64,000 bases of DNA, taken from Candidatus Sungiibacteriota bacterium (GTDB taxonomy: Bacteria > Patescibacteriota > Minisyncoccia > Sungbacterales > JACQCQ01). The notes beneath the pieces are model-generated. The model worked only from the letters and a program-made list of their open reading frames with translations. It made no database searches and was not told where the DNA came from. The stretch covers positions 12,750 to 76,749 of the forward strand of contig JACQCQ010000002.1 in the NCBI GenBank assembly GCA_016201505.1, in the 5' to 3' direction. Every line of letters starts with the position of its first letter. Positions within the stretch are counted from its first letter, which is position 1. The position numbers were made by a program, and so were the translations under genes. Positions 1 to 64,000 of the stretch are shown piece after piece.

Positions 1-129
1 CAGGTGGCGTACTCCGGCATCAAGCGGATTTACTTCCGCGATGGCTACTCGCGCACCGATGGCCAAGAAGTCTTGAGAGCCAAAGGAGTTGCCATCATCC
101 GCGTAGATATAGAAAGACCCCGGCGCTGA
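1..129 (+). CDS. 3' fragment of a cytidine/deoxycytidylate deaminase-family protein (5' end cut by window edge)
   Basis: Open frame from position 1 to TGA at 127-129. Translation ...QVAYSGIKRIYFRDGYSRTDGQEVLRAKGVAIIRVDI resembles C-termini of dCMP/CMP deaminases. Converges on the thyA-folA pair, consistent with a dTMP-synthesis cluster. Confidence 0.3.
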   Translation, partial: QVAYSGIKRIYFRDGYSRTDGQEVLRAKGVAIIRVDIERPRR

Positions 130-164
130 TCTCGGTTCATCCGAGTATCAGTGCCGGGGCTGTT

Positions 165-1115
165 TTACTTTTTAGCGGGTTTTGGCCCCATGGGAAATCG
201 CACCCGCTCGTAGTCTTCCTTGGTGGTATCAGGGTCAGCCACGATGATGTGAAAGTGGAAGTGGCGGACGGAGGCGCCTGTCAGCGCCGTCTCACCTGAT
301 CGAGCGCCAGTTGAGTAGGCCTTGAGGCCATAGTGCTTCTTGGCCCACCGGAGCATCTCGAGACGCTCGCCAGTTTCTTCGTCTGTAAGCTCGTCTTCGA
401 ACTCGATGTGGCGGTTCGGGATGGCGAGCAGATGAAGGATTGTGAACTTGTACGGCCAGCGGTTGGTCCCCAACCGCCAGTGCTCGCTTTTCCAAACTGG
501 TTCCATCAACTCACCTTCTATCTGATGATCTGGGCAGAAGTTGCAGACGCCTCGATCGGTGAGCTTCTGCATGATGGCGCGCTGGTCGTCGTAGCGCGTG
601 TTTTCGAAGTTGTAGTTCGCGTTGACTCGCTCGTAGATCTCGAAGCGAGAGCGAATCTCGTTTTCCTCGCTGGCGGGGCAGCTTTCCATGTGAGTCGCTT
701 TCCACGCGGACTTATCCCAGTCGGAGAACTTCACATCGCCTTCGCAGTATGCCTCGACATGCGTGATGTAGAGCTTGTCGGCGCGGGGCAGCGCTTCTCG
801 ATATAACTCCGCGCCGCCGATGATGAAGACTTCATCATTGTTCTGGGTACGGGTGAGCGCCTCCTCGAGTGAGTGCGTTACTTCGCACTCGGAGGTGTAC
901 CCCTGATCACGAGTCACGACGATCGTGCGGCGACCTTCGAGCGGATGCCCGAGGCGCCTCAGGATCGATTCGTGAGTCTTACGACCGACGATGACAGTTT
1001 TTCCCATCGTCAACTGCCTGAAGCGTTTCAAGTCGGAGGAGAGCCTCCAGGGAAGCTCTCCATTTCGACCTATGACGCCGTTCTCGGCGACAGCCGCGAT
1101 GATTGAGATTTTCAT
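165..1115 (-). CDS. folA: Dihydrofolate reductase fused to a C-terminal HIT-like (histidine-triad) domain
   Basis: N-terminal 165 aa (MKISIIAAVAENGVIGRNGELPWRL...GGAELY) is canonical DHFR. C-terminal 150 aa carries the CxxC-type motif (CNFCPDH) and the HxHxHxx triad (HFHFHII) of HIT hydrolases. Start overlaps the thyA stop by 4 nt (ATGA), as in thyA-folA operons. Confidence 0.8.
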   Translation of the reverse strand: MKISIIAAVAENGVIGRNGELPWRLSSDLKRFRQLTMGKTVIVGRKTHESILRRLGHPLEGRRTIVVTRDQGYTSECEVTHSLEEALTRTQNNDEVFIIGGAELYREALPRADKLYITHVEAYCEGDVKFSDWDKSAWKATHMESCPASEENEIRSRFEIYERVNANYNFENTRYDDQRAIMQKLTDRGVCNFCPDHQIEGELMEPVWKSEHWRLGTNRWPYKFTILHLLAIPNRHIEFEDELTDEETGERLEMLRWAKKHYGLKAYSTGARSGETALTGASVRHFHFHIIVADPDTTKEDYERVRFPMGPKPAKK

Positions 1116-2044
1116 ACTGGCGTCTTGATCCTCCTTCGTCCCAGTTGAGCATGGTAGTCCTCGACATGGAAGTGATGTGGCCGGAATGCGAAGAGATCCT
1201 TCACATCTGGATCGAGTGTCACGGTTGGGAGCCGCTGCGGCTCAGTCTCGAGCATGTCGCGGACGTCAGCCCGCTGATCGTTCGGCCCTCCAGCGTAGAT
1301 GTGGGTGTCCGAGGTCTGAAAAACGAGTTCAGTCGCGCGATAGCCGAAGACCTGCGCGAGCATCATAGTGAGAGCCGCGTACTGGATCAGGTTGAAGACA
1401 AGACCAACGGGTGCGTCGGCGCTTCGTTGCCAGTGTAGCAGTGAGAGCTCTCCGTCTTTGGCATCGACGAAGATGTGAACAAGTCCATGACATGGAACAA
1501 CAACGACCTTCTGCTCTTTCCCTTTGCCGCGGCCGATGTATTGCGGGATGAATGGAGTCACGATGTGCGTCCGCAGGTGTGGCAACTCCGCCATTTGCTC
1601 GAGCACGTGTTTCCACTGATCGAATGGCGCGCCGTACATAGTAGGGAACGCTCTCCATGCAGCCCCATACGAGCCAGGTCCGAGGTCACCCGTTTCGAGT
1701 CCGCGCTTCTTGCACTTTTCCTCTGTAACCCAAGGCGCCCACCAGCCACAGCCGAAATTTTTCATCTCGTCGAGGGTGCGCGCCCCATTGAGAAACGCAC
1801 AGAGTTCGGCGATAGCCATTTCGAATTGAGACTTGCCGATTTTTCCCGGGTCAAGAAGGTCCCGTTCCGTGATCACCGGGAATCCATTGGAGAAATCAAA
1901 GCGCATCTCATTGCCGATGATGCGCAGTGCTCCCTCTCCCATTTGGGTTTCGGTCACGAACTTGCCGGACTCGATGATCTTTTGAATCAGGTTTCGGTAC
2001 TGTCGATCGGGCTCGCGATCACCGTAGGACACGTATCTGACCAT
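1112..2044 (-). CDS. thyA: Thymidylate synthase (ThyA type, 310 aa with insertions)
   Basis: Aligns block by block with E. coli ThyA: GNEMRFDFSNGFPVIT, GDLGPGSYGAAWRAFP, the catalytic PCH in VVPCHGLVHIFV, QRSADAPVGLVFNLIQYA and SDTHIY. Confidence 0.9.
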   Translation of the reverse strand: MVRYVSYGDREPDRQYRNLIQKIIESGKFVTETQMGEGALRIIGNEMRFDFSNGFPVITERDLLDPGKIGKSQFEMAIAELCAFLNGARTLDEMKNFGCGWWAPWVTEEKCKKRGLETGDLGPGSYGAAWRAFPTMYGAPFDQWKHVLEQMAELPHLRTHIVTPFIPQYIGRGKGKEQKVVVVPCHGLVHIFVDAKDGELSLLHWQRSADAPVGLVFNLIQYAALTMMLAQVFGYRATELVFQTSDTHIYAGGPNDQRADVRDMLETEPQRLPTVTLDPDVKDLFAFRPHHFHVEDYHAQLGRRRIKTPV

Positions 2045-2207
2045 TCTGTTTTCCCCTTATTCTGTTGGTAGTGAACTAAAACTGTGGTGGCATCGTATCA
2101 ACCGTTGCAGGATGCGTCAATTCGTATATTTTTGCTACAATGCTTACATATTTATTGTATGGAATACGAACCGGTGATTGGGATTGTCCCGATTTGTCAA
2201 TTTTGAA

Positions 2208-2489
2208 ATGCCTTACGTTTATATACTAATTTCTAAGAAAGACAGAAGATATTACGTTGGGTCTACAACTGACTTAGATCTAAGATTAAAAATGCATAAT
2301 TCTGGTACAGTGACCTCAACTCGATTTTATAGACCCTGGCAGCTTTTTTATTCTGAACAATTTGATACATTGGGCGAAGCAGTCAGTCGAGAAAGGAAAA
2401 TTAAATCTTGGAAAAAACGAACCGCCATTGAACGATTAGTAAATGGCATTTCAAAATTTGAAACAAATCGAGGATCCTCGACCGATTAA
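2208..2489 (+). CDS. Small GIY-YIG nuclease-family protein (UPF0213/COG2827-like), copy 1
   Basis: MPYVYILISKKDRRYYVGSTTDLDLRLKMHNSG...SRERKIKSWKK matches the GIY-YIG (YVYIL...YVG.T.DL..RL..HN.G) pattern. ATG at 2208 lies inside a terminal inverted repeat. Confidence 0.75.
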   Translation: MPYVYILISKKDRRYYVGSTTDLDLRLKMHNSGTVTSTRFYRPWQLFYSEQFDTLGEAVSRERKIKSWKKRTAIERLVNGISKFETNRGSSTD

Positions 2490-2498
2490 AATCGGTCG
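2479..2498 (+). terminator. 8-bp stem hairpin (CGACCGAT taaa ATCGGTCG) across the GIY-YIG stop, just upstream of gatB
   Basis: Perfect inverted repeat seen directly. No clear T-tract, so the function is uncertain. Confidence 0.3.
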
Positions 2499-2516
2499 GG
2501 AAAGTACACACCGAGT

Positions 2517-4025
2517 ATGGATTATGAAGCTGTTATAGGTATAGAGTGTCACGTCGAACTCAAAACGCGGACGAAGATGTTCTGCGACTCTTTAAATGAT
2601 CCCGATGAGAAGCATCCGAATGTGAACGTCTGTCCGATCTGCCTGGGGCATCCCGGCACATTGCCGACGATCAATAAAGCCGCGGTTGAGAAAGTTATTC
2701 TCGTTGGGCTCGCCCTGCATGCCGAAATTCCTGAATACTCGCAGTTTGATCGCAAAAATTATTTTTATCCTGATTTGCCGAAGGGCTATCAGATTTCCCA
2801 GTATGAGCATCCCTTGGTCAAAGGCGGCTATCTTGAATTTAAATCGGCTGACGGCGCGGTGCGGCACATTCGCATCACGCGGGTTCATTTGGAAGAAGAC
2901 ACCGGACGGCTGATGCACCAGGGTAGTCCCTCGACAAGCTCGGGACGACCAACTTCGTTGGTCGATTTCAACCGTGCCGGGATACCCCTGATGGAACTTG
3001 TCACCGAGCCGGATGTGAGAAGCGCGGAAGAAGCGCGCAGATTCGGCGAAGAGCTGCAGCTTATTATTCGGTACACGGGCGCTTCCGATGCGGATATGGA
3101 AAAGGGGCAGATGCGGGTTGAAGCCAACGTCTCGATCAGGCCCAAAGGCTCAAAGGAACTCGGCACTAAAGTCGAATTAAAAAATATCAATTCATTTCGC
3201 TTTGTCGAAAAGGCGGTGCTCTATGAGATCGCGCGTCAGACAAAACTTTTAGAAGAAGGCGGCAAGGTGATTCAGGAGACGCGCGGCTGGGATTCCGTGA
3301 GGGAAGTGACATTTTCACAGCGTATAAAAGAGGGCGCGACGGACTATCGCTACTTTCCCGAGCCCGATTTGCCGCCGCTTCTCGTTGATCAGAAGTGGCT
3401 CGCATCCATCCGTGCCAAATTAACTGAACTGCCCTGGCAGAAGCGGGTTCGGTTTGCCAGCGAATATGGACTGGATGATGCAACCAGCGAAGTTTTTATT
3501 CGCGAACCGAAATTAGCCGAGTTTTTTGAGGAGGTGGTTTCTGAACTAGAGGAATGGATCGCTTCGATGGGGGACAGAGTCATTAAATCAAAGGCCATAA
3601 AACTTGCCTCCAACTATATTACGAGCGACCTGCAGAAATTGCGGAACGAAACTGGCGCTCTCGTCGACGAGATGAACATTACCGCCGAGAATTTCGCGGA
3701 ACTCATGGCGCTGGTCTACGAAAATAAAATTTCATCGGCGGCGGCCAAACAAGTCTTGGGTGAAATGTTTAAAACCGGCGGCGACCCAGCGCAGATTATC
3801 GAGACCAAGAATTTAACTCAGGAAAGCGGCGAGTCGGCACTCCAGAATACAGTTCTCGAATTGATTGATGCGCATAAAGATATTGCCGAGCAAGTAAGAA
3901 GCGGCAAAAATCCGAACGCGATCCAGGCGCTGATTGGCGCCGGCATGAAAAAGACCCAAGGCAAAGCCAACCCGGCGGTGCTGCGGAGACTGTTTGAAGA
4001 GAATTTGAATTTGAAAAGAATTTGA
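2517..4025 (+). CDS. gatB: Asp/Glu-tRNA(Asn/Gln) amidotransferase subunit B
   Basis: MDYEAVIGIECHVELKTRTKMFC... is the canonical GatB N-terminus. Full-length 502-aa ORF. Confidence 0.95.
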   Translation: MDYEAVIGIECHVELKTRTKMFCDSLNDPDEKHPNVNVCPICLGHPGTLPTINKAAVEKVILVGLALHAEIPEYSQFDRKNYFYPDLPKGYQISQYEHPLVKGGYLEFKSADGAVRHIRITRVHLEEDTGRLMHQGSPSTSSGRPTSLVDFNRAGIPLMELVTEPDVRSAEEARRFGEELQLIIRYTGASDADMEKGQMRVEANVSIRPKGSKELGTKVELKNINSFRFVEKAVLYEIARQTKLLEEGGKVIQETRGWDSVREVTFSQRIKEGATDYRYFPEPDLPPLLVDQKWLASIRAKLTELPWQKRVRFASEYGLDDATSEVFIREPKLAEFFEEVVSELEEWIASMGDRVIKSKAIKLASNYITSDLQKLRNETGALVDEMNITAENFAELMALVYENKISSAAAKQVLGEMFKTGGDPAQIIETKNLTQESGESALQNTVLELIDAHKDIAEQVRSGKNPNAIQALIGAGMKKTQGKANPAVLRRLFEENLNLKRI

Positions 4026-4045
4026 AACAGAAGAAGGTTTGTCCG

Positions 4046-4087
4046 CATCTACTCTATCGTACGCTATAGCGTACGATAGAGTAGATG
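4046..4087. terminator. 19-bp perfect palindrome (CATCTACTCTATCGTACGC tata GCGTACGATAGAGTAGATG) 20 nt after the gatB stop
   Basis: Seen directly. No T-tract follows, so it could be a terminator, an RNA processing site or a protein-binding site. Confidence 0.35.
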
Positions 4088-4161
4088 GACGCACAGAGAA
4101 CGCCGGCGGAATGAGCGAAATGATTTAAAGAAAATTTGAAAAATGGTCAGAATTTTTTAAA

Positions 4162-4205
4162 GCGAATGTAATTTAGTGGCAGAATTCTTGCTTCCCAAGC
4201 CCCGT
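4162..4205 (+). repeat. Degenerate partial copy of the tRNA-Gly 5' half (D-arm and anticodon arm)
   Basis: gtaatttAGTGGCAGaattcTTGCTTCCCAAGC compared with tRNA-Gly gtagtatAGTGGCAGtacatTAGCTTCCCAAGC. The anticodon stem is disrupted and there is no T-arm. Confidence 0.5.
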
Positions 4206-4229
4206 ACCGTAATCTAAAACGCGCTTTGC

Positions 4230-4300
4230 GCGAGAGTAGTATAGTGGCAGTACATTAGCTTCCCAAGCTAATAGCAGGGGTTCGATTCCCCTTTCTCGCA
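4230..4300 (+). tRNA. tRNA-Gly (anticodon CCC)
   Basis: Manual fold: acceptor GCGAGAG/TTCTCGC with a G.U pair, D-arm, anticodon stem TTAGC/GCTAA with loop TTCCCAA (U33, anticodon CCC, A37), T-arm AGGGG-TTCGATT-CCCCT, discriminator A. No encoded CCA. Confidence 0.7.
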
Positions 4301-4318
4301 TTTAATTTTGTAGATTTT

Positions 4319-4414
4319 GGTCACGGGGCAAGCCAGGAGCCTGGGTTCGATTCCCGCCTTCGCATTGGTGTGAGGGCAAGCCATAGGCGCGGTTTCGATT
4401 ACCGCTGGCCGCAC
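4319..4414 (+). repeat. Two tandem tRNA 3'-half-like units (variable region + T-arm + acceptor 3' strand, each ending CGCA)
   Basis: Unit A is ...GGGCAAGCCAGGAGCCTGGGTTCGATTCCCGCCTTCGCA. Unit B is ...GGGCAAGCCATAGGCGCGGTTTCGATTACCGCTGGCCGCA and has a perfect T-arm GCGGT-TTCGATT-ACCGC. No matching 5' halves were found. Confidence 0.5.
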
Positions 4415-4465
4415 TGTTGATAGTTATGTCGTTTTTAAAAGATCTTTTATTTATAATTAATATCA

Positions 4466-4888
4466 ATGCTCACTTCACTCGAACGAGAAGCGCGCAGAAA
4501 CGAGAATTACTTTGTTGACCTCTTGCGCGTGGGACTCGGGCTTACGTTTTTCTGGTTCGGCGGCTTAAAATTTTTAGGTTATAACCCCGTCTATCAAATT
4601 GTCCACGCAACCTATCCGCTGCTTGCCACCACGAACGGCAATCTCATTTTGGGGATGCTGGAAACCTTAATCGGCGTGGGGCTTCTGGCCAATGTCTATC
4701 GCGCGACAACGCACGTGGCGCTCGTGCTTCATTTATCGAGTACATTTCTAACATTTTTTATTGCCCCCTCGATTATGTTCTCGCCGCATTTTACGATTTT
4801 GACACTGGCCGGCGAATTTATTTTCAAGAATGTCATTCTGGTTACGGCCGGGCTCGTTGTCTTTGGCTATTACGAACGGAGGGATTAA
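4466..4888 (+). CDS. Small integral membrane protein (about 4 TM, DoxX-like), hypothetical
   Basis: 140-aa ORF with hydrophobic segments. A strong terminator follows. Confidence 0.45.
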   Translation: MLTSLEREARRNENYFVDLLRVGLGLTFFWFGGLKFLGYNPVYQIVHATYPLLATTNGNLILGMLETLIGVGLLANVYRATTHVALVLHLSSTFLTFFIAPSIMFSPHFTILTLAGEFIFKNVILVTAGLVVFGYYERRD

Positions 4889-4905
4889 TTAAAACCTGAG
4901 GAATC

Positions 4906-4940
4906 AAACGCGCCCTTTACGAAGGGCGCGTTTTCATATA
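4906..4940 (+). terminator. Rho-independent terminator (AAACGCGCCCTT tacg AAGGGCGCGTTT + T-tract)
   Basis: 12-bp GC-rich stem followed by TTTTCATAT. Confidence 0.6.
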
Positions 4941-4979
4941 TTTCTGCCTTAGGTCTTCCCACACAAGAGGAGGCAAGAG

Positions 4980-6131
4980 ATGGTTTGGGTGACGATCCTC
5001 ATCGTGGTTTTCGCACTCTTCTCCACTGCATCTGCTGAGCCGCAAGAGGTTCACGCACTCTATCTTCCCGGCAAGTTCCTCTGTAGTCAGGTCGTCGTAG
5101 CGGACGTGAAGTCGCATGTCGAATCGGGCGCGGCTAATGCCGTGGTGATCGATCTCCGCGACAACGGAACTTTTTTCAACCACTGTATGAGTGAGGTTAC
5201 GGGGTGGTTGAAAGATCACAATGTCTATCTCATTGGACGCATCGTGGTCGGGCAGGACTCAATCATCGCTGATGCTCGCCGCGACATGGCGGTTCATGTA
5301 GCCGATCAACAGATCGCGCTCGAGAGAGTTTTGCAGAGTATCGATCGCATGGTTGAGCGAACACCCGAAGTAAAGAAGGCGGCTCTTCTTAAAACAAAGC
5401 TCGAAGCTCTTGACCGCTGGTACGGCGATGGCCGCAAAAAACCACTCTGGTTTTCCGGCGCGCTGGAACGGCATCGCTACTGGCTCGATCCCGCCTCACC
5501 GGATCTCGCGCGTCTTACCTCTGGAGTTGCCGAATGGGCTTCAACCCTCGGATTTGCCGAGATCAACTTGGACTACATTCGCTTCCCGACAGACGGGGAT
5601 ATGCAGAACATGCGCTATCCCTTCTGGAACGGTGAGCAGTCGAAGTACGAGGTGATAGGACGTTTCGCTTCTTCGGTTGTCGAAGACATCAAGCGGCGAG
5701 TTCCGGGGATGAAGGTCTCGGCTGATATCTTCGGGATCGTCTGCGTAAATGGAGCAGAGTCCTCAACAGGCCAGCGGGTGAAAGATTTTACGGTCTTTGA
5801 CTACCTTGCCTGCATGGGATATGCCTCGCACTTTCGTTGCGGCGACTTCGGGTTTTCCGATCCTAACCAGAAGCCCTATGAAGTGACGAAGACCGTTGCT
5901 TTGGGTCTTGCGCGGCATCTCGCCGGCGTGACAAAAAAGCCCTTTATACGTCCCTGGATCGAGGGTTTTACCATTCCCTCGATCTACCAATGCAGCACCT
6001 GGCGGCCGCCGAGTGCCAAGGAACGCTTCCGCCAGCAAATTCGGGCCCTCGCAGAGCACGGCATCAAAAGCTGGATGATCTGGAACACGGCGGATGAACC
6101 AAAGCCTCTCTATGAGAAGATATTTCGGTAG
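4980..6131 (+). CDS. Secreted putative glycoside-hydrolase-like TIM-barrel protein (DUF4015/GHL-like), paralog 1
   Basis: N-terminal signal or TM segment. Shares the motif INLDYIRFPTDGD (IQYDYVRFPSDGD in the paralog) and overall colinearity with the next gene. The family assignment is from memory of DUF4015-type proteins. Confidence 0.4.
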   Translation: MVWVTILIVVFALFSTASAEPQEVHALYLPGKFLCSQVVVADVKSHVESGAANAVVIDLRDNGTFFNHCMSEVTGWLKDHNVYLIGRIVVGQDSIIADARRDMAVHVADQQIALERVLQSIDRMVERTPEVKKAALLKTKLEALDRWYGDGRKKPLWFSGALERHRYWLDPASPDLARLTSGVAEWASTLGFAEINLDYIRFPTDGDMQNMRYPFWNGEQSKYEVIGRFASSVVEDIKRRVPGMKVSADIFGIVCVNGAESSTGQRVKDFTVFDYLACMGYASHFRCGDFGFSDPNQKPYEVTKTVALGLARHLAGVTKKPFIRPWIEGFTIPSIYQCSTWRPPSAKERFRQQIRALAEHGIKSWMIWNTADEPKPLYEKIFR

Positions 6132-6139
6132 CTCCCGCA

Positions 6140-6195
6140 AGCCCATCCCGATTCCGCCATAGGCAAAATCGGGATGGGCTCTTTCTTATTTCTTC
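6140..6195 (+). terminator. Hairpin (14-bp stem AGCCCATCCCGATT / AATCGGGATGGGCT) followed by a T-rich tract
   Basis: Seen directly after the stop of the 4980..6131 gene. Confidence 0.5.
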
Positions 6196-6222
6196 CCATT
6201 TTCTAGGCTATGATGGAAGCCG

Positions 6223-7473
6223 ATGCAGAAAAAGATTGCCATTTCGATTCTAATGCTCGCCGTTCTCTTCGGCGGCTATTTAATTTTTGAACTGGTCCGT
6301 CCGCCGGCAGAGCTGATTTTGCAGGGCGGGCCTAAAAAAAATCAAAATCAACCAAGCTCACAAAAAACTCTAAAGGAACGGATCCGGGACGCCGCCATGC
6401 GCTCGCAGAATGTGAAGGGCGTCTATGTGACAGCCGCGGTGGCGAACGATCAGGGCCGTCCGGCGACGAATCTGCGCAACTCAATTCTCGAAATTCTTAG
6501 CACGACAGAAATTAACGCCGTGGTGATTGACGTAAAAGAAACTCCCGGCGGTCAAATCACCGATCATTTAAAACCCTTTGTGGATGAATTAAAATCGCGC
6601 GGCGTCTGGACCATCGCGCGCATGGCGACGTTTCGCGATAATTCGCAAGTCACGGCGCATCCCGATTATTATGTAAAACGGCCTGATGGCGGCATCTGGC
6701 GCGACAATAAAGGCAACGCCTGGCTGGATCCGATGAGCGAAGGGACACGCGCCTACATGCTCTCATTCGCTAAAAATGTGGCCGACATCGGGTTTGATGA
6801 GATTCAATATGATTATGTTCGTTTTCCTTCTGATGGCGACACCCGAGACATCGTTTACCCCGCGTATCAGGCGAGTAGTATGCCGAAGTACCTGGCCATC
6901 AAAGATTATTTGTCTTTCATACATGACAATCTAAAAGCCTATAAACCTGAATTGATTCTCTCCGCTGATTTATTTGGCTATGTCGCCACCGAAACAGAAG
7001 ATCTAGGCATCGGCCAGCGGCTGATTGATGTGGCTTCGAATGTTGATTTTATTTCTTTGATGCTCTATCCCAGTCATTTTTATGCTGGCTTTGATGTTCC
7101 GGCTGATTCATTGAGAAATTTAGCTGCCGCCTCGTTGCCCTACCGGGGCGCCAGTACGACCTCGCTCGTTTCAGCCAATCCGTATGCCGTTGTCTATCAC
7201 TCATTGCTGGTGGCGCATGATGCCCTGCTCGGCCGCGTGCCGCATGGCACGACGACGCCGAACCCCGCTATTGTAAATGAAAATCCAGCCGTAAAATTCC
7301 GTCCCTGGCTGCAGGATTTTGATCTCGGCGTTGATACTTCAAGAGGGATTTATTATGATGCCAAAGCCGTGAGAGCCCAGATTGACGCCGCCGAGCATGC
7401 CGGCGCCTCCGGCTGGCTTTTGTGGAGCCCGACGAATACCTACACTGAAGCCGCGTTAAGGCCGAAGTCGTGA
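6223..7473 (+). CDS. Secreted putative glycoside-hydrolase-like TIM-barrel protein (DUF4015/GHL-like), paralog 2
   Basis: N-terminal TM or signal (MQKKIAISILMLAVLFGGYLIF). Motifs YDYVRFPSDGD and ...GWLLWSPTNTY are shared with the paralog. Confidence 0.4.
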   Translation: MQKKIAISILMLAVLFGGYLIFELVRPPAELILQGGPKKNQNQPSSQKTLKERIRDAAMRSQNVKGVYVTAAVANDQGRPATNLRNSILEILSTTEINAVVIDVKETPGGQITDHLKPFVDELKSRGVWTIARMATFRDNSQVTAHPDYYVKRPDGGIWRDNKGNAWLDPMSEGTRAYMLSFAKNVADIGFDEIQYDYVRFPSDGDTRDIVYPAYQASSMPKYLAIKDYLSFIHDNLKAYKPELILSADLFGYVATETEDLGIGQRLIDVASNVDFISLMLYPSHFYAGFDVPADSLRNLAAASLPYRGASTTSLVSANPYAVVYHSLLVAHDALLGRVPHGTTTPNPAIVNENPAVKFRPWLQDFDLGVDTSRGIYYDAKAVRAQIDAAEHAGASGWLLWSPTNTYTEAALRPKS

Positions 7474-7490
7474 TGGAGAGGAGATCATAA

Positions 7491-7898
7491 ATGGCCGACG
7501 CATGGAGCGAAGCGAAGGTAATGGCGACACGGTGTCAGGCGCTCCTCCTGCTCGCGCTGGATCCGCGTGAGCGGGGATGGCAGAAGGTCGGGAGCGACTT
7601 TCTGGTGCGGGTGATTGCAGGCCGTGGCGACATCTGGTTCCGGCACATCCCCGCTGATCGAGAGTCGAGGGCTCACTTCCTCGAGAATACCTTCTCCCAG
7701 CTCTGCCTCCTGCGTCATGAGGAGCACCAGGAAGTTCTCACCGCCGAGTCGGTAAGCGTATGGCGCTGCTATTATTGCCGGCCGCCGGTGATCACTGTTC
7801 TCAAAAAAGCAGGCGAGGGCGAGCGGCTTTTGGGCGAGACGGGTTTAAAAGAATTCGCTCGGGAGTGTGAGTCTCGGTTTGCTCCGGCAGGCCGCTAG
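7491..7898 (+). CDS. Hypothetical protein encoded in a GC-rich islet
   Basis: 135-aa ORF. Its strand is supported by a downstream terminator on the + strand. Local GC is visibly higher than in neighbouring genes. An alternative antisense ORF at 7485..7727 is considered less likely. Confidence 0.4.
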   Translation: MADAWSEAKVMATRCQALLLLALDPRERGWQKVGSDFLVRVIAGRGDIWFRHIPADRESRAHFLENTFSQLCLLRHEEHQEVLTAESVSVWRCYYCRPPVITVLKKAGEGERLLGETGLKEFARECESRFAPAGR

Positions 7899-7924
7899 CG
7901 CGGCCTGCCGGAGGCACATTTTTC
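7884..7924 (+). terminator. Rho-independent terminator (CCGGCAGGCCGC tagc GCGGCCTGCCGG + TTTTT)
   Basis: 12-bp perfect stem overlapping the stop codon, with a T-tract at 7918-7924. Confidence 0.55.
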
Positions 7925-8178
7925 GGATATAATGTTTTCGTCATTGTAAGCTGGAGTAATCGGAGCCTCACTTCTCGTCTCTGGCTTCGAGATCCTAAAA
8001 ATGAATGCTACATTCATTTTGTCATCCTCGCGCCGGAGTAACTCAGCCTGCCCCGTTACCGCCACCTTAGCTCCCTCCTTAGCTCAAATTTATTTTGAGC
8101 TTCAGAAGGGCGAGATTACCCCAAACGAGGGCAGGCTTGCACTTCCGCAGCTTCGATGAGAGTCGAAGCAGAGAGGTT

Positions 8179-8251
8179 GCCACCTTAGCTCAGCTGGTAG
8201 AGCAGCACTTTCGTAAAGTGAAGGTCCCGAGTTCGAATCTCGGAGGTGGCT
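8179..8251 (+). tRNA. tRNA-Thr (anticodon CGT)
   Basis: Manual fold: acceptor GCCACCT/AGGTGGC, D-arm GCTC-AGCTGGTA-GAGC, anticodon loop TTCGTAA (U33, CGT, A37), T-arm CCGAG-TTCGAAT-CTCGG, discriminator T. Confidence 0.75.
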
Positions 8252-8268
8252 CTGATAGAATAAGATGA

Positions 8269-8337
8269 ATGGCTGACATTCCCGCACGTCTTAAAAAAAC
8301 AAAAACTAATATCCGCGTGCTCGCGGAACGTCTTTGA
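8269..8337 (+). other. Relic upstream copy of the RF2 leader ORF0 (22 codons MADIPARLKKTKTNIRVLAERL ending CTT TGA C)
   Basis: ATG at 8269 is in frame through CTT(8332-8334) TGA(8335-8337). It is homologous in length and sequence to the functional ORF0 at 8636 (MNDIQQRLNIVRDKVRVLAERL) and shares its last 28 nt exactly. Confidence 0.5.
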
Positions 8338-8339
8338 CC

Positions 8340-8630
8340 CCGCCCCTTGAGATTTATTATGTATGATATGTATGTGCTCGGTATGAGTAATGGACAATTT
8401 TATGCCGGCTTTGCATCAGACTTAAAAAAGCGAGTTGCAGAACATAAACATGGTAAAGTTTCTACAACAAAAAAATATCTCCCAGTTTCGCTGATATTTA
8501 TGAATGCTATCTTTCCGAGCGAGATGCAAAACATAGAGAATATATGCTAAAGAAATTTGGCAGTACGTATTCTCACCTCAAGAAACGTATTAAAGATAGC
8601 ATTCAGAAATCTCAAGGGCGGGGTTTGACC
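8340..8630 (+). mobile_element. GIY-YIG mini-element copy 2 with terminal inverted repeats and flanking TTTGACC repeats
   Basis: Left end TTTGACC|CCGCCCCTTGAG at 8333-8351, right end CTCAAGGGCGGGG|TTTGACC at 8611-8630. The inverted repeat has an 8-bp perfect core CCCTTGAG/CTCAAGGG extended to about 13 bp. It encloses the GIY-YIG ORF. The whole unit lies between two copies of the 28-bp prfB recoding segment (8312-8339 and 8679-8706). Confidence 0.6.
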
Positions 8631-8633
8631 TAA
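8359..8633 (+). pseudogene. GIY-YIG nuclease-family gene, copy 2, interrupted by a +1 frameshift in a T-run near 8497-8500
   Basis: N-terminal part MYDMYVLGMSNGQFYAGFASDLKKRVAEHKHGK...KKYLPVSLI matches the GIY-YIG pattern. The conserved C-terminal part (YECYLSERDAKHREYMLKKFGSTYSHLKKRIKDSIQKSQG) continues in the -1 frame to TAA at 8631-8633, consistent with a single T inserted in ATATTTATG. Confidence 0.6.
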
Positions 8634-8635
8634 AT

Positions 8636-9749
8636 ATGAATGATATACAACAAAGGTTGAATATTGTACGAGATAAGGTCCGCGTGCTCGCGGAACGTCT
8701 TTGACCTGCGCCAACTTCGCGAGGACATTTTAAAATACGAGTCTGAATTATCAGCGTCGCATATTTGGCAGAATGATCCCGAACGGGCGAAAGAGTTGGG
8801 ATCGCAAATAGCCAATAGCAAAAAAGAAATCGCGCGCTGGGAACATATCACGGGCGAGGCCGCGACGCTTGAGGAACTCTGGGCCATCGCCGGAGCCAGT
8901 CCCGATTCCGGGTTTCTCCGCGAATTTGATGAGCGGCTCTTTATGCTTGAGCAGAGTCTCCGGGCAGTCGAAATTGAATATTTATTTAGCGGAAAATATG
9001 ATAAAGGCTCGGCGCTGGTTTCGATTTATTCCGGCGCCGGAGGCAAAGACGCCGAAGATTGGGCGGCGATGCTGGCGCGCATGTACGAGCGCTACGCTGA
9101 ACGCCTGGGCTGGAAGGTGATCCGCGTCCACGAACATAACGGCGAGTACCACGGCCCGTCGGGCTGGGGGATTAAAAACGTAACACTCGATATAAAAGGC
9201 GACTTTGCTTATGGCTATTTAAAACATGAGCGCGGCGTGCATCGGCTGGTGCGCATCTCGCCGTTTTCATCGCAGTCACTGCGGCACACCTCATTTGCGC
9301 TGGTTGAAGCCCTGCCCGAGATGATTGAGCCGGAAGAAATCGAAATCAAACCCGAAGAAATTACCTTTGATTTTTTCCGCGCGTCAGGTCCGGGCGGCCA
9401 AAATGTAAATAAACGTGAGACGGCGGTGCGCGTGATTCATAATCCGACCGGCATACAGGCAACGGCTCAAAGCGAACGGACGCAGGAACGAAATCGTGAG
9501 ACGGCCATGCAGCACTTGCGGGCCAAGTTGTACCAAAAAAAGTTAGCCGAGATCGAGGCCGAACGGCGCGGCATCCGCGGCGAGCAGGTATCGGTTGAAT
9601 GGGGTTCGCAAATTCGCTCGTATGTCCTGCATCCATACCGGCTCGTCAAAGACCATCGCACCAATTACGAAACCTCGGATGTTGAGGGGGTACTCGACGG
9701 TGATCTAGACGCGCTGGTTGAGGCTTCGATTCGAAGAGTAATGCCGTAG
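8636..9749 (+). CDS. prfB: Peptide chain release factor 2, expressed through a programmed +1 ribosomal frameshift
   Basis: ORF0 runs ATG 8636..CTT 8701 then TGA 8702-8704. The +1 frame (GAC at 8703) continues DLRQLREDIL...SPF...GGQ... to 9749. SPF and GGQ motifs identify RF2. Confidence 0.9.
8699..8705 (+). promoter_or_regulatory. RF2 programmed +1 frameshift (recoding) site CTT TGA C
   Basis: Classic autoregulatory shifty site: CTT in frame 0 is followed by the in-frame TGA, and TTT GAC is read in the +1 frame. Confidence 0.8.
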
Positions 9750-9811
9750 TTTGGTTCCCCGCGGCAGGCTTGGTATAATGCTACCAGTGCAGGATACTGC
9801 AGGGTCCGCTT

Positions 9812-10492
9812 ATGATTTTTCTTGATAATGTCTCAAAAATTTATTCTGAAACAGCAACTGCCTTAAAAGGAATTACCCTGCGCATTAAGCCTAAAGAGTT
9901 TGTTTCGCTGGTCGGCCCTTCCGGCTCCGGCAAGACGACCCTGTTTAAGCTTTTAATTCGCGAGGAGGATCCCTCGGAGGGGAAGATTTTTTTTGAGGAT
10001 GTCGATATTACGGGTATGGCGGCGAAAGACTTGCCCTATTTGCGCCGCCGCGTCGGCCGCGTATTCCAGGACTATCGGCTGCTGCCCATGAAAAATACTT
10101 TTGAAAATGTGGCCTTTGCCATGGAGGCGGCAGGCAAAACGAAAGAAGAGATCGAGCATGACGTGCCGCAAGTCTTGGAACTTGTCGGCCTCGCGGACAA
10201 GTCGAATAATTTTCCGCATGAATTGTCGGGCGGCGAGTCGCAACGGGTTGCCATTGCGCGGGCTTTAGTCAATCGTCCCGATGTGATTCTGGCCGATGAG
10301 CCGACGGGAAATTTGGATCCCACCAATACCTGGGATATCATCAGGCTGCTTGAAAAAATTAATGAACTTGGAACCACAGTCATGCTCGCCACGCATGATA
10401 AGGAAGTCATCGATTCATTGGGCCGCCGCGTCGTGGCGCTTGAGAAGGGCGAGGTCATTCGTGACGAGAAGAAAGGCAAATACGAGGAATAA
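9812..10492 (+). CDS. ftsE: Cell-division ABC transporter ATP-binding protein
   Basis: Walker A GPSGSGKTT, ABC signature LSGGESQRVAIARAL, Walker B ILADEPTGNLD. Immediately followed by an FtsX-like permease. Confidence 0.9.
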   Translation: MIFLDNVSKIYSETATALKGITLRIKPKEFVSLVGPSGSGKTTLFKLLIREEDPSEGKIFFEDVDITGMAAKDLPYLRRRVGRVFQDYRLLPMKNTFENVAFAMEAAGKTKEEIEHDVPQVLELVGLADKSNNFPHELSGGESQRVAIARALVNRPDVILADEPTGNLDPTNTWDIIRLLEKINELGTTVMLATHDKEVIDSLGRRVVALEKGEVIRDEKKGKYEE

Positions 10493-10500
10493 TTATTTGC

Positions 10501-11412
10501 ATGAAATTATCCGAACTTATTCGCAGAATCAGTCTGTCAGCCGCCTTGTCCTTTTGGCGGAACGGGCTTCTTTCGACGGCGACAGTCTTGGTCATGGTGC
10601 TGGCACTTTTTGTCATCGGCGGCCTTCTGCTTTCCTCCGTTTTGATGAATTCAGTGCTGGATAGTCTGCAAAATAAAATTGATGTCTCGGTGTATTTCCT
10701 GCCAAATACGCCCGAGGATTTAATTTTGGGACTGAAATCTGAATTTCTTAAAATTCCGAATGTAAAAAATATTTTGTATGTCTCTCAAGCCGAAGCCTTA
10801 GAAAACTTTAAGACCAAAAATCAGGCTAACCCGACCATCGCTGAATCTTTAAAGGAACTGGATACGAATCCTCTTGAAGGTTCCTTAAATATTACCGCTC
10901 TCGATCCAACAAAATTTTCTGACATCTCCTCAATCATCGAAGCGCGGAAGGAGCAATCGATTGATAAGATCAATTTTCATGAAAATCAGTCAGCCATTGC
11001 GAGATTAACTGAAATTATGAATGGTTCGCGAAGCGCCGGTGCGGTGCTCGCCGTCGTTCTCATAATTGTCGCAGTGACGGTTACATATAATACGGTGCGC
11101 CTCGCCATCTTTACGGCCAAAGACGAAATTTCCATCATGCGGCTCGTTGGTGCGACCGCCTGGTATGTCCGATTACCCTTTCTATTGGAAGGCGTCATTG
11201 ACGGGGTGATTTCAGCTATTATCACGACATTCGTTTTCCTGCCGATTGTTTCGATTCTCTCGCCTAAAATCAGTTCGTTTACCGGCGGCATAGATTTATG
11301 GGCTTATTTTGGCTCGCATTTTTTTGAATTCTTTTTCATTCTCTTATTTATCGGCGTAGGGCTGGGGATTATCTCGGCTTTTCTGGCCACCCGCAAATAC
11401 TTGAAAGTTTAG
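10501..11412 (+). CDS. ftsX: Cell-division ABC transporter permease
   Basis: 303 aa with an N-terminal TM segment, periplasmic domain and three C-terminal TM segments. Position directly after ftsE. Confidence 0.85.
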   Translation: MKLSELIRRISLSAALSFWRNGLLSTATVLVMVLALFVIGGLLLSSVLMNSVLDSLQNKIDVSVYFLPNTPEDLILGLKSEFLKIPNVKNILYVSQAEALENFKTKNQANPTIAESLKELDTNPLEGSLNITALDPTKFSDISSIIEARKEQSIDKINFHENQSAIARLTEIMNGSRSAGAVLAVVLIIVAVTVTYNTVRLAIFTAKDEISIMRLVGATAWYVRLPFLLEGVIDGVISAIITTFVFLPIVSILSPKISSFTGGIDLWAYFGSHFFEFFFILLFIGVGLGIISAFLATRKYLKV

Positions 11413-11527
11413 ACATCTCGTCTATACTACGGTCAATTTCGTTCATACCAGTTCGGTTCTTTTATAGCGAACTCAATACTCGTTGTTTCCATCTTTAACA
11501 TGCGGAGAAGGTCCGCAAGAGGTCATC

Positions 11528-11872
11528 ATGGCGATACGAGTTAGGACGATCGAGTTCTACGGCACAACGGATGCAACTTTCACGGAGGAAGACTGCGAAG
11601 CATCGCTCTTTCGTCCCCACTACGCGCGCATCGAGGGTGGGGACGACGACCCGAAAGCAGTACTCGAGAAAGAGTTGAGATCTCGCCGGGAGATCGAGGA
11701 GGCCATTCTCGAGCCCCAGCGCCGGGCGAGGAAGAGGGCGGGTCAAGATATCAGCCGGGATCTGAATCTGGTTTACACCGCGCTGATCCCGATCTGCCAG
11801 GAGCGGTGGAAGGTGACGGAGGGCGAGTCGCTGGACGTCAGGTACCGCATTCGCATCTCGCGACCGCTCTAG
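11528..11872 (+). CDS. Hypothetical charged protein encoded in a GC-rich islet
   Basis: ATG preceded by a GAGG-type RBS. The + strand is supported by a downstream terminator. An antisense ORF at 11495..11887 is rejected. Local GC is above that of the flanking genes. Confidence 0.4.
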   Translation: MAIRVRTIEFYGTTDATFTEEDCEASLFRPHYARIEGGDDDPKAVLEKELRSRREIEEAILEPQRRARKRAGQDISRDLNLVYTALIPICQERWKVTEGESLDVRYRIRISRPL

Positions 11873-11888
11873 AGTGCGTGCGCCCACG

Positions 11889-11925
11889 GGCGCGGCCGTC
11901 CATCGGCCGCGCCCCGTTTTATTAT
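11889..11925 (+). terminator. Rho-independent terminator (GGCGCGGCCG tcca TCGGCCGCGCC + TTTTATTATTT)
   Basis: GC-rich stem followed by a T-tract. Confidence 0.6.
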
Positions 11926-12238
11926 TTGATCCCGTTAGAAAATCCCGTAACTTAAAAAAAGTTGTGGCTTGAATAATTTTAAATCTGGCGCTGGATAATG
12001 GCTCGTGTTAATTTTCTATCGGGATTGAAATATCACTTAAAAATCGGCATTATAGACAAAGTTTTCTTATTATCAGGCAGACCGTAGGTCTACCATAAGA
12101 AAACCTTAAGCGAAGAATCTCTTTTCAAAACACTCAATTTGCGAGCGACCATGGTGTCATAGACGAGCGAGCAAATTGGTGAGAGAGTTTTATCGGTGGG
12201 AAAACGAACTATTTTGAAAAGACGGTTCGAGCAGACAA

Positions 12239-12309
12239 TGCGGGATCGGCTAACGGCAGGCCACGAGACTCTGAATCTCGGTATCTTGGTTCGAATCCAA
12301 GTCCCGCAG
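12239..12309 (+). tRNA. tRNA-Gln (anticodon CTG)
   Basis: Manual fold: acceptor TGCGGGA/TCCCGCA, D-arm GGCT-AACGGCA-GGCC, anticodon stem CGAGA/TCTCG with loop CTCTGAA (U33, CTG, A37), T-arm CTTGG-TTCGAAT-CCAAG, discriminator G. Confidence 0.75.
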
Positions 12310-12712
12310 CCCTTCGACAAGCTCAGGGCCTTTGCCATAATAGGCTCATGAGTTGGAATGTTTACATTCTTCTTTGCGATCAGAAAACTTTTTATGTTGG
12401 TCTAACAGATAATATTGAAAGACGAGTGAACCAGCATAATCGGAAAGAGTCATTTTTCACTAAAAAGTTTTCTGATGTAAGGCTGGTGTATCAAGAAGAA
12501 TATAGAAACAGAGCCACGGCTGAAAAAAGAGAACTGCAGCTCAAGAAGTGGAGTATCGCAAAGAAGAAAGCTCTCATTATTGGAGATAAGGAATTGCTAA
12601 AGAAATTAAGCAAAAGCCGTGAGGTTGACGATATGCTGGGGTAGTAAAGATAATGGTGAGCAGTTCGACAAGCTCACTGTTGAACGTGTCGAATCCATCC
12701 AAGTCCCGCAGC
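12291..12712 (+). mobile_element. GIY-YIG mini-element copy 3 inserted at the 3' end of tRNA-Gln, bounded by direct repeats of the tRNA 3' end
   Basis: tRNA 3' segment TCGAATCCAAGTCCCGCAGC (12291-12310) recurs as TCGAATCCATCCAAGTCCCGCAGC (12689-12712) after the GIY-YIG gene. Sub-terminal TTCGACAAGCTCA is present near both ends (12313-12325 and 12664-12676). Confidence 0.55.
12348..12644 (+). CDS. Small GIY-YIG nuclease-family protein, copy 3 (intact)
   Basis: MSWNVYILLCDQKTFYVGLTDNIERRVNQHN...RELQLKKWSIAKKKALI matches the GIY-YIG pattern and the C-terminal KxW region of this family. Confidence 0.8.
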   Translation: MSWNVYILLCDQKTFYVGLTDNIERRVNQHNRKESFFTKKFSDVRLVYQEEYRNRATAEKRELQLKKWSIAKKKALIIGDKELLKKLSKSREVDDMLG

Positions 12713-12897
12713 TATCCTTCATTAAAGCTACGGAATAGCAGGCCATCTTTCGCCAAGGTCCACTACGCCTCCAGAGCTGCAAGCAACGGAGCGTTACAGA
12801 ATGGCATGCCCCCAGTTGAGGAAATTTGGAGTCAGGCTTTAGGGGCTAAAGCCTGAATGCGGTTGCTATTTAGCCCTGAATGCGATAAAAACAAGTC

Positions 12898-13158
12898 ATG
12901 GCTAAAAAACTATTTGTAGGAGGGCTGTCGTACGACACAACCGACAGCTCGTTGCGGGAAGCCTTCTCGAAGGCCGGAACGGTTGAGTCGGCAGCAGTCA
13001 TTACCGATAAAATGTCCGGTCGGTCCAAGGGATTTGGTTTTGTCGAAATGTCATCGGAAGATGAAGCGGCAAACGCCATTTCAACGCTAAACGGCAAAAA
13101 TCTGGACGGGCGTGCGATTACGGTAAACGAGGCGAGGCCGCAGGAACCAAGACGCTAA
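12898..13158 (+). CDS. RRM-type RNA-binding protein
   Basis: RNP2 LFVGGL and RNP1 KGFGFVEM motifs. 86 aa. Confidence 0.85.
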   Translation: MAKKLFVGGLSYDTTDSSLREAFSKAGTVESAAVITDKMSGRSKGFGFVEMSSEDEAANAISTLNGKNLDGRAITVNEARPQEPRR

Positions 13159-13174
13159 GGCATAGCAAAATGAA

Positions 13175-13210
13175 AACCACCCGACGTGACGTCGGGGGGT
13201 TTTCATTTTG
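13175..13210 (+). terminator. Rho-independent terminator (AAAACCACCCGACG tga CGTCGGGGGGTTTT + TCATTTTG)
   Basis: Long GC stem followed by a T-tract. Confidence 0.6.
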
Positions 13211-13280
13211 CGCACCCATTCATCTTTTGAGGAGAAGGCCGTCGTTCTTTTGCGAAAGATCAGCGCTTCGGGTATGGTAG

Positions 13281-14389
13281 AAAAAATTAGAGACAGTTGT
13301 ATGAGAAAAACTCTGCCCGTCAGAACGTGGATTGAACTCGACAAAAAGGCCCTGCTCGCCAATTTTAATTTTTTTGCCTCACGGGCACGGGGCATGGAAA
13401 TTATGGCGGTGATTAAATCAAACGCCTACGGACATGGCCTGGTTACGGTCGCTCGATGCATCTCGGGAAAATCAAAAAAAATCTGGCTCGGTGTTGATTC
13501 GATTACCGAAGCTTTGGCATTGCGCCGTGAAAAAATAAAAAATCCGATTTTGGTTTTAGGCTATACCCTGCCGAATCGCATGAAAGAGGCGCGCCAAAAT
13601 AACGTTTCGATAACCATTTCTAATTTTGAAAGCCTGAAGGCGCTCGAAACCTTAAAAGCCAAGCCGGCCTTTCATATTAAAATCGAAACCGGCATGAATC
13701 GACTCGGATTTAAAAAGGCAGACTGGCCAAAATTAATTTCCCGGCTGCAAAAATCAAACCTGACGCCCGATGGGATCTATTCGCATCTGGCCGAGGCCAC
13801 GGATAGAAAATATTCAAAAAAACAAATCGAGTGTTTTCGCGAGGCGATTTTAAGTTTTAAAAACTCCGGCATCAGGCCAAAATTCGCGCACATCTTAAAA
13901 ACTGAAGGCATACTTAATTTCCCCAGTGTCGGGAGCATGGTGCGTATTGGCATCGGTCTTTATGGCTACATTCCCTCGCGGCTTAAAAATCTAAAGCCGG
14001 TGATGACCTGGAAAACGATGGTGGCGGAGGTAAAAAATGTGAGACAGGGTGAGCTCATCGGTTATGGCTTGACGGAAAAGTTTCGCCGCGATTCCCGCGT
14101 TGCGGTACTGCCCATCGGCTACTGGCATGGGTATGATCGGGGGTTGTCATCTATTGGCGAAGTCTTAATTCACGGTCAACGCGTAAAAGTTATGGGACGC
14201 GTCTCGATGGACATGACCGTGGTGGATATAACGAATATTCAAAACGTTAAAGTGGGCGATGAAGCGGTACTTCTCGGCCGGCAGGGGAATGATTATATTT
14301 CGGGTGATGAAATTGCCGACAAGATCGGAACAATCGTCTACGAAGTCATTACGCGCATTAATCCGCTGATTTATAAGGTTGTCGTATAA
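13281..14389 (+). CDS. alr: Alanine racemase
   Basis: PLP-site motif AVIKSNAYGHG. Length and domain order are typical. ATG 13281 is chosen over the upstream alternative start. Confidence 0.85.
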
Positions 14390-14404
14390 TTTATTTATTT
14401 AACT

Positions 14405-14965
14405 ATGGCTAAGACTATCCAACGAGTGGCCTTCGGCGGCGGATGCTTCTGGTGCACCGAAGCCGTCTTTCTTGAATTGAAGGGTGTCGCGAATGTCACA
14501 CCCGGCTATGCCGGAGGAGCTCTATCGGCTGACGGAAAGAATCCGACCTACGGGCAAGTCTCGTCCGGAAAAACCGGACACGCCGAGGTCATTTTAATTG
14601 AATATGATCCATCAATTATCTCGTTTCAAACATTACTCGACGTCTTTTTTATTTCGCATGATCCAACGACTCTCAATCGGCAGGGAAATGATGTGGGAAC
14701 ACAGTATCGGTCTGTTATTTTGTTTTCGACCGATGATCAAAAGAAAGAGGCCGAAGCCAGTATCGCGGATCTCGCCGGTGAGAAAAAATACTCTCGCGCG
14801 ATCGTAACCGAAGTGGTGCCGCTCGGCGCGTTTTATCCGGCGGAGGAGTATCACCGAGAGTACTACCAGCGCCATCCCACCGAAGGTTACTCTCAATACG
14901 TCATCGAGCCCAAGATGCAAAAATTAAAAAAGGAACGGCCCGATCTTTTAAAATCAAATGTCTAG
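14405..14965 (+). CDS. msrA: Peptide methionine sulfoxide reductase MsrA
   Basis: Active-site GGGCFWCTEAVF motif. 186 aa. Confidence 0.9.
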   Translation: MAKTIQRVAFGGGCFWCTEAVFLELKGVANVTPGYAGGALSADGKNPTYGQVSSGKTGHAEVILIEYDPSIISFQTLLDVFFISHDPTTLNRQGNDVGTQYRSVILFSTDDQKKEAEASIADLAGEKKYSRAIVTEVVPLGAFYPAEEYHREYYQRHPTEGYSQYVIEPKMQKLKKERPDLLKSNV

Positions 14966-15575
14966 GCGGGCGTTTTATTGGCTGTTAATCGTTCTCCTGA
15001 CTGCCGCGGGATATTGGTTTTTTACGCGGCGGCACTTTATGGCGGATCGTCCAACGCGCGGCGGGACCATTGTGGCGTTTGGCGACAGTTTAACGGAGGG
15101 CGTTGGCGCAACTAGCGGCCATGACTACGTTTCGGTTCTTGCGCGGCGGATTGGCATGCCGATTATCAATGCCGGGAGATCGGGAGACACCACCGCCACT
15201 GCTCTCGGTCGGCTTGAGTCCGATGTGCTGGATAAAAATCCCAAAATCGTCATTTTATTTCTGGGCGGGAACGACGCCATTCGGTCGCGTCCGGTGGCGG
15301 AAACGTTCGCCAATCTAAAAGACATGATAGAAATGATACATAGGCACGGCTCGGCGGTGATGCTCATTGGTATTCATGTCGGCCTTTCAGCCTCGACCTA
15401 CGACACAAATTTTGCCGATCTTGCCGAGCGCGAAAAAACCAGTTTTGTGCCCAATATTTTAGGCGGCATTTTAGGCCATGACAATTTGATGTCTGACGGC
15501 ATCCATCCCGATGACCAAGGCTACCGCATCGTAGCCGATCGTATCGAGCCGATCTTGATGGAAATGCTGAAATAA
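14958..15575 (+). CDS. SGNH/GDSL-family hydrolase (arylesterase/lysophospholipase-like) with N-terminal TM
   Basis: Blocks GDSLTEG, GGNDA and DGIHP (catalytic Ser, Gly, Asn, His). Confidence 0.8.
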   Translation: MSRRAFYWLLIVLLTAAGYWFFTRRHFMADRPTRGGTIVAFGDSLTEGVGATSGHDYVSVLARRIGMPIINAGRSGDTTATALGRLESDVLDKNPKIVILFLGGNDAIRSRPVAETFANLKDMIEMIHRHGSAVMLIGIHVGLSASTYDTNFADLAEREKTSFVPNILGGILGHDNLMSDGIHPDDQGYRIVADRIEPILMEMLK

Positions 15576-15646
15576 ATTTTAATACAGCTTGTAGTATTGT
15601 TCGAGTCTCACGTAGGATAGAATAAAAATCTAATACATTACGAGTC

Positions 15647-16150
15647 ATGCAAAAAGGAGTTATCAGCGTCATCGCACTGATCATTTTAATTGGTGGGGGC
15701 TATTGGTTGTTTGGCGGGGCATTGAAGACCGGATCCTCGAGTTCGGCGGGCGAGATTACTGGAGCTCGTGATATGAGCCAGCCGGGGAATAAAACCGCTG
15801 GCCAGACCCAAGCCGCCACAGAGTCCACGCCTCCGCCAACGACCGAAACACCAACGGGATCGGCCGCGGCGCGCCAGATTTCAGTGACTGTAAACGGCCA
15901 AAACTTTTCCTTTTCCCCTTCCGTGATTAACGCGAAAAAAGGCGATGTCATCACCGTCAATTTCGTAAATCAAGACGGCTTCCATGATTTGCGAATCGAT
16001 GGTTACAATGTCGGCACTAATCAAATTGCGTCAGGCGAGACCAATTCCTTCACATTCACCGCGGACAAAGCCGGAAGTTTTGAGTACTACTGCTCGGTTT
16101 CGAGTCACCGCGCCATGGGCATGAGGGGGACGCTTGTCGTGGCCGAATAA
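15647..16150 (+). CDS. Secreted cupredoxin-domain (plastocyanin/azurin-like) blue-copper protein with Thr/Pro-rich linker
   Basis: N-terminal TM or signal. C-terminal ...GFHDL...YYCSVSSHRAMGM supplies His, Cys, His and Met copper ligands. Confidence 0.7.
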   Translation: MQKGVISVIALIILIGGGYWLFGGALKTGSSSSAGEITGARDMSQPGNKTAGQTQAATESTPPPTTETPTGSAAARQISVTVNGQNFSFSPSVINAKKGDVITVNFVNQDGFHDLRIDGYNVGTNQIASGETNSFTFTADKAGSFEYYCSVSSHRAMGMRGTLVVAE

Positions 16151-16238
16151 ATTAGAGACACTTTGTGTAATCGCAGAATGTGCATCATCCCCCATTCTCT
16201 TATGAGGTAGTTCTTGGTGTGCTATATTACGAATATCT

Positions 16239-17681
16239 ATGCGGTTTCGCACCTCGCTTACGCTTTCAGTCCTCGTCACCCTGCTCGTCGTGGGCCTCGT
16301 CATCGCCTCCTCACGCGCTATTTCGCCGATTTTGATTTCGGCAGAGCGCCAAAATTTGATTTCACTTTTTCCGATTGTCCAAAACGTAATTCTTGAGACT
16401 AATTCATTCCCCAAAGAGCGCATGCAGAAAATCCGCGACATCACGGGGGTTGATGTAACACTGCTCGATGAATCAAATCACATTCAACAAACGACGCTTG
16501 ACTCGTTGCGTCTCGGGACGGTGCTCTATATTGCTTCAGGCGAAGATACGATTTTTGATGTTGTGGCGATCAACGGCGTTTCTTCATTTATCCTGACGGC
16601 GCCGCTTAAATTAAACGGCGTGCCGTTGCGGCTCGTGATTTCAAAAAAAGATGATTTACTTGGTCCCTTTCTTGATGAATTTTTAACCGCCTCGGTGTTT
16701 GTCGTGTTACTCGGTCTCGCCGGTTCGATCGCTGTCGGCGTGTATATCGCCAGCCGCGAACGTTCGGCCTCATTTGCGCTTGAGCGTTCCTATGCCGAGC
16801 GCATGGAAACGGAAGTCAGGCGCACCAGGTCTTCAACCGAGGCCGAGATTGGAAGACGCATCAAAGCCGGCGAGAATGAAAAACGAGCCTTTCGTTCGGC
16901 ACTCGGTGCTTCTGATGAGGGCATCTTTGTGATTGACGCACTCGGGAAAATTATTTTTTTCAATCCAAAAATGGAAATCCTCTCGGGTTACGAGGAAGAG
17001 GGGGTTTTGAATCACGCTTTGTCTGGCATTATTTGGCTCACCAGAAAAGGCAAAGTTGATCAATTAACCGGCCTGATTCCGCGCGTTTTGGCGACCGGCG
17101 TGCCGGAAGTCTTTCCCCGTGATACTTTGCTGAAACGAAAAGATGGCAACTACGTTCCGGTTTCGGTAAAAACGGTGCCCGTCCGGGATGATACGCGTTC
17201 CGGCATCACGCACATTGTGGTAACGGTTGCGGCACTTCCCACCGAGCCACGCGTTGTGCCCGAGGAGGGCGCGCGCGAGGAGATAACGTTGTCTTTGCCC
17301 AAGCCCTTGCTCATGCCGAGCATAGAGACGCGCGAGATGGTTGATTTACGAAAACAGCAGGCCGTGCCAGTTTACGCGGCGCCAGCCCCCGCGATGAGTC
17401 TGCTAGAATCAAAACCTGCGGTTCATCCGGTGTCTGAATACGAGGCTGGGGCCTTAGAGACCAAAACGGCGGGCGAGACAAAATTAGAAGACACTTCACT
17501 ACTGACCGATCTTGAAGAATTGGGCCAGATCGTAAAAGAAACCATCCTGCCCCGTTTAGTAAAAAAAGAACCTGAGGCTCCTCCTGCGGCGCCACCTAGA
17601 GGGGCGAGCCTCGCCGCTGGCGGGCCGTCAAGCGCCACGGGCCTCGCCGCCGGCGGGCCGCCGGCCAATCTGCCCGTCTGA
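16239..17681 (+). CDS. Membrane-anchored PAS-domain protein with Pro/Ala-rich C-terminal tail (no kinase domain detected)
   Basis: N-terminal TM. Central PAS-like block GIFVIDALGKIIFFNPKMEILSGYEEEGVL...RKDGNYVPVSV. The C-terminus is low complexity. Confidence 0.55.
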   Translation: MRFRTSLTLSVLVTLLVVGLVIASSRAISPILISAERQNLISLFPIVQNVILETNSFPKERMQKIRDITGVDVTLLDESNHIQQTTLDSLRLGTVLYIASGEDTIFDVVAINGVSSFILTAPLKLNGVPLRLVISKKDDLLGPFLDEFLTASVFVVLLGLAGSIAVGVYIASRERSASFALERSYAERMETEVRRTRSSTEAEIGRRIKAGENEKRAFRSALGASDEGIFVIDALGKIIFFNPKMEILSGYEEEGVLNHALSGIIWLTRKGKVDQLTGLIPRVLATGVPEVFPRDTLLKRKDGNYVPVSVKTVPVRDDTRSGITHIVVTVAALPTEPRVVPEEGAREEITLSLPKPLLMPSIETREMVDLRKQQAVPVYAAPAPAMSLLESKPAVHPVSEYEAGALETKTAGETKLEDTSLLTDLEELGQIVKETILPRLVKKEPEAPPAAPPRGASLAAGGPSSATGLAAGGPPANLPV

Positions 17682-17745
17682 ACCTATATTGTACTATAGG
17701 ATGATATAGGTAAGCTCCAGCTCGTGGACGGGGTTTTCTGGCCGC

Positions 17746-17774
17746 TTGAGTAAAATAAAATTCCTCGTTATACT
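17746..17774 (+). promoter_or_regulatory. Sigma70-like promoter (TTGAGT - 17 nt - TATACT) upstream of the peroxiredoxin gene
   Basis: Hexamers and 17-nt spacing seen directly, about 30 nt upstream of the ATG. Confidence 0.5.
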
Positions 17775-17806
17775 TTGAGCGCCTAATCTTAACTCTTTTA
17801 TTTTTT

Positions 17807-18328
17807 ATGATAAAAGTTGGCGCACCCGCTCCGGAGTTTACACTCCAGGGGGTCATGAACCATAAAACCAAAGCTTATTCACTCGAAAAGCAGCGCGGCA
17901 AGTGGACGGTGATTTTTTTCTATCCGCTGGATTTTACCTTTGTCTGCCCAACCGAGATTCATGGCTTTGATAACCATATTAAAGAATTTAAAGATTTGAA
18001 CGCTGATGTCTGGGGAATTTCAGTTGACTCGGTGCACTCGCATCGCGCCTGGATCGAATCTGAATTTAAGAAACTTTCTTTCCCGTTGCTTTCAGATTTT
18101 AACAAAGAAATTATTCGCGAATACGAAATTGATACCGAGGAGCCGGAGGGGACAGTGGCGCTTCGCGGGACATTTATAATCGATCCCGAAGGATTACTTC
18201 GATACGTTGTTGTATCCGATAACAATGTTGGCCGGTCGGTTGAAGAGACCATCCGCGTTTTGCAAGCTTTACAGACCGGAAAACTTTGCCCCGTCGAGTG
18301 GGCAGTCGGGGAGAAGACGCTGAATTAA
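17807..18328 (+). CDS. Peroxiredoxin (AhpC/TSA family, 2-Cys type)
   Basis: Peroxidatic Cys motif FTFVCPTEI. Probable resolving Cys in KLCPVEW. Confidence 0.9.
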   Translation: MIKVGAPAPEFTLQGVMNHKTKAYSLEKQRGKWTVIFFYPLDFTFVCPTEIHGFDNHIKEFKDLNADVWGISVDSVHSHRAWIESEFKKLSFPLLSDFNKEIIREYEIDTEEPEGTVALRGTFIIDPEGLLRYVVVSDNNVGRSVEETIRVLQALQTGKLCPVEWAVGEKTLN

Positions 18329-18335
18329 GAATCAT

Positions 18336-18375
18336 GAGCCCAAAACCGTCTACAGGCGGTTTTGGGCGGTTTGCC
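18336..18375 (+). terminator. Hairpin terminator (CCCAAAACCG tctacag CGGTTTTGGG)
   Basis: 10-bp stem after the prx stop. Confidence 0.45.
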
Positions 18376-18463
18376 ACTCCCCATAAAACGCATATACTAG
18401 TCTTACTTCAATGAAAAAGGTAAAAAAAGAAACGTTTACCCCACGCCATAATTAAATTTTAAG

Positions 18464-19837
18464 ATGTCGGACAATACTTTTAAGAAAAAAGATGTTAAGC
18501 GGGTAAATTTTTCCAGACCGAACGATGGCGTGGGGGTGTATCTCGACTACGCCGGCGCGACACCGATGGATCCAGAGGTGAAACACGCCATGGAGCCATA
18601 TTTCGAGGATAAGTTCGGCAATCCCGCCGCGCTCTATCGAGACGGACGCCTGGCGAAAGACGCGATTGATGAATCACGCAAAACGATTGCGCGGATTTTG
18701 AATTGCCGCGAATCGGAAATTATTTTTACCGCCGGATCGACGGAGGCCGATAACATTGCATTGTTCGGCGTGGCTGAAGCTGTGGCGGGGAATAGGGCAT
18801 GGGGCATAGGGAATGGAAACGGGCATCTGATTATTTCGGCCATCGAGCATCATGTGGTCTTAAATTCTGCCGAGGCTTTAAAACGGAAAGGCTTTGAAGT
18901 CTCGCTTGCTCCGGTTGATGCAGAGGGCATCGTAAACCTGGATGAATTAAAAAAATTAATTCGGTCGGATACATTTTTAGTTTCCGTCATGTACGCTAAT
19001 AATGAGATCGGCACCATCCAGCCGCTTTATGAAATCGGGAAAATAATAAAACAGGTCCGCGAGGCTCGAAAAGCATCGGGCAACAATCTGCCAATTTATT
19101 TTCACTCGGACGGGGCGCAGGCCGTGGGCGCTTGTGATTTGGACACGCAAAAACCCGGCCTTGATTTATTTGTGATTTCTGGATCCAAGATTTATGGGCC
19201 GAAAGCCATCGGCGCCCTTTATATACGAAGAGGCACGCCAGTCAGGCCGATGTTTTTCGGCGGCGGGCAGGAGAATAATTTGCGCTCCGGCACGGAAAAT
19301 GTTCCAGCGATCGTGGGACTGGCGAAAGCGCTCGAACTCGCCGAAGCCAAAAGGAATCCGCCGACTGGCGGAGAAAATACGCGGCTCATCAAATTACGCG
19401 ACTATTTCATCAAACGGCTTGTAACAGAAATCCCCAAAACAATTTTAAACGGGCACGCGACACGGCGCCTCCCCAATAACGTGAACGTCTCGATCTTGGA
19501 TATTGAAGGCGAGGCGGCAGTCTTATATTTAGATGCGCACAGCATCTCGATTTCCACCGGCTCGGCCTGCACCTCGCTGACACTTGATCCCTCGCACGTC
19601 ATTTTGGCGCTTGGCCGCCCCTATGAGCACGCGCATTCGTCGCTCCGGTTTTCGCTCGGCCGCAAGACGACGAAAGAAGACATTGATTATGTGATGGAAG
19701 TTTTGCCTCAAGTTATCGCGCGGCTCCGTCAGATTTCGCCGCTTAACATGAAGGTGGATCAAAAAGAAATTTCGCACCCCGAAGCCTTTGCGGGGCAGGG
19801 AGCGAGGGTGAAAGTGGGGGGGCAAAAATATAAATAA
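18464..19837 (+). CDS. Cysteine desulfurase (NifS/IscS family, class V aminotransferase)
   Basis: PLP-lysine region SGSKIYGPKAIGALY and active-site loop SSGSACTS. Followed by an IscU/NifU scaffold gene. Confidence 0.9.
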   Translation: MSDNTFKKKDVKRVNFSRPNDGVGVYLDYAGATPMDPEVKHAMEPYFEDKFGNPAALYRDGRLAKDAIDESRKTIARILNCRESEIIFTAGSTEADNIALFGVAEAVAGNRAWGIGNGNGHLIISAIEHHVVLNSAEALKRKGFEVSLAPVDAEGIVNLDELKKLIRSDTFLVSVMYANNEIGTIQPLYEIGKIIKQVREARKASGNNLPIYFHSDGAQAVGACDLDTQKPGLDLFVISGSKIYGPKAIGALYIRRGTPVRPMFFGGGQENNLRSGTENVPAIVGLAKALELAEAKRNPPTGGENTRLIKLRDYFIKRLVTEIPKTILNGHATRRLPNNVNVSILDIEGEAAVLYLDAHSISISTGSACTSLTLDPSHVILALGRPYEHAHSSLRFSLGRKTTKEDIDYVMEVLPQVIARLRQISPLNMKVDQKEISHPEAFAGQGARVKVGGQKYK

Positions 19838-19987
19838 GTTCGCTGCCGTTTCTGCAATACATGCCAAAATTCAATGTAAAGAATTTTGCCCTCACGCTCG
19901 TCATAACTCCGCGATGATTTCAGAAACGGCAGCTTCACAAGAGCTGGCTGTAGGTATTCAAAAGAAGTAAATAATAATTTTGTAAAA

Positions 19988-21781
19988 ATGCCTGAACCGA
20001 TCGACGTCATAAACCAATATACGGGTGAAAAATGGTATTACTCGGATCAGGTAAAGGATCACTTTTTTAATCCGCGGAATTTGCTGCTCGACGACCCAAA
20101 AGAAGGCGAGTATAACGCGATGGGGCTCGTCGGGAGCCCGGCCTGTGTTGATCCCGCCACTTTAATTCAGACTAATCCCGCGTCGAAGAGAATTGATGAG
20201 GTATCTAAAAAGGAAAAGGTTCTAGGCCATGACGGTTATTTTCATTCAGTAGAAAGAATTTTTAAGCCTCGCTATGCGAGTGAAGTGATAAAAATAAAAA
20301 ATCAGCTGGGAACATTATCGGCGAGTCCCGACCATTTAATATTTGCCATACAAATCCCTCGAACAAAATCAAAATTCTTTCATACCTATCGAAAAAAGAA
20401 ACTTCCGATTTCCTGGGTCCATGCGGGTGATTTAAAAAAAGGAGATATTGTTCTCTATCCAATTCCGCAAGAAGTGCGGGAAATGAAAGAAATTGTTCTG
20501 CCTGAATTTGTAAAAAAAGTCTGGGATTTTAAAAGTAAATCATTGCCGTCTCGCATCCCGATTCAAAAAGATCTTTTGGAGCTTTTTGGCTACTTTGTGG
20601 CAGAAGGACACACGAGAGATAGCGGAAAAGAGGCGGGATTTACGTTTAGTATTAACGAGAAGATATTTGCTGAGCGTGTTAGATTCTTGGCGCGGAAATA
20701 TTTTCATGTCGAGTCCGTCATTCGTGAGCGGAGAGAAAGTAATCGCATCGATGTCGCAATCTACAGCGTCCAGCTTTCAAGACTTTTCCGTGAGTGGTTT
20801 GGATCAGGCGCTGCAGAAAAGCGTGCACCAGGATGGCTGATGTTTCTTTCACCTGAACTGCAGGCAGGATTTATCCGCGGCATCTGGCGCGGCGACGGGT
20901 ATTTTAATGCAATCCGATCACAACCTCGAGCTGGTTTTGCGACGATTTCAAGAACTCTTATTCATCAAATGCGCTGGCTTCTTCTACGACAAAAAATTGC
21001 GCCGTCGTTCTATCGCGGACAAGCTTCCATCAAAAAAGGAGTTTCTCATAAAGCTTCATATCGGATTCATATTGGTGGTATGAATTCGCTCGAACGGCTT
21101 GCGGCAATTTTGGAAATTCCCTTTTCTCGAGATGTGAGTAAGCAACACGCCGAAGAAGTTTGGTTTGATGAAGAGTATATGTATCTTCCAATTCGGAATT
21201 GTACCATCGGAACTTTTAGCGGCAGACTCGCTAATTTTGAAGTGGCAGAATCTCATTCATATACAACTGATGCTTTTCTTGTTCATAACTGCGGCGATAT
21301 GATGCACATTTGGATGAAAATTAATCCGGAGTCGGAGCGGGTGACTGATTTAAAGTGGCGCACCTTCGGCTGCGGTTCGGCGATTGCCGCAACCTCGATG
21401 TTTTCGGTGATGGTAACGGAGAGCGGCGGGAGGACTTTGGAAGAGGCGCGCGGCATCAAGCCCCAACACATCATGGAGCGGCTCGGCGGACTGCCCAATC
21501 GAAAAATTCACTGCTCGGTCTTGGTAGATAAAGCCTTCCAGAAAGCGGCTAATGATTATTTTAGAAAAATCGGGAAGTACGAAAAGATTGTCGTTGAGGG
21601 CGCCAAAGTCATTGATGCGGGAACGCAGACGACCGATAAAGATATTGAGGAGGCGGTGCTGGAGGGCGCGGTTGATTTGGATGCGGTTCAGAAAAAGTTA
21701 AAAGTCGGCATCGGCAATCCAGAAATAATTCCCGAAGTCGAGCAACTCATCCGCTTCTATAAAGAGAAGTACTACGGCTAG
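19988..21781 (+). CDS. IscU/NifU-type Fe-S scaffold protein interrupted by an intein (extein about 215 aa)
   Basis: Exteins YSDQVKDHFFNPRN...GSPA | CGDMMHIWMKI...TFGCGSAIAATS...KIHCSVL match IscU blocks. A 382-aa insert lies immediately before the conserved CGD cysteine. Confidence 0.85.
   Translation: MPEPIDVINQYTGEKWYYSDQVKDHFFNPRNLLLDDPKEGEYNAMGLVGSPACVDPATLIQTNPASKRIDEVSKKEKVLGHDGYFHSVERIFKPRYASEVIKIKNQLGTLSASPDHLIFAIQIPRTKSKFFHTYRKKKLPISWVHAGDLKKGDIVLYPIPQEVREMKEIVLPEFVKKVWDFKSKSLPSRIPIQKDLLELFGYFVAEGHTRDSGKEAGFTFSINEKIFAERVRFLARKYFHVESVIRERRESNRIDVAIYSVQLSRLFREWFGSGAAEKRAPGWLMFLSPELQAGFIRGIWRGDGYFNAIRSQPRAGFATISRTLIHQMRWLLLRQKIAPSFYRGQASIKKGVSHKASYRIHIGGMNSLERLAAILEIPFSRDVSKQHAEEVWFDEEYMYLPIRNCTIGTFSGRLANFEVAESHSYTTDAFLVHNCGDMMHIWMKINPESERVTDLKWRTFGCGSAIAATSMFSVMVTESGGRTLEEARGIKPQHIMERLGGLPNRKIHCSVLVDKAFQKAANDYFRKIGKYEKIVVEGAKVIDAGTQTTDKDIEEAVLEGAVDLDAVQKKLKVGIGNPEIIPEVEQLIRFYKEKYYG
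20144..21289 (+). other. Intein with LAGLIDADG homing-endonuclease domain inside IscU
   Basis: Starts with Cys (CVDPATLIQ, block A) and ends ...AFLVHN followed by the extein Cys. Block B TxxH-like SPDHLIFA. Two LAGLIDADG-like motifs (LFGYFVAEGH and GFIRGIWRGDGYF). The insert is in frame and a multiple of 3 (1146 nt). Confidence 0.8.
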
Positions 21782-21926
21782 CAGCGAGGGAAAAATGAAA
21801 ATATCAATTTTCATTTTGGCCGAGCGAACTAGCCGATGAGCGGAGCGAGTGCAAGGAGCAGCGAGGGAAAAATTAAAATATCAATTTTCATTTTGGCCGA
21901 GCGAACTAGCCGATGAGCGGAGCGAA
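21780..21926 (+). repeat. Tandem direct repeat, 2 x about 69 bp (1 mismatch, 8-bp spacer), each unit with an 11-bp stem hairpin AAAATGAAAAT atca ATTTTCATTTT
   Basis: Seen directly downstream of the iscU stop. Confidence 0.7.
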
Positions 21927-21985
21927 TACAGCTCCCCTCCCCCGCGTTAAGAGGTTTTAGTGAATAAAATAACAAGACCCGGCGA

Positions 21986-22619
21986 TTACTTCTTCGCCAG
22001 GTCTTTGGCCTCTTTGGGGACGGCGCACTTCATGGTGCCGCGCTGCCAGCCTCGGAGGCCGGCCGCCAGCAGGCGTATCGTGAGCCAGCCGCATTCGGCC
22101 AGCAGGATCGGCAGGCCGGCCGCCAGGCAGAAGAACTTCTCTGTCTTTGTCATCGGCTCTTTGCGGTATTTCTCGATAAGCCGCAAGAGACGATGATTAA
22201 CGCCGACGTAGAGGCAGAACGACACGATCGCGATCGCGAGGCGCACCGCTTTTCACCTCCTTCGAGGCCGATGCCGCGTGGAGTCCCCCGTCGATGTAGC
22301 GAACTCCTTCCCAGAGCACGATGACGACTGGGGCGAGCCCGAAGAAACCGTACATCTGGTCTCGATAGCCGATGAGGATCGCGAGGATGTTGAGCGACCA
22401 AACGATGAGAGGCGAGAGGATTGTGATCAGCACAATCATCCCCAACTTGAAAGCCAGAGAGCCCATAGTTCCTCCATGTCGAAGTTCGCCACTTGATTGC
22501 GAAAGATCCGCGTTTATACCTACAATGTACAGGTATGGAGAGTCAAGCGCCAGATATAAAGCCCAAAAAAATTGGGAAGATCGTTGTCGATCGCAATTTG
22601 TGCATCGGCGCGGCCTCAT
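21986..22619 (-). CDS. Hypothetical membrane protein in a GC-rich islet. Two overlapping minus-strand ORFs (22197..22619 and 21986..22246) may be one frameshifted gene.
   Basis: Hydrophobic segments in both ORFs. Gene boundaries are uncertain. Confidence 0.3.
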
Positions 22620-22786
22620 GCGTGGCTGTCGCTCCCGGTGTTTTTGAGTTGGACGGCGAAAATAAGGCCGTGGTGCATAATCCGGAAGGTGCGGATTTTG
22701 AGACCATCATGCTGGCCGCCAAATCCTGCCCGACGATGGCGATTTATGTTTTCGATACGGAGGGGAATCAGATTTACCCCGTTTAG
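22535..22786 (+). CDS. Small single-cluster ferredoxin
   Basis: CIGAASC..C-type cluster cysteines (CIGAASCVAVAP ... KSCP). Confidence 0.7.
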   Translation: MESQAPDIKPKKIGKIVVDRNLCIGAASCVAVAPGVFELDGENKAVVHNPEGADFETIMLAAKSCPTMAIYVFDTEGNQIYPV

Positions 22787-22993
22787 AAAATTTAACTTGT
22801 GACAGTAATATTGTTGTACATGTTATTGGGATTCTATGCCTTGAGTTTTGTAAGAGCTACGTATAAATTTTCTAACGGGGTGTATCCGGAGTAAGGTAAA
22901 ATGCTAAATCCGAAGCACGAAGCACTAAACAAATTCTAATGACAAAAATCCAAAGCTCAAAACGTTTAGAATTTAAGGTTTTGAATTTAGATA

Positions 22994-23338
22994 TTGTTTC
23001 GGATTTCGCATGCCGAATTTATGAGAATAGCGTGTAAAGTCGATGATGCGGGATTAAATTCTCGCGGCTGGAAAGTATTTGATTGTTTCGGCGGGAAAAC
23101 CTGTCTTGTTATTAAAGAGGGCGAGGCATATCGGGGGTTTGTAAACACCTGTCCACATATGCAAGGCGAAGTGCGTCCGTGGGATAAGACAACGGGCGAG
23201 CGCGTGTTACAATGCAAGACGCACGGCGCCGAGTTTGATTACGCAACAGGCGCGCGCCTTTCTGGCCCGCCGCCGGAAGGCTCGAGTCTTCGCGCCTTAC
23301 AATTTTTTGTCGAGCAGGACGTCATTTATTATAAATAA
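22994..23338 (+). CDS. Rieske [2Fe-2S] domain protein
   Basis: Rieske boxes CPHMQGEV and CKTHGAEF, about 20 residues apart. Confidence 0.65.
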   Translation: MFRISHAEFMRIACKVDDAGLNSRGWKVFDCFGGKTCLVIKEGEAYRGFVNTCPHMQGEVRPWDKTTGERVLQCKTHGAEFDYATGARLSGPPPEGSSLRALQFFVEQDVIYYK

Positions 23339-23375
23339 TCTTAATTCTTTATTCTTAATTCATAATTCTACGCAC

Positions 23376-23969
23376 ATGGATCTAAAGCCGTTAAAATATA
23401 CTTCACTCGAAGGACTGTCCGAGAAGCAGTTAAAAGAACACCACGACGTGTTGTATGCCGGGTATGTTAAAAAGACGAATGAAATTCGTGAGGCGCTGGC
23501 CAACGTCGATCTTGCAAAATCGAATGCCACATTTTCAGATTTGCGTGAGCTGAAATTAGAAGAGACCTTCGCCCTAAACGGTGTCAAATTGCACGAGGCT
23601 TATTTTGACAATATGGCGGCGGGGAAAGTCTCCGGGGGTCTCGCAAAAAAATGGATCGAGGAGGATTTTGGTTCATTTGAAAAATGGGCCGAAGATTTTA
23701 AGGCGACCGGCATCGGCGCGCGCGGCTGGGTGGTGCTGGCCTTTGACCTCGATGAAGGAAAACTGCGAACATTTCTCTGCGATGCGCACAATCAGGGCGG
23801 CGTCTGGAATACTATTGCGCTGCTTATCATGGATGTTTACGAGCACGCGTATTTTATTGACTACGCCACCGGGAGAAAGAACTACATAGAAACTTTTATG
23901 AAATTAATTGATTGGGGAGAGGTCAATCGGAGACTTGGGCTTTACGGACTCGAAAAGTTTAGAAAGTAA
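23376..23969 (+). CDS. Fe/Mn superoxide dismutase
   Basis: N-terminal HHDVLYAGYV and C-terminal DVYEHAYFIDY metal-ligand motifs. ATG 23376 chosen (198 aa). Confidence 0.9.
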   Translation: MDLKPLKYTSLEGLSEKQLKEHHDVLYAGYVKKTNEIREALANVDLAKSNATFSDLRELKLEETFALNGVKLHEAYFDNMAAGKVSGGLAKKWIEEDFGSFEKWAEDFKATGIGARGWVVLAFDLDEGKLRTFLCDAHNQGGVWNTIALLIMDVYEHAYFIDYATGRKNYIETFMKLIDWGEVNRRLGLYGLEKFRK

Positions 23970-23995
23970 TCTGTTGCGGCGGATAAAAAAAGATC

Positions 23996-24023
23996 CCCGG
24001 GCCGCGTGTCTACGCGGCCCGGG
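23996..24023. terminator. Hairpin (12-bp stem CCCGGGCCGCGT / ACGCGGCCCGGG) between convergent genes, with an A-run on the + strand and a T-run on the - strand
   Basis: Seen directly. Probably terminates the minus-strand gene 24040..24588. Confidence 0.5.
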
Positions 24024-24039
24024 GGTGAGCCCCGGAGTG

Positions 24040-24588
24040 TCATCTGACTGTCTCGTAAAATAACAGATTGTGATCGATCCCGGCCTCGAAATCAACCAGT
24101 GGCGGCAAATCCTTGCCCTCGCTGGGCTTTCGGAAATAGAGCTCGAGCGCCAGCTCCCCGAAAATTCCCGCCTCGAGTAGTTCGCTGGCGACAAGGCGTC
24201 TCGCCCGCAGTTCCGTGCGGCAATCCTCGAACTCGACCGACTCAATCTCGCTCTCCATGAGGGGGATGAGACGCAAGGTGTAGCCGAGGACGAGGCCTGA
24301 TTTGTTTTTCACCTCACGCACCTCTGCGGCCAGCATGAGGTAGTCCGTCTTTGATTCGATCTGCAGTCGAATCCGTGCGGCCAGCAGGTTGCGAACGATG
24401 TCCTCCAGCCTGGTCTTTCCAACCGATGAGGCCGAGGCCAAGAGGTGATCAGCGTTGATCACCGGCCAATGAATGATCGGCCCGCCATCGACTAGGAGGT
24501 TACCGGAAACCGAGTCGCCATTTCTTGTAACGCGCATGCTTTCTCCTTTTGCTCCGGGGATGAAATAGGACGCCATAAACATTGACAC
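24040..24588 (-). CDS. Hypothetical protein (182 aa), GC-rich
   Basis: Long ORF with a terminator downstream on its own strand. No recognisable motif. Confidence 0.4.
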   Translation of the reverse strand: MSMFMASYFIPGAKGESMRVTRNGDSVSGNLLVDGGPIIHWPVINADHLLASASSVGKTRLEDIVRNLLAARIRLQIESKTDYLMLAAEVREVKNKSGLVLGYTLRLIPLMESEIESVEFEDCRTELRARRLVASELLEAGIFGELALELYFRKPSEGKDLPPLVDFEAGIDHNLLFYETVR

Positions 24589-24637
24589 TTTGCAAGCTTA
24601 TTGTCAAATGGAACGCAAAATGGCATAGTAAAAAATC

Positions 24638-24865
24638 ATGGACCAAGTACCGATCAAGAAACAGCGCCTCTACTACGCGGCACTGGCCGTCGCCATTTTA
24701 AATCCGATTCTTTCAGGACTGATTTTGGGTATCGCCATGCTGCGCGAGCCGAATTTAAAACATGAAGGCAGGATTGTGCTTATGTTTTCTGTTGTCTGGG
24801 GCACCCTGGTTTTACTGCTGGTGGGGAAATACAATAGCCAAATCGTTTCATTTTTCCAGAATTAG
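24638..24865 (+). CDS. Small 2-TM membrane protein, hypothetical
   Basis: 75-aa hydrophobic ORF divergent from the previous gene. Confidence 0.3.
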   Translation: MDQVPIKKQRLYYAALAVAILNPILSGLILGIAMLREPNLKHEGRIVLMFSVVWGTLVLLLVGKYNSQIVSFFQN

Positions 24866-24972
24866 ACGCGGTCCCGTTAGAAAATTAAGCTGTATCTCGC
24901 AGAAAATAAATGACGAAAATTTTAGAAGAAATCAGAAATTACATTAAAGTCACTGGTTAATTTTCTAACGGG

Positions 24973-25197
24973 ATGAAAGAAGCCATTGAACAAGCGCTGG
25001 ATTCAGTCCGTCCCATGCTCGCCCTCCATCGCGGCGGCGTGGATTTTGTTGCCTATAATGAAGAGACCAAAACCGTCCAGGTCAGGTTAAAGGGAACGTG
25101 TCACGGCTGTCCGCTGTCGAGCCTCACCTTAAAAGCTGGCATCGAGGAGATTTTAAAAGAGAAGGTTCCGGGGGTGCTCTATGTTGAGTCGGTGTAA
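24973..25197 (+). CDS. NifU C-terminal domain / Nfu-type Fe-S cluster carrier
   Basis: GTCHGCP CxxC motif in a 74-aa protein. Confidence 0.75.
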   Translation: MKEAIEQALDSVRPMLALHRGGVDFVAYNEETKTVQVRLKGTCHGCPLSSLTLKAGIEEILKEKVPGVLYVESV

Positions 25198-25245
25198 TAT
25201 CGCTTGGATTTTTTTGTAAGTAATAGGTGCTTTCAAGGTACCCGC

Positions 25246-26448
25246 ATGCCTATTGAGAAGATCAGCCGAACACAATTTTTGGCGTTGGTGGCTATCGTAG
25301 CCTTTAGCGCCGCCGCGGGCGGCGGGATTTTTGCGTTCAGCTATGTGTTAAAAAATGCCGGGACCTCTCATTCTATTATTGGTTCTATCCCGAGCTTTGC
25401 AAATGATGAAGCCGTGGTTCAGGCGGTGGCCGAGGCCTCACCGGCGGTGGTCTCAATCGTCGAGTCAAAAGATGTTCCCATCATTGAGCAATACGGCGTT
25501 TCTCCGTTTGGCAACGATCCATTTTTCCGGCAATTTTTCGGTGATTTGCAGATTCCGCAGTATCGCCAGAAGGGAACAACAAAGCAAACGGTCGCGAGCG
25601 GCACCGGGTTTATTGTTTCTCAAGACGGCATGATCGTAACCAACAAGCACGTGGTGCCTGATGCCAACGCCGATTACACGGTCTTCATGAATGACGGCAG
25701 TACATTGTCCGCCAAAGTTTTGGCGCGTGATCCAATCGAAGATTTGGCGATTCTGAAAATAAATAAATCCGGCCTCGCCACCTTAAAACTCGGCGACTCG
25801 TCAAGGCTTAAAATCGGCCAGACCGCGATCGCCATTGGCAACTCACTCGGCGAATTTAGCAATACCGTTTCGGTCGGCGTCATCTCGGGACTACGGCGGA
25901 ATGTGACCGCCTATGCTGGGGCTCTCGGGGGCGGCGAAGATTTATCGGAACTCATTCAAACTGACGCCGCGATTAATCCCGGCAATTCAGGCGGACCGCT
26001 GCTGAACATCGAAGGCGAAGTGATCGGCATTAACACCGCGATTGTTGAAGGCGCCGAGAGCATAGGCTTCTCTATTCCCGCGAGTAAAGCCCAACACGAT
26101 ATTGATTCAATCAAGAAATCGGGGAAAATTATTTATCCCTATATGGGAGTTCGCTATGTGTCGTTAAATCGAGATCTAGAGGCGCAAAGCAAACTGCCGA
26201 CTGCCAACGGCGCTTGGCTCTTTGCGGCGGATTCAAGTTCGGCCGTTCTTCCCAGCTCGCCGGCCGAGAAGGCCGGACTTAAAACTGGGGATATCATTAT
26301 CCAAGTCAACAGTGATGAGATTGACGCAAACCATAGTCTCGCCCAGTTGCTGGAAAAATATTCTGCCGGAGATGTGATCGCGCTTTCCTATCTAAGGGAT
26401 GGTGCTCGTAAGACTACGAACCTGACGCTGGTGGAGCGCCCGCAGTGA
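25246..26448 (+). CDS. HtrA/DegP-family serine protease with C-terminal PDZ domain
   Basis: Catalytic blocks TNKHVV, DLAILKI and GNSGGPLLN. The C-terminal region is PDZ-like. Confidence 0.9.
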   Translation: MPIEKISRTQFLALVAIVAFSAAAGGGIFAFSYVLKNAGTSHSIIGSIPSFANDEAVVQAVAEASPAVVSIVESKDVPIIEQYGVSPFGNDPFFRQFFGDLQIPQYRQKGTTKQTVASGTGFIVSQDGMIVTNKHVVPDANADYTVFMNDGSTLSAKVLARDPIEDLAILKINKSGLATLKLGDSSRLKIGQTAIAIGNSLGEFSNTVSVGVISGLRRNVTAYAGALGGGEDLSELIQTDAAINPGNSGGPLLNIEGEVIGINTAIVEGAESIGFSIPASKAQHDIDSIKKSGKIIYPYMGVRYVSLNRDLEAQSKLPTANGAWLFAADSSSAVLPSSPAEKAGLKTGDIIIQVNSDEIDANHSLAQLLEKYSAGDVIALSYLRDGARKTTNLTLVERPQ

Positions 26449-26760
26449 AACATTGTTCGATTATTCGGCATATAATATATCCAATCAAAACAGTCTCAAA
26501 CTCGAAATGGAAACCCGGGTTGATTCATTGGGGTTATCAGCACCGAAGGCTTAGGTAGCGGTTTTCTTTGATGGTTTGATGAAAGTCAGCCCGGTAGGCT
26601 TGGTTAAAACGCTTTAACTATGGGCGAAATCTGGATTGATTTATCCGATTTTTTAAGCTATAGTCAGACTAGACACTGCCAAACGGCATGCGTTGAGAGA
26701 CCAGAGTAAAAGATTTAAGTTTCTTTTAACCCTCGTTTTTCAATTGCCTGCACAAAACGA

Positions 26761-29442
26761 ATGCAAATGCCGCCGTTCAACAATTTCACCAATAAGGCGC
26801 AGGAAGTCTTAAAGAAATCGCACGATCTGGCGCTTGAGCGCTCGCATCGGGAGGTGGATACCCTGCACGTTTTGACCTCGCTCGTATTGCAAGAGGAGGG
26901 GATTGTTGAAGCTATATTGGAAAAACTGGATATCGATATTTCGCAGCTGGCCGACAAGCTGCTTGAGCTGCTTGACTCGATGCCGCGCGGCGCTTCGATG
27001 TCGGTCATCGGACAGGTGTATTTAACGCCGGATTTGGTGCGCGTCATGGAGCAGGCGCACCGCGAGGCCGGCCAATTAAAAGACGAATTTATTTCAACTG
27101 AACATTTAATGCTGGCCATCGCCGAAATCCCTTCTCGTTCGCGCGACATGTTGTTAAACGCCGGACTGACGAAAGACAATATTTTAAAATCTCTGCAAGA
27201 GTTGCGCGGCAACACGCGGGTTACCGACGCCGAGCCGGAAACAAAATACAACGTCATTGAAAAATACGCGCGCAATTTAACCCGGCTGGCCAAAGCCGAC
27301 AAGCTCGATCCCGTTATCGGCCGCGATGAAGAAATCCGCCGCGTCATGCAGGTGCTTTCACGCCGCACCAAAAATAATCCGGTGCTGATCGGAGAGGCAG
27401 GCGTGGGCAAGACCGCGATCGCCGAAGGACTGGCGCAAAAAATTGTTGCCGGCGAAGTACCGGAGTCACTTAAAGATCGTGAACTGATTTCGCTGGATCT
27501 CGGTTCGCTGGTTGCCGGAACAAAATATCGCGGTGAATTTGAAGACCGGATGAAAGCGATTTTAAAAGAGCTTGAGCGGGCTGACGGAAAATATATTATC
27601 TTTATTGACGAATTACATACGATTGTAGGCGCCGGTGCGGCCGAAGGCGCGATTGACGCCTCGAATATGTTAAAGCCGCCGTTAGCCCGCGGCGAACTGC
27701 ACGCGATTGGCGCGACAACTCTGAAAGAGTACCAAAAATATATCGAACGTGATCCGGCGCTGGCGCGGAGATTTCAGCCGGTTTATGTCGATGAGCCGAC
27801 GATCGAAGAAACAGTGGCTATTTTAAAAGGCTTGAAGCACCGCTATGAAGTCCATCACGGCATTAAGATCACGGACGGGGCCTTGGTCGCGGCCGCCAAT
27901 CTTTCATCGCGCTATATTACCGACCGCTTTCTGCCCGATAAAGCCGTTGACTTGATTGACGAGGCGGCCTCGAGTTTGCGGCTTGAGATTGATTCAACGC
28001 CCAGAAAATTAGAGGAACTGCGGCATGAAATCATGAAGCATGAAATTGAGCGTGAGGGACTCAAAACCGCCAAAGACAAAATTTCGAAAGACCGGCAAAA
28101 AAAGATTGCCAAGGATCTGGAGATGTTAAAAGAAGAATACGCTAAGATCGAAGAGACCTGGAAGAGCGAGAAAGGTTCGATTTCCGAAATCCGCGAATTT
28201 AAAAAGACGCTTGATCAATTGCGCCAAGAATCAGCCTCGGCCGAGCGCGAAGGCGACTTTGGCAAAGTGGCCGAAATTCGCTACGGGCGCATTCCTGAAA
28301 CGGAAAAGAAGCTGCGGTTGGCCGAAACAAAATTGCGCAGACTTCAAACCGCTCGTCAGGTGGTTAAGGAAGAAGTGACTGAAGAAGAGGTTGGGGACGT
28401 CGTCGCGCGCTGGACGGGCATTCCCGTAACCAAGATTTTGGAAGCCGAAGCCGAGAAACTGATTCATATGGAAGAGGCCTTAAAACAGAGAGTCATCGGC
28501 CAGGCTGAAGCGGTGGAAAAAATTGCCAACGCGGTACGAAGATCTCGGGCGGGCATTTCTGATGAAGATCGGCCGATGGGTTCGTTTATCTTTTTGGGCC
28601 CGACGGGTGTCGGCAAGACGGAACTCGCCAAAACCCTCGCCCAATTTCTCTTCAACGATGAGAAGGCTCTCATTCGATTCGACATGTCCGAGTTCATGGA
28701 AAAACACACGGCTTCCAAGTTCTTCGGTTCGCCGCCGGGGTATGTCGGCTATGAAGAGGGCGGCCAGTTGACCGAGATGGTAAAACACCGGCCGTATTCC
28801 GTCGTTCTTTTCGATGAAATTGAAAAAGCCCATCACGATGTGTTTAATGTGCTTCTGCAGATTTTGGATAATGGGCGCCTGACGGATGCCAAGGGCCGCA
28901 CAGTGAACTTCAAAAATACGATTATCATCATGACTTCGAATGTCGGCAGCGAATTCGTGCAAGACTACTCACGACTTGGATTCTTGGGCGGGAGTGAAGA
29001 TACAAAATTAAAAGAAGAAGAGGATGTTCAATCCAAGATTAGGAAGACGCTGGAACGAAATTTTCGGCCGGAATTCTTAAATCGGGTGGATGAGATTATC
29101 TACTTCAAGGCTTTAACGCCCGAGGTTATCCGCGAAATTGTCGACATTCAGTTGTCGCGCGTAGCGCAACGCATGTCGAAAAAAGAAGTGGCACTTGAAT
29201 TCTCGAGTACCCTCCGCGATTATGTGGCGGAAAACGGCTATGACTCAAGGTACGGCGCACGGCCGTTAAAGCGATTCATTGAATCAAAGATTTTAAATCC
29301 CTTGGCTTCTGAAGTTGTCTCATCCCGCATAAATCCGGGGGACTCGATCTTTGTTGATATCCGGGATGGAGAAGTCACCCTCGAGAAATCCGGCATACGG
29401 CTGGCCACGGCGAAAAAACGGAATCTGGCAAAAATTAAGTAA
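26761..29442 (+). CDS. clpB: ClpB-type AAA+ disaggregase chaperone
   Basis: Two AAA+ modules (GEAGVGKT and GPTGVGKT Walker A) and a long coiled-coil middle domain. 893 aa. Confidence 0.9.
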
Positions 29443-29445
29443 TAA

Positions 29446-29483
29446 GCAAATAGCAAATAGCAAATAGCAAATAGCAAATAGTT
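29446..29483 (+). repeat. Heptanucleotide microsatellite (AGCAAAT) x 5 to 6
   Basis: Seen directly between clpB and the next ORF, abutting a TTGACA hexamer. Confidence 0.8.
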
Positions 29484-29486
29484 GAC

Positions 29487-29512
29487 AAAAGCGCCGTCAG
29501 GCGCTTTTGTGG
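29487..29512 (+). terminator. Hairpin terminator (AAAAGCGCC gtca GGCGCTTTT + GTGG)
   Basis: Seen directly after clpB. Confidence 0.55.
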
Positions 29513-29561
29513 TTATACGAGCCTTGATATCCGAAGCGCAGGTAAAAAGTGAGGTGTTTAC

Positions 29562-29834
29562 ATGACCAAGGCCAAGGTTCTTGCGGTAATCGCGCTCTAC
29601 CGCGAGCGATTCGAAAAAGAGGGGATAGGGAAAATCAAGTTGGCTCATGATGCGATTCCCGCCTCGAGTGGTCAGGTACTAGAGCACTGTCACGCCATGC
29701 TCGACCAAATGGTGGAGTTCATGGCAGAAGGTAGGCTGGAGAAGGTCTTCAGATGGCTCGGCTTCATCCAGGGATGTTTCTGGCGAGCGGGTTGGTATAC
29801 CCTGGATGAACTTAAAGACCATAATCGGCCCTGA
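29562..29834 (+). CDS. Hypothetical protein (90 aa)
   Basis: ORF only. Confidence 0.3.
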   Translation: MTKAKVLAVIALYRERFEKEGIGKIKLAHDAIPASSGQVLEHCHAMLDQMVEFMAEGRLEKVFRWLGFIQGCFWRAGWYTLDELKDHNRP

Positions 29835-29910
29835 CCGAGATGGTTTGGTAAATCCCATGAACCAGGGCGGTGCAGAACAGTGCGCCGCTTTAAATTTGCC
29901 GAAAACCAAA

Positions 29911-30645
29911 ATGTCTCATAGACTTGTATGTACTATGGGACAGGGACCTCTTCCAATCGAAACGCGCCGCCAGGTCTATGCCTTTGTCTTATCTCTCTAT
30001 GAGACATTTGAAGCCCTGCCGGAGCGGGGAATATTAGTCCAAGACATTGAGTCTGCTTCAAATCGCATCTTGGGGTATGTAGCCAAATACGCTTTAGCTG
30101 AATCAAAATCCAAAAATCTAAAGGACATCGTGGGCGAGATTAAAGGACTAAGAGCTTTACTTGGTATTGTAAGGGACACGTCGGTTCTGGAACGATACAA
30201 AGCGCGTATCACTTTAGAGGCCTGCTCGAAATTAGAAGAGCTTTTTCTCTCACTTCTATCAGAAGCGGCGGTGGATGAAAAAGAAGCCGAATCACCACCA
30301 GCTCTAAATATGCCGTATGATACCATGAGGGTTATGATCCAAGCCTCTCCGCAGCTCCCGATGAAAACTGAAGATGCCGGTCGGCCCAGAAGTGAAGCAG
30401 ATCCCACGGCCTCTTCGCCGGCTGTTATGCCTTCTCAGCCAAGCGATGATAGGTATCTTTCGGCCCGCCAAGAGGCCATCATGGAGGTTCTGCGTCACCG
30501 GCCGAGAGTCTCGGTGGGGGATCTGGCCAATTTATTTATGAGCCGCGTCTCCCGCAAGACGCTCCAGCGGGATCTTCAGGAGCTGATTGAAAAGAATATT
30601 GTTAAAAAAGAAGGCGACCGTCGCTGGACTCATTATTTCGTATAA
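29911..30645 (+). CDS. Putative transcriptional regulator with C-terminal winged-helix HTH domain
   Basis: C-terminal RQEAIMEVLRHRPRVSVGDLANLFMSRVSRKTLQRDLQELIEKNIV is a DeoR/MarR-like wHTH. Confidence 0.45.
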   Translation: MSHRLVCTMGQGPLPIETRRQVYAFVLSLYETFEALPERGILVQDIESASNRILGYVAKYALAESKSKNLKDIVGEIKGLRALLGIVRDTSVLERYKARITLEACSKLEELFLSLLSEAAVDEKEAESPPALNMPYDTMRVMIQASPQLPMKTEDAGRPRSEADPTASSPAVMPSQPSDDRYLSARQEAIMEVLRHRPRVSVGDLANLFMSRVSRKTLQRDLQELIEKNIVKKEGDRRWTHYFV

Positions 30646-30665
30646 GCTTCGATAAAGGACAAATT

Positions 30666-30701
30666 ATAAAGGACATGAACCATATGAGTCATGTCCTTTA
30701 T
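30666..30701 (+). terminator. Hairpin (13-bp stem ATAAAGGACATGA / TCATGTCCTTTAT)
   Basis: Seen directly after the regulator gene. Confidence 0.4.
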
Positions 30702-31475
30702 GTTATGTCCCTTATTGCCGACCTTTTTCTTCCTGCTTTATCTAACTAATAGCGGGTAAGAATCGTCTCATCTATTTTTTGGTTTGATCAGCGGCGCAGG
30801 CATCAAATTTGACGAAAGATATTATTTAGTTTTTAGCACAATTTCGGCTCAAAAGGCGTTGACTTTGGTGTCATACCGGCATACTCTGATATTGGCCCGT
30901 AGGGTTCTTTTTTTACCTCGACGGCTTGGGCTTGGCTAATCTTGGATGAAAGTAGCGGCTAGGCTTATCCCCGTCAATTGGTTATCCACACGAGAGAGCT
31001 TGAGCCTGGAAGAGTCGAGCCATATAATAGGAACATCGCATATGGCCTGAAAGTTTGGCGAAATAAACGAACCGAATTTTTGGTGTCGTTTGTGCGTGTA
31101 AGAAATCAGAGCATGTTCCAGGGATAGTTAAAAAAATCAGGACCGAAAAGTTCAGCGGCTTAAAATTCACTAAGCAACTGAACTTTCCGGTACTGGCAAT
31201 CTCGGAGAGAATTGCGGTTGACGCAAGGAACTTCGGGAGGAGGCGTACGGAAAGAGTGGTTCGACAAGCTCACTATAAACAGTGCGGCATCGAATCAATC
31301 TTGATCAGCTTGAGATTGAGTCATCATACTCGTCCCGAGTGCAGTCGAGGGATTGATCATTCACAACTGAATGATTACGGTCGAAATATTCTTTGCCAGA
31401 AGAATGTAAATTCTTTTTGCAATTGGAGTAAGTATTTTAGTCTAGATTATTCTCAGATGCTCATCTGGTCGGCCT

Positions 31476-31515
31476 GTCCAAATCTTTTGCCTGACCATCG
31501 GCAAAAGATTTGGAC
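31476..31515 (+). promoter_or_regulatory. Perfect 16-bp stem hairpin (GTCCAAATCTTTTGCC tgaccatc GGCAAAAGATTTGGAC) in the long leader of the giant surface-protein gene
   Basis: Seen directly, about 145 nt upstream of the ATG at 31660. Confidence 0.4.
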
Positions 31516-31659
31516 GGGAAGGACGAGCATCATGCAAGAAAAAATATCCATCGGTATACGACCATCGGCTGATACACCTGTCTCTTCGTCGAACAGATAT
31601 CAACTGATGCGCTCGAGGTTTAAAACACCGGCGAGCATTAAAATAGAATTAATCACGAT

Positions 31660-34600
31660 ATGAGTAAAACATTCAAAGCGAGACTGAAAGTGGCCGCCAT
31701 CGCGGTGGCGACAACCGTCTCGATCTCTGGAGCTCTCATCGTTGCCCCGCAATTAGCCAAAGCAGATGCAATCAGCGATCTCATGGCACAAATTGCGGCG
31801 CTTCAGTCACAGATCGCAGCCCTTCAGGGCGGCGGCTCATCTGGCACCGGCACTGGTCTCAATCTGACGACCAATCTTGGCCCTGGCTCGAAAGGAGCAG
31901 CCGTTACTGCATTACAGACTGCATTGAAGACTGATGCGTCAGTCTATCCGGAAGGAATCGTTTCAGGTTTCTATGGGTCACTGACAACGAAAGCGGTACA
32001 GCGCTTCCAAGCGAAGTACGCCATTGTTAGCTCTGGAACACCATCCGCCACTGGATACGGTGCGGTTGGTCCAAAGACACGTGCGAAATTAAATTCAGTA
32101 TATGGAGGTACAGGTGGTACTACGGGTACTGGAACTACGGGTACAACCGCAGTAGGTTCGGGCCTCACGGTTTCATCCGTTACCCAGCCATCAGCTACAC
32201 TCGCCCCCCAAGGTGCCTCACGACTGCCATTTGTTAAGGTTCAATTGAGCGCCTCAAGTGACGGCGATGTGACCGTAAAGAGTCTCACCGTAGCCCGACA
32301 AGGACTTGGCGATGACGCGGTATTCACTGATCTTGCGCTCCTAGATGATAACGGCATGCAGATTGGTTTGACCAAGACCTTCAATGCCAACCACACCTTA
32401 AGTTTTAACTCTCCGTTTACGGTGAAAGCCGGAACGACGAGGACGCTGACGGTAGGAGGCAACATGGCCGCCAGCCTTGCAGCCTACGCGGGTGAAGTCA
32501 TCAATCTGGCGGTTACCGCCGTTGATGCCGGCACTTCCGCAGTTTCCGGATCATTGCCAGTAGCCGGAAACGGCATGACGATCAACGCCAGCCTCACTAT
32601 TGGTGCGGCGACTGTTCAGATCGGCACGACTGATCCGCAAGCTTCTTCGACCGCCAAAAACGTTGGTGACTCGAACTTCATCTTTTCCGCAGTCCGCATG
32701 ACTGCCGGATCGGCTGAAGATCTGACCGTCAAATCAATTCGTTGGGAACAAGTTGGTTCAGTCGGCAGCGCAGACATTGACAACGTAACGGTTGTCGTTG
32801 GCGGAACAAGTTATCCGACGACAAACGACGGCAAATTCTACTGGGCCAGCTTTGGCAGCAGCGGCATTATGGTTCCGAAAGGCAACTCGCTTGAAATTGC
32901 CATTAAGGGTGATTTCGTAAACGGCTCTGGCCGCACGGCGCAGTTCAACATTCGGAAGGCCTACGACATTGTCATGACCGGCAACCTCTTCGGCTACAAC
33001 GTTACGCCGACAGGATCCGGCGGTCACTTCTCGACAGCTGAACCGTTCTTCGGCGGCTATCTGGCCACCGTAAATAACGGTACGTTGCTCGTCCAGAAGG
33101 ATAACACTGTTACTGCAACAAACATTCCGTTGAACACTTCAAACGTTCCGCTGGGATCGTTCCTCTTCACCGCTCGCGGTGAGGCGATTCAGATCACCAG
33201 CCTGCCGATTACTTTCACGGGGTCAACCTCGCCGAATCTGACGGGTGTGGCCATCTACGACAAGAATGGCAACGTCGTTGCGGGTCCAAAGGATCTTGCG
33301 GTAACCGGCGGCCCGACCACGATGACCTTCACTGATACGATTACCGTCCCGACGGGTGATAATGTCTACACCCTCAAGGGTAAACTGGGAACACAGTTCA
33401 ACAACGGTGATACGATTGGTATCAGTATGACGCCGTCTGGCTTCACTGCTCGTGGAACTGTAACGGGTAATACCATTACCCCGACGCCATCGTCGGCAGT
33501 TACGGGTAACACCCAAACCGTCCGCTCCGCCGCGCTCTCCTCTTCTATCGCTTCTACGCCGGTTGTGCAGAATGTGGTGAGAGGTGTCAACGGCTTCAAG
33601 TTCGCGACGATTCAGTATGACGCTTCTAACTCGGGTGAGGACCTGCGCATTACCTCACAGGCTTTGACTGACACGCTGACGAACAGCGCTGTGGCCGGAG
33701 ACCTTACCTCCTGCTTCCTCTACGACGGAACGACAATCTTGAACGATGGTTCTAACGTAGTCAACCCATCGGCGGCCGCCAATACCTTCACCTTCACGAA
33801 CGGCTTAGTCGTTACGAAAGGCACGGTCAAGAACGTGGACCTCAAGTGTAATATCACCTCGAGCGCGGTCTCAAACGGCACGCACTCCTGGGGATTCACT
33901 GCGGCGCAGACAGCCGCTGTTACTGGGTTAACCACCGGTAACACGGTTACCCCCCTACAGTCACTCCAACTTGGACAAGGCATGACCGTCAAGGTTGGTG
34001 GTTCATTCACCATCACTCTTGATACCTCAAGCCCGACTGAACGCTATGGTATTGCCAATTCAACCGGCAATGTCTTGTCAGTCTTCAAGCTCCATGCCGT
34101 AAATGAAGACTTGAGGCTGGATAAGATTCAGCTGTCATTCTCATCCTCGACCGCTTCTACAACCGACATTGTTCAGTTCACCCTCTGGGATGGCGCGACA
34201 CAGGTCGGATCAGGAGTATTCGCCGGATCGAACGTAACAGCCACCACGACCTTGAGCTCAAGCGTCATTATCCCCAAGGATGGTGATAAGCTTCTAACGG
34301 TAAAGGCTGATCTTACGCAGGTTGGCACTTCACAGCCAGGAACGACTGGACACACCATTGCTATTAATATCAATGGTTCCGCCACGACTTCCACGGTGGC
34401 GATTGGCCAATCATCAGGCTCATCCTTCAACTCAGGCACGAGCGCTGACGTGAACGGGAATGGTGTCAGACTGGTGAAATCCTATCCAACACTGGCACTC
34501 CTGCCGCTTCCGACGAACACCTTGTCCAATGGCCAGCAGGCCCTCTACCGCTTCTCGGTAACGGCTCCTGCCGCGGGTGACGTGGGACTCTACAAGTTCA

Positions 34601-35151
34601 CCTTCAACGTCTCCTCATCGACGGTTGCAACGTCATCGTCCTTCTCGGTCTACGGCTACTCTGATTCAGCCTTCTCCGTCCAGGCGTATAACAACAACCC
34701 GTTGAACTCGAATCCAGCGGCTGTCGTTAGTTCATCCACGATGCTCTCGATGAACTCGAAGCTGAACGGACAGTCGGGTAACGCCTCAACAAGTCAGATC
34801 GCAATCTACTTCGATCCGGTCTTGAAGACGCCAACCACGCCAAACCAAGAGGCGATTAACGTCCCGGCTGGTACGACGCGTTACTTTGAGCTCCGAGGCA
34901 CGATCACGGGCGCCATCGCAGGCGATGCGTTTATCGTAAGTCTGCAGGGTGACTCCTCGGCCCCATCGCGCACGTCAACGAACGTCTACGCGTATACTAG
35001 TATCTATGTTGATCAGAACGGCACCGGCAAGTTCATCTGGTCGCCAAACTCAACCTCCACTGCGGCCACAACGACCCAGGATTGGTTGAACGGCTACGAA
35101 CTGCCAGGGCTCCCATCGACCAACATGCAGTCGCAGACCATCTCGAAATAG
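31660..35151 (+). CDS. Giant secreted Thr/Gly/Ser-rich cell-surface protein (1163 aa) with an N-terminal peptidoglycan-binding-like (PG_binding_1-type) domain
   Basis: Signal peptide. Coiled segment ISDLMAQIAALQSQIAALQ. PGBD-like block GSKGAAVTALQTALK...GFYGSLTTKAVQRFQAKY. The remainder is beta-rich T/S/G/N repeats with many N-x-S/T sequons. Confidence 0.75.
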   Translation: MSKTFKARLKVAAIAVATTVSISGALIVAPQLAKADAISDLMAQIAALQSQIAALQGGGSSGTGTGLNLTTNLGPGSKGAAVTALQTALKTDASVYPEGIVSGFYGSLTTKAVQRFQAKYAIVSSGTPSATGYGAVGPKTRAKLNSVYGGTGGTTGTGTTGTTAVGSGLTVSSVTQPSATLAPQGASRLPFVKVQLSASSDGDVTVKSLTVARQGLGDDAVFTDLALLDDNGMQIGLTKTFNANHTLSFNSPFTVKAGTTRTLTVGGNMAASLAAYAGEVINLAVTAVDAGTSAVSGSLPVAGNGMTINASLTIGAATVQIGTTDPQASSTAKNVGDSNFIFSAVRMTAGSAEDLTVKSIRWEQVGSVGSADIDNVTVVVGGTSYPTTNDGKFYWASFGSSGIMVPKGNSLEIAIKGDFVNGSGRTAQFNIRKAYDIVMTGNLFGYNVTPTGSGGHFSTAEPFFGGYLATVNNGTLLVQKDNTVTATNIPLNTSNVPLGSFLFTARGEAIQITSLPITFTGSTSPNLTGVAIYDKNGNVVAGPKDLAVTGGPTTMTFTDTITVPTGDNVYTLKGKLGTQFNNGDTIGISMTPSGFTARGTVTGNTITPTPSSAVTGNTQTVRSAALSSSIASTPVVQNVVRGVNGFKFATIQYDASNSGEDLRITSQALTDTLTNSAVAGDLTSCFLYDGTTILNDGSNVVNPSAAANTFTFTNGLVVTKGTVKNVDLKCNITSSAVSNGTHSWGFTAAQTAAVTGLTTGNTVTPLQSLQLGQGMTVKVGGSFTITLDTSSPTERYGIANSTGNVLSVFKLHAVNEDLRLDKIQLSFSSSTASTTDIVQFTLWDGATQVGSGVFAGSNVTATTTLSSSVIIPKDGDKLLTVKADLTQVGTSQPGTTGHTIAININGSATTSTVAIGQSSGSSFNSGTSADVNGNGVRLVKSYPTLALLPLPTNTLSNGQQALYRFSVTAPAAGDVGLYKFTFNVSSSTVATSSSFSVYGYSDSAFSVQAYNNNPLNSNPAAVVSSSTMLSMNSKLNGQSGNASTSQIAIYFDPVLKTPTTPNQEAINVPAGTTRYFELRGTITGAIAGDAFIVSLQGDSSAPSRTSTNVYAYTSIYVDQNGTGKFIWSPNSTSTAATTTQDWLNGYELPGLPSTNMQSQTISK

Positions 35152-35196
35152 TCGAGAGACTGCACCTAAAGAGTTACTTGTGATAACTCGCGACTC

Positions 35197-35236
35197 AAGC
35201 CCCCCGACGTACGTCGGGGGGCTTGGTCGTTTTCGG
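35197..35236 (+). terminator. Rho-independent terminator (AAGCCCCCCGACG tacg TCGGGGGGCTT + GGTCGTTTTC)
   Basis: Seen directly after the giant gene. Confidence 0.55.
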
Positions 35237-35385
35237 CACTCAAACCCCTCTCGATGTGACGTCGAGAAGGATTTTTGTTCATGTGGATAAAAGGGTTATG
35301 TAACCTTGGCGAGTCTTAGCATGTAAGCATATAATAGGAGTGCAGATTTATTACTCATAAGCGCTCGTTTGGCGTAAAAACAAAA

Positions 35386-35922
35386 ATGAATAAACAAACA
35401 AAGGATCTTTTAAAGATGATGACCGTCGCGGGGGTCGCCGTTGTGTTAACTGCAGGCATCTCAGTACTGGCAAGCTCAATCGGCACCAGTTTTTCGGTTG
35501 ATAGCGCCCTAACCGTTACCGGCAACTCAACACTCGGGGCTAACTCTTCAAGCACCTTCACGGTCAATTCGGTTGGTACCATGGCCAACGTCACGATTAC
35601 GAATTCGACAACGACCAACGCTACCACAACCAACGTAACTTCGACTGGGTCAGCTCTATTTACGGGCAATACGACGATTGGAGATGCTGTATCTGATGTT
35701 CTGACCGTAACGGCAACGACAACGCACTCAGCTGGTTTTTATGTAAACACCTCGGGTACCTCGACGATTTATGCAACTTCACAGACTGCGCATAGAGGCG
35801 GATGTATTGAGATGAATGATTCGGAAGGCAACGCCTATCGCATTTGGATCCCAAACACTATTACGGGTGGTGCGACGACGACCGGTGTCGCACTCCATGT
35901 AGAATCAGGAACGTGCCGCTAA
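35386..35922 (+). CDS. Secreted Thr/Asn/Ser-rich small surface protein with C-terminal Cys pair
   Basis: Signal or TM N-terminus. More than 10 N-x-S/T sequons in 178 aa. Confidence 0.55.
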   Translation: MNKQTKDLLKMMTVAGVAVVLTAGISVLASSIGTSFSVDSALTVTGNSTLGANSSSTFTVNSVGTMANVTITNSTTTNATTTNVTSTGSALFTGNTTIGDAVSDVLTVTATTTHSAGFYVNTSGTSTIYATSQTAHRGGCIEMNDSEGNAYRIWIPNTITGGATTTGVALHVESGTCR

Positions 35923-35940
35923 TTATCGAATTCGCTTGTC

Positions 35941-36717
35941 ATGAAAAAAATTAAATTCGGTCTCATCGCCGCTGGCGCTCTGTTTGGCCTCTCTGCATCA
36001 ATCGCCTGGGCTCATACCGTGGACCAAGATATAACAGTTGTGCTTCCATCAGACGGCTCAAGTTATATCCTTCAGGCCGGCTCGTCATACGATACATTTG
36101 ATATGAGTTTGGGAACATTTACCTTCACGATGTCATCAGGTGAAACGATGACACTTTCCTCATCTGACCGCAAAAACTTCAACAACTCAGGCGGAGTGAC
36201 ATCTTGCTATGCCGGGTATTCCAAGCTTGTTATTTCACCTTCATCAAGCGTCACAGTAACCGCGAGTCCATCTGGGACCTGTTCAAGCAATTCAAGCACG
36301 AGCTCTTCAGGCAGCGGCAATGGACCCATAGGCGGCGGTGTAGGAGGATCGTATCAGCCTATGACAGTGAGCACGTCGCCGGCATCAGCCAGCTCAAATC
36401 TATCTAGTCTCCAGTCCCAGCTCGCAACGCTTCTGGCCCAAGCGACGAAACTGAAAGGATCCACAAGTGTTTCAGGCTCAATCTCTTCGCCTCTGCGCTT
36501 TAGTTCGCAAGGGAAACAGGTCACGCTCCTTCAGCAGATTCTGGCGAAAGACGCCTCAATCTATCCGGAAGGAACGATTTCTGGTTACTTCGGCGTTAAA
36601 ACCCTGGCTGCGCTTAAGAGATTCCAGGTAAAATACGGTATTGCCAATCCGGGCGATCCGGGGTATGGATCAGTCGGACCCAAAACCAGGGCCAAATTAA
36701 ACTCGATGATGCCCTAA
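35941..36717 (+). CDS. Secreted Ser-rich protein with a C-terminal PG_binding_1-like domain
   Basis: Signal peptide. C-terminal GKQVTLLQQILAKDASIYPEGTISGYFGVKTLAALKRFQ is paralogous to the domains in the 31660 and 36796 genes. Confidence 0.6.
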   Translation: MKKIKFGLIAAGALFGLSASIAWAHTVDQDITVVLPSDGSSYILQAGSSYDTFDMSLGTFTFTMSSGETMTLSSSDRKNFNNSGGVTSCYAGYSKLVISPSSSVTVTASPSGTCSSNSSTSSSGSGNGPIGGGVGGSYQPMTVSTSPASASSNLSSLQSQLATLLAQATKLKGSTSVSGSISSPLRFSSQGKQVTLLQQILAKDASIYPEGTISGYFGVKTLAALKRFQVKYGIANPGDPGYGSVGPKTRAKLNSMMP

Positions 36718-36760
36718 ACAAAAAATCCCCTCGCATTTGCGAGGGGATTTTTTGTTTTCT
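36717..36760 (+). terminator. Strong rho-independent terminator (AAAAAATCCCCTCGCA tt TGCGAGGGGATTTTTT + GTTTT)
   Basis: Seen directly. Confidence 0.65.
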
Positions 36761-36795
36761 CGACAAGCCGTTTTAGAACCCAGTATACTTAAGTC

Positions 36796-37944
36796 ATGAA
36801 GAAGCTATTACTTGGCGCCGCTCTCTTTTTATTACCCGTTACAGTTTTCGCTGACTCCGTTACTAAAGACTTAAGACTCGGCTCGAAGGGGGCAGAGGTA
36901 ACTATTCTGCAGACCTTTCTAGCTGAAGATGCCACTCTGTATCCAGAAGCCATAGTAACCGGTTATTTTGGTTTAAAAACACAGGCAGCAGTAAAGCGAT
37001 TTCAAAAACGGGAAAGTATCACGCCCGCATCCGGCATCGTCGGTCCGAAAACGAGAGCCCGACTTAACCAACTGATTTCCGGTACTGCAGATGGGAGCCG
37101 AACAAACATAACGTCTTTACAAGCCCAGCTTCAGGCACTCCAGCGCGTACTTCAGGTATTAATTTCAGCCTCATCTTCGCAGGCCACATCAAGCGTATCT
37201 CAAGACACGACCCCGCCGCGTTTTATTTCTGGTCCCGCCGTAACATTTGGGACAATATCAACTTCGTCGCCGTTTGGCGCCCAGGCCCCGATCCAAGTTT
37301 CGATTGACTGGAAAACCGATGAGCCCTCGGCACCCACGGGATTTGGCTGCAATCCCTTGCTCGCCCAATCAGGCTTTGGGCTTCAAGCCCTCTATTATGC
37401 CGGACATGCGGGACCGCACCAATGCGTTCTCCAAGTAAAAGATGCCGCCGGCAACAAGGCTTCGGCGAGTTTTAGTTTTGCCGCTCCCAGCTGGTTTTCC
37501 GTTTCGGGATCAAGCACGGCGGCATTCTATGACGCTCAAAAAATTGGCGACGTCGTCATTGTAAATAACGCCACGACTTCCCAGATCATTTATAAGGTCA
37601 ATATTAATTTAGATGAGGCGTTAAATGATACGAATGCTCGGGGAGCGAAGTTCAATCTGTATCTGCGAAACGGGACAACGACCTACGATACCGTCTTAAC
37701 TAAAACAGAAGTTACGCTCGCGGGCCGTGACCCCTATCCTATCGGTACCTTCAACAGCCAGATTATTACGATGTATGCGGGTCTTGCGGTTGCCTCGGGC
37801 GAGACGAAAACTCTCTCTCTTTGGTATGATGCACTTCCCGGGCCCAGATATGCCGGCAGTTATATGCGCCTAACCGTTTACTCTGTGCTCGGGTTACCGG
37901 ATCAGGCGTCAGTCGGCAACGCAACATTCTCGTTCCTGCAATAA
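36796..37944 (+). CDS. Secreted protein with an N-terminal PG_binding_1-like domain and a beta-rich C-terminal region
   Basis: Signal peptide. GSKGAEVTILQTFLAEDATLYPEAIVTGYFGLKTQAAVKRFQ. Confidence 0.6.
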   Translation: MKKLLLGAALFLLPVTVFADSVTKDLRLGSKGAEVTILQTFLAEDATLYPEAIVTGYFGLKTQAAVKRFQKRESITPASGIVGPKTRARLNQLISGTADGSRTNITSLQAQLQALQRVLQVLISASSSQATSSVSQDTTPPRFISGPAVTFGTISTSSPFGAQAPIQVSIDWKTDEPSAPTGFGCNPLLAQSGFGLQALYYAGHAGPHQCVLQVKDAAGNKASASFSFAAPSWFSVSGSSTAAFYDAQKIGDVVIVNNATTSQIIYKVNINLDEALNDTNARGAKFNLYLRNGTTTYDTVLTKTEVTLAGRDPYPIGTFNSQIITMYAGLAVASGETKTLSLWYDALPGPRYAGSYMRLTVYSVLGLPDQASVGNATFSFLQ

Positions 37945-37977
37945 AACGAGCCCTTATCCCTCCTCGGCTGTTTCGAT

Positions 37978-38754
37978 TTGACGTTTAAATCCGATAGGAA
38001 GGCAAAAGACATGGACGATTTTTCCCCGAAATTAAAAACTATGCGGCCGGAGTTTATTGGTTTTGCGCTAATGGCGGCCTTGATATTGGCAGTGCTTGGC
38101 GGACGCATCTATTGGGATCAAACGCACAAAATAAAATCTAAAAATTTCGGCAACCTGCCGCCTTATATCGGACGGGATCTGCGTGAATGGAAGATTGATC
38201 CGAAAGAAGTCGCAGTTTTTTCCTCCGAGCAGCTAAGCCAGTTGCATCAAAAACTGCTGGATGCTGCGGGGTCGATTGATGTCAATGCCGATCAGCTTGA
38301 TCCCTGGATTATCGCGGGGCTGATGAAACATGAAATCGGCGATAACCAAGGCGCCCGCGACGCCTGGGAGTATGCCAGTCTGATTCGGCCGAAAAACATT
38401 GTTTCGTTCATTAATTTGGGGGACCTCTACTTTCATGATCTGCCGAATTTTCCGAGAGCCGAGCTGATGTATAAAACAGCCATCCAAAACGATGCGAAAG
38501 TTATCCGGGATTATGTTTCGCTTTCCGATCTGTATCGGTATAGTTATCAAAGTGCCGGCATTAATCCGGCAGCGCCCCTGCTCGAAGGGCTTCAAAAAAA
38601 TCCCAATAACGAGGATCTGACCTCGTATGCAGCAGAATATTATGAAGAAATTGGAAATAAAACCGAGGCCATTTTCTATTTTAGAAAACTTATGCAAATT
38701 GATCCGGCTAAATCGAGCGACGTTGAGCAAACGTTAAAAAGCCTTGGCGCCTGA
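37978..38754 (+). CDS. Membrane-anchored TPR-like repeat protein
   Basis: N-terminal TM. Helical-repeat composition (W/Y/L-rich 34-residue periodicity). Weak assignment. Confidence 0.4.
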   Translation: MTFKSDRKAKDMDDFSPKLKTMRPEFIGFALMAALILAVLGGRIYWDQTHKIKSKNFGNLPPYIGRDLREWKIDPKEVAVFSSEQLSQLHQKLLDAAGSIDVNADQLDPWIIAGLMKHEIGDNQGARDAWEYASLIRPKNIVSFINLGDLYFHDLPNFPRAELMYKTAIQNDAKVIRDYVSLSDLYRYSYQSAGINPAAPLLEGLQKNPNNEDLTSYAAEYYEEIGNKTEAIFYFRKLMQIDPAKSSDVEQTLKSLGA

Positions 38755-40267
38755 AATGGATATAGCCAAAACAGACTGGAGACGCGGCGGCCTCTATGTC
38801 TGGTTTCTTTTGTTTTCTTTTCCCAGCGCCGCACTGGCTGGATCAGTCGCGATCAACGAAGTTCTCTTCGATCCAGCCGGCAGCGATACCGGCCAAGAGA
38901 TAATTGAATTTTATAATGCCGGTTCGGATGACGTGGACCTGTCTGGCTGGCAAGTCTATCCCGATGGCATCGGCTATTTTATCTTCCCCAGCGGCGCTAA
39001 CATTGCCGCCCATTCGTTTTTGACGCTTAATTTGCGAAAAGACGGCCTAAATACCGCCAGCACTTATTTTTTTCCTGGAGCGACCGCCAATATGGGCAAC
39101 AGCTCCGGCTCCGCGGCTTTGTTTACGGCGGGTGATCGTACCAAGGATACGATTCGCACCTTTGTCCGATACCAGAAACCGGGAAGCGCCGAGCGCAAGA
39201 CTTGGGAGTCGACTGCGGCTGACGCCGGACTTTGGACCGTCGGCCAGTATGTCGATATCTCGAATTTCAGCGAAGGCGGGTCGATTGGACTTGTCAGCGA
39301 TGGGGCGGCTATGGGCGCCTCTGCCTGGAAAATTTATGCCGCTCCGACCGTTGGACAAACAAATTCTGCAGCCGGCGGATCTGATGATTCCGGTCCGCAA
39401 AATAGCGACGGGTCCTCAACTCCTGAATCAACCGCGCCTCAATTTTCAGTTGCTCCGCTGTATACGGTTCCTCGGCTGGATGTTTCCATTACCGCTGAAT
39501 CGAACGGCATCATCGGAGCGCCCCACACCTTTCTTGGCAAGGCGTGGTTAAATAAAAAACCGGTGACTGATCACGTGAGATTCCTCTGGAACTTTGATGA
39601 CGGTGCGGTGATGGAGGGTCCGGGTGTATCGCACACGTTTGCATTTCCGGGAGTTTATACGGTTTCATTATCCGTCAATTCGGAAGAGGCTGTTGGGTCG
39701 GAAAATCAGGATGTGAGCATTACTGAAAATCATATAGCTCTCGCCAACGTCGAGCCGGGTGCCGACGGTTTTGTTTCACTCATAAATCATTCGGCAGTCG
39801 AGGTCGATCTATCCGGCTGGATGCTCAAAGGAAAATCAAATACGCAGTTCACCTTGCCCAAAAATACTTTCATCCGCCAAAATAGGACGCTAATTTTGCC
39901 GAATAAAACGACGGGCCTCGATGCCGAGTCAATCCAAGATCTGGCGTTTTTCTACCCAAACGGCGTAATAGTTTCAGCAGAGCCAGCCTTCTCGATCGGA
40001 CAGCACAGCGTCGCCATTGCATCTTTAGCGGATTCCGGATCGAGCGTTCGAGCAATCAATACATCTTCGAGAAGTCTGGAAGATCCAAGAAACAAGGCCG
40101 ATTTAGCCAGCGTTGCAGGAGACAGGGGTGTTCAGGCCGCGGCCACATCGTCGCTCGCCGCCATAGGTTTAAAAGAAAGACTGCGGCTGGGGTTTCTCGT
40201 AGGGGGTATGCTGCTTGCGCTGCTTAGCGGTTTCGGCGCCGTTTTTCTGCGCCGCGTCATCTCATAA
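38744..40267 (+). CDS. Surface protein with two lamin-tail domains and a PKD domain, plus a C-terminal TM anchor
   Basis: LTD signature INEVLFDPAGSDTGQEIIEFYNAGSDDVDLSGWQV. Second LTD-like LANVEPGADGFVSLINHSAVEVDLSGWML. PKD block FLWNFDDGAVMEGPGVSHTFAFPGVYTVSLSV. C-terminal hydrophobic tail. Confidence 0.7.
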   Translation: MAPEMDIAKTDWRRGGLYVWFLLFSFPSAALAGSVAINEVLFDPAGSDTGQEIIEFYNAGSDDVDLSGWQVYPDGIGYFIFPSGANIAAHSFLTLNLRKDGLNTASTYFFPGATANMGNSSGSAALFTAGDRTKDTIRTFVRYQKPGSAERKTWESTAADAGLWTVGQYVDISNFSEGGSIGLVSDGAAMGASAWKIYAAPTVGQTNSAAGGSDDSGPQNSDGSSTPESTAPQFSVAPLYTVPRLDVSITAESNGIIGAPHTFLGKAWLNKKPVTDHVRFLWNFDDGAVMEGPGVSHTFAFPGVYTVSLSVNSEEAVGSENQDVSITENHIALANVEPGADGFVSLINHSAVEVDLSGWMLKGKSNTQFTLPKNTFIRQNRTLILPNKTTGLDAESIQDLAFFYPNGVIVSAEPAFSIGQHSVAIASLADSGSSVRAINTSSRSLEDPRNKADLASVAGDRGVQAAATSSLAAIGLKERLRLGFLVGGMLLALLSGFGAVFLRRVIS

Positions 40268-42529
40268 ATGAATACTAGAGCCACAATTTACGTATTTTCA
40301 ACTGCCTTTTGGCCGCTCGTCGGCGGAGCTGAAATCGCAGCCGAAGAGGTCATTAGACGACTCGAAGACTCGTTTGATTTTGTCGTGATTACGGGCCGCC
40401 TGAAAAAAAATTTAAAAAAAGAAGAAGTGCGTGGCGGCTGCACCATTCTTCGCATCGGCTTCGGCAATGCCTTCGATAAAATTTTACTTCCCGTTCTAGG
40501 ACCTTTCATCGTCCATCAAACGGACAAAAAGCGTCCCGCCCAACTTTTTTGGCCGGTGATGGTGTCATTTGCCTCGGGCATTCCTTACATTTTTAATATT
40601 TTATTTAAACGTCATATTCCCATTGTTTTGACGCTCCAGGAAGGCGATCCCGAATCACACCTGCGACATTCTCGAGGCGGGCTCATCGGGCTGGCCTGGC
40701 GTATGGCGCTTCGGCGATCATCAGCGGTGACGGCCATCAGTTCATATCTGGCGAGGCTGGCCAAAGGCTTCGGCTACCAAAAAAATGTCCAGCTCATCTC
40801 AAACGGCGTGGATCTGGCGTTGTTTGAGAAGAAATTTTCCACCGTTGAGAATGATGAATTACGAACCTCACTGGAGATACCCGAAGGCGCCAAAATTATT
40901 GTTACGACTTCTCGCTTGGTCAAGAAAAATGGCATTGATATTCTGATTCGGGCTTTTCTGGCTTTGCCCCAAGATCTTAAAGGACAAGCCTATCTTTTGA
41001 TTTTAGGCGACGGTGCTGAAAAAGAGAGTTTAAAGAGACTGGCAACTAACAAACGAATTCTTTTTCTCGGCTCTAGGCCGTATCACGATCTGCCACGGTA
41101 TTTAGCCATTGCCGACGTATTTGTACGTCCCTCGCGCTCCGAAGGCATGGGCAATTCATTTATTGAAGCCATGGCGGCCGGTGTGCCCATCATTGGAACG
41201 CCGGTCGGCGGTATCCCCGAGTTTTTAGTTGATGGGGAGACTGGTCTTTTGGCCGAGCCTGAAAATCCAAACTCAACGGCAGCTGCCATCGGGCGAATTT
41301 TAACTGACACCCGGCTGCGGAATTTGCTTATCGAAGCGGGCAAGAAAAAGGCCCAAGAATATAATTGGCACGATATTAGCGAAAAATACGGGGCAGTGTT
41401 CCTGGCAGAAATGAATAAAAAAAGATCAGTTCTGATTGCAACAGGCATCTTCCCGCCGGCAATCGGCGGGCCGGCGCTGTATGCGTTAGCACTGGCCGAC
41501 TATTTTAAACAGAAAGGCTGGCAGGTCTCGATACTTACCTATGCTCATGGTGATCCAACTGCAGGAGTTCATCGCGTCTCCCTGGAGATCCCAAGCGGCG
41601 TGCGGCATAGCCTGACATTTTTAAAAGCCATCAATCTCGTTTTTAAAGCGGATGCCGTTTTACTGCTGGATCATGCAAGCCTGGGATTTCCTGTCGCTAT
41701 CGCAAGCCGCATTTTGGGAAAACGCTATATCGTCCGCGTGGGCGGTGATTTTCTTTGGGAGGGATTTGTGATGAGCCGCCGAGCGGAGCTTTCCCTCCCG
41801 GATTTCTATCAACGGGCGCCGGATTTATCCTTCAAGGAGCGAATTATTTTTCAGGCGGTGCGTTATACTCTGCAGCATGCCGCAACAGTTGCTTTTAATA
41901 CCGAATGGCAAAAAGATATTTTTATTCGAGCTTATGGCTTAGACCCAACTAAAGTAACAGTCGTGCAAAACGTCTGCCTGGCTCGCCAGGGTGCGGCCCA
42001 AGAGTCAGAGAGAGAATACAGCCGCTTTTTATATGTTGGCCGATTTTTGTTTTTAAAGAATCTCAAAAGAACCATACGTTCATTTATCACAGCGCAAAAA
42101 AAAATGAACAGGCCGTTTATGTTTGAAATCATCGGCGAAGGCCCCGAGGAGGAAGCGCTGAAAACGTTCGTCAAAACTTTACATACCGATCGGGTGGTCT
42201 TTCATGCCTCGATGGCCCAAAAAGATATGTTTGAGAGGCTTGAATCCGCCCGCGCCGCCGCCGTCGCGTCATATTCCGATGTAGCCCCGAACATTATTAC
42301 CGAGTCTTTGGCGCTTGGCACACCGGCCATTCTGACCAAGTATTCAGGCCTGGAAAAGGCGAGAGCAGACGGCGTTTTGCGTGTCGATCCGCTTGATGAA
42401 TCATCCATTGAGGCGGCATTTTTGCGTATGATGGATGACGGCCAGTATGCGGATCTGCGAAAAGCTGTCGCAGTGTCGTCTCCAAGATCTTGGAGCGACG
42501 TGGCAAAAGAGTATGCAGTGCTGCTTTAG
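40268..42529 (+). CDS. Tandem two-module glycosyltransferase (GT4 + GT4)
   Basis: Two Rossmann GT-B halves. EGMGNSFIEAMAAGVPIIGT-type GT4 signature in the first module and a second GT4-like module C-terminally. 753 aa. Confidence 0.75.
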   Translation: MNTRATIYVFSTAFWPLVGGAEIAAEEVIRRLEDSFDFVVITGRLKKNLKKEEVRGGCTILRIGFGNAFDKILLPVLGPFIVHQTDKKRPAQLFWPVMVSFASGIPYIFNILFKRHIPIVLTLQEGDPESHLRHSRGGLIGLAWRMALRRSSAVTAISSYLARLAKGFGYQKNVQLISNGVDLALFEKKFSTVENDELRTSLEIPEGAKIIVTTSRLVKKNGIDILIRAFLALPQDLKGQAYLLILGDGAEKESLKRLATNKRILFLGSRPYHDLPRYLAIADVFVRPSRSEGMGNSFIEAMAAGVPIIGTPVGGIPEFLVDGETGLLAEPENPNSTAAAIGRILTDTRLRNLLIEAGKKKAQEYNWHDISEKYGAVFLAEMNKKRSVLIATGIFPPAIGGPALYALALADYFKQKGWQVSILTYAHGDPTAGVHRVSLEIPSGVRHSLTFLKAINLVFKADAVLLLDHASLGFPVAIASRILGKRYIVRVGGDFLWEGFVMSRRAELSLPDFYQRAPDLSFKERIIFQAVRYTLQHAATVAFNTEWQKDIFIRAYGLDPTKVTVVQNVCLARQGAAQESEREYSRFLYVGRFLFLKNLKRTIRSFITAQKKMNRPFMFEIIGEGPEEEALKTFVKTLHTDRVVFHASMAQKDMFERLESARAAAVASYSDVAPNIITESLALGTPAILTKYSGLEKARADGVLRVDPLDESSIEAAFLRMMDDGQYADLRKAVAVSSPRSWSDVAKEYAVLL

Positions 42530-44308
42530 CTAGTTAATTTTCTTGAAGCGCACGAGATAGGCCGTCGCCAGCCACTTAAGTTCATTGCGTTCGTTACGTT
42601 TGAGCCGGTCTGCGATTATATTTGTGAGTCCGGGCAAAAGTTTATCTAGCGGGAAGGGTAAGATCCTAAAGTTATATCCGACCAGATCTTGAATTTCAAA
42701 GTTAGTCGATGCGGCGAGTCGCCGTATTTCTTTTTCTTTGTATTCTCGGTGCGTTAGGGGGTGTACTTCTTTGCCTAAAAGTCGTTTCAGCCCGCGCCAG
42801 GTGAAGCCAAAAATAAAAACCAGAATTCGATTCCAAACGCGCCAGGGGCTCCAATAATTGGGGAATGAGATGATAGCTTGGCCGTTGATATCGAGTACGC
42901 GATGTAGCTCCCGCATGGCACTCGCATCCTCCTTTAAATATTCGAGCACGCCAAGCGCCGTTGCCATATTAAATGCATTGGCGGAAAATCGCAGATGCTG
43001 AATATCGCCGACTTCAGCCGCAAGCCTGGGGCTTTGGAAACGTTTCTTTAAAAGTTCGGTCATGCCGGGGGCTAAGTCAACTGCAGTCACTGAAGCTTTC
43101 TGGTCGAGCAATTCTCCTATGATGACGCCGGGGCCGGACCCAACATCGAGAACGCGTTTTCCCCGCGTGTTTCCGAGCATCTGGAGCGTGAGACGTTTCC
43201 GCTCGCGAAATGAATAGCCTTCGGGCGTAGCACGGCTATATTCTTTCAGATATGGGTCAGCCGTTTCATGGAAAAATTCTTCCGGTCGCTTATGCTCGGC
43301 GCGAAAGATATTGACGAGGTTAACCAGTCTCGCTCGGAGGCCGCTCGCGGTCAGCCGGAAAAAGCGCATGTCATCAGTCGCATCCATGGTAATTCGTTTG
43401 ATCGCGTATGGATCGTCAATAGTATTAAATGATCCCGGGACAGTCGTGAGTCCATAATGAAGTCCTGCCGCCTTAAGAGTTTCGATAATTGAGACCGTGA
43501 TATCGCGCGGCTGGCCATTGGGGTAGGCGAATACGGGAATATACTGGCTGCATTTTTGTTTGATGATGTCATTTGATTCATTAATTTCAATACGCGCTTC
43601 ATCTGGCGAGATGTGTGATAAAATCGGGTGAGTTTTGGTGTGCGGGGCAAAATGTATCAGACCTGAGGCCTCCATTTCGCGTATGTAGTCCCAGGCCAGT
43701 CCTTCGTATGGCGAACCCTCCAGTCTAAGTTTTGTTTCAGACTGATTTTCAACCTCCAAAATTAACTTCTCCTTTTCTTCTCCATTAATTTGTTTGCAGT
43801 ACGTTCTTAGAAAATCATCAGCTTTTTCTTTCTCTTCCCGCGATCTGATGGGGAACCTCCTAGATTTGCCGTCAATGGTTAAATCAATTGTATCTTTTTT
43901 TGCGTGTCCGATGGCATATTCTATTCTATCAACCCAGAGTGGAGACTCGTTCCCAACCAGCGCGGTTGTAAGAAATACGGTTGCGGGAGTGTTAAGTCGC
44001 TTTAAGATAGGAAAAGCCTCGGTGTAATTATTTACATACCCGTCGTCGAACGTAATGGCCAGCCGACGGCCGGGATCCGCCGTTTCCAGCAGGGAGTTTA
44101 ACGGTACAATGGTATAAAAGCGCCAAAGCCAGCGAAGCTGATTCTCAAAATTCCTGGGCTGGATAAATTTTTTCCGGTAGTTAAAAATGCCTGACCCCGT
44201 ATCCGAGGAAACACCGTGATAGACCAAAATTGTGCGGCTGCCGGCCGCGGCGAGAGCCCAGCGCCAAAAACCCAGGAAATCCAGCAGGAAAAAGGCGATT
44301 TTTTTCAT
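42530..44308 (-). CDS. Bifunctional polysaccharide deacetylase (CE4/NodB) and class I SAM-methyltransferase
   Basis: N-terminal ITFDDGYVNNYTEAFPIL...HTKTHPIL (NodB motifs). C-terminal VLDVGSGPGVIIGELL...VTAVDLAP SAM-binding motif. Confidence 0.75.
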   Translation of the reverse strand: MKKIAFFLLDFLGFWRWALAAAGSRTILVYHGVSSDTGSGIFNYRKKFIQPRNFENQLRWLWRFYTIVPLNSLLETADPGRRLAITFDDGYVNNYTEAFPILKRLNTPATVFLTTALVGNESPLWVDRIEYAIGHAKKDTIDLTIDGKSRRFPIRSREEKEKADDFLRTYCKQINGEEKEKLILEVENQSETKLRLEGSPYEGLAWDYIREMEASGLIHFAPHTKTHPILSHISPDEARIEINESNDIIKQKCSQYIPVFAYPNGQPRDITVSIIETLKAAGLHYGLTTVPGSFNTIDDPYAIKRITMDATDDMRFFRLTASGLRARLVNLVNIFRAEHKRPEEFFHETADPYLKEYSRATPEGYSFRERKRLTLQMLGNTRGKRVLDVGSGPGVIIGELLDQKASVTAVDLAPGMTELLKKRFQSPRLAAEVGDIQHLRFSANAFNMATALGVLEYLKEDASAMRELHRVLDINGQAIISFPNYWSPWRVWNRILVFIFGFTWRGLKRLLGKEVHPLTHREYKEKEIRRLAASTNFEIQDLVGYNFRILPFPLDKLLPGLTNIIADRLKRNERNELKWLATAYLVRFKKIN

Positions 44309-44310
44309 TG

Positions 44311-45417
44311 ATGCATCATAGCAACGCGCTACTTACCGGTCAAAAGAAAAATGTTTTATCCATCGGCACCGATGAGAAAATTTTTGATCCCGCTTCCTCT
44401 GTGCGCCGCCGCGTCAGGCGCTACGCCCAAGGATTTAATTCATTTCATATAATCTGCAAGACGAGAAAAAAGTTTCCGGTGGAGAAATTCGAAAATATTA
44501 CGCTTTATTCGGTCAGTCCCCGATTCCGTCCTATGTTTTTTGGGCAGATGTATGCGGTGGGAAAAGGTATTCTTCGGTCGTCTTCACAGTGGGTCATAAC
44601 CGCCGAGGATCCCTTCGAGACCGGTCTTGCCGGCTGGCTGCTCGCGCAGAAATTTGGCATTCACCTCCAGGTTCAAGTCCATACTGATATTTTCTCGCCC
44701 TATTTCCGTCGACATTCTTTGGCTAATTATATTCGTTATCTCATAGCCCTTTTCGTCCTACCGCGAGCCAACTGTATTCGAGTCGTTTCGGCCCGCATTG
44801 GGAATAGCCTCGAGGCTATCGGGATTTCACCTCGAAAGATCACCATTTTACCGATTTGGAATGTTTTCTCGTCTGAATTTCCTCATAAAAAAGTTACGGA
44901 TGATATTTTTACGGTTTTATTTGTCGGCCGTCTCGAAAAAGAAAAAGGTGGAGAGGTGGCGCTCGAAGCCTTCAATCATTTTCTTAGTCTCGGCGGGAAA
45001 GGGAAGCTCATATTCGTTGGCGCGGGTGGGGAGGAGGAATACTTACGGGAAAAAGCCAAGTCTTTGTCCACTTCGGTCCAATTTGCCGGCTGGCAATATG
45101 ATGTTCTGCCGTACTATTTAAAAGCCGATGCGCTGTTATCTACTTCTTTCTACGACGGTTGGGGAATGGCTGCGGCCGACGCCGTTTCACTCGGCGTGCC
45201 AGTCGTTATGACGGACGTCGGCCTGGCGGGGGAGGCCGTGATTGATGGCGTAAATGGGTTCGTGCGGCCGGTCGGGGACATTACAGGTCTTGGTGAGGCA
45301 CTTTTTCGCATATACCAAGACCCTAAGATTCTTCCCATGAATCATTCAAAAATTTCTTCGATTCAATCTTTTGAGGAATATGCCGCCCAATACCAAGAAC
45401 TTCTTCGCTCCAGCTAG
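44311..45417 (+). CDS. GT4-family glycosyltransferase
   Basis: C-terminal DGWGMAAADAVSLGVPVVMTDVGLAGE GT4 signature. ATG at 44311 avoids overlap with the convergent gene. Confidence 0.75.
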   Translation: MHHSNALLTGQKKNVLSIGTDEKIFDPASSVRRRVRRYAQGFNSFHIICKTRKKFPVEKFENITLYSVSPRFRPMFFGQMYAVGKGILRSSSQWVITAEDPFETGLAGWLLAQKFGIHLQVQVHTDIFSPYFRRHSLANYIRYLIALFVLPRANCIRVVSARIGNSLEAIGISPRKITILPIWNVFSSEFPHKKVTDDIFTVLFVGRLEKEKGGEVALEAFNHFLSLGGKGKLIFVGAGGEEEYLREKAKSLSTSVQFAGWQYDVLPYYLKADALLSTSFYDGWGMAAADAVSLGVPVVMTDVGLAGEAVIDGVNGFVRPVGDITGLGEALFRIYQDPKILPMNHSKISSIQSFEEYAAQYQELLRSS

Positions 45418-47270
45418 TGGTTGAAGGCGTAGAAGTCGTAGAAGCGCTGGATTAAATCATCCAAGTTATGTCGTTTTACTACCTCCTCGCGCAAGGCAAG
45501 GTTCTTTTTGCCCGGACGCTGCGAAAATTCCTCGATTTTTCGAGCCAGATGTTCCAATGAGAGCGATTCGATGAAATTTTCACCTGGGACGAGCGGCTTA
45601 AAAGTTCCGTTGCTCGTCAATACATTCAGCCCGCAGGCCATGGCTTCGAGCACGACTTTATCGATACCGGTTTTGCCTGCCAGGTTTAAAAATAAATCAT
45701 GTGAGTTGTAGATTTTTGGCATATCGAAGTTCTCGGCCCGGCCTTTTAGGAAAATCCTATCTTCTAATTGGTTATCTTGAATGTATTGCTTAATGCGGCC
45801 GTAATACTCCCAGTCTTTATCGAGTGCCGGCAGGCTGTAGATATCAAGGAGAACACGTACCCCTTTATCTTTTAGCGCTTTTACCGCTTGGCACATGAGC
45901 ATCTGATTTTTGGTTTCAGTAATGCGGCCCAATGAAAGAAGTCGGAATGTTTTATCACGCGCGATTTCATCCATGGGCCGGTAGAAGTTCGTATCAATGC
46001 CGTGGCCGGTTGCCACCCGATTTTTCGTCTTATAAGGGAAGGTATCGTATGAGGCGGTCAGCACCGCATCCACCAGATGTGCCGCCAGTCTTGCATCCCA
46101 ATTGACGGTCCGATGGTTATACCAAAGCGCCTTTTTCTTGCCGAACAAGATGTAAAGCGGCCAGCCTAAAATGGCATAAATTTGATTCATGTGGATGAAG
46201 ACACCATCAACTTGGGGCAAGAACCGCAGAAGATAGCGGTAAAAATTAAAAAGTCGTGCAATTTTCAGATTACCGAGCTCTTTGCCTAGACTTACCACCT
46301 CAACATTTTTGGGCAACGGGTCGTATCTGCCTTCCTCGAGGCAAATCACCTTGACTTCGGCAAAATATTTGGCGAAGGTATTGATCCAGCGGATAAAAAA
46401 CCACAGATCAAAATCAGCCTCGCTGACTTTCTGCGTTAAAATCAAAATTGAAAGCGCCGGTTTATCGGGCGTCATGAAAAGTTTTTTGTATTTGGCATTT
46501 TCTCGAACGAGAAACGGAAAGAAATCGCGCTCGGGCATGACCTCTTTGGATAAATGGGCCAGCGCCATGGCATCTTTCGGCAAGCATTTCCCGCCAAAGC
46601 CCATCAGGCTGTCATTGCAGTCGAGATAATGATCCTCAATATTATAGCGCTTCACCGCGGCATTTTTTACCTTCTCGTATGAAATGCCGAGTTTTCGCAT
46701 GAGCTCGTAAAATTCAGTTGAGAATAAGACCCGTGTGGCATTAAAACTGTTGGTAAAATATTTTACAGCTTCGGCCTCTTTGGGGGAGAGCCAAACGATG
46801 TCTTTGGCAACACCTCGATGAATACTCTCGAGAAGTTCTGCATCCGCCTGATTATATGCGCCGATAACGCAAAGATCCTGATGTTTTAAAAAGTCTTCTT
46901 GGGCGTATTTTTCGCGTAAGAACTCGGGATTATGCGCGAGTCTCAACTCTGGAAACTTATCATGCAGGGTATCAGTCGTTCCCGGAATGATAGTTGACTT
47001 GATGGTTATAAGTCCCCTGAAATTATGTCTTTCGAGAGTAGCCAGGGTTTCCTCGATGATGCCAGCGTCACAGCTTCCATCAGGCCGAGATGGCGTCGGG
47101 AGTGAAATAAAAATAATTTCCCGGTCCAGCAAATTTTCTAGTCTCTGTTCGGGGTACTTACTATCAAACCCCCTCATGTCGTGGCCGAGACTCGCAAGCG
47201 CCGAAAATACGGCGCCGCCGACCGCACCCAGACCAATGACTCCGATCTTTCGTTTTTCAAACTTCTGCAT
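45414..47270 (-). CDS. Fusion of a UDP-sugar 6-dehydrogenase-like N-terminal module (NAD-binding and central domains) with a C-terminal GT4 glycosyltransferase
   Basis: N-terminal KIGVIGLGAVGGAV Rossmann fold and ...GFGGKCLPKDAMAL (catalytic Cys region of Ugd/GMD dehydrogenases). C-terminal GT4 EAMACGLNVLTSN. Confidence 0.65.
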   Translation of the reverse strand: MQKFEKRKIGVIGLGAVGGAVFSALASLGHDMRGFDSKYPEQRLENLLDREIIFISLPTPSRPDGSCDAGIIEETLATLERHNFRGLITIKSTIIPGTTDTLHDKFPELRLAHNPEFLREKYAQEDFLKHQDLCVIGAYNQADAELLESIHRGVAKDIVWLSPKEAEAVKYFTNSFNATRVLFSTEFYELMRKLGISYEKVKNAAVKRYNIEDHYLDCNDSLMGFGGKCLPKDAMALAHLSKEVMPERDFFPFLVRENAKYKKLFMTPDKPALSILILTQKVSEADFDLWFFIRWINTFAKYFAEVKVICLEEGRYDPLPKNVEVVSLGKELGNLKIARLFNFYRYLLRFLPQVDGVFIHMNQIYAILGWPLYILFGKKKALWYNHRTVNWDARLAAHLVDAVLTASYDTFPYKTKNRVATGHGIDTNFYRPMDEIARDKTFRLLSLGRITETKNQMLMCQAVKALKDKGVRVLLDIYSLPALDKDWEYYGRIKQYIQDNQLEDRIFLKGRAENFDMPKIYNSHDLFLNLAGKTGIDKVVLEAMACGLNVLTSNGTFKPLVPGENFIESLSLEHLARKIEEFSQRPGKKNLALREEVVKRHNLDDLIQRFYDFYAFNH

Positions 47271-47400
47271 GGTATCATCAGCCTACGGACGGGGCTATAT
47301 TTAAAACTTTGGCCTAAAAACTCCGGTTCTATACTATACGTAACGGTAAAACTATAGCCTAAGTTTCAGCTAATTTCCATCGCATTGGCGTAACGGCCTC

Positions 47401-48219
47401 ATGGGCAAAGGGATTTTTGCGAATAGGTTAAAACAAGCTATCCGACTATTCACGCTCGGATTTTTAAGTCTATGCTGCCGGCTGGTCTCTCCATGGCTTT
47501 CTCGTCCTGAAGTTTTAGTTCTGGTGTATCACTCGGTCCGGGATGATGATTGGTTTTATTCCGTCTCCCCGGCTGATTTTCAACGCCAAATCAAATATAT
47601 CAAAGAACAGTATCATCCGGTCTCACTCGCCGATGTCTGCCAATATGCCAAAGGAATAAAATTGCTTGCTCATCGCTCCATAGCAGTTACCTTTGATGAT
47701 GGTTATGAAGACTTCAAAACCAATGCCCTGCCAATTTTGGAGATGTATCAAATACCAGTGACATTATTTGTTTCGGCTGGAGTCGTTGATGCTAAAGACT
47801 TAGGAACAAACCTGCCGACCCTGCAGGGCGTCGCCTTAAAAGAAATTTCTGCTCATCCGCTTGTCAAAATCGGCAGCCACGCCATGACGCACAGAAAATT
47901 AACCAGGCTTTCAGCCGAGAATCAAAAAGAAGAAGTCATAAAATCAAAGAGACTGCTTGAGGCTATGCTGGAAATTCCCGTCCATTTTTTTGCCTATCCA
48001 AAGGGAAATTTCAGCACTGGCACGCGAAATATCATAAAAGATGCCGGATATCGTGGAGCAGTGACGGTAATTCAAACAACCATAAAACCAGGCAATGATC
48101 CCTATCTTCTGCCGCGTATCCAAATCGATCGGTCGATCGGATTTTCTGAATTTGTTTTGCGGCTGACTCGGGTCGCTGATTGGTATTACGCGCTATGGTG
48201 TTTGATCATCCATGGATAA
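47401..48219 (+). CDS. Polysaccharide deacetylase (CE4/NodB family)
   Basis: AVTFDDGYEDFKTNALPIL and GSHAMTH motifs. Confidence 0.8.
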   Translation: MGKGIFANRLKQAIRLFTLGFLSLCCRLVSPWLSRPEVLVLVYHSVRDDDWFYSVSPADFQRQIKYIKEQYHPVSLADVCQYAKGIKLLAHRSIAVTFDDGYEDFKTNALPILEMYQIPVTLFVSAGVVDAKDLGTNLPTLQGVALKEISAHPLVKIGSHAMTHRKLTRLSAENQKEEVIKSKRLLEAMLEIPVHFFAYPKGNFSTGTRNIIKDAGYRGAVTVIQTTIKPGNDPYLLPRIQIDRSIGFSEFVLRLTRVADWYYALWCLIIHG

Positions 48220-48997
48220 AATTCCGGTTTCAGTCTTCATACTGACGAAAAACTCTGAAGCGACCTTGGGGCGCGCTCTTTTGTCAGTGAAAGACTTTGA
48301 TGACGTCATTGTCTCTGATGGAGGCTCGGTCGACGGGACGGTCGAAATTGCCCGTCGCCACAATGCTTCGATATTTTTACAACACGAAGCTTGTCTCAAA
48401 AACGGCAGTGTCACGGATTTTTCCTGCTTAAGGAACGACTGTCTCTCGCATGCCAAATATGACTGGGTTTTGTATGTTGATTCCGACGAGTCTATTAGCC
48501 AAGGGCTGGCGGCGGAAATCAAGGATGTCGTCTCCAAGAATCCTTCGCATACGGCGTTTCAGGTTCCGGGTCAAATAATATTGGATGGCAAGCCGATTCG
48601 GTTTTCATCGAATTACCCGGCTTATCAAATTCGATTTTTTAGAAAGTCGAAAGGCCGTTTCGAGAAACCCATTCATGAGCGCTTCCGTGTTGCTTCAGGC
48701 TCTATCGGAACTTTGCAAAATCCCTGGCATTATTACGTAGCGTCCCGATCTTCAGAAGAGGATTATCGGCGGGATCTTGCACGCGATATGCCTATCTACC
48801 AATCTCGGTACGGAGGTCATTCGGTTGGCGGGAAAGGTAGAGGCCTGTTTCTTGCCCTCCGCACTATTCTCGTGATCATCATAAAATCGATCAGAAATTA
48901 TATGCTTCACGGCCTTGGCGACTCCTACCCACCGAAGCTTGAAATCCGGCGCATCCGTTATCAGTTTGCCATCATTAAAGCTATCCTCCATGCATAA
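48212..48997 (+). CDS. GT2-family glycosyltransferase
   Basis: VSVFILTKNSEATL...VIVSDGGSVDGT (GT-A DxD region). Confidence 0.65.
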   Translation: MDKIPVSVFILTKNSEATLGRALLSVKDFDDVIVSDGGSVDGTVEIARRHNASIFLQHEACLKNGSVTDFSCLRNDCLSHAKYDWVLYVDSDESISQGLAAEIKDVVSKNPSHTAFQVPGQIILDGKPIRFSSNYPAYQIRFFRKSKGRFEKPIHERFRVASGSIGTLQNPWHYYVASRSSEEDYRRDLARDMPIYQSRYGGHSVGGKGRGLFLALRTILVIIIKSIRNYMLHGLGDSYPPKLEIRRIRYQFAIIKAILHA

Positions 48998-49616
48998 CGT
49001 CCAAGTCGAACGCGAGCACTATTTTAACTGGCGCTACATCAAGGCCGAGCGCTGGATGAGCTATTGGCATCAGTTGGAGAATGTAGTCTCGACAAAGCCG
49101 CAATCGGTTTTAGAAATCGGCGTGGGAAACTCAATTGTCCGTGAGACATTAAAAAAATTGAATATTCAAGTAACAACAGTCGATATCGATGCCTCGTTGA
49201 ATCCTGATCTCGTGGCTTCGGTGGTTAAACTGCCTCTCGCTGATAATTCTTTCGATACTGTTCTGGCGGCTGAAATTTTAGAACATATTCCATTTGGGGA
49301 GCTAGAAAATGCGCTTGGTGAATTGCATCGCGTATCCCAGGAGTATGTTGTCATCTCGTTGCCTCACGTTGGCTCGCAATTCATGCTTTCATTTAAAATT
49401 CCCTTACTCAAAAAAGTAACTGTATTTTTTAAAGTTCCTCATTTTTGGAAAACAAAAACCTCAACCCCCGAACATCATTGGGAAATTGGCATGTCCGGCT
49501 TTTCGCTGGCGCGTATTAGGCATCAGTTCAAGGAGGCTAGATTCCGAGTTTTAAAGGCTCGAGGCTACGCCGACGATCCCGCGCACATCCATTTTATTCT
49601 AGAGAAACATGACTAG
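48990..49616 (+). CDS. Class I SAM-dependent methyltransferase
   Basis: VLEIGVGNSIV...VTTVDID...FDTVLAAEILEHI motifs. Confidence 0.65.
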   Translation: MHNVQVEREHYFNWRYIKAERWMSYWHQLENVVSTKPQSVLEIGVGNSIVRETLKKLNIQVTTVDIDASLNPDLVASVVKLPLADNSFDTVLAAEILEHIPFGELENALGELHRVSQEYVVISLPHVGSQFMLSFKIPLLKKVTVFFKVPHFWKTKTSTPEHHWEIGMSGFSLARIRHQFKEARFRVLKARGYADDPAHIHFILEKHD

Positions 49617-50730
49617 CCGGATTATCTATGTCGCAAATGTCAGGATGCCGACCGAGCGCGCGCATGGGCTTCAAATCGTAAAAATGTGTGAGGCGTTCTC
49701 CAGCGCCGGTGCGGCGGTGACGCTAGTTGTGCCCAGGAGGAAGAATCTGATTACAGCCGATCCTTTTGAGTTTTATGGAATTCCCAAATCATTTGAGATT
49801 CGCTGGCTCCCCGTTTGGGATCTTGTCTCCTGGGGCTATCTTGGTTATGTCATCGAAGCCATCTCGTTTGCGTTTGCGACCATCAGAATACCCGTACAAA
49901 AAACGGATATACTATTTACGCGCGATATATTTTCCACCCTTCTCTTTTCGTTCCGTACGAGAAATGTTTTCTACGAAATGCATAATTTCCCGAGATCTGG
50001 ATTATGGTTCTGGCGTCTAACTTTGAAACGAATGCGTGGCATCATCTCAACCAACAAATGGAAAGCAGACCAGCTGATACTCCAATTCGGATTTTCAAAA
50101 AACCGCATCATATCATTTCCCAATGGATTTGATCCGACTGAATTTGTGGGCCTATCTCCAGCCAGTTTCAGATTCAGCGCTGAAAGACCGGTCATTCTCT
50201 ATACCGGAAATCTTTTCGGCTGGAAGGGGGCAGACATTTTGGCTCGCGCCGCTAAAATCCTTCCCACGTACGATTTTGTCTTTATCGGCGGCTCGCCGCG
50301 CGAATATGAGGACTTCAGAAAAAAATTTGGCAGTTACGCAAATATTCATTTACTGGGGAGAAGGCCGCATAATGAGATTCCGCGGTATCTAGCTACGGCC
50401 GACATACTCGCACTGCCGAATTCAGCCCAAGATCCGGAATCGGTCTACAGCACTTCACCGATTAAGCTATTTGAGTATATGGCCTCCGGAAAGCCTATCG
50501 TTGCGGCTGATCTTCCCGCGATTCGCGAAATTGTGAGCGAGGAAGAGGTATTCTTTTTTCGACCCGATGATCCAGAGTCGTTGGCTGAAAAAATGAAAGA
50601 AGTTTTTCAAAATCTAGAATTTGGAGAGGGAAAAGCCAAAGCCGCGAAAATTAAGGTGAGTCAATACACCTGGGATCATCGCGCGCGTGCGATCCTTTCA
50701 TTTCTTGTGAGGCATGTTTCGACTCAATAA
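49609..50730 (+). CDS. GT4-family glycosyltransferase
   Basis: GT-B fold with a GT4 C-terminal signature (LFEYMASGKPIVAADLPAIREIV). Confidence 0.75.
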   Translation: MTSRIIYVANVRMPTERAHGLQIVKMCEAFSSAGAAVTLVVPRRKNLITADPFEFYGIPKSFEIRWLPVWDLVSWGYLGYVIEAISFAFATIRIPVQKTDILFTRDIFSTLLFSFRTRNVFYEMHNFPRSGLWFWRLTLKRMRGIISTNKWKADQLILQFGFSKNRIISFPNGFDPTEFVGLSPASFRFSAERPVILYTGNLFGWKGADILARAAKILPTYDFVFIGGSPREYEDFRKKFGSYANIHLLGRRPHNEIPRYLATADILALPNSAQDPESVYSTSPIKLFEYMASGKPIVAADLPAIREIVSEEEVFFFRPDDPESLAEKMKEVFQNLEFGEGKAKAAKIKVSQYTWDHRARAILSFLVRHVSTQ

Positions 50731-52114
50731 AAACGAAAAAATAATATTTTGGGCTTCGATTGCGGTCAAGCTCGTCTTTTTTGTTTTCATTGGCTCAATC
50801 TTTGGCTGGCATCAGCCGTTTTCCCAAATTCAGTCTGACGGCTACCTACCGAGAGCGGAAAATATTTTTTACCACCACGTGTTCTCGAGCGACGCAACCC
50901 CGCCCTATCGTCTGGAATCGATGAGTACGCCGGGCTATCCGCTCTTTCTTGCCACGACAGCAGTGCCATTTGGCACGGTGATTTTCGCGCTTCTTATTCA
51001 GATTTTTCTCGTATCGTATGCCGCTGTGCTATTTTTTGCCTCTTTGAAAGGGCTTTTACCCTTTAAGGCCGCTTTTTTGGGGGGTGTCATATTTGCTATC
51101 GAGCCCTGGAACGCCTATTCAGCGAACTCTGTTCTCTCGGAATCATTATTTCTTTTTTTTCTGATTCTTGGCTGGTATTTGGCGAAACTGGCGTACCAAA
51201 ATCTAAACCCGCGTGATTTTTTCTTTGCAGGACTCTCTCTTGGTCTCGCCGCCTTTTTGCGTCCGATCGGCCTTTACCTTCTGCCGCTTGGCGCCTTATG
51301 GTTGCTCATTCTTCTATTTAAAAAAATTGGCGCGCGGAAGATGATTTTTTATGCGGGTTTGTTTCTCGTGGGCGGATATCTCATTATTGGCGCTTGGTCG
51401 CTTCGTAATTTAAAAGAACTCGGGACCTACTCATTTGCCACCAAGGGACCGCATACGCTGTATTTCTATAACGTCGAACAGCTGCTGGTTTTTGAGAAAC
51501 ATATTTCCGCGGGGGAAGCCGATGAGTTTCTCTATGACCGAGCCAAAAAAGATTTCCCCGATCTCCGGTCAAAAGAGGAGCTAAATGACGTGAAGTATGG
51601 CCCATACCTGACGCACGAGTCACTCGCGATTATCAGCCAATATAAAAAAGATTATCTAAAGCTTCAGATCCTTTCGATGGGTACCTTCTTTTTTTCGGAT
51701 GGGTATCGTCTACTCGCCTCGGAGCTCGGCGTCCATTTGGGAGCGTTACCGAACATAACCTATCTTATATTTCACCATGAGTTTCAGACGTTATTTTTGT
51801 ATCTTAAGTCTGATGCATTAACCGCCATTCTCTTTTTTACCGGCCTCGTCTTCTGGGGGCTTTGCTCGATCCTCGCGTTTCTTTCGTTTCCGCTCGCGTT
51901 TTTGAGACGCGATTCTCGAGCCGCAAAAATGACTATTCTCATATTGCTCTCGATTATTTTCTATTTTGCGGTTTTGACGGGTCCTGTTGCTCAGGCACGC
52001 TACCGTGTTCCCATAACGCCATTTCTTTTTGTGCTTGCAGCTTACTCCGTCATAAAATTAAAGGAGAATCGGCATCAGGTTGAATCAGACAACATTCTGT
52101 ATTATCCTAACTGA
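50714..52114 (+). CDS. Polytopic GT-C-fold membrane glycosyltransferase (ArnT/PMT_2-like)
   Basis: More than 10 predicted TM segments. N-terminal loop region with conserved acidic and aromatic residues typical of polyprenyl-phosphate-sugar dependent GT-C enzymes. No WWDxG oligosaccharyltransferase motif. Confidence 0.55.
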
Positions 52115-52121
52115 CGACTTT

Positions 52122-53177
52122 ATGAAGGGGAGTAAGAAAGCCTTAATCACGGGCATCACGGGCCAAGACGGGTCATATTTGGCCGATTTGCTGATGGAGA
52201 AAGGCTATGAGGTGCATGGCATTATACGGCGCGCCTCCGTTCCGAATACCTGGCGGATTGACCATTTAATCGATCCATCAGGCACCCCGACCGAACGTTT
52301 CTTTCTTCACTACGGCGACTTAACCGATGCTTCGGTCTTGAATCGCTTGCTGCGCACCATCCGTCCTGATGAGATTTATCATTTGGGCGCGCAATCATTC
52401 GTGCGTGGTTCATTCGATATTCCAGAGTACACGTTGAATGTTACCGGTATCGGTACCTTGCGTATTTTAGACGCCATGCGCGACGCGGGTCTAAATCACA
52501 CGCGCTTCTATCAGGCCTCAAGCTCCGAGATGTATGGCGATGTGTTAGAAATGCCGCAGACGGAAACCACGCCCTTTAATCCGCGCAGCCCTTATGGGAT
52601 TGCCAAAGTCGCCGCTCACTGGACAGCGAAAAATTATCGCGACGGCTACGGCATGTTTGCTTCAAACGGTATTTTATTTAACCATGAGTCGCCACGGCGT
52701 GGCGAGTTATTTGTAACCAAAAAGATTACGAAAGCTATCGCCAATATCCTCGTCGGAAAACAAGACAAGTTATATTTAGGAAATTTAGAGGCGAGGCGCG
52801 ACTGGGGGTACGCGCCGGAATACGTCGAGGCTATGTGGTTGATGCTGCAAGCCGACAAGCCGGATGATTTTGTGATTGCGACCGGTGAGGACCATTCGGT
52901 GCGCGAGTTTTTAGAGAGAGCCTTTGACTACGCCGGACTTGATTGGAAAAAGTACGTCGAAATCGATCCAGCGCACTTCCGGCCGACCGAGGTAAATAAG
53001 CTTCGCGGGGACGCCTCAAAAGCTAAAAAAGTTTTAGGCTGGGCACCAAAAATAAAATTTGAAAAATTAGTTAAGCTGATGGTAGATGAGGATTTAAAAG
53101 AGGCTGGAGTTTCAGCTAAGCACAGGCCTATAAAGCAAAAAGCTTTAAAGGAGAAATCAATGAAGACCAAAAGCTAG
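52122..53177 (+). CDS. gmd: GDP-mannose 4,6-dehydratase
   Basis: [35 protein letters not shown]... is the canonical Gmd N-terminus. 351 aa. Confidence 0.9.
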
Positions 53178-53181
53178 TGTC

Positions 53182-54135
53182 ATGGAATTGCGCGATAAGA
53201 AAATTTTAGTTACCGGTGGGGCTGGATTTCTAGGTTCAGCAGTTGTTCGCACGCTCAAAGGTCGAGGAGTGCCTGAAAAGAGTATCTATATTCCTCGTTC
53301 AAAGACGCACGATTTGCGAGAAAGGAAAGTTTGCGAAGAGGTCGTGAAAGACAAAGACCTGGTTATTCATCTATCGGCGAAAGTTGGTGGGATTGGGTTT
53401 AATCGCGAAAATCCCGCGACAATTTATTATGACAATTTAATCATGGGCGCCGAATTAATGGAGGCGGCGCGAAAAGCCAAGATTGAAAAATTCGTAGCGA
53501 TCGGAACTGTTTGTGCCTATCCTAAATTTGCTCCAGTTCCCTTCAGTGAAGACGACATTTGGAACGGCTATCCCGAGGAAACGAATGCGCCCTATGGACT
53601 CGCCAAAAAAATGATGCTGGTGCAAGCCCAAAGTTATCGCGACCAGTATGGATTTAATGCGATTTATTTGCTTCCGGTAAATCTCTATGGGCCGGGTGAT
53701 AATTTTGACCCCGTCTCATCGCATGTGATTCCAGCTCTCATCAAAAAATTTGTTGAAGCGAAAGAAAGCGGCTCGCCCTATGTGGAAGCCTGGGGAACGG
53801 GCACTCCAACGCGTGAGTTTTTGTATGTTGATGACGCCGCCGAAGGAATTGTGAAAGCCGCCGAGAACTATGACGGGCGGGATCCGGTTAACCTCGGTTC
53901 AGCATTCGAAATTTCCATCAAGGATTTAACAGGTTTAATTGCGCGGCTTGTCGGCTACAAAGGCAAAGTTCGTTGGGACACATCAAAACCCGATGGCCAG
54001 CCACGCCGCAAGCTCGATGTCTCCCGCGCGGAAAAACATTTCGGGTTTCTTGCGAAAACATCCTTTGAGGACGGACTCAAAAAGACGATTGGCTGGTATC
54101 AAGAAAATAAATCAAAGCCAAGCTTTTCAGTATGA
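53182..54135 (+). CDS. fcl: GDP-L-fucose synthase (GDP-4-keto-6-deoxy-D-mannose 3,5-epimerase/4-reductase)
   Basis: [14 protein letters not shown] and [11 protein letters not shown] motifs. Directly follows gmd. Confidence 0.85.
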
Positions 54136-55535
54136 AAAAAGTGATTCAGGAATACTATGATGCCAGGGCCGATGAAATGGCGCGCTGGCACGGCAGGCGT
54201 AATTATTACCATCAGCAAATTAGAAATCTACTTAATTTTTTAGTTCCGCGAAATGTCTCCTTATTGGAGGTTGGTTCCGGAACAGGCGATTTACTTTCCA
54301 GTTTAAACGTAAAAGAAAAAAAAGGCATTGACATCAGCTCGAAGACCATCGAACTCTCTTTAAAGCTGCATCCCGGGCTTGACGTGCAGGTTGATGACAT
54401 TGAGTCTTTGCGCACCCGCGACCATTTTGATTGTATTTTATTTTCTGAATTAGTCGGCTCACTCTATGACATTCAGAAGGCGCTGGAGAATGCGAAAGCC
54501 ATTATCAACGAAGAAGGAAGGCTGGTTATTATCTATCACAATTATTTGTGGCAGCCAGTTCTTGTATTGCTTGAGTCACTAAAGTTAAAGGCAAAACCGC
54601 CGCTCCAAAATTGGCTGTCTCCGGCAGATCTTGAGAATTTTTTGGCGCTTGCGGGATTTGAGGTGATAAAATCCGGCCGGCGGGTATTGGTGCCGGTGTA
54701 TATTCCAGTTGTCTCCTGGTTTTTTAACCAGATCATCGTTCGTTTGCCATTGTTGTGGCGTCTTGGTTTGGTAAACTACGTCGTCGCACGGCCGCATATT
54801 GTCCGCCAGCCGGTATCAGTTTCGGTTGTTGTTGCGGCTCGCAATGAAAAAGGGAACATCGAGAAAATAATTGAGCGGGTGCCTGCCTTCCCCCAGTATT
54901 CAGAGATTATCTTTATTGAAGGCGGGTCATCTGATGGCACTTGGGAAGAAATTGAACGCGTCGCCGACAAATACAAAGGCAAGAAAAATATCACGATTGC
55001 AAAACAAGACGGAAAAGGAAAGGGGGATGCTGTCCATAAAGGATTTGGCCTCGCACGAGGCGAACTGCTTATGATTTTGGATGCTGATATGACGGTTGCG
55101 CCCGAGGATCTGCCGAAGTTTTATGAAGCGTATGTTTCTGGCCGCGGGGACTTCATTAACGGTTCGCGGCTTGTGTATCCGATGGAAAAGCAGGCCATGC
55201 GGTTTTTGAATATCTTAGGTAACAAGTTTTTCGCGACGGCTTTTTCCTGGTTATTGTCTCAACGCATTAAAGATACGCTTTGCGGCACGAAAGTACTCTC
55301 AAAGTCGGATTATCTCCGTATCGCCGCCAATCGCTCGTATTTCGGCGACTTTGATCCTTTCGGCGATTACGATTTGCTGTTTGGCGCCTCAAAATTAAAT
55401 TTAAAAATTATTGAAGTTCCCATCCGATATAAAGAGCGAACCTACGGCTCGACCAATATCCAGCGATTTCGACATGGTTTACTACTCCTGCAAATGTGCA
55501 TCTTTGCCGCGCGCAAGTTAAAGTTTAATCCTTAG
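54132..55535 (+). CDS. Bifunctional class I SAM-methyltransferase (N) and DPM1/ArnC-like GT2 polyprenyl-phosphate glycosyltransferase (C)
   Basis: N-terminal [16 protein letters not shown]-terminal [15 protein letters not shown]...LDADMTV (GT2 DxD) with one internal TM. Confidence 0.7.
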
Positions 55536-55537
55536 GC

Positions 55538-55906
55538 ATGTTAAAGCTCATCAGTCTTTTGCTTTTTACCTCCGCGACCGCGGTCTTGAGTCAGATTTTA
55601 TTTAAGCGCGGGGTGCGTCTCGCAGGACCGGTGGCTCCAGGCGGCGAGGGTCTGTATCATCTTTTTTTAAGGCTTCTCTCGCTGCCGAGTTTTATTATCG
55701 CGCTTATTTCCTACGGGCTTTCGTTCATCGTCTGGATTTTGCTGCTTTCCAAAACCAACCTCTCGCTTGTCTATCCCGTCGGCATTGGGTTAAACGTCAT
55801 TTTTATCCTCATCTTCTCGCAAATTGTCTTGGGCGAGCCGATCCGTATGATTCAACTGCTTGGGGTTGCTCTTATTATCGGCGGCATATTTGTTGTGTTA
55901 GGCTAA
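55538..55906 (+). CDS. Small 4-TM membrane protein (ArnE/ArnF or GtrA-like, SMR/DMT fold), candidate lipid-linked sugar flippase subunit
   Basis: 122 aa with four hydrophobic helices, immediately downstream of the DPM1-like GT2. Confidence 0.45.
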   Translation: MLKLISLLLFTSATAVLSQILFKRGVRLAGPVAPGGEGLYHLFLRLLSLPSFIIALISYGLSFIVWILLLSKTNLSLVYPVGIGLNVIFILIFSQIVLGEPIRMIQLLGVALIIGGIFVVLG

Positions 55907-55910
55907 GACA

Positions 55911-56597
55911 ATGAGCGTTCAAGATGAGATTACCGGCCATTTTGACGCCATCGCGGCCGAATACGACTACTGGAAAAAGAAAAACTGGTACTATTATCGT
56001 GAATTAGAATCGATTGCCTCTAGGGAAGTTCGTCCAAGTGATCGTGTGCTGGACGCGGGTTGCGGTACGGGCAGCATGTTAGCTGCAGTCTCTTCTGCCG
56101 AGGGCGTGGGTGTTGATATTTCTCCTCAAATGATTCAGATTGCGAATGTCCGGCACGGCGATCAAAAAAATCTCTCTTTTTATGCGACTGACATAGTTGA
56201 TTTTTCTACTGATCGCCCCTTTGAAGTGATTTTATTTTTTGATGTTATCGAGCATTTGGAGAAACCCGCAGAAGTTATCAAAACCCTTAGTAGATTAGTA
56301 AAAAAGAACGGCAAACTCATCATCACCATGGCCAATCCCGCCTGGGAGCCAATCTTAATGCTTGGCGAGAAATTAAAATTAAAAATGAAAGAAGGCCCCC
56401 ATCATAGAATTTCCATCGGCGCGTTTCGAGCCATGCTCGAGCGGGCAGGATTTCATATCACCAAAACGGAAACTCGGCTCTTAATTCCCAAATATATTCC
56501 TTTCATTTCAAATCTGATAAATAAACTTGCTGCACGGATTCCTATCGTCCGAGACTGGGGAGTGATTAAGGTTTTTATCGCCTCGCGCGTGGCGTAA
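55911..56597 (+). CDS. Class I SAM-dependent methyltransferase
   Basis: VLDAGCGTGSMLAAV motif I. ILFFDVIEHL motif. Confidence 0.7.
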   Translation: MSVQDEITGHFDAIAAEYDYWKKKNWYYYRELESIASREVRPSDRVLDAGCGTGSMLAAVSSAEGVGVDISPQMIQIANVRHGDQKNLSFYATDIVDFSTDRPFEVILFFDVIEHLEKPAEVIKTLSRLVKKNGKLIITMANPAWEPILMLGEKLKLKMKEGPHHRISIGAFRAMLERAGFHITKTETRLLIPKYIPFISNLINKLAARIPIVRDWGVIKVFIASRVA

Positions 56598-56598
56598 T

Positions 56599-58041
56599 AT
56601 GAGTTCATTCATGCGTCAGTACCGGTTTATTGTGGCGATATGTTTGGTGGGCTTCATATTGCGTTTGGGGCTGTTCCTGGTTTTTTTGCATCAGGGCGGG
56701 GAAGAAAATTTACTCGTGGTTGACGCCGGCCAGTATTTTCAAATAGCGAAAAATCTTTTGGCAGGCAACGGCTTTTCCATGTCATATGCGCCGCCCTATT
56801 TGATTGACGGGGTGCGGACGCCTCTTTATCCTCTCTGGCTCGCCTTCTTTTATGGGTTGACGCATCACATCTGGCCGGCAGTTCTGGTTCAAATTATTTT
56901 AAACAGCCTTCTGCCATTTTTTGTCTACTCAATTGGAAAACGATTTATAAAAGACAAAAGAGTATTGTTTCTGGCACTCACGCTTACGGCGCTTGAGCCG
57001 AATCTGGTGTATTACACGAGCGTAGTCGGAACCGAAGGCTTATTTATTCCTTTATTTACGATCAACCTTTGGTTTTTGATGCGCTGCCTTGACGGAGGCC
57101 GTACACTAAGAAATGCTCTATACGCGGGCGCTTTTCTCAGTCTGGCAACACTTACGCGGCCCATTAGTCAATTCTTCTTCATTATCGGCGGACTTTTTTT
57201 ATTTTTCGTCACTCGCTATCTGCATCAGAATTGGCGGCGAGCGATTATGATCTCGCTCGCCTATGTCGTAATTTTTCTTTTGGTTATCAGTCCCTGGGTG
57301 TTAAGAAATTGGATTGAATTTAAATCAGTCTCTCTTTCTTCATTTACCTGGCTCAACTTCTACTCGCGTACCGCCTCCTCCGTGGTTGCGCTCCGCGATC
57401 ATAAGACCTATGGCGAGGCTTACCAGGAATTGTATGATGACTTACTTCGCGCGGGGATCATCAAAAATACCTATGATGAAAAGGAGCTGATCAAATTAAA
57501 CAGCTTCTCCGTCCAACCCGAATTGCGTCGGAGGGCCATCGACATCATAAAATCCGACCCCTCGGCAGTGCCAAAGATTTACGCTGTGACATTTTTCAAC
57601 GTTTTAACCCAAGACAACACCTATCTTGTGTTGCATCAGCTGGGAATTCTGCCAGGCGTTTCAGGGTCGGTTTCGCCCTCTCTGCTTCTTTTCCAGCGGG
57701 GGATTAAACCGGCATTGGCCACAGTTATAACGTTGGCTAGAAATCCTGTCTATGTTGTTCTCTATTCAGGTCGAGCAATTTGGTTTTTGATTACTCTACT
57801 GGCGCTCCTCGGTATTGCGGCCTCTCTAAGAAATGCGGACTGGCGCGTGCGATCCGTTGCAACTCTGCTAGCCGTTACATTACTGTACTTTTTTATTCTT
57901 GCGCTGCCCGCAACGGCTTCAGTTGATGCGCGACTCCGTGTTCCCACCGAAGCTTTTGAGATGATCTTTATATCTCTTGGCTTTTTCACGTCTGCTCGAT
58001 ATCTTAAAAAGGGAATAATGTATGAGCCGGAACATTTCTAA
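56599..58041 (+). CDS. Polytopic GT-C-fold membrane glycosyltransferase (ArnT/PMT_2-like), paralog A
   Basis: Multi-TM protein. N-terminal block AGNGFSMSYAPPYLIDGVRTPLYPLWLAFFYGLTHHIWPAVLVQ is shared with the next gene. Confidence 0.6.
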   Translation: MSSFMRQYRFIVAICLVGFILRLGLFLVFLHQGGEENLLVVDAGQYFQIAKNLLAGNGFSMSYAPPYLIDGVRTPLYPLWLAFFYGLTHHIWPAVLVQIILNSLLPFFVYSIGKRFIKDKRVLFLALTLTALEPNLVYYTSVVGTEGLFIPLFTINLWFLMRCLDGGRTLRNALYAGAFLSLATLTRPISQFFFIIGGLFLFFVTRYLHQNWRRAIMISLAYVVIFLLVISPWVLRNWIEFKSVSLSSFTWLNFYSRTASSVVALRDHKTYGEAYQELYDDLLRAGIIKNTYDEKELIKLNSFSVQPELRRRAIDIIKSDPSAVPKIYAVTFFNVLTQDNTYLVLHQLGILPGVSGSVSPSLLLFQRGIKPALATVITLARNPVYVVLYSGRAIWFLITLLALLGIAASLRNADWRVRSVATLLAVTLLYFFILALPATASVDARLRVPTEAFEMIFISLGFFTSARYLKKGIMYEPEHF

Positions 58042-59437
58042 ACCTCTTGTATACATTTATATAATTTCCCTAATCCTGCATCTTGCGGTATTTTCATTTT
58101 TCTTATTAAAACAAGGAGAAATCGGAGGACTCTTTGTGGTTGACGCCTCGGATTATGTCGGTGAGGCAAAAAATATCGCCGATGGCCATGGATTCTCGGT
58201 TACGCCGGAGGCGCCGTATATTCCCAATGCCACAATCGGACCTCTCTATCCTCTATATCTTTCAATTTTCTATCGATTTACGGGCCACTTTTGGCCGGCA
58301 GTACTTGTGCAGAATATTATTGCGAGCTTTATCCCTATTCTTGTTTTTCTTATCGGTTCTTATTTTATTTTAGACAGGCGGATTCTTTGGGGCGCGGCAT
58401 TATTTTCGGCGATCGAGCCGAATCTCCTGTATTATACCAGTGTCGTGGCGAGCGAAGGGGTTTTTATTGTGCTGCTACTTCTTTCAATGCTCGCCTTCAT
58501 TCGATTTTTGAAAACCGATAAAAAAAGCTGGCTTATCGTGAGCGCCCTCATACTCGGCCTCACGGTGCTCTCGCGCATTGCCATCCAATATCTCGTTGGC
58601 TTTTTGGCTTTTTGGCTTCTCGTTTATTTCATAAAGAAAAAATACAGTACTAAAGTAATTATTCAGAACTTAGCCATTCTCTTACTCGTCTATTTCGCCT
58701 TTATTTCTCCCTGGATGATTCGAAATTGGCGCACGTTTGGACATACGGAACTCGCCACCACGGGCTGGATTGACCTTTATACCCGAACCGGCTCTTCAGT
58801 CCGGGCTTTGGTTGAAGGCACAAGTTACGGAGAAAGTTATCACCGGCAATTGCAGGATTTGGTTGACCAAGGGATTATTAAAGATGCCGATGAGCGGGAA
58901 ATGTACGGCTTTCAATTTCAGCCGTTACTAAAAGCGCAGACGCTCACCCTGTTCCGCGAGCATCCTGAAGAGCTCGTTAAAGTTTCCCTCATTTCATTTA
59001 TTTCTATTCTGACGCAGGACAACACCTATGTCTTCCTTCACCAGGCAGGAGTTTTGCCTGCGGTGCCCGGGAACGTCTCGCCTTCGCTCATCCTCTTTCA
59101 AAAAGGCATTCGCGGAGTTGTGGCAACGATGCTCACTCTCGCGAGAAACCAGGCCTATCTTGTGATTTACGCGGGGCGGATTCTCTGGGCGATTCTTACT
59201 GTTTTGTTTGCCGTCGGTGTCTATGCCCTGTGGAAGGCGAAAGAGAGCCGTGCTTTCATTTCATTTTTAATGCTGGTAATTTTCTACGTCTGGGGGATCT
59301 CAATTCCCTTGACCGCAAGTATCTCGGCTCGCTATCGAACGCCAATTATTCCTATTATGTCGCTTTTTATTGTTGTTGGCGCTTGGTATCTCGCCTATCG
59401 CATATTCTCTCGTTATGTCTCGCCGCGTTCCCAATAA
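58022..59437 (+). CDS. Polytopic GT-C-fold membrane glycosyltransferase (ArnT/PMT_2-like), paralog B
   Basis: ADGHGFSVTPEAPYIPNATIGPLYPLYLSIFYRFTGHFWPAVLVQ is colinear with paralog A throughout. Confidence 0.6.
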   Translation: MSRNISKPLVYIYIISLILHLAVFSFFLLKQGEIGGLFVVDASDYVGEAKNIADGHGFSVTPEAPYIPNATIGPLYPLYLSIFYRFTGHFWPAVLVQNIIASFIPILVFLIGSYFILDRRILWGAALFSAIEPNLLYYTSVVASEGVFIVLLLLSMLAFIRFLKTDKKSWLIVSALILGLTVLSRIAIQYLVGFLAFWLLVYFIKKKYSTKVIIQNLAILLLVYFAFISPWMIRNWRTFGHTELATTGWIDLYTRTGSSVRALVEGTSYGESYHRQLQDLVDQGIIKDADEREMYGFQFQPLLKAQTLTLFREHPEELVKVSLISFISILTQDNTYVFLHQAGVLPAVPGNVSPSLILFQKGIRGVVATMLTLARNQAYLVIYAGRILWAILTVLFAVGVYALWKAKESRAFISFLMLVIFYVWGISIPLTASISARYRTPIIPIMSLFIVVGAWYLAYRIFSRYVSPRSQ

Positions 59438-61019
59438 AAAAATCGTCGTTGTTATGCCGGCCTATCACGCGGTGAGGACCTTAGAGCGGACGTTTAGGGC
59501 TATCCCCAGAGACTGGGTGGATGAAATTATATTGGTAGACGATGCTTCATCAGATGAAACAGCGAACCTTGCCAGATCGCTTGGGATTACGACCATTGTT
59601 CACCAAAAAAATAAAGGCTACGGCGGGAATCAAAAAACCTGCTATCAGGAAGCGCTGGCGCGCGGCGGCAATATTGTCGTCATGGTGCATCCCGATTTTC
59701 AGTATGATCCGAAATATATTCCTCAATTAATTGCGGAAATTGCGAGCGGCAGAGGCGATGCGTGTTTTGGGTCGCGTATGATTTTAGAGGGAGGTGCCAG
59801 AGCCGGCGGCATGCCCTGGTGGAAATTCATCTCTAACATTTTTCTCACCAAGATCGAGAACCTGATTTTAGGTCTTGGTTTGACAGAGTATCATTCTGGT
59901 TTCCGTTCTTATAGCCGTAAGGCCCTCGAGTCTTTACCGATTGAAGCTCTTTCTGATGGATTTATCTTCGATAGCGAGATTATTGTGGGCCTCCGGCTTT
60001 GTGGCTTTGGGATCCGTGAGATCCCCATAGAGACACGTTACTTTAAGGAGGCTTCTATGGTTGGTTTTGCAAAGAGCGTAGAGTACGGCTTCTCTATTTT
60101 GAAGCTTATGCTCGATTTTATTTTATTTCGTGCCGGATTTAGAGCAGATCCGCGTTTTCGCGTGGCACTACCTTTTTGTCCAGTTTGTAAAAGCCAAAGA
60201 ACTTTTCTCACGCACCCGGCCACCATTCTTTCGGTCGCTCATTATACCATCACCGAGGCTGCCAGAAATAAGCACTTCAATATTTTTGTCTGTCGCAATT
60301 GTGGCTCAGGTTTTCAGCCATTTCCTGGCGGGAGGCGAGCACTGCTTGATTTTTATACGATGCAACCAGAAGATACAACCTACTTACAAGAGGAAGCCGG
60401 AAGAAGAAAAAGCTTTGTCCGAGTGCTTCGTCGAATCAACCGTATAACGAAGAAGGGAAAAATTTTAGACATCGGGGCCGGGCCGGGGATTTTTTTAGAT
60501 GAGGCGAGGCTCCGGGGTTGGGAAGTTACCGGCATTGAACTATCAGAAGCTGCAGTCGGTATAGCCAAAAATCGATATGGCATCCGCATTATTGAGGGGG
60601 CTTTGGATGCGTTACATGTTTTCCCCGATCACTCATTTGATGCAATAACTGCTTTTGATGTCATTGAGCATCTCGAGGAGCCAAAAGAATTATTACAAGA
60701 AGCGGCGCGTCTTCTTACGGCTGATGGAATTCTTGTTTTAACTACGCCGAAATTTGATAGCCTTTTATCGCGCGTCTTACGATCCCGCTGGTATGCCATT
60801 CTTCCAGCGCACCTTTTTTACTTTACTAATCGTGGCATCGAACATCTCATAGAAGATTCTCAATTTTATTTAATCAAATCTCACTATTTTAGGCGCTACT
60901 TCTCCCTCTCGTATATTTTCGAGCGTGTTCGAGGCCGCCCGGCGGGGAAAAAAGCCGGGCTCGTTATTCCGCTCCAGCTTTTTGATGAGTTCGAGTTGTA
61001 TCTAAAAAAACACAGCTAG
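59415..61019 (+). CDS. Bifunctional DPM1-like GT2 glycosyltransferase (N) and class I SAM-methyltransferase (C), with a CxxC...CxxC zinc-ribbon-like linker
   Basis: N-terminal KKIVVVMPAYHAVRTLE...LVDDASSDET (GT2). Linker CPVCKSQ...CRNCGSG. C-terminal ILDIGAGPGIFLDEA SAM motif. Confidence 0.7.
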   Translation: MSRRVPNKKIVVVMPAYHAVRTLERTFRAIPRDWVDEIILVDDASSDETANLARSLGITTIVHQKNKGYGGNQKTCYQEALARGGNIVVMVHPDFQYDPKYIPQLIAEIASGRGDACFGSRMILEGGARAGGMPWWKFISNIFLTKIENLILGLGLTEYHSGFRSYSRKALESLPIEALSDGFIFDSEIIVGLRLCGFGIREIPIETRYFKEASMVGFAKSVEYGFSILKLMLDFILFRAGFRADPRFRVALPFCPVCKSQRTFLTHPATILSVAHYTITEAARNKHFNIFVCRNCGSGFQPFPGGRRALLDFYTMQPEDTTYLQEEAGRRKSFVRVLRRINRITKKGKILDIGAGPGIFLDEARLRGWEVTGIELSEAAVGIAKNRYGIRIIEGALDALHVFPDHSFDAITAFDVIEHLEEPKELLQEAARLLTADGILVLTTPKFDSLLSRVLRSRWYAILPAHLFYFTNRGIEHLIEDSQFYLIKSHYFRRYFSLSYIFERVRGRPAGKKAGLVIPLQLFDEFELYLKKHS

Positions 61020-61020
61020 T

Positions 61021-61950
61021 TTATTTCCCCAAAGCAAACCGCTGGGACGGCGTAAGGCGTCTGGCTTCTTCTTCTAGTTTGGGCGAGAGCTTCAAGAGAA
61101 TCGGGCGCGGGGAGGCCTCGCTAAAATAACCGGCGGTAAACATCAGCCGCTCTTTCTCTTTGGCATAGCCTCCGCGATGGAGTCCGCTCGTATCGCAAAA
61201 CACAATCGTTCCCGCGCGTCCCGTGCAGGTCACGACTTCGCTTCGCGGGATGATCTTTTCGATGGCGCCATCCGGTGGATAATAGCCGTGCGGCGGACGC
61301 TGGCGAAAAATACTTCGCCACCTGCCGCCATAATGCGAATCTTTAATGTAGGTAAACGGACCGGTTAGATCATCGACGTCATTTAAATACAAAAAAATCT
61401 TGGTCATCTTTTTGTCTTCCGGATCGCGGTGCCAGCGTTGGGAGTCTTTGGGTGGCGCTTCGTTTCCGACGGGCAATGTGACGTTTAATGAGGTTATGAA
61501 AAACTTCGCGTACATTTCTAAATAGCCGTTGATCGTTGCCAGAATTTTTTCGTTTAACGCCAATTGAAAAAAGGGATTTGCAAGATCAATTTCCGGTAGC
61601 CGATTGAAGAGAGCCAAGAGAAAAGTCTTTTTGGCGCTGGGAACGGCTTTCATTCGTAAATTATTGGCATAGGCCTGGAGTTTAGGCAGCCATTCCGGCC
61701 CAAGCAGAATATCGAGATGTGAAATCGCAATTCCGTTTTGTTTCAGCTCGCTCGCAATTCGTTTTTCCTCCGCCCCCAAAGAGTGCTGGGTCGTATCGCC
61801 TTCGTACATGGCTCTCGATTTTCCATTCAGCCGCCACCAAATCGGCCAGACAGTGCGGACCAGGTAATAGGGCCGCAGCGTAGCGTTTTTAGCCTCAATA
61901 AGGTATGATTTGACGCGATGCGCCATAGATATCGTTACTATAACATACAA
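61021..61950 (-). CDS. PhyH-like Fe(II)/2-oxoglutarate-dependent dioxygenase
   Basis: WHRDPE (HxD) and a downstream GLHRG histidine, about 60 residues apart. Family-typical length. Confidence 0.55.
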   Translation of the reverse strand: MYVIVTISMAHRVKSYLIEAKNATLRPYYLVRTVWPIWWRLNGKSRAMYEGDTTQHSLGAEEKRIASELKQNGIAISHLDILLGPEWLPKLQAYANNLRMKAVPSAKKTFLLALFNRLPEIDLANPFFQLALNEKILATINGYLEMYAKFFITSLNVTLPVGNEAPPKDSQRWHRDPEDKKMTKIFLYLNDVDDLTGPFTYIKDSHYGGRWRSIFRQRPPHGYYPPDGAIEKIIPRSEVVTCTGRAGTIVFCDTSGLHRGGYAKEKERLMFTAGYFSEASPRPILLKLSPKLEEEARRLTPSQRFALGK

Positions 61951-61959
61951 GCTTAGCCC

Positions 61960-62733
61960 ATGAAGAGTATAGCAGAGCAGGTCGCAACTCGGTACATCGG
62001 CGCTGGCCGATACTTTCGCGGTGAATATAAGAAAGACGGATTGGCTGCCATTGTTCTGCTTGGTAAAAAATTCCCGTTTTATAAAAATGTTGTCTACAAG
62101 TTTTATCAGCCCAGAAAATTCCAGCGGTATTTTTTAACTGATGATCAGTTCGGAAAATTCTTAGAGGGGACCATCTTGGATGTGGGGAGCAGGGAAGACA
62201 CGATGAAGAGCGTTTTAAAACGAAACGCGGTTTTGGTGGATAAAAACAATCCCAATTTACTTCCCTTCGACTGGGAAAAGGCAGACCTGCCCTTTCCGGC
62301 GAATTCGTTTGACACGGTCGTTTGTCTTGACACGTTAGAACATATTAACGATTTACATCGTTCATTCTATGATCTGCTCCGCGTATCTAAACATTATGTA
62401 ATTATTTCTCTTCCGAATCCCTGGAGGAAAACATTTAAGCGGATGCTTGGCGGGACATGGGATAAGGGGGACTATGGCCTGCCGCCTGAAAAACCTTTCG
62501 ATCGACATAAATGGTTTTTTAACACTGAAGATATAGAGTATTTTATTTTTTATAACTCCGTTACATCTCCGTATCCGTATGAAATAAGGGAACTTCGTTA
62601 TCACATTCCTGTAACCGTAAGGAAGCATAGAATAATGTATCCGCTAGCGCGCTTGATTCTCCCAGAACGATATATTAAAAATCTTTTCGTCAATACTTTT
62701 TTCTTTGTGATTGAAAAGAAAAACGGAAAATGA
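61960..62733 (+). CDS. Class I SAM-dependent methyltransferase (Methyltransf_11-like)
   Basis: ILDVGSREDT ... FDTVVCLDTLEHI motifs. Confidence 0.55.
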   Translation: MKSIAEQVATRYIGAGRYFRGEYKKDGLAAIVLLGKKFPFYKNVVYKFYQPRKFQRYFLTDDQFGKFLEGTILDVGSREDTMKSVLKRNAVLVDKNNPNLLPFDWEKADLPFPANSFDTVVCLDTLEHINDLHRSFYDLLRVSKHYVIISLPNPWRKTFKRMLGGTWDKGDYGLPPEKPFDRHKWFFNTEDIEYFIFYNSVTSPYPYEIRELRYHIPVTVRKHRIMYPLARLILPERYIKNLFVNTFFFVIEKKNGK

Positions 62734-62754
62734 TGAGTTTGAGTTCTATATATC

Positions 62755-64000
62755 ATGGTTCTGGATAAAAAATCATTTTCCCGAAATGTTGCAGAGGCCT
62801 TCGCCTGGTCTTCCGCCGGATCATGGATCATACGAGTAGTTGGGATTTTCACCACAGTCTTGGTGCTGGCGCAGTTTTCCTTGCGGGATTATGGGACGTA
62901 TCAATTAGTTCTTGCCGCTTGGGGCCTTTTATTTTCGTTTTCGCTTCAGGGAGTTGATCAAATTGTGGTAGCGGAGGGGGCTCGTATCACTGGCAAAGAT
63001 GAATATGCAGCCGTCCTTCTTGGACAGGGTTATTTTCTTTTTAAGTTATTCTCAAGTGCCATATTATTCACTCTGCTGTATCTTGGGGCACATATTCTCT
63101 CAGGTTGGTATAGTCTCGATATTGTTTCTTTACTAAAGGTCCTTTCGCTTTCATTCATCGCAGTTCCATTTGAGCGCTTGATAAATTATCATCTTGCGCG
63201 GCATTTAAAATTTTTCCAGACAAGCCTGTACACCGTCCTCGAGGAGGTTTCAAAATTTGTCCTTATCGCGGTCGTTCTATTATTATTTCACTTCCGCATC
63301 GGAGCTGTTCTTGCGGCAACTGCATTGTCTGCTATTGGGACCATGATCGTATTTATTCCCATAGTACCGCGGAAGTATTTTTATTTTTCACGCCATTCGC
63401 TTTCATCGCTTTTCCATTTAATTATAGTCAGACACGGAAAATGGAATATCTTTCAAAAGTATATTCGCCAAACCGAGAAAAATATCCGTCCCATCTTTGT
63501 TGAGTATTTTATTGGCCGCGAAGGAGTGGCTTTATTTTCGGTTGCGGAAAAGCTTTTTAACACATTTGCTGATCTCTTCCCTATCTCGGATGTACTCACG
63601 CCCATTCTTTCAACCGAGCTTGAAAATCGCGCCCGTTTGCAACGCACGTTAGAACGTGTTTTTAAATATACATTTCCGTTGTTGGCGATAATTTCTACTG
63701 TGGTCGCACTAGTTGCTCCTTTTATACTTGCGTACGCATTTCCTCAGTACATACCGGCATTGTCCCTCTTTAATATTTTGCTGTTTTATATACCCTTTCT
63801 TGGCTTGGGCTATACGCTTACGTCACTTTATTTTTCTCAGCGGGAACAAAAAGAGGCATTTTATTTAATTTTGATACGCTTTGGCTTGTATGTGGTGACC
63901 GCGCCGCTTCTTTTGAAGACGCTTGGTCTTTGGGGAGTTGCCATTGAATATAGTGCCACCCTCATTTTTTTCGATATTCTTCGATATTGGTCCCTGGTTC
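62755..64000 (+). CDS. Wzx/MOP-superfamily polysaccharide-biosynthesis flippase-like membrane protein (3' end beyond window)
   Basis: ATG 62755 with an open frame to the window end (no stop codon seen, checked codon by codon). More than 10 hydrophobic segments. Absent from the ORF track because it is unterminated. Confidence 0.5.
   Translation, partial: MVLDKKSFSRNVAEAFAWSSAGSWIIRVVGIFTTVLVLAQFSLRDYGTYQLVLAAWGLLFSFSLQGVDQIVVAEGARITGKDEYAAVLLGQGYFLFKLFSSAILFTLLYLGAHILSGWYSLDIVSLLKVLSLSFIAVPFERLINYHLARHLKFFQTSLYTVLEEVSKFVLIAVVLLLFHFRIGAVLAATALSAIGTMIVFIPIVPRKYFYFSRHSLSSLFHLIIVRHGKWNIFQKYIRQTEKNIRPIFVEYFIGREGVALFSVAEKLFNTFADLFPISDVLTPILSTELENRARLQRTLERVFKYTFPLLAIISTVVALVAPFILAYAFPQYIPALSLFNILLFYIPFLGLGYTLTSLYFSQREQKEAFYLILIRFGLYVVTAPLLLKTLGLWGVAIEYSATLIFFDILRYWSLV

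Follow-up and report, generated by a model that had tools for sequence, protein, structure and literature searches.

A predicted S-layer locus with helper wall proteins and a conserved control region in Candidatus Sungbacteria

The window analysed here, a stretch of DNA of 64,000 nucleotides, originates from an uncultured groundwater bacterium, Candidatus Sungbacteria (Parcubacteria/Paceibacteria). It contains a region that we read, with a probability of about two in three, as a cell-envelope locus whose gene A encodes a major S-layer protein, which is tethered to peptidoglycan and accompanied by helper wall proteins. The evidence supports a cluster whose products are secreted or anchored in the wall, and three of them have a common, paralogous PG_binding_1 anchor. 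Across the class, the core begins with a DeoR-like HTH gene, which is followed by TTATCCACA with a promoter and a structured leader, then by the S-layer gene, and finally by a TM-TPR gene. The S-layer protein family itself has already been predicted in a 2024 preprint (bioRxiv 10.1101/2024.05.28.596244). The conserved partner genes and the control region appear to be undescribed; the retrieved portion of the preprint text describes neither the HTH-promoter-leader-S-layer-TPR module nor the TTATCCACA promoter element nor anchor-sharing accessory proteins. What this analysis itself observed is the domain content and fold, the size of the family, the synteny, and the conservation of promoter and leader; we infer roles for B, C, D, E, and F, for glycosylation, and for a binder of the promoter element.

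The cluster consists of six genes, the reading frames of which run without interruption in an ORF check:

31660-35151, + strand: gene A, candidate S-layer protein of 1163 aa (Pfam, AF2, hhalign, homologs)
31867-32109, + strand: PG-binding anchor domain of A, residues ~70-150 (PF01471)
35386-35922, + strand: gene B, secreted Thr/Asn-rich protein of 178 aa with 2 Cys (N-terminal hydrophobic segment)
35941-36717, + strand: gene C, wall protein of 258 aa (Pfam, anchor identity)
36796-37944, + strand: gene D, wall protein of 382 aa (Pfam, anchor identity)
37978-38754, + strand: gene E, membrane-tethered TPR protein, 258 aa as called (AF2, synteny)
38744-40267, + strand: gene F, LTD-PKD-LTD protein of 507 aa; signal/anchor at the N-terminus, TM helix at the C-terminus (Pfam)

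A co-oriented gene set had been reported in a preliminary description, and all six genes do lie on the + strand at the positions given there, with the TM-TPR gene E as an addition. This gene, absent from that description, accompanies the large gene more consistently than any other partner does.

Domain Structure of Gene A

The N-terminus of A is signal-peptide-like, with a hydrophobic segment (signal peptide ~1-35), and is followed by a heptad helix (36-58), the PG_binding_1 domain (~70-150), and a Gly/Thr linker (151-165). The remainder consists of the beta-sandwich domains D1 (166-312), D2 (313-472), D3 (473-624), D4 (625-779), D5 (780-941), and D6 (942-1163). In Pfam, PG_binding_1 (PF01471) is matched by residues 79-126 with 24.0 bits against a cut-off of 23. 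This score is just 1 bit over the cut-off and is backed by the family profile, which matches the PGBD of 1lbu in the PDB (E 7e-8) as well as other PGBD-bearing wall enzymes. Outside the PGBD, the profile search returned no PDB sequence match. In the AlphaFold2 model (mean pLDDT 83.5), the PG-binding domain is helical (pLDDT ~90) and the body is all-beta (~90). The six domains of ~150 aa are mutually homologous, with hhalign probabilities of up to 98%.

PG_binding_1 domains are usually attached to wall hydrolases, PG hydrolase models of NCBIfam, including the SleB type, are matched in part, and one JGI homolog is named 'peptidoglycan hydrolase-like protein', all of which would fit A, C, and D as peptidoglycan-remodelling or lytic enzymes. 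However, these matches span only the ~60-100-aa binding domain and remain far short of the family cut-offs (e.g., 23.8 bits versus 236.5), no catalytic domain was found with Pfam, NCBIfam, or the PDB profile search, and the rest of A is made up of six beta-sandwiches, so that an enzymatic function is very improbable.

The protein bodies had also been described as low-complexity and beta-rich. The bodies are ordered beta-sandwich domains, and low complexity is contradicted by entropy (no 40-aa window of A below 3.0 bits), by the pLDDT of ~90, and by 49 invariant columns. The codon usage of A does not stand out (Nc 50.7), which counts against the S-layer reading. In view of the skewed composition of A (T+S+G+A ~46%), one could take the Thr/Ser/Asn-rich ORFs for pseudogenes in decay or for artefacts of low complexity, but this reading is ruled out by intact frames, entropy, full-length homologs, invariant residues, and the confident fold. 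The preliminary description had named failing domain scans and frameshifted pseudogenes as grounds for abandoning it; what was found instead are Pfam domains, intact ORFs, homologs, and a fold.

Conservation of Gene A and the Proposed S-Layer Model

The A family comprises 3,775 representative clusters at E<=1e-30 and occurs in at least 347 species genomes of Sung-, Kaiser-, Yanofsky-, Giovannoni-, Yonath-, Lipton-, and Harrisonbacteria. More than 300 homologs are full-length, with identities of 38-58%, and the 118 full-length proteins among the 120 matches listed are 1105-1262 aa long. The invariant columns, counted across 54 homologs, include Cys685/Cys730. Conservation declines from D1 (0.67) to D6 (0.48), and the length of D6 ranges from 183 to 267 aa across the family. 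Judged from these sequences, the near-constant length, invariant columns, family size, species spread, and D1-to-D6 gradient are typical of a core structural protein and not of a variable adhesin.

According to our model, A would be Sec-exported and tethered to peptidoglycan by its N-terminal heptad helix and PG_binding_1, and its six Ig-like beta-sandwich domains would form the lattice. D1, next to the anchor, would be the most constrained domain and the C-terminal D6 a variable, outward-facing tip. Lattice formation and high expression are drawn from the literature on homologs. For Patescibacteria, the preprint (bioRxiv 10.1101/2024.05.28.596244) describes an S-layer protein that is assembled through six Ig-like domains, with five long-form entries of 1131-1274 aa and three shorter ones of 643-727 aa. 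For homologs, it reports p6 lattice models with a unit cell of 18.5 nm and confident hexamer and trimer contacts, and it places homologs among those secreted genes that were expressed most strongly in the data of Kuroda et al. 2024. In three Paceibacteria, that study (PMC10936435) counted PGBD proteins of similar structure among the products of the five signal-peptide genes with the highest expression. Microscopy and cryo-EM have revealed S-layers or regular surface layers on cells of Patescibacteria. A matches the S-layer family of the preprint in architecture, size, and taxonomy, and its membership would rest on this likeness. The S-layer reading also draws on the architecture of A, on its expression signals (conserved promoter and 9-mer, structured leader, terminator), and on synteny, with the HTH and TPR genes as neighbours and glycosyltransferases mostly downstream.

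Kuroda et al. 2024 (PMC10936435) read the highly expressed PGBD homologs as host-attachment factors, which would make A and its relatives adhesins, i.e., wall-anchored Ig-like fibres of episymbiotic Patescibacteria, and not a lattice. A chain of Ig-like domains is what one typically finds in an adhesin, adhesin domains of PrgB and Bap/BspA rank among the top PDB fold matches, and the distal D6 is the most variable domain. However, six domains and a near-constant length are maintained in hundreds of species, whereas adhesins usually vary in repeat number and have several paralogs. Furthermore, the domains of A have diverged from one another and are not recent tandem repeats, and the lattice contacts that the preprint reports for homologs are confident. 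Adhesins in place of a lattice thus seem rather unlikely, although the two roles are not exclusive. Somewhat less likely still is that A, as an abundant coat or sheath protein associated with the wall, forms a non-crystalline protective or molecular-sieve layer. The same evidence from architecture, abundance, and conservation would fit such a coat, and the preprint cautions that the main component of a lattice may be another protein than the S-layer protein predicted, but the p6 models with their 18.5-nm cell for homologs and the regular layers visible on Patescibacteria by cryo-EM speak against it. Of the two possibilities named for the 1163-aa protein at the outset, S-layer protein or adhesin, the evidence favours the S-layer protein, and its S-layer-like character is upheld.

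Control Region

The following features surround gene A:

29806-30645, + strand: 279-aa protein with a C-terminal DeoR-like winged HTH (221-268), candidate regulator (Pfam HTH_DeoR)
30981-30990, + strand: GTTATCCACA element, conserved across loci, 9 nt upstream of the -35 hexamer
31000-31028, + strand: predicted sigma-70-type promoter of A, TTGAGC-17 nt-TATAAT (motif)
31035-31659, + strand: putative structured 5' leader of A, ~625 nt (folding energy, motif-based start)
35195-35226, + strand: intrinsic-terminator-like hairpin 44 nt past the stop of A, 14-bp stem with 10 G-C pairs and a T-run

The HTH gene product reaches 27.6 bits with HTH_DeoR in Pfam, and its N-terminal 220 aa have no family match. 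Of the 69 loci that extend at least 2.5 kb upstream, 66 have a homolog there on the same strand, and its median distance to the large gene is ~700 nt. The GTTATCCACA element contains the exact DnaA-box consensus 9-mer TTATCCACA, of which 59 of 72 loci have an exact forward copy at a distance of 260-880 nt ahead of the large gene, the chance expectation being ~0.006 per locus. Anchored on this element, the consensus across loci is (A/G)GTTATCCACA-N6-9-TTTGCA/TTGAAA-~17-TATAAT. The predicted promoter of A has 10/12 consensus matches, and its position relative to the 9-mer is conserved in the alignment of loci.

The leader of A has a minimum folding energy of -217.9 kcal/mol, compared with -165.6 +/- 7.8 kcal/mol for shuffled sequences (z = -6.7). 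Its 3' end is an unpaired A/U-rich stretch, no Shine-Dalgarno sequence is found in it, and it has no Rfam family match. Class-wide, leaders have a median length of ~425 nt, SD-like sequences in 3 of 60 cases, and a median folding z of -3.7 versus -2.3 for coding controls (P=0.0009). A 135-aa ORF within the leader of A (31256-31663) has no family match and is probably spurious. With predicted promoter, structured leader, and strong terminator, A appears to form its own transcription unit, in which the GTTATCCACA element would precede a consensus promoter and the long leader may stabilise the mRNA.

Accessory Genes

PG_binding_1 had been assigned to N-terminal, C-terminal, and N-terminal positions in three genes, and it scores above the Pfam cut-off in A, C, and D. 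These domains are paralogous, as had been proposed: the anchor modules are 46-48% identical over 94-110 aa (E 1e-19 to 1e-24), and PG_binding_1 always occurs with a short heptad helix. Gene C encodes a signal peptide, a ~110-aa domain without assignment, a Ser/Gly linker, a heptad helix, and the C-terminal PG_binding_1 (residues 190-235, window positions 36508-36645, 29.8 bits); its anchor module is 46% identical to that of A over 110 aa. Gene D encodes a signal peptide, the N-terminal PG_binding_1 (residues 32-90, window positions 36889-37065, 44.8 bits), a heptad helix, a Ser-rich linker, and a ~250-aa beta-rich region, for which no confident family was obtained (PKD_5 sub-threshold only); its anchor is 47-48% identical to those of A and C. 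Thirteen loci contain relatives of C, in every case located after the large gene, and 13 contain relatives of D. By analogy with Firmicutes wall proteins sharing SLH or CWB2 domains, C and D may be accessory wall proteins that use the anchor module of A. Apparently new is that this module is all they have in common with the S-layer protein.

Gene E probably starts at ATG 38011, resulting in 247 aa. Its AF2 model (pLDDT 91.9) consists of a TM helix (13-38), a linker, and about five TPR repeats (72-244). Its TPR matches are each below the Pfam cut-off, the PDB offers generic TPR scaffolds only, and domain fusions of E were not found. Of 84 loci, 73 have a homolog of E behind the large gene in the same orientation, corresponding to 73 of the 74 with enough sequence, and in 34 loci it starts within 150 nt of the large gene. 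Co-inherited with A and tethered to the membrane, E could act in the assembly or anchoring of A or serve as its adaptor.

The two LTD domains, the PKD domain, and the TM helix ascribed to gene F were recovered. LTD covers residues 32-134 (52.5 bits) and ~322-390 (36.4 bits; Pfam LTD 83.8 bits over two stretches), PKD_4 covers residues 269-326 (42.8 bits), and the hydrophobic segments are located at 17-37 and, as TM helix, at 484-502. F may start at ATG 38756, has relatives downstream of the large gene in 14 loci, and is presumably a membrane-anchored LTD-PKD-LTD surface protein.

Two elements lie ahead of gene B:

35282-35290: reverse copy of the 9-mer, TGTGGATAA
35306-35335, + strand: promoter-like site TTGGCG-18-TATAAT

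In other loci, the forward motif and a TATAAT lie ahead of B-like genes. B has no match to a family of Pfam or NCBIfam, and its sole match in large databases is itself (HY220_00355 of Ca. Sungbacteria). In ~9 loci, an iterated local search revealed relatives that immediately follow the large gene; the family varies in length (178-585 aa) and has a conserved mature N-terminus, (T/S)(T/S)IGTN(I/V)SV. B is unrelated to the domains of A at profile level. B would be a small secreted surface protein.

Glycan-Biosynthesis Island and Glycosylation

40268-61019: glycan-biosynthesis island (Pfam)

As had been stated, a glycosylation island directly follows the cluster. It encodes a double GT4, a deacetylase-methyltransferase, GT4s, a UDP-sugar dehydrogenase-GT fusion, GT2s, a GDP-mannose 4,6-dehydratase, an epimerase, and two weakly matching PMT_2 (GT-C-like) membrane proteins (50714-52114 and 58022-59437). 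Of 46 loci, 17 have homologs of its GTs downstream of the large gene, compared with 2 of 53 that have them upstream. The island glycan is probably meant for the surface proteins or for the wall.

The preliminary description of A as sequon-dense does not hold, as its 18 N-x-S/T sequons compare with 18.0 expected from composition (P=0.55) and 3 of the 18 positions are conserved; the family averages 15.3 versus 14.8 expected. B is Thr/Asn-rich and 178 aa long as described, but has 9 sequons (4.3 expected, P=0.007) and not more than 10, and its relatives have no excess (49 vs 45). Because sequon density follows composition and an STT3/PglB-type oligosaccharyltransferase was not found in the island, N-glycosylation is not indicated. 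If the proteins are glycosylated, O-linkage is likelier, in view of the weak PMT_2/GT-C matches and of the strong PMT genes that adjoin the A homolog in Harrisonbacteria. A Wzy_C-type O-oligosaccharyltransferase is absent from the window; the Lloydbacteria locus has one.

Comparison with Known Systems

The S-layer protein csg of Haloferax volcanii is archaeal and is lipid/membrane-anchored at its C-terminus. According to the preprint (bioRxiv 10.1101/2024.05.28.596244), it has six Ig-like assembly domains in a left-handed spiral and forms p6 pyramids in a hexagonal lattice. A resembles csg in this architecture and in the glycosylation gene cluster nearby. Unlike csg, A has an N-terminal PG-binding anchor, and the opposite end is predicted to be at the pyramid tip. 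No sequence similarity between the two was detected, and csg is absent among the top 50 Foldseek PDB matches of A.

A also resembles the Patescibacteria S-layer protein predicted in the preprint: both are secreted, ~1130-1270 aa long, built from six Ig-like domains, and very numerous in Patescibacteria. Examples are A0A1G2EN61 of Nealsonbacteria (1131 aa), A0A0G1WWP5 of Kaiserbacteria (1173 aa), and GMX59286.1 of Parcubacteria (1185 aa). The highly expressed homologs of Kuroda et al. 2024 (PMC10936435) have a PG-binding domain, as does A, and the variable C-terminal domain of A fits the outward-facing tip predicted in the preprint.

The three-helix PG_binding_1 domain of the Zn D-Ala-D-Ala carboxypeptidase of Streptomyces albus (1lbu) is recognisable in A by sequence. 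Unlike in 1lbu, PG_binding_1 is attached here to non-enzymatic beta-sandwich bodies and invariably to the heptad helix.

In Bacillus anthracis, SLH domains anchor the S-layer proteins Sap/EA1 as well as the BSL wall proteins, and in Clostridioides difficile CWB2 is the anchor common to SlpA and the CWPs. In Geobacillus and Paenibacillus, S-layer genes are followed by slg glycosylation clusters. Unlike in these Gram-positive systems, the anchor of A is a heptad helix plus PG_binding_1, and SLH and CWB2 are absent according to Pfam. As in these systems, one anchor module (46-48% identity) serves A, C, and D, the functional parts of which are unrelated, and a glycan-biosynthesis island lies downstream of the locus.

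Gene content and domain architecture

Positions 31660-40267 of the window carry six co-oriented genes, here called A to F. Five had been named in the preliminary description and are all present with these coordinates and on this strand; gene E is a sixth open reading frame among them.

Genes of the cluster and their PG_binding_1 (PF01471) matches in Pfam
31660-35151, +, gene A, 1163 aa; PG_binding_1 at residues 79-126, 24.0 bits
35386-35922, +, gene B, 178 aa
35941-36717, +, gene C, 258 aa; PG_binding_1 at residues 190-235, 29.8 bits
36796-37944, +, gene D, 382 aa; PG_binding_1 at residues 32-90, 44.8 bits
37978-38754, +, gene E, 258 aa
38744-40267, +, gene F, 507 aa

The peptidoglycan (PG)-binding domains that had been recognized in A, C, and D all reach the Pfam gathering cut-off (23 bits), and the modules are indeed paralogous, with 46-48% identity over 94-110 aa. 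Each of the three module alignments includes a short heptad helix of the 'LQxQIAALQ' type, which precedes the PG-binding domain in proteins A and C and follows it in protein D. The lamin-tail and PKD domains attributed to F are present as two LTD domains (PF00932; 52.5 and 36.4 bits, cut-off 34.3) and one PKD_4 domain (PF18911/PF00801; 42.8 bits, cut-off 27), all above the gathering cut-offs. Both LTD domains were confirmed when the halves of F were scanned separately, and the expected membrane anchor is a C-terminal transmembrane (TM) helix. All six proteins have a hydrophobic segment at the N-terminus. SLH (PF00395) and CWB2 (PF04122) domains were absent from all six in a Pfam scan at E<=1, and a reading of the PG-binding proteins A, C, and D as enzymes is rejected, Pfam, NCBIfam, and PDB profile searches having found no catalytic domain.

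NCBI lists proteins identical to B (HY220_00355) and E (HY220_00370) for a 'Candidatus Sungbacteria bacterium' MAG, and the reads of the source come from a groundwater metagenome. No exact match to the product of A was found; NCBI and Logan place its start so that the protein has 1153 aa. NCBI annotates E with 247 aa, as expected if translation begins at ATG 38011 (Met12), and F may start at ATG 38756 (Met5), 2 nt past the E stop, as opposed to a TTG overlapping E by 11 nt; the start codons of E and F are probably mis-called in the mechanical ORF list. Upstream lie housekeeping genes for SufS, an apparently intein-containing NifU, SOD, HtrA, and ClpB, and the region is chromosomal rather than an obvious mobile element. 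The NifU/IscU-like product (19988-21781, 597 aa), with a LAGLIDADG homing-endonuclease domain at 290-373 and NifU_N at 433-528, looks like an intein-containing Fe-S scaffold protein. Only across genes A-D (32000-38000) does GC skew drop below zero, to values between -0.05 and -0.085; it is positive in most of the remaining window. The dip probably reflects the Thr/Ser/Ala-rich codon content of these genes rather than a replication feature.

Protein A and its family

Protein A is a secreted, highly conserved protein that consists of a PG-binding domain and six beta-sandwich domains and is co-inherited with an HTH gene and a gene for a TM-TPR protein. Its export signal was recognized heuristically from a basic N-terminus, a hydrophobic segment at residues 11-29, and an AKA|D-like cleavage site.

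Anatomy of protein A (residues)
~1-35, signal peptide
37-55, helix with hydrophobic residues at 3-4-3-4 spacing
~70-150, helical PG-binding domain
166-1163, all-beta body following a Gly/Thr linker

An AlphaFold2 model based on 54 homologs has a mean pLDDT of 83.5, rising to ~90 from residue 166 on. The body comprises six segments of ~150 aa, D1 to D6, which are mutually homologous according to hhalign comparisons of family profiles (probabilities up to 98%). Among all PDB sequences the profile of A matches only PG-binding domains (best 1lbu, E 7e-8), and this search revealed no catalytic domain; Foldseek against the PDB returned generic Ig-domain chains with TM-scores of 0.1-0.2. The bodies had been described as low-complexity regions, which does not hold for A: it contains no low-entropy window at all and the region is confidently folded. 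A pseudogene or low-complexity artefact is ruled out by the open reading frames, by invariant residues in homologs, and by the confident fold of A. Codon bias (Nc, GC3) does not set gene A apart.

Conservation declines from D1 (mean column identity 0.67, length SD 1.2 aa) to D6 (0.48, length 183-267 aa), and D6, as the variable tip, is a candidate for contacts with hosts or phages. Two cysteines, Cys685 and Cys730, are invariant. Full-length homologs with 38-58% identity to A number more than 300; among the 120 matches listed, 118 have 1105-1262 aa and the other two 655 and 912 aa. Those that bear a name go by 'peptidoglycan-binding protein' or 'hypothetical'. When 1.84 billion representative proteins were searched with the profile, 3,775 clusters matched at E<=1e-30, and a scan of one genome per species with a pattern built from 12 sequences yielded 347 encoding stretches. 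The lineages named include Sung-, Kaiser-, Yanofsky-, Giovannoni-, Yonath-, Lipton-, and Harrisonbacteria as well as 'Minisyncoccia'. In some members, for instance P0299, P0308, and P0312, the six-domain body (profile ~160-1176) follows ~225 aa of other N-terminal sequence that replaces the helix and PG_binding_1. As the same body can follow another N-terminal region, the anchor of the family is exchangeable.

Probable assignment to a predicted S-layer family

Papers from 2017 on, including a Parcubacteria genome paper of that year, call the envelope of CPR bacteria unclear, and microscopy has revealed S-layers on some Patescibacteria. The supplement of a preprint (bioRxiv 10.1101/2024.05.28.596244) describes a putative Patescibacteria S-layer protein with six Ig-like assembly domains arranged in a left-handed spiral. 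According to this source it resembles Haloferax csg, and hexamer and trimer contacts in a p6 (hexagonal) lattice are predicted for it. Homologs are called 'particularly numerous' across Patescibacteria. Five examples have 1131-1274 aa and three are shorter (643-727 aa), including a three-domain variant; A0A1G2EN61, A0A1F5NRV7, A0A0G1WWP5, A0A1F4NSF7, and GMX59286.1 are named there. Length-matched members of the A family, looked up through their clusters, bore accessions other than these or had no accession.

Protein A fits this class with its signal-peptide-like N-terminus, six beta-sandwich domains, length of 1163 aa (~1130-1275 aa in the class), and wide distribution. The two are alike in size, domain count, anchor, taxonomy, homolog abundance, and the variable C-terminal domain. 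By this comparison of descriptions, A is strongly, if not conclusively, indicated to belong to the preprint's family. It would thereby add to a family whose role as the Patescibacteria S-layer protein has been predicted but not experimentally shown. That A forms a non-crystalline coat instead of the predicted lattice is considered quite unlikely.

A different function has been suggested by Kuroda et al. 2024 (PMC10936435). In three Paceibacteria, they found that the five genes with a signal peptide that are expressed most strongly include ones for PG-binding-domain proteins 'of relatively similar structure', for which they proposed a role in host attachment. In the preprint, homologs of its S-layer protein are identified among these top-expressed proteins in two of the species. 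As the sole account of the A family, an adhesin function seems unlikely, and it may coexist with an S-layer role. The constant six-domain architecture over hundreds of species points to a core structural role. That A forms a 2D paracrystalline layer over the cell and ranks among its most abundant proteins is supported indirectly, by the high expression of PG-binding-domain homologs, by the microscopy of Patescibacteria S-layers, and by the promoter, leader, and terminator signals described below.

Conserved gene neighbourhood of A

The ORFs of 85 related loci were compared with the proteins of the window. Of 84 loci, 73 encode a homolog of the TM-TPR protein E downstream of the large gene (gene A or its homolog) and co-oriented with it, and 10 of the 11 loci without it are truncated contigs. 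Its start lies within 150 nt of the large gene in 34 loci; in the window, A and E are separated by the inserted genes B, C, and D. Upstream of the large gene, 66 of 69 loci have a co-oriented gene for a DeoR-like HTH protein (29806-30645 in the window). B, C, D, and F have relatives in only 5-14 loci, which belong to a Sungbacteria-like subclade. In the confident model of E (pLDDT 91.9), a linker connects a TM helix to about five TPR repeats. Its only PDB matches are generic TPR scaffolds, and no domain fusions of E were found.

Predicted promoter, leader, and terminator

A conserved block lies in the gap of 0.4-1 kb that precedes the large gene. In 59 of 72 loci, the large gene is preceded at a distance of 260-880 nt by an exact forward copy of the 9-mer TTATCCACA (~0.006 expected per locus). 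The consensus anchored on this site reads (A/G)GTTATCCACA, followed after 6-9 nt by a -35-like TTTGCA/TTGAAA and, ~17 nt further on, by TATAAT.

Predicted promoter elements of gene A in the window
30982-30990, +, 9-mer TTATCCACA (element 30981-30990)
31000-31005, +, -35 region
31023-31028, +, -10 region

The count of the 9-mer within the window alone is not significant; its significance derives from its conservation across loci. TTATCCACA is identical to the exact consensus of the DnaA box. Six of the 72 loci have another copy, in inverted orientation, 80-131 nt downstream of the first. The 9-mer may be bound by DnaA or by the syntenic HTH protein; a single asymmetric site would fit DnaA better than a winged-HTH regulator acting as a dimer. 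At other loci the motif and TATAAT also precede B-like genes and the gene for a ~228-aa MscS-like protein with mechanosensitive-channel TM helices. No paper tying TTATCCACA to S-layer genes or CPR promoters was found in the literature searched. A reading of the DnaA box as an origin of replication is rejected, as each promoter has one box only, dnaA and dnaN are not nearby, and GC skew does not switch beyond the dip over the Thr/Ser/Ala-rich genes.

The inferred leader of A is 625 nt long (31035-31659); the median over 60 loci is ~425 nt. It is strongly structured (z = -6.7), and leaders class-wide have a median z of -3.7 vs -2.3 for coding controls (P=0.0009). Shine-Dalgarno-like sequences are present in 3 of 60 leaders and were found upstream of none of genes A-F. 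The leader contains a long hairpin at ~31464-31527 and an 8-bp hairpin at 31356-31375, the latter also present in the Sungbacteria locus L005; Rfam identified no family in it and only three tRNAs elsewhere. The stop codon of A is followed by a G+C-rich hairpin of 14 bp with a T-run and then by a reverse copy of the 9-mer (element 35282-35291) and a promoter-like site ahead of B. Judging from these predicted signals, gene A appears to be transcriptionally insulated.

Putative accessory proteins

Uncorrected BLAST matches had suggested that the bodies of B, C, and D are paralogs of the A domains, which was rejected as all hhalign probabilities are below 3%. Because these bodies are unrelated to the A domains at the profile level, A, C, and D have only the anchor in common.

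A search of the big database returned no relative of B besides itself. Relatives encoded at the compared loci, among them those listed here, always lie directly downstream of the large gene.

Relatives of B in the compared loci
L001, 13731-15068
L008, 7147-8100
L009, 6565-8289
L010, 14555-16312
L037, 8679-9629

Together with B, these Thr-rich, secreted proteins form a family of variable length with 178-585 aa, 2 or 4 cysteines, and a conserved mature N-terminus, (T/S)(T/S)IGTN(I/V)SVTGTL.

Possible glycosylation and the downstream island

The glycosylation island proposed directly downstream of the cluster is real, with glycan-biosynthesis genes from 40268 on. Genes homologous to the window's glycosyltransferase genes follow the large gene in 17 of 46 loci and precede it in only 2 of 53. 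The island starts directly after F with a 753-aa protein containing two complete GT4 units (40268-42529), which recurs in the same position in two Sungbacteria relatives (L001 20620-22875, L005 16872-19289). Two unusual fusion proteins are encoded on the reverse strand, a polysaccharide deacetylase with a SAM methyltransferase (42530-44308, 592 aa) and a partial UDP-glucose/GDP-mannose dehydrogenase with a GT4 domain (45414-47270, 618 aa). Three ORFs of ~470 aa (50714-52114, 56599-58041, 58022-59437) are candidate membrane glycosyltransferases or polymerases; two have weak PMT_2 (GT-C) matches of 18.2 and 25.5 bits, below the cut-off of 26.1, and one has no match. A Harrisonbacteria genome encodes two PMT-family GT-C proteins, here with strong matches, directly after the large gene (L003 13733-18057), and a Lloydbacteria locus a Wzy_C-TPR protein.

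The sequon counts of the preliminary description required correction. Described as sequon-dense, A has 18 N-x-S/T sites vs 18.0 expected from its composition (P=0.55), and its homologs have on average 15.3 vs 14.8 expected. Only N309, N731, and N1130 are conserved, the other 15 of 18 are not. For B, 9 sequons were counted rather than more than 10; this exceeds the 4.3 expected (P=0.007), an excess not found in its local relatives (49 vs 45 expected). No STT3/PglB match was obtained in 23 ORFs of the island and its flanks. Since STT3 is missing there and sequons are neither enriched nor conserved, any glycan supplied by the island is more plausibly O-linked or wall-linked than N-linked. Apart from sequons and low complexity, the overall reading of the cluster as surface proteins is upheld.

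Proposed function and comparison with known systems

In the proposed arrangement, A would be tethered to peptidoglycan by a base formed by the helix and the PG-binding domain, with D1 nearest to the wall and D6 exposed. E may aid assembly or anchoring of A or present it to modifying enzymes. C and D would dock on the same wall ligand through the anchor they share, B and F would be further surface components, and the island would supply the glycan.

In a reading with a probability of roughly one in five, the locus represents a vertically inherited S-layer cassette found throughout the class Paceibacteria. Its parts would be the gene for the DeoR-like HTH protein, a promoter in which a perfect DnaA-box 9-mer borders the -35 region, the long and structured leader, the S-layer gene with its six domains, and the TM-TPR gene. 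In the same reading, DnaA, or the HTH protein using a DnaA-box-identical operator, would couple the coat and a few envelope genes (B-like proteins, the MscS-like channel) to the cell cycle, and the TPR protein would serve specifically in assembling or anchoring the S-layer, as a type of factor undescribed for any S-layer system. The class-wide HTH-promoter-leader-S-layer-TPR module has apparently not been described previously, nor, it appears, have the anchor-sharing accessory proteins and the DnaA-box-identical promoter element.

Patescibacteria (CPR) account for a large share of bacterial diversity. If the A family is their S-layer, the locus provides a parts list made up of the anchor, the domains of the lattice, a TPR partner that is almost universal, a probable regulator, and the conserved promoter and leader. 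Thousands of genomes could then be annotated where labels now read 'peptidoglycan-binding protein' or 'hypothetical'. The locus would also guide cryo-ET and proteomics, and it would make the construction and regulation of the surface of ultra-small episymbionts open to testing. For organisms in which hardly any promoter has been characterised, the DnaA-box-identical element would offer a rare way into gene regulation.

In Firmicutes, SLH or CWB2 modules are common to S-layer proteins and other wall proteins. The sharing of one anchor by A, C, and D resembles this arrangement, in which wall proteins carry the same module as the S-layer protein.

Follow-up and report, generated by a model that had tools for sequence, protein, structure and literature searches.

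A conserved cell-surface glycan locus in a Candidatus Sungbacteria genome that probably works in two tiers

The DNA analysed here (the window, 64,000 nucleotides) comes from a MAG of Candidatus Sungbacteria (Parcubacteria, CPR). Judging from the sequence, it carries a conserved cell-surface glycan locus that probably works in two tiers, one cytoplasmic and one transmembrane, of which the transmembrane tier is the best-supported part of the proposal. A sequence-only reading had placed a glycosylation island of about 24 kb at positions 40268-64000, and indeed all 20 consecutive ORFs in this interval (G1 to G20) have glycan-related domains (Pfam, NCBIfam); no glycosyltransferase domain was found in the ~35 upstream ORFs scanned. 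The interval is a real surface-glycan gene cluster. Thirteen of its genes, G5 to G17 with G5 as the first, form a tightly packed array on the plus strand. The functional unit begins upstream of 40268, since U6 (encoding a TPR protein) and U7 (encoding an LTD-PKD protein) adjoin G1 and are conserved together with it, and the island may continue beyond the window end.

In the cytoplasmic tier, as suggested by the domain content, gmd and fcl would provide GDP-L-fucose, and the Leloir enzymes G1, G3, G4, G8 (GT4) and G6 (GT2) would build or extend a glycan at the inner membrane face. The CE4 enzymes G2 and G5 and the SAM methyltransferases G2, G7, G14 and G19 would modify this glycan in the cytoplasm. 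In the transmembrane tier, G12 and G17 (AglJ/DPM1/ArnC-like GT2) would load single sugars onto polyprenyl phosphate; the methyltransferases fused to them most likely methylate the lipid-carried sugars ahead of export, because SAM is cytoplasmic. The lipid-linked sugars would be carried across the membrane by G13 (SMR/ArnE/F-like) and/or G20 (Wzx-type), and G9, G15 and G16 would transfer them to the acceptor at the outer face.

The three polytopic paralogues on which this last step depends are present as described earlier: G9 (50714-52114), G15 (56599-58041) and G16 (58022-59437), all on the plus strand and the latter two in tandem. G9 is the divergent copy, with 25% identity to each of the others (full length, E ~1e-24). 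With respect to the PMT_2 gathering threshold of 26.1 bits they lie just under (25.5 bits for G16, 18.2 for G9, and no Pfam match at all for G15); G16 also matches PMT with 19.4 bits. Among 98 members of the GT-C family, 88 match PMT_2 and 33 match PMT, and the number of cluster representatives in an exhaustive profile search was 3,128 at E<=1e-30, rising to 23,400 at E<=1e-10. G9, G15 and G16 are paralogues in this large, uncharacterised family of compact (~460 aa) PMT_2-type GT-C glycosyltransferases. Conserved residues are SDGY in loop 1 of the G9 clade and, for the G15/G16 pair, a loop-1 Asp (D41), Y45, R185, PW..RN and RxR.

We compared an AlphaFold model of G9 (pLDDT 84.6, pTM 0.87) and one model for the G15/G16 pair (pLDDT 90.1, pTM 0.91) with known structures using Foldseek. 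Both models are confident and matched GT-C enzymes only, the G15/G16 model STT3/AglB/PglB, ArnT, Pmt, PIG-M, ALG, AftB and Emb. One might take the three proteins for O-antigen polymerases or ligases (Wzy/WaaL) or for O-oligosaccharyltransferases of the Wzy_C type, since all three are polytopic and membrane-embedded, a Wzx is encoded in the same glycan locus, and G15 is without a Pfam match. On the other hand, there was no Wzy/WaaL among the Foldseek matches of either model, neither the window proteins nor the 98 family members matched Wzy_C, and G15 is 39% identical to G16. On sequence and fold we therefore rejected this assignment, which is exceedingly improbable, and the ArnT/PMT-type reading made earlier stands. 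The proteins could also be PglB/AglB-like oligosaccharyltransferases acting on N-x-S/T sequons of the neighbouring coat proteins, with sequons found in U2 and U3 and with STT3, AglB and PglB as top Foldseek matches of both models. However, the window GT-Cs, at only 466-480 aa, have neither a WWDxG motif (as had been noted before) nor a C-terminal soluble domain. Their Pfam affinity is to PMT_2/PMT with STT3 unmatched, and the sequons of U2 are not above composition (18 observed vs ~17 expected), so that we regard N-glycosylation as very unlikely.

The putative donor synthases are both fusions on the plus strand: G12 (54132-55535) consists of a SAM methyltransferase and a GT2 of the polyprenyl-phosphate-hexose synthase type, and G17 (59415-61019; the listed ORF starts at TTG 59370) of a GT2 of the polyprenyl-phosphate-sugar synthase type and a SAM methyltransferase. 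Over the catalytic domain in its entirety, the GT2 of G12 has its best NCBIfam matches in AglJ (102.5 bits), dolichyl-P-hexose transferase, PgfS and ArnC, that of G17 in AglJ (58.5 bits), PpgS (49.6) and dolichyl-P-hexose transferase (49), all of them, as well as the NCBIfam assignments of G13, below the curated equivalog cut-offs. The best PDB matches are Pyrococcus DPMS (5mlz, 1.4e-14), ArnC and GtrB for G12, and DPMS and ArnC for G17. By these matches, both domains resemble polyprenyl-phosphate-sugar synthases (AglJ, DPMS, ArnC, PpgS), although GtrB and ArnC have C-terminal TM helices which G12 and G17 do not have. Orthologues of G12 with identical fusion layout occur in L001 and L002 (64-66% identity); those of G17 in L002 (58%), L009 (53%) and, as the GT2 part only, L001 (70%).

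The two expected flippases were likewise found. G13 (55538-55906, plus strand) is a 122-aa, 4-TM protein of the EamA/SMR type (EamA 30.5 bits) and a candidate flippase for a lipid-linked sugar; ArnE and ArnF are its best NCBIfam matches, though weak (E ~1e-6), and it has orthologues in L001 and L009. G20 (62749-64000, plus strand) is a Wzx-type (MOP) flippase with Polysacc_synt_3 at 57 bits and NCBIfam matches to MOP flippase and TuaB. The window ends within this gene, and the identical contig L004 supplies the rest, giving a full-length protein of 452 aa. In L001, L002, L009, L010 and L013 the last gene of the island is a Wzx.

These components are also linked in other genomes. GT-C domains are fused to a preceding GtrA in P0007, P0011, P0026 and P0045, precede a GT2 in P0071 and follow a GT2 in P0139 and an 822-aa protein of L010; fusions with a methyltransferase occur in 8 of the 98 family members and with a CE4 domain in one. 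Where a GT2 domain is fused to a family member or encoded beside one, it is like those of G12/G17 and unlike G6. A minimal version of the module, made up of GtrA-GT-C, GT2 and methyltransferase, lies amid housekeeping genes in locus L007. Furthermore, G9, gmd, fcl, G12, G14, G15 and G16 occur as a set in the window, in L008/L001 and in L002, and L009 has none of them. A multi-component transmembrane glycosylation route is well supported by these comparisons, because relatives of the GT-Cs carry GtrA, GT2 or methyltransferase domains as natural fusions and G12/G17 resemble the synthases; the proposed route of DPM1-like GT2, small flippase and GT-C thus has both domain similarity and natural fusions on its side.

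For the cytoplasmic genes, the earlier inventory was largely confirmed. Five GT4 enzymes had been counted; there are five modules but only four genes, as G1 (40268-42529, plus strand, 753 aa) is a double GT4 with two GT-B modules (Pfam Glycos_transf_1 and Glyco_transf_4, twice each). G1 has 412 homologues at E<=1e-30, and those with a named source belong to Sungbacteria, Giovannonibacteria and further Parcubacteria. The host of the island itself is uncultured, ultra-small and of the groundwater type. The remaining GT4s are G3 (44311-45417, plus strand; the listed ORF starts at TTG 44230, but ATG 44311 fits the orthologues), G4 (45414-47270, minus strand) and G8 (49609-50730, plus strand, by Pfam; orthologues in L008, L002, L009, L010 and L013). 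In G4, Ugd-like NAD-binding and central domains are fused to the GT4; the catalytic Cys motif GFGGKCLPKD is present and the UDP-binding C-terminal domain absent, and the orthologues in L008, L009 and L012 are the GT4 part only. Instead of four GT2 genes we found three (G6, G12 and G17). G6 (48212-48997) and the SAM methyltransferase G7 (probable start 48990, end 49616), both on the plus strand, form a GT2-methyltransferase pair conserved in L008, L002 and L009.

Both CE4 domains were located. G2 (42530-44308, minus strand) is a CE4 de-N-acetylase (Polysacc_deac_1 80.6 bits, also matching PgaB/IcaB-type N-deacetylases) fused to a SAM methyltransferase (Methyltransf_11/25), and is predicted to be cytoplasmic because it has neither a signal peptide nor a TM segment. 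The other, G5 (47401-48219, plus strand), is also without a signal peptide (Polysacc_deac_1 90.6 bits; IcaB/PgaB/NodB-type matches). G2, G4, G12 and G17 are the four domain fusions that had been listed. The six SAM-methyltransferase domains are those of G2, G7, G12, G17, G14 (55911-56597, plus strand, a paralogue of the G12 methyltransferase domain) and G19 (61960-62733, plus strand, with an orthologue in L001, 58%). GDP-L-fucose synthesis is represented by gmd (G10, 52122-53177, plus strand; TIGR01472 514 bits, equivalog cut-off 415) and fcl (G11, 53182-54135, plus strand; best match GDPFucSynFcl, GDP-L-fucose synthase, 294 bits, full length). The PhyH-like 2-oxoglutarate/Fe(II) oxygenase is G18 (61021-61950, minus strand), a weak match at 26.8 bits vs a cut-off of 22; it has an orthologue in L001 (51%), and in L002 its place is taken by an unrelated 2OG-FeII_Oxy_3 protein.

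Upstream of the island lie the candidate coat proteins U2-U5 (31660-37944), all on the plus strand with signal peptides and 20-34% Ser+Thr. U2 (31660-35151) is a secreted protein of 1163 aa with PG_binding_1 (Pfam) and a long Thr/Ser/Gly-rich body (S+T 25%). Directly past its stop there is a GC-rich hairpin of 14 bp that has a T-tract (35195-35226), from which we infer that U2 may be a structural gene with a terminator of its own and possibly with high expression. U3 (35386-35922), U4 (35941-36717) and U5 (36796-37944) are smaller secreted Ser/Thr-rich proteins, of which U4 and U5 have PG_binding_1. The description of these neighbours as secreted and Ser/Thr-rich holds, but their sequons are mostly a composition effect, the small U3 being the only enriched one (9 observed vs ~4 expected). 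Next come U6 (37978-38754, plus strand; true start may be ATG 38011), a membrane-anchored protein with weak TPR matches, and U7 (38744-40267, plus strand; probable start ATG 38756), a secreted protein with LTD (83.8 bits) and PKD domains (Pfam) and a C-terminal TM anchor, whose stop abuts the G1 start.

Other genomes, too, have the island adjacent to the Ser/Thr-rich surface proteins. Related Parcubacteria loci keep the order coat protein, TPR, LTD-PKD, double GT4, ..., GT2/GT-C, Wzx, with coat-protein, TPR and LTD-PKD genes beside the island in L008, L009, L010, L012 and L013 (27-56% protein identity). Upstream of the island, U2 has homologues in L009 (56%, full length), L012 (46%), L010 (38%) and L013 (35%), and U4/U5-like PG_binding_1 proteins occupy the matching position in L008, L009, L010 and L012. 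U6 has orthologues in L008 (51%), L009 (47%), L012 (43%), L010 and L013 (27%), and in 7/7 loci (window, L008 to L013) U7 or its orthologue directly precedes the double GT4. Part of this order may be plain collinearity between relatives, as the upstream ClpB and HTH genes are also syntenic in L009. The middle of the loci is variable (carbamoyltransferase, nonulosonic-acid genes, NTP-transferases).

The product most likely belongs to the U2-U5 coat, because the locus is co-inherited with the peptidoglycan-anchored U2-U5, U6 and U7. An S-layer gene beside a glycan locus is as expected for a glycosylated S-layer and equally for a wall polymer associated with it, and S-layer genes of Gram-positive bacteria are also found beside wall-polymer loci, a point against a protein acceptor. 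There is a nearly even chance that the product is a non-protein glycopolymer, i.e. either a lipoglycan anchored in the membrane or a secondary wall polysaccharide. In the cytoplasm, the GT4s would build a core either on a glycolipid, as in mycobacterial PIM/LM/LAM, or on undecaprenyl phosphate, with the gene for the priming enzyme at another site. Outside the membrane, the GT-Cs would use polyprenyl-P-sugars to lengthen or decorate this core, comparable to the decoration of LTA, WTA and GAC or the elongation of LM/LAM, and the coat proteins would be neighbours only because they, too, belong to the envelope. Five GT4 modules with GT2 and Wzx are typical for lipid-linked glycan assembly, G1 and G8 best match polysaccharide/teichuronic-acid GT4s (e.g. 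TuaC, TuaH, EpsE), the variable middle resembles O-antigen and capsule loci, and L002 has a Wzy_C protein. However, ~165 kb of seven loci contain neither a priming phosphoglycosyltransferase nor an LCP ligase or chain-length regulator, and six of the loci have no polymerase, which also counts against the two-tier proposal, as it does not account for the role and carrier of the five GT4 modules. Moreover, the PG_binding_1 domains make a wall polymer unnecessary for anchoring, and the link to the coat-protein genes outlasts rearrangements of the locus.

Protein O-glycosylation of U2-U5 is only slightly less probable, and the same missing genes speak for it. So does the coat-protein linkage, kept in 5/5 testable loci although the intervening genes vary (NUDIX, PMT, radical SAM, epimerases). 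The GT-Cs would add (methylated) sugars to Ser/Thr or to a protein-bound glycan outside (cf. PMT, AglS), or the GT4s would pre-glycosylate the coat proteins in the cytoplasm (cf. GtfA, SdgA/B). This reading is also favoured by the PMT matches in the family, by OST subunits ranking first for both models (query-normalised TM-score ~0.5), by the nearest solved relatives of G6, the protein/peptide glycosyltransferases GmaR and SunS (weak), and by the apparent separate termination and possible high expression of the structural gene U2. Sequon density, accounted for by composition, does not add to it, and we did not find CPR glycoproteomic data in the literature. Of the earlier proposal of an O- or N-glycosylated S-layer-like coat, the GT-C machinery and the gene linkage remain, while the PMT-specific features are missing, the sequons are mostly a matter of composition and the gene linkage fits a wall polymer too.

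With respect to known systems, PMT (GT39) has PMT_4TMC/MIR domains and DE in loop 1, whereas the window GT-Cs are below the PMT threshold, lack these domains and have DA, which counts against O-glycosylation. GT-C enzymes also act on lipid A (ArnT) and lipoglycans (mycobacterial enzymes). Systems of the same logic as the one proposed here have been described (PMC8035078, PMC11127046, PMC3871713). PMT_2-type GT-Cs are known to act on lipoteichoic acid and other GT-Cs on wall polysaccharides, and the characterised Gram-positive systems listed in the same source, including the PMT_2-type GtlB on LTA, all act on polymers (PMC8035078); GT4 enzymes followed by Ppm1 and GT-C are the logic of mycobacterial lipoglycans (PMC3485146, PMC12041525). 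These examples favour a glycopolymer. On the side of a protein acceptor, Haloferax AglD/AglR/AglS puts lipid-carried mannose on the S-layer glycoprotein glycan (PMC3871713).

A domain scan placed glycan-related domains on all 20 consecutive ORFs (G1 to G20) from 40268 to the end of the window, and a glycosyltransferase domain on none of the about 35 upstream ORFs that were scanned. The upstream 30 kb contains ordinary housekeeping genes (GatB, RF, alanine racemase, FtsE/X, ClpB, thymidylate synthase with DHFR), and the G+C content of the island is slightly lower than that of this part (0.41-0.50 and 0.45-0.56, respectively). The island, with a size of about 24 kb, is real. Elsewhere in the window, a NifU-like gene (19988-21781, forward strand, 597 aa) carries two LAGLIDADG_3 homing-endonuclease stretches inside its NifU_N domain and probably encodes an intein-containing NifU. 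At 165-1115 and 1112-2044, both on the reverse strand, a dihydrofolate reductase with a C-terminal HIT domain fusion overlaps a thymidylate synthase gene, and two tandem DUF4015 paralogues, putatively glycoside-hydrolase-like, lie at 4980-6131 and 6223-7473 on the forward strand.

Most of the inventory proposed in the sequence-only reading was recovered: six SAM-methyltransferase domains and two CE4 domains, all four domain fusions, three polytopic paralogues (G9, G15 and G16), a small 4-TM protein (G13, 122 aa, similar to EamA, SMR and ArnE/F), a PhyH-like oxygenase (a weak match) and a Wzx-type flippase (G20), the gene of which is cut by the window end. The expected gmd and fcl genes are also there. 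Gmd exceeds the cut-off of the GDP-L-fucose pathway equivalog (514 bits, cut-off 415), and Fcl is the full-length best match of its gene at 294 bits, with a cut-off of 500, so that a related GDP-6-deoxyhexose product is compatible with the data. On the other hand, we found three GT2 genes instead of four, and the five GT4 enzymes are five units on only four genes, G1 being a double GT4. One of the confirmed fusions, G4 (45414-47270, reverse strand), joins the NAD-binding and central domains of Ugd, including the catalytic cysteine motif GFGGKCLPKD and lacking the UDP-binding C-terminal domain, to a GT4; its orthologues in the related loci L008, L009 and L012 consist of the GT4 part only. An identical contig (L004) that runs 1.2 kb past the window end provides the complete Wzx (452 aa); the next genes on it are a holo-ACP synthase gene and one with no assignment (2787-3793 of that contig). 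Given this holo-ACP synthase gene, an acyl-carrier-dependent modification may be part of the island.

The three polytopic paralogues are related over their full length, with 39% identity between G15 and G16 and 25% between G9 and each of them. With the Pfam family PMT_2 (PF13231, gathering threshold 26.1 bits), G16 scores 25.5 bits, G9 18.2 bits and G15 has no match. PMT_2 is matched by 88 of 98 representatives of the wider family (E<=1e-3), PMT by 33 of them, and among the members scanned individually, five exceed the PMT_2 threshold (69.3, 45.4, 44.1, 30.1 and 29.0 bits); in NCBI, G16 is named "glycosyltransferase family 39 protein". The family consists of compact proteins of about 460 aa and is large, since an exhaustive profile search returned 3,128 cluster representatives at E<=1e-30, a number that rises to 23,400 at E<=1e-10. 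Relatives of G15 and G16 themselves were absent from the genome and metagenome contigs searched with a narrow alignment, and this subfamily seems to be rare outside SRA/ENA assemblies.

Since sequence and profile searches of the three proteins against PDB sequences gave nothing significant (the best match was PIG-M, E=0.1), we compared their predicted folds. AlphaFold models of G16 and G9, built from a 21-sequence alignment, were confident, with a pLDDT of 90.1 and a pTM of 0.91 for G16, and 84.6 and 0.87 for G9. In Foldseek searches against the PDB, only GT-C enzymes or the GT-C-fold subunit PIGU were found at E<0.04 (G16) and E<0.9 (G9). The top ranks are held by STT3/AglB/PglB (E 7e-6 to 3e-4), with a query-normalised TM-score of only about 0.5, and are followed by ArnT, Pmt1/2/4, PIG-M, ALG3/9/12, AftB and EmbA-C. 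In the 21-sequence alignments, an aspartate in loop 1, just after TM1, is nearly invariant (D41 of G16; Asp makes up at least 90% of the column); in the G9 clade it is moved by two residues (SDGY).

Three more specific assignments were considered for these proteins and rejected. An O-antigen ligase or polymerase (Wzy, WaaL or a Wzy_C-type O-oligosaccharyltransferase) was the outcome named beforehand as contrary to the protein-glycosylation idea. Wzy_C (PF04932) matches neither the three proteins nor any of the 98 relatives, and no such enzyme is among the Foldseek matches shown; since the fold matches are GT-C enzymes throughout, the test for Wzy/WaaL was negative. As for PMT proper (GT39, Pfam PF02366), G16 reaches 19.4 bits at a cut-off of 22.7 and the other two have no match, PMT_4TMC and MIR domains are missing from all three, and loop 1 reads VVDA(G/S) and not DE. 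The third candidate was an oligosaccharyltransferase such as STT3, PglB or AglB. Although the membrane core gives its best Foldseek matches here, none of the three proteins has WWD or W[WY]D[YWF]G, which agrees with the reported absence of WWDxG, and in the models they stop right after the last TM helix, with no C-terminal soluble domain. In summary, G9, G15 and G16 are ArnT/PMT-type GT-Cs, but neither PMT (GT39) proper nor oligosaccharyltransferases.

The locus also encodes candidates for the synthesis of a sugar donor. The best NCBIfam match of the GT2 domains of G12 (MTase+GT2) and G17 (GT2+MTase) is AglJ, which scores 102 bits (G12) and 58 bits (G17) over the complete catalytic domain; further matches are dolichyl-P-hexose transferase, PpgS, PgfS and ArnC, and in the PDB Pyrococcus DPMS, ArnC and GtrB. 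Note that all of these matches lie below the equivalog cut-offs and are thus a similarity and not a proof. The remaining GT2, G6, is of another kind, with GmaR and SunS as its nearest matches. G13 matches EamA with 30.5 bits and, weakly, ArnE/ArnF, and G20 is a MOP/Wzx protein. A putative polyprenyl-phosphate-sugar synthase is therefore encoded beside the GT-Cs, together with predicted dedicated flippases of the SMR type (G13) and the Wzx type (G20).

Naturally occurring fusion proteins of the GT-C family independently support the partnership of donor synthase and GT-C. GtrA is fused to the GT-C in four proteins (P0007, P0011, P0026 and P0045), a GT2 follows the GT-C in P0071, and a GT2 precedes it in P0139 and in an 822-aa protein of the related locus L010. 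The GT2 parts of these fusions and of GT-C neighbours resemble G12 and G17, and not G6. In L007, the locus of a more distant relative, a minimal stand-alone module of GtrA-GT-C, GT2 and methyltransferase lies amid housekeeping genes. Taken together, the adjacent DPM1-like GT2 domains and flippases and the GtrA and GT2 fusions of the relatives indirectly support a polyprenyl-phosphate-linked sugar as the putative GT-C donor. The proposed route from a DPM1-like GT2 over a flippase to a GT-C is thus well supported, as far as synthase similarity and fusions can tell.

Methyltransferases recur with the GT-C family, fused either to the synthase (G12, G17 and their orthologues) or to the GT-C itself (8 of the 98 representatives; a CE4 fusion occurs in one). 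Since SAM is available only in the cytoplasm, these recurrent fusions suggest that the sugar is methylated on its lipid carrier, before flipping. In a comparable manner, ArnD tailors Und-P-Ara4FN before its export. Should the methyltransferase fusions act in this way, they would provide a simple general route for methylated sugars into extracytoplasmic glycans. The overall arrangement fits the three- or multi-component logic of transmembrane glycosylation (PMC8035078, PMC11127046), in which Wzx-type flippases of lipid-linked monosaccharides are represented by GacK and AglR (PMC8035078, PMC3871713).

We recovered seven related loci, about 165 kb in total. L008/L001 and L002 have in common with the window a block of GT4, G9-type GT-C, gmd, fcl, MTase+GT2, (SMR), MTase, G15/G16-type GT-C, GT2(+MTase), oxygenase, MTase and Wzx, with 40-74% protein identity. 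In L009, G9, gmd, fcl, G12, G14 and G15/G16 are missing together, while a G13-type small protein, a G17-type GT2+MTase, one GT-C and Wzx are retained. This joint absence suggests that the island consists of two modules: Module A would be tied to GDP-fucose synthesis, and Module B appears to comprise the G17-type GT2, a GT-C and Wzx. The genes of Module B are adjacent in L009, L010 and L013, and in L002 and the window the GT2 lies beside Wzx or close to it.

The middle of the island differs from locus to locus (carbamoyltransferase, nonulosonic-acid genes, NTP-transferases, differing methyltransferases), which is the usual pattern of strain-variable surface glycans. Related islands have genes that the window lacks, namely NeuB, CTP_transf_3 and DegT after Wzx, which belong to nonulosonic-acid synthesis, and a carbamoyltransferase that precedes the G9-type GT-C (L001 18151-21425, L002 15620-21452, L008 11459-13150); evidently, the glycan differs between relatives. 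Between the GT2+MTase gene and the MTase gene that follows, the position at 61021-61950 (reverse strand) is occupied by a 2-oxoglutarate oxygenase that is PhyH-like in the window and in L001, and of an unrelated family, the prolyl-hydroxylase-like 2OG-FeII_Oxy_3, in L002 (11499-12311). Judging from these domains, a hydroxylation step seems to have been kept through non-orthologous replacement.

Neither a priming phosphoglycosyltransferase nor an LCP ligase was found across the about 165 kb of the seven loci. Bac_transf, Glycos_transf_4 and Wzy_C are absent from the window, L001, L008, L009, L010, L012 and L013; a Wzy_C protein occurs in L002 only, and of the Wzx/Wzy pathway set (priming transferase, Wzy and Wzx) the window has Wzx alone. 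More than one carrier is thus conceivable for the five GT4 modules, and three readings fit. The acceptor could be a wall polysaccharide or a lipoglycan, primed elsewhere or built on a glycolipid, and then extended and decorated outside, with parallels in the decoration of LTA, WTA and GAC and in mycobacterial LM/LAM; we give this nearly an even chance. An archaeal-style pathway in a CPR bacterium would have the AglJ-like GT2 initiate on polyprenyl monophosphate, followed by GT4 extension, methylation on the lipid, a Wzx flip and transfer by the compact GT-Cs, en bloc or sugar by sugar, onto Ser/Thr-rich, peptidoglycan-anchored coat proteins. Such an initiation would explain the missing priming enzyme, and the GT-C membrane core is most like STT3/AglB/PglB; nevertheless, we consider this pathway rather improbable. 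Its donors would be methylated polyprenyl-phosphate-(deoxy)hexoses, perhaps derived from fucose, and we know of no description of such a donor.

The neighbourhood of the island bears on the remaining reading, that the GT-Cs add sugars outside to the coat proteins, as PMT or AglS do. The window, L009, L010, L012 and L013 share the same upstream order: a large PG_binding_1 coat protein candidate (the U2 family), smaller PG_binding_1 proteins, the TPR protein U6, the LTD-PKD protein U7, the double GT4 G1 and the GT4 G3. Identities across these loci are 35-56% for U2 and 38-47% for G1; L008 begins at U6 and is thus outside the U2 count. U7 (38744-40267, forward strand) directly precedes G1 (40268-42529, forward strand) in 7 of 7 loci (the window and L008-L013), one of them on a Giovannonibacteria contig; it might bind an acceptor as a partner protein or act as a scaffold. 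More than 400 close homologues of G1 exist, and those with a name come from Parcubacteria lineages (Sungbacteria, Giovannonibacteria). The linkage is not merely a frozen gene order, since different genes lie in between (NUDIX, a true PMT, radical SAM, epimerases). On the other hand, the synteny with L009 extends to ClpB and an HTH gene, and part of the linkage may be plain collinearity. In summary, the locus is conserved together with the candidate coat-protein gene in Sungbacteria, other Parcubacteria and partly in Giovannonibacteria.

The description of the adjacent proteins as secreted and Ser/Thr-rich holds for U2-U5 (20-34% Ser+Thr), but the 18 sequons of U2 are about what its composition predicts, and we dropped the argument for N-glycosylation from sequon enrichment. 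A GC-rich hairpin of 14 bp with a T-tract behind it (35195-35226, forward strand), 44 nt past the U2 stop, and a promoter-like site upstream of U2 (31000-31028) fit U2 as a separately transcribed, strongly terminated structural gene. However, the overall counts of promoters and terminators in these scans were those expected by chance, and only the long hairpin after U2 is noteworthy. In the gap of about 1 kb before U2, the ORF U1 (31256-31663, forward strand, 135 aa), Cys/His/Trp-rich and with no Pfam match, is unlikely to be a gene, and U2 may have a long leader here.

Conserved synteny somewhat strengthens the idea of surface-protein glycosylation, which is plausible. Synteny with an S-layer-like gene is compatible with coat proteins as acceptors, and it fits a wall polymer or lipoglycan as well. 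The PG_binding_1 domains suggest that the coat proteins need no wall polymer as an anchor. However, caution is due, as the PMT-specific features fail in the GT-Cs of the window and the acceptors in all characterised Gram-positive systems are polymers; we would put the chance of coat-protein acceptors at somewhat less than even. In a variant, the GT4s might pre-glycosylate the coat proteins in the cytoplasm, as GtfA or Sdg do. The proteins beside more distant family members (L006, L007) are Ser/Thr-rich in some cases only and were of no help on the acceptor.

CPR (Patescibacteria), with their tiny genomes, rely on other cells, and it is probably at their surface that host contact is decided. 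Our literature searches returned nothing specific on CPR glycosylation or S-layer glycoproteins. A coat protein as the acceptor would mean a new bacterial route of protein glycosylation. Whichever the acceptor, the locus supplies concrete genes for heterologous tests, and it holds members of a very large uncharacterised GT-C family with thousands of sequence clusters in metagenomes.

Among known systems, the Gram-positive CsbB/GtcA/YfhO, GtlA/GtcA/GtlB and GacI/GacK/GacL share the sequence of a GT-A polyprenyl-P-sugar synthase, a GtrA- or Wzx-type flippase and a GT-C transfer; GtlB is a PMT_2-type GT-C and GacK is of the Wzx type, like G20 (PMC8035078). The organisms are likewise monoderm, with peptidoglycan. 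Here, however, three paralogous GT-Cs and two donor synthases lie in one locus, the synthases lack TM helices and are fused to SAM methyltransferases, and the small flippase is of the SMR/EamA and not the GtrA type, although relatives have GtrA fusions. The GT-Cs form a distinct compact family with no carbohydrate-binding extension.

The Arn pathway, which modifies lipid A (ArnC, ArnD, ArnE/F, ArnT), has counterparts in the ArnC-like GT2, the ArnE/F-like SMR-type 4-TM protein and the ArnT-like GT-C. ArnD, a CE4-family enzyme, acts on the lipid-linked sugar at the cytoplasmic face, so that a precedent exists if G2, G5 and the fused methyltransferases tailor sugars before export. In contrast, lipid A is not expected in a monoderm, L-Ara4N synthesis genes are absent, we saw nothing in G5 or G2 that resembles ArnD specifically, and the tailoring here would be methylation.

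In the S-layer N-glycosylation of Haloferax volcanii (AglJ/AglD/AglR/AglS/AglP), a Dol-P-hexose synthase and the Wzx-like AglR work together with the Dol-P-mannose-dependent transferase AglS, which adds to the glycan that the S-layer glycoprotein already carries (PMC3871713). Common features are AglJ as the best family match of G12, a SAM methyltransferase in the pathway and a coat-protein-tied locus. Our organism, however, is a bacterium with no AglB-type oligosaccharyltransferase (no WWDxG, no C-terminal domain), and the scores are far below equivalog cut-offs.

The mycobacterial and corynebacterial system of Ppm1 with several GT-Cs (PimE, MptA-C) and Pmt also proceeds from cytoplasmic GT4 steps to several polyprenyl-P-sugar-dependent GT-C steps outside, and one donor feeds both lipoglycan synthesis and protein O-mannosylation (PMC3485146, PMC12041525, PMC2157549). 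The GT-C families differ (GT87/PimE there, PMT_2-type here), and our locus has methyltransferase fusions and GDP-fucose genes and no phosphatidylinositol-related genes. The catalytic domain of Ppm1 likewise has no TM helices.

The slg clusters of Geobacillus and Paenibacillus place an S-layer gene beside a glycan locus with the MTase+GT2 multidomain enzyme WsaE (a methyltransferase-rhamnosyltransferase), nucleotide-sugar genes and a methylated deoxyhexose. They resemble the island in the glycan locus beside a coat-protein gene and in the MTase+GT2 enzyme. They carry the priming transferase WsaP, an ABC transporter and the Wzy_C-type O-oligosaccharyltransferase WsaB, and no GT-C, whereas in the window all three are absent and GT-Cs are present. 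What is new with respect to all of these is the combination of three GT-Cs with two donor synthases that are fused to methyltransferases. This system is part of a coat-protein/glycan supra-operon conserved in Parcubacteria, and a very large uncharacterised compact PMT_2 subfamily forms its centre.
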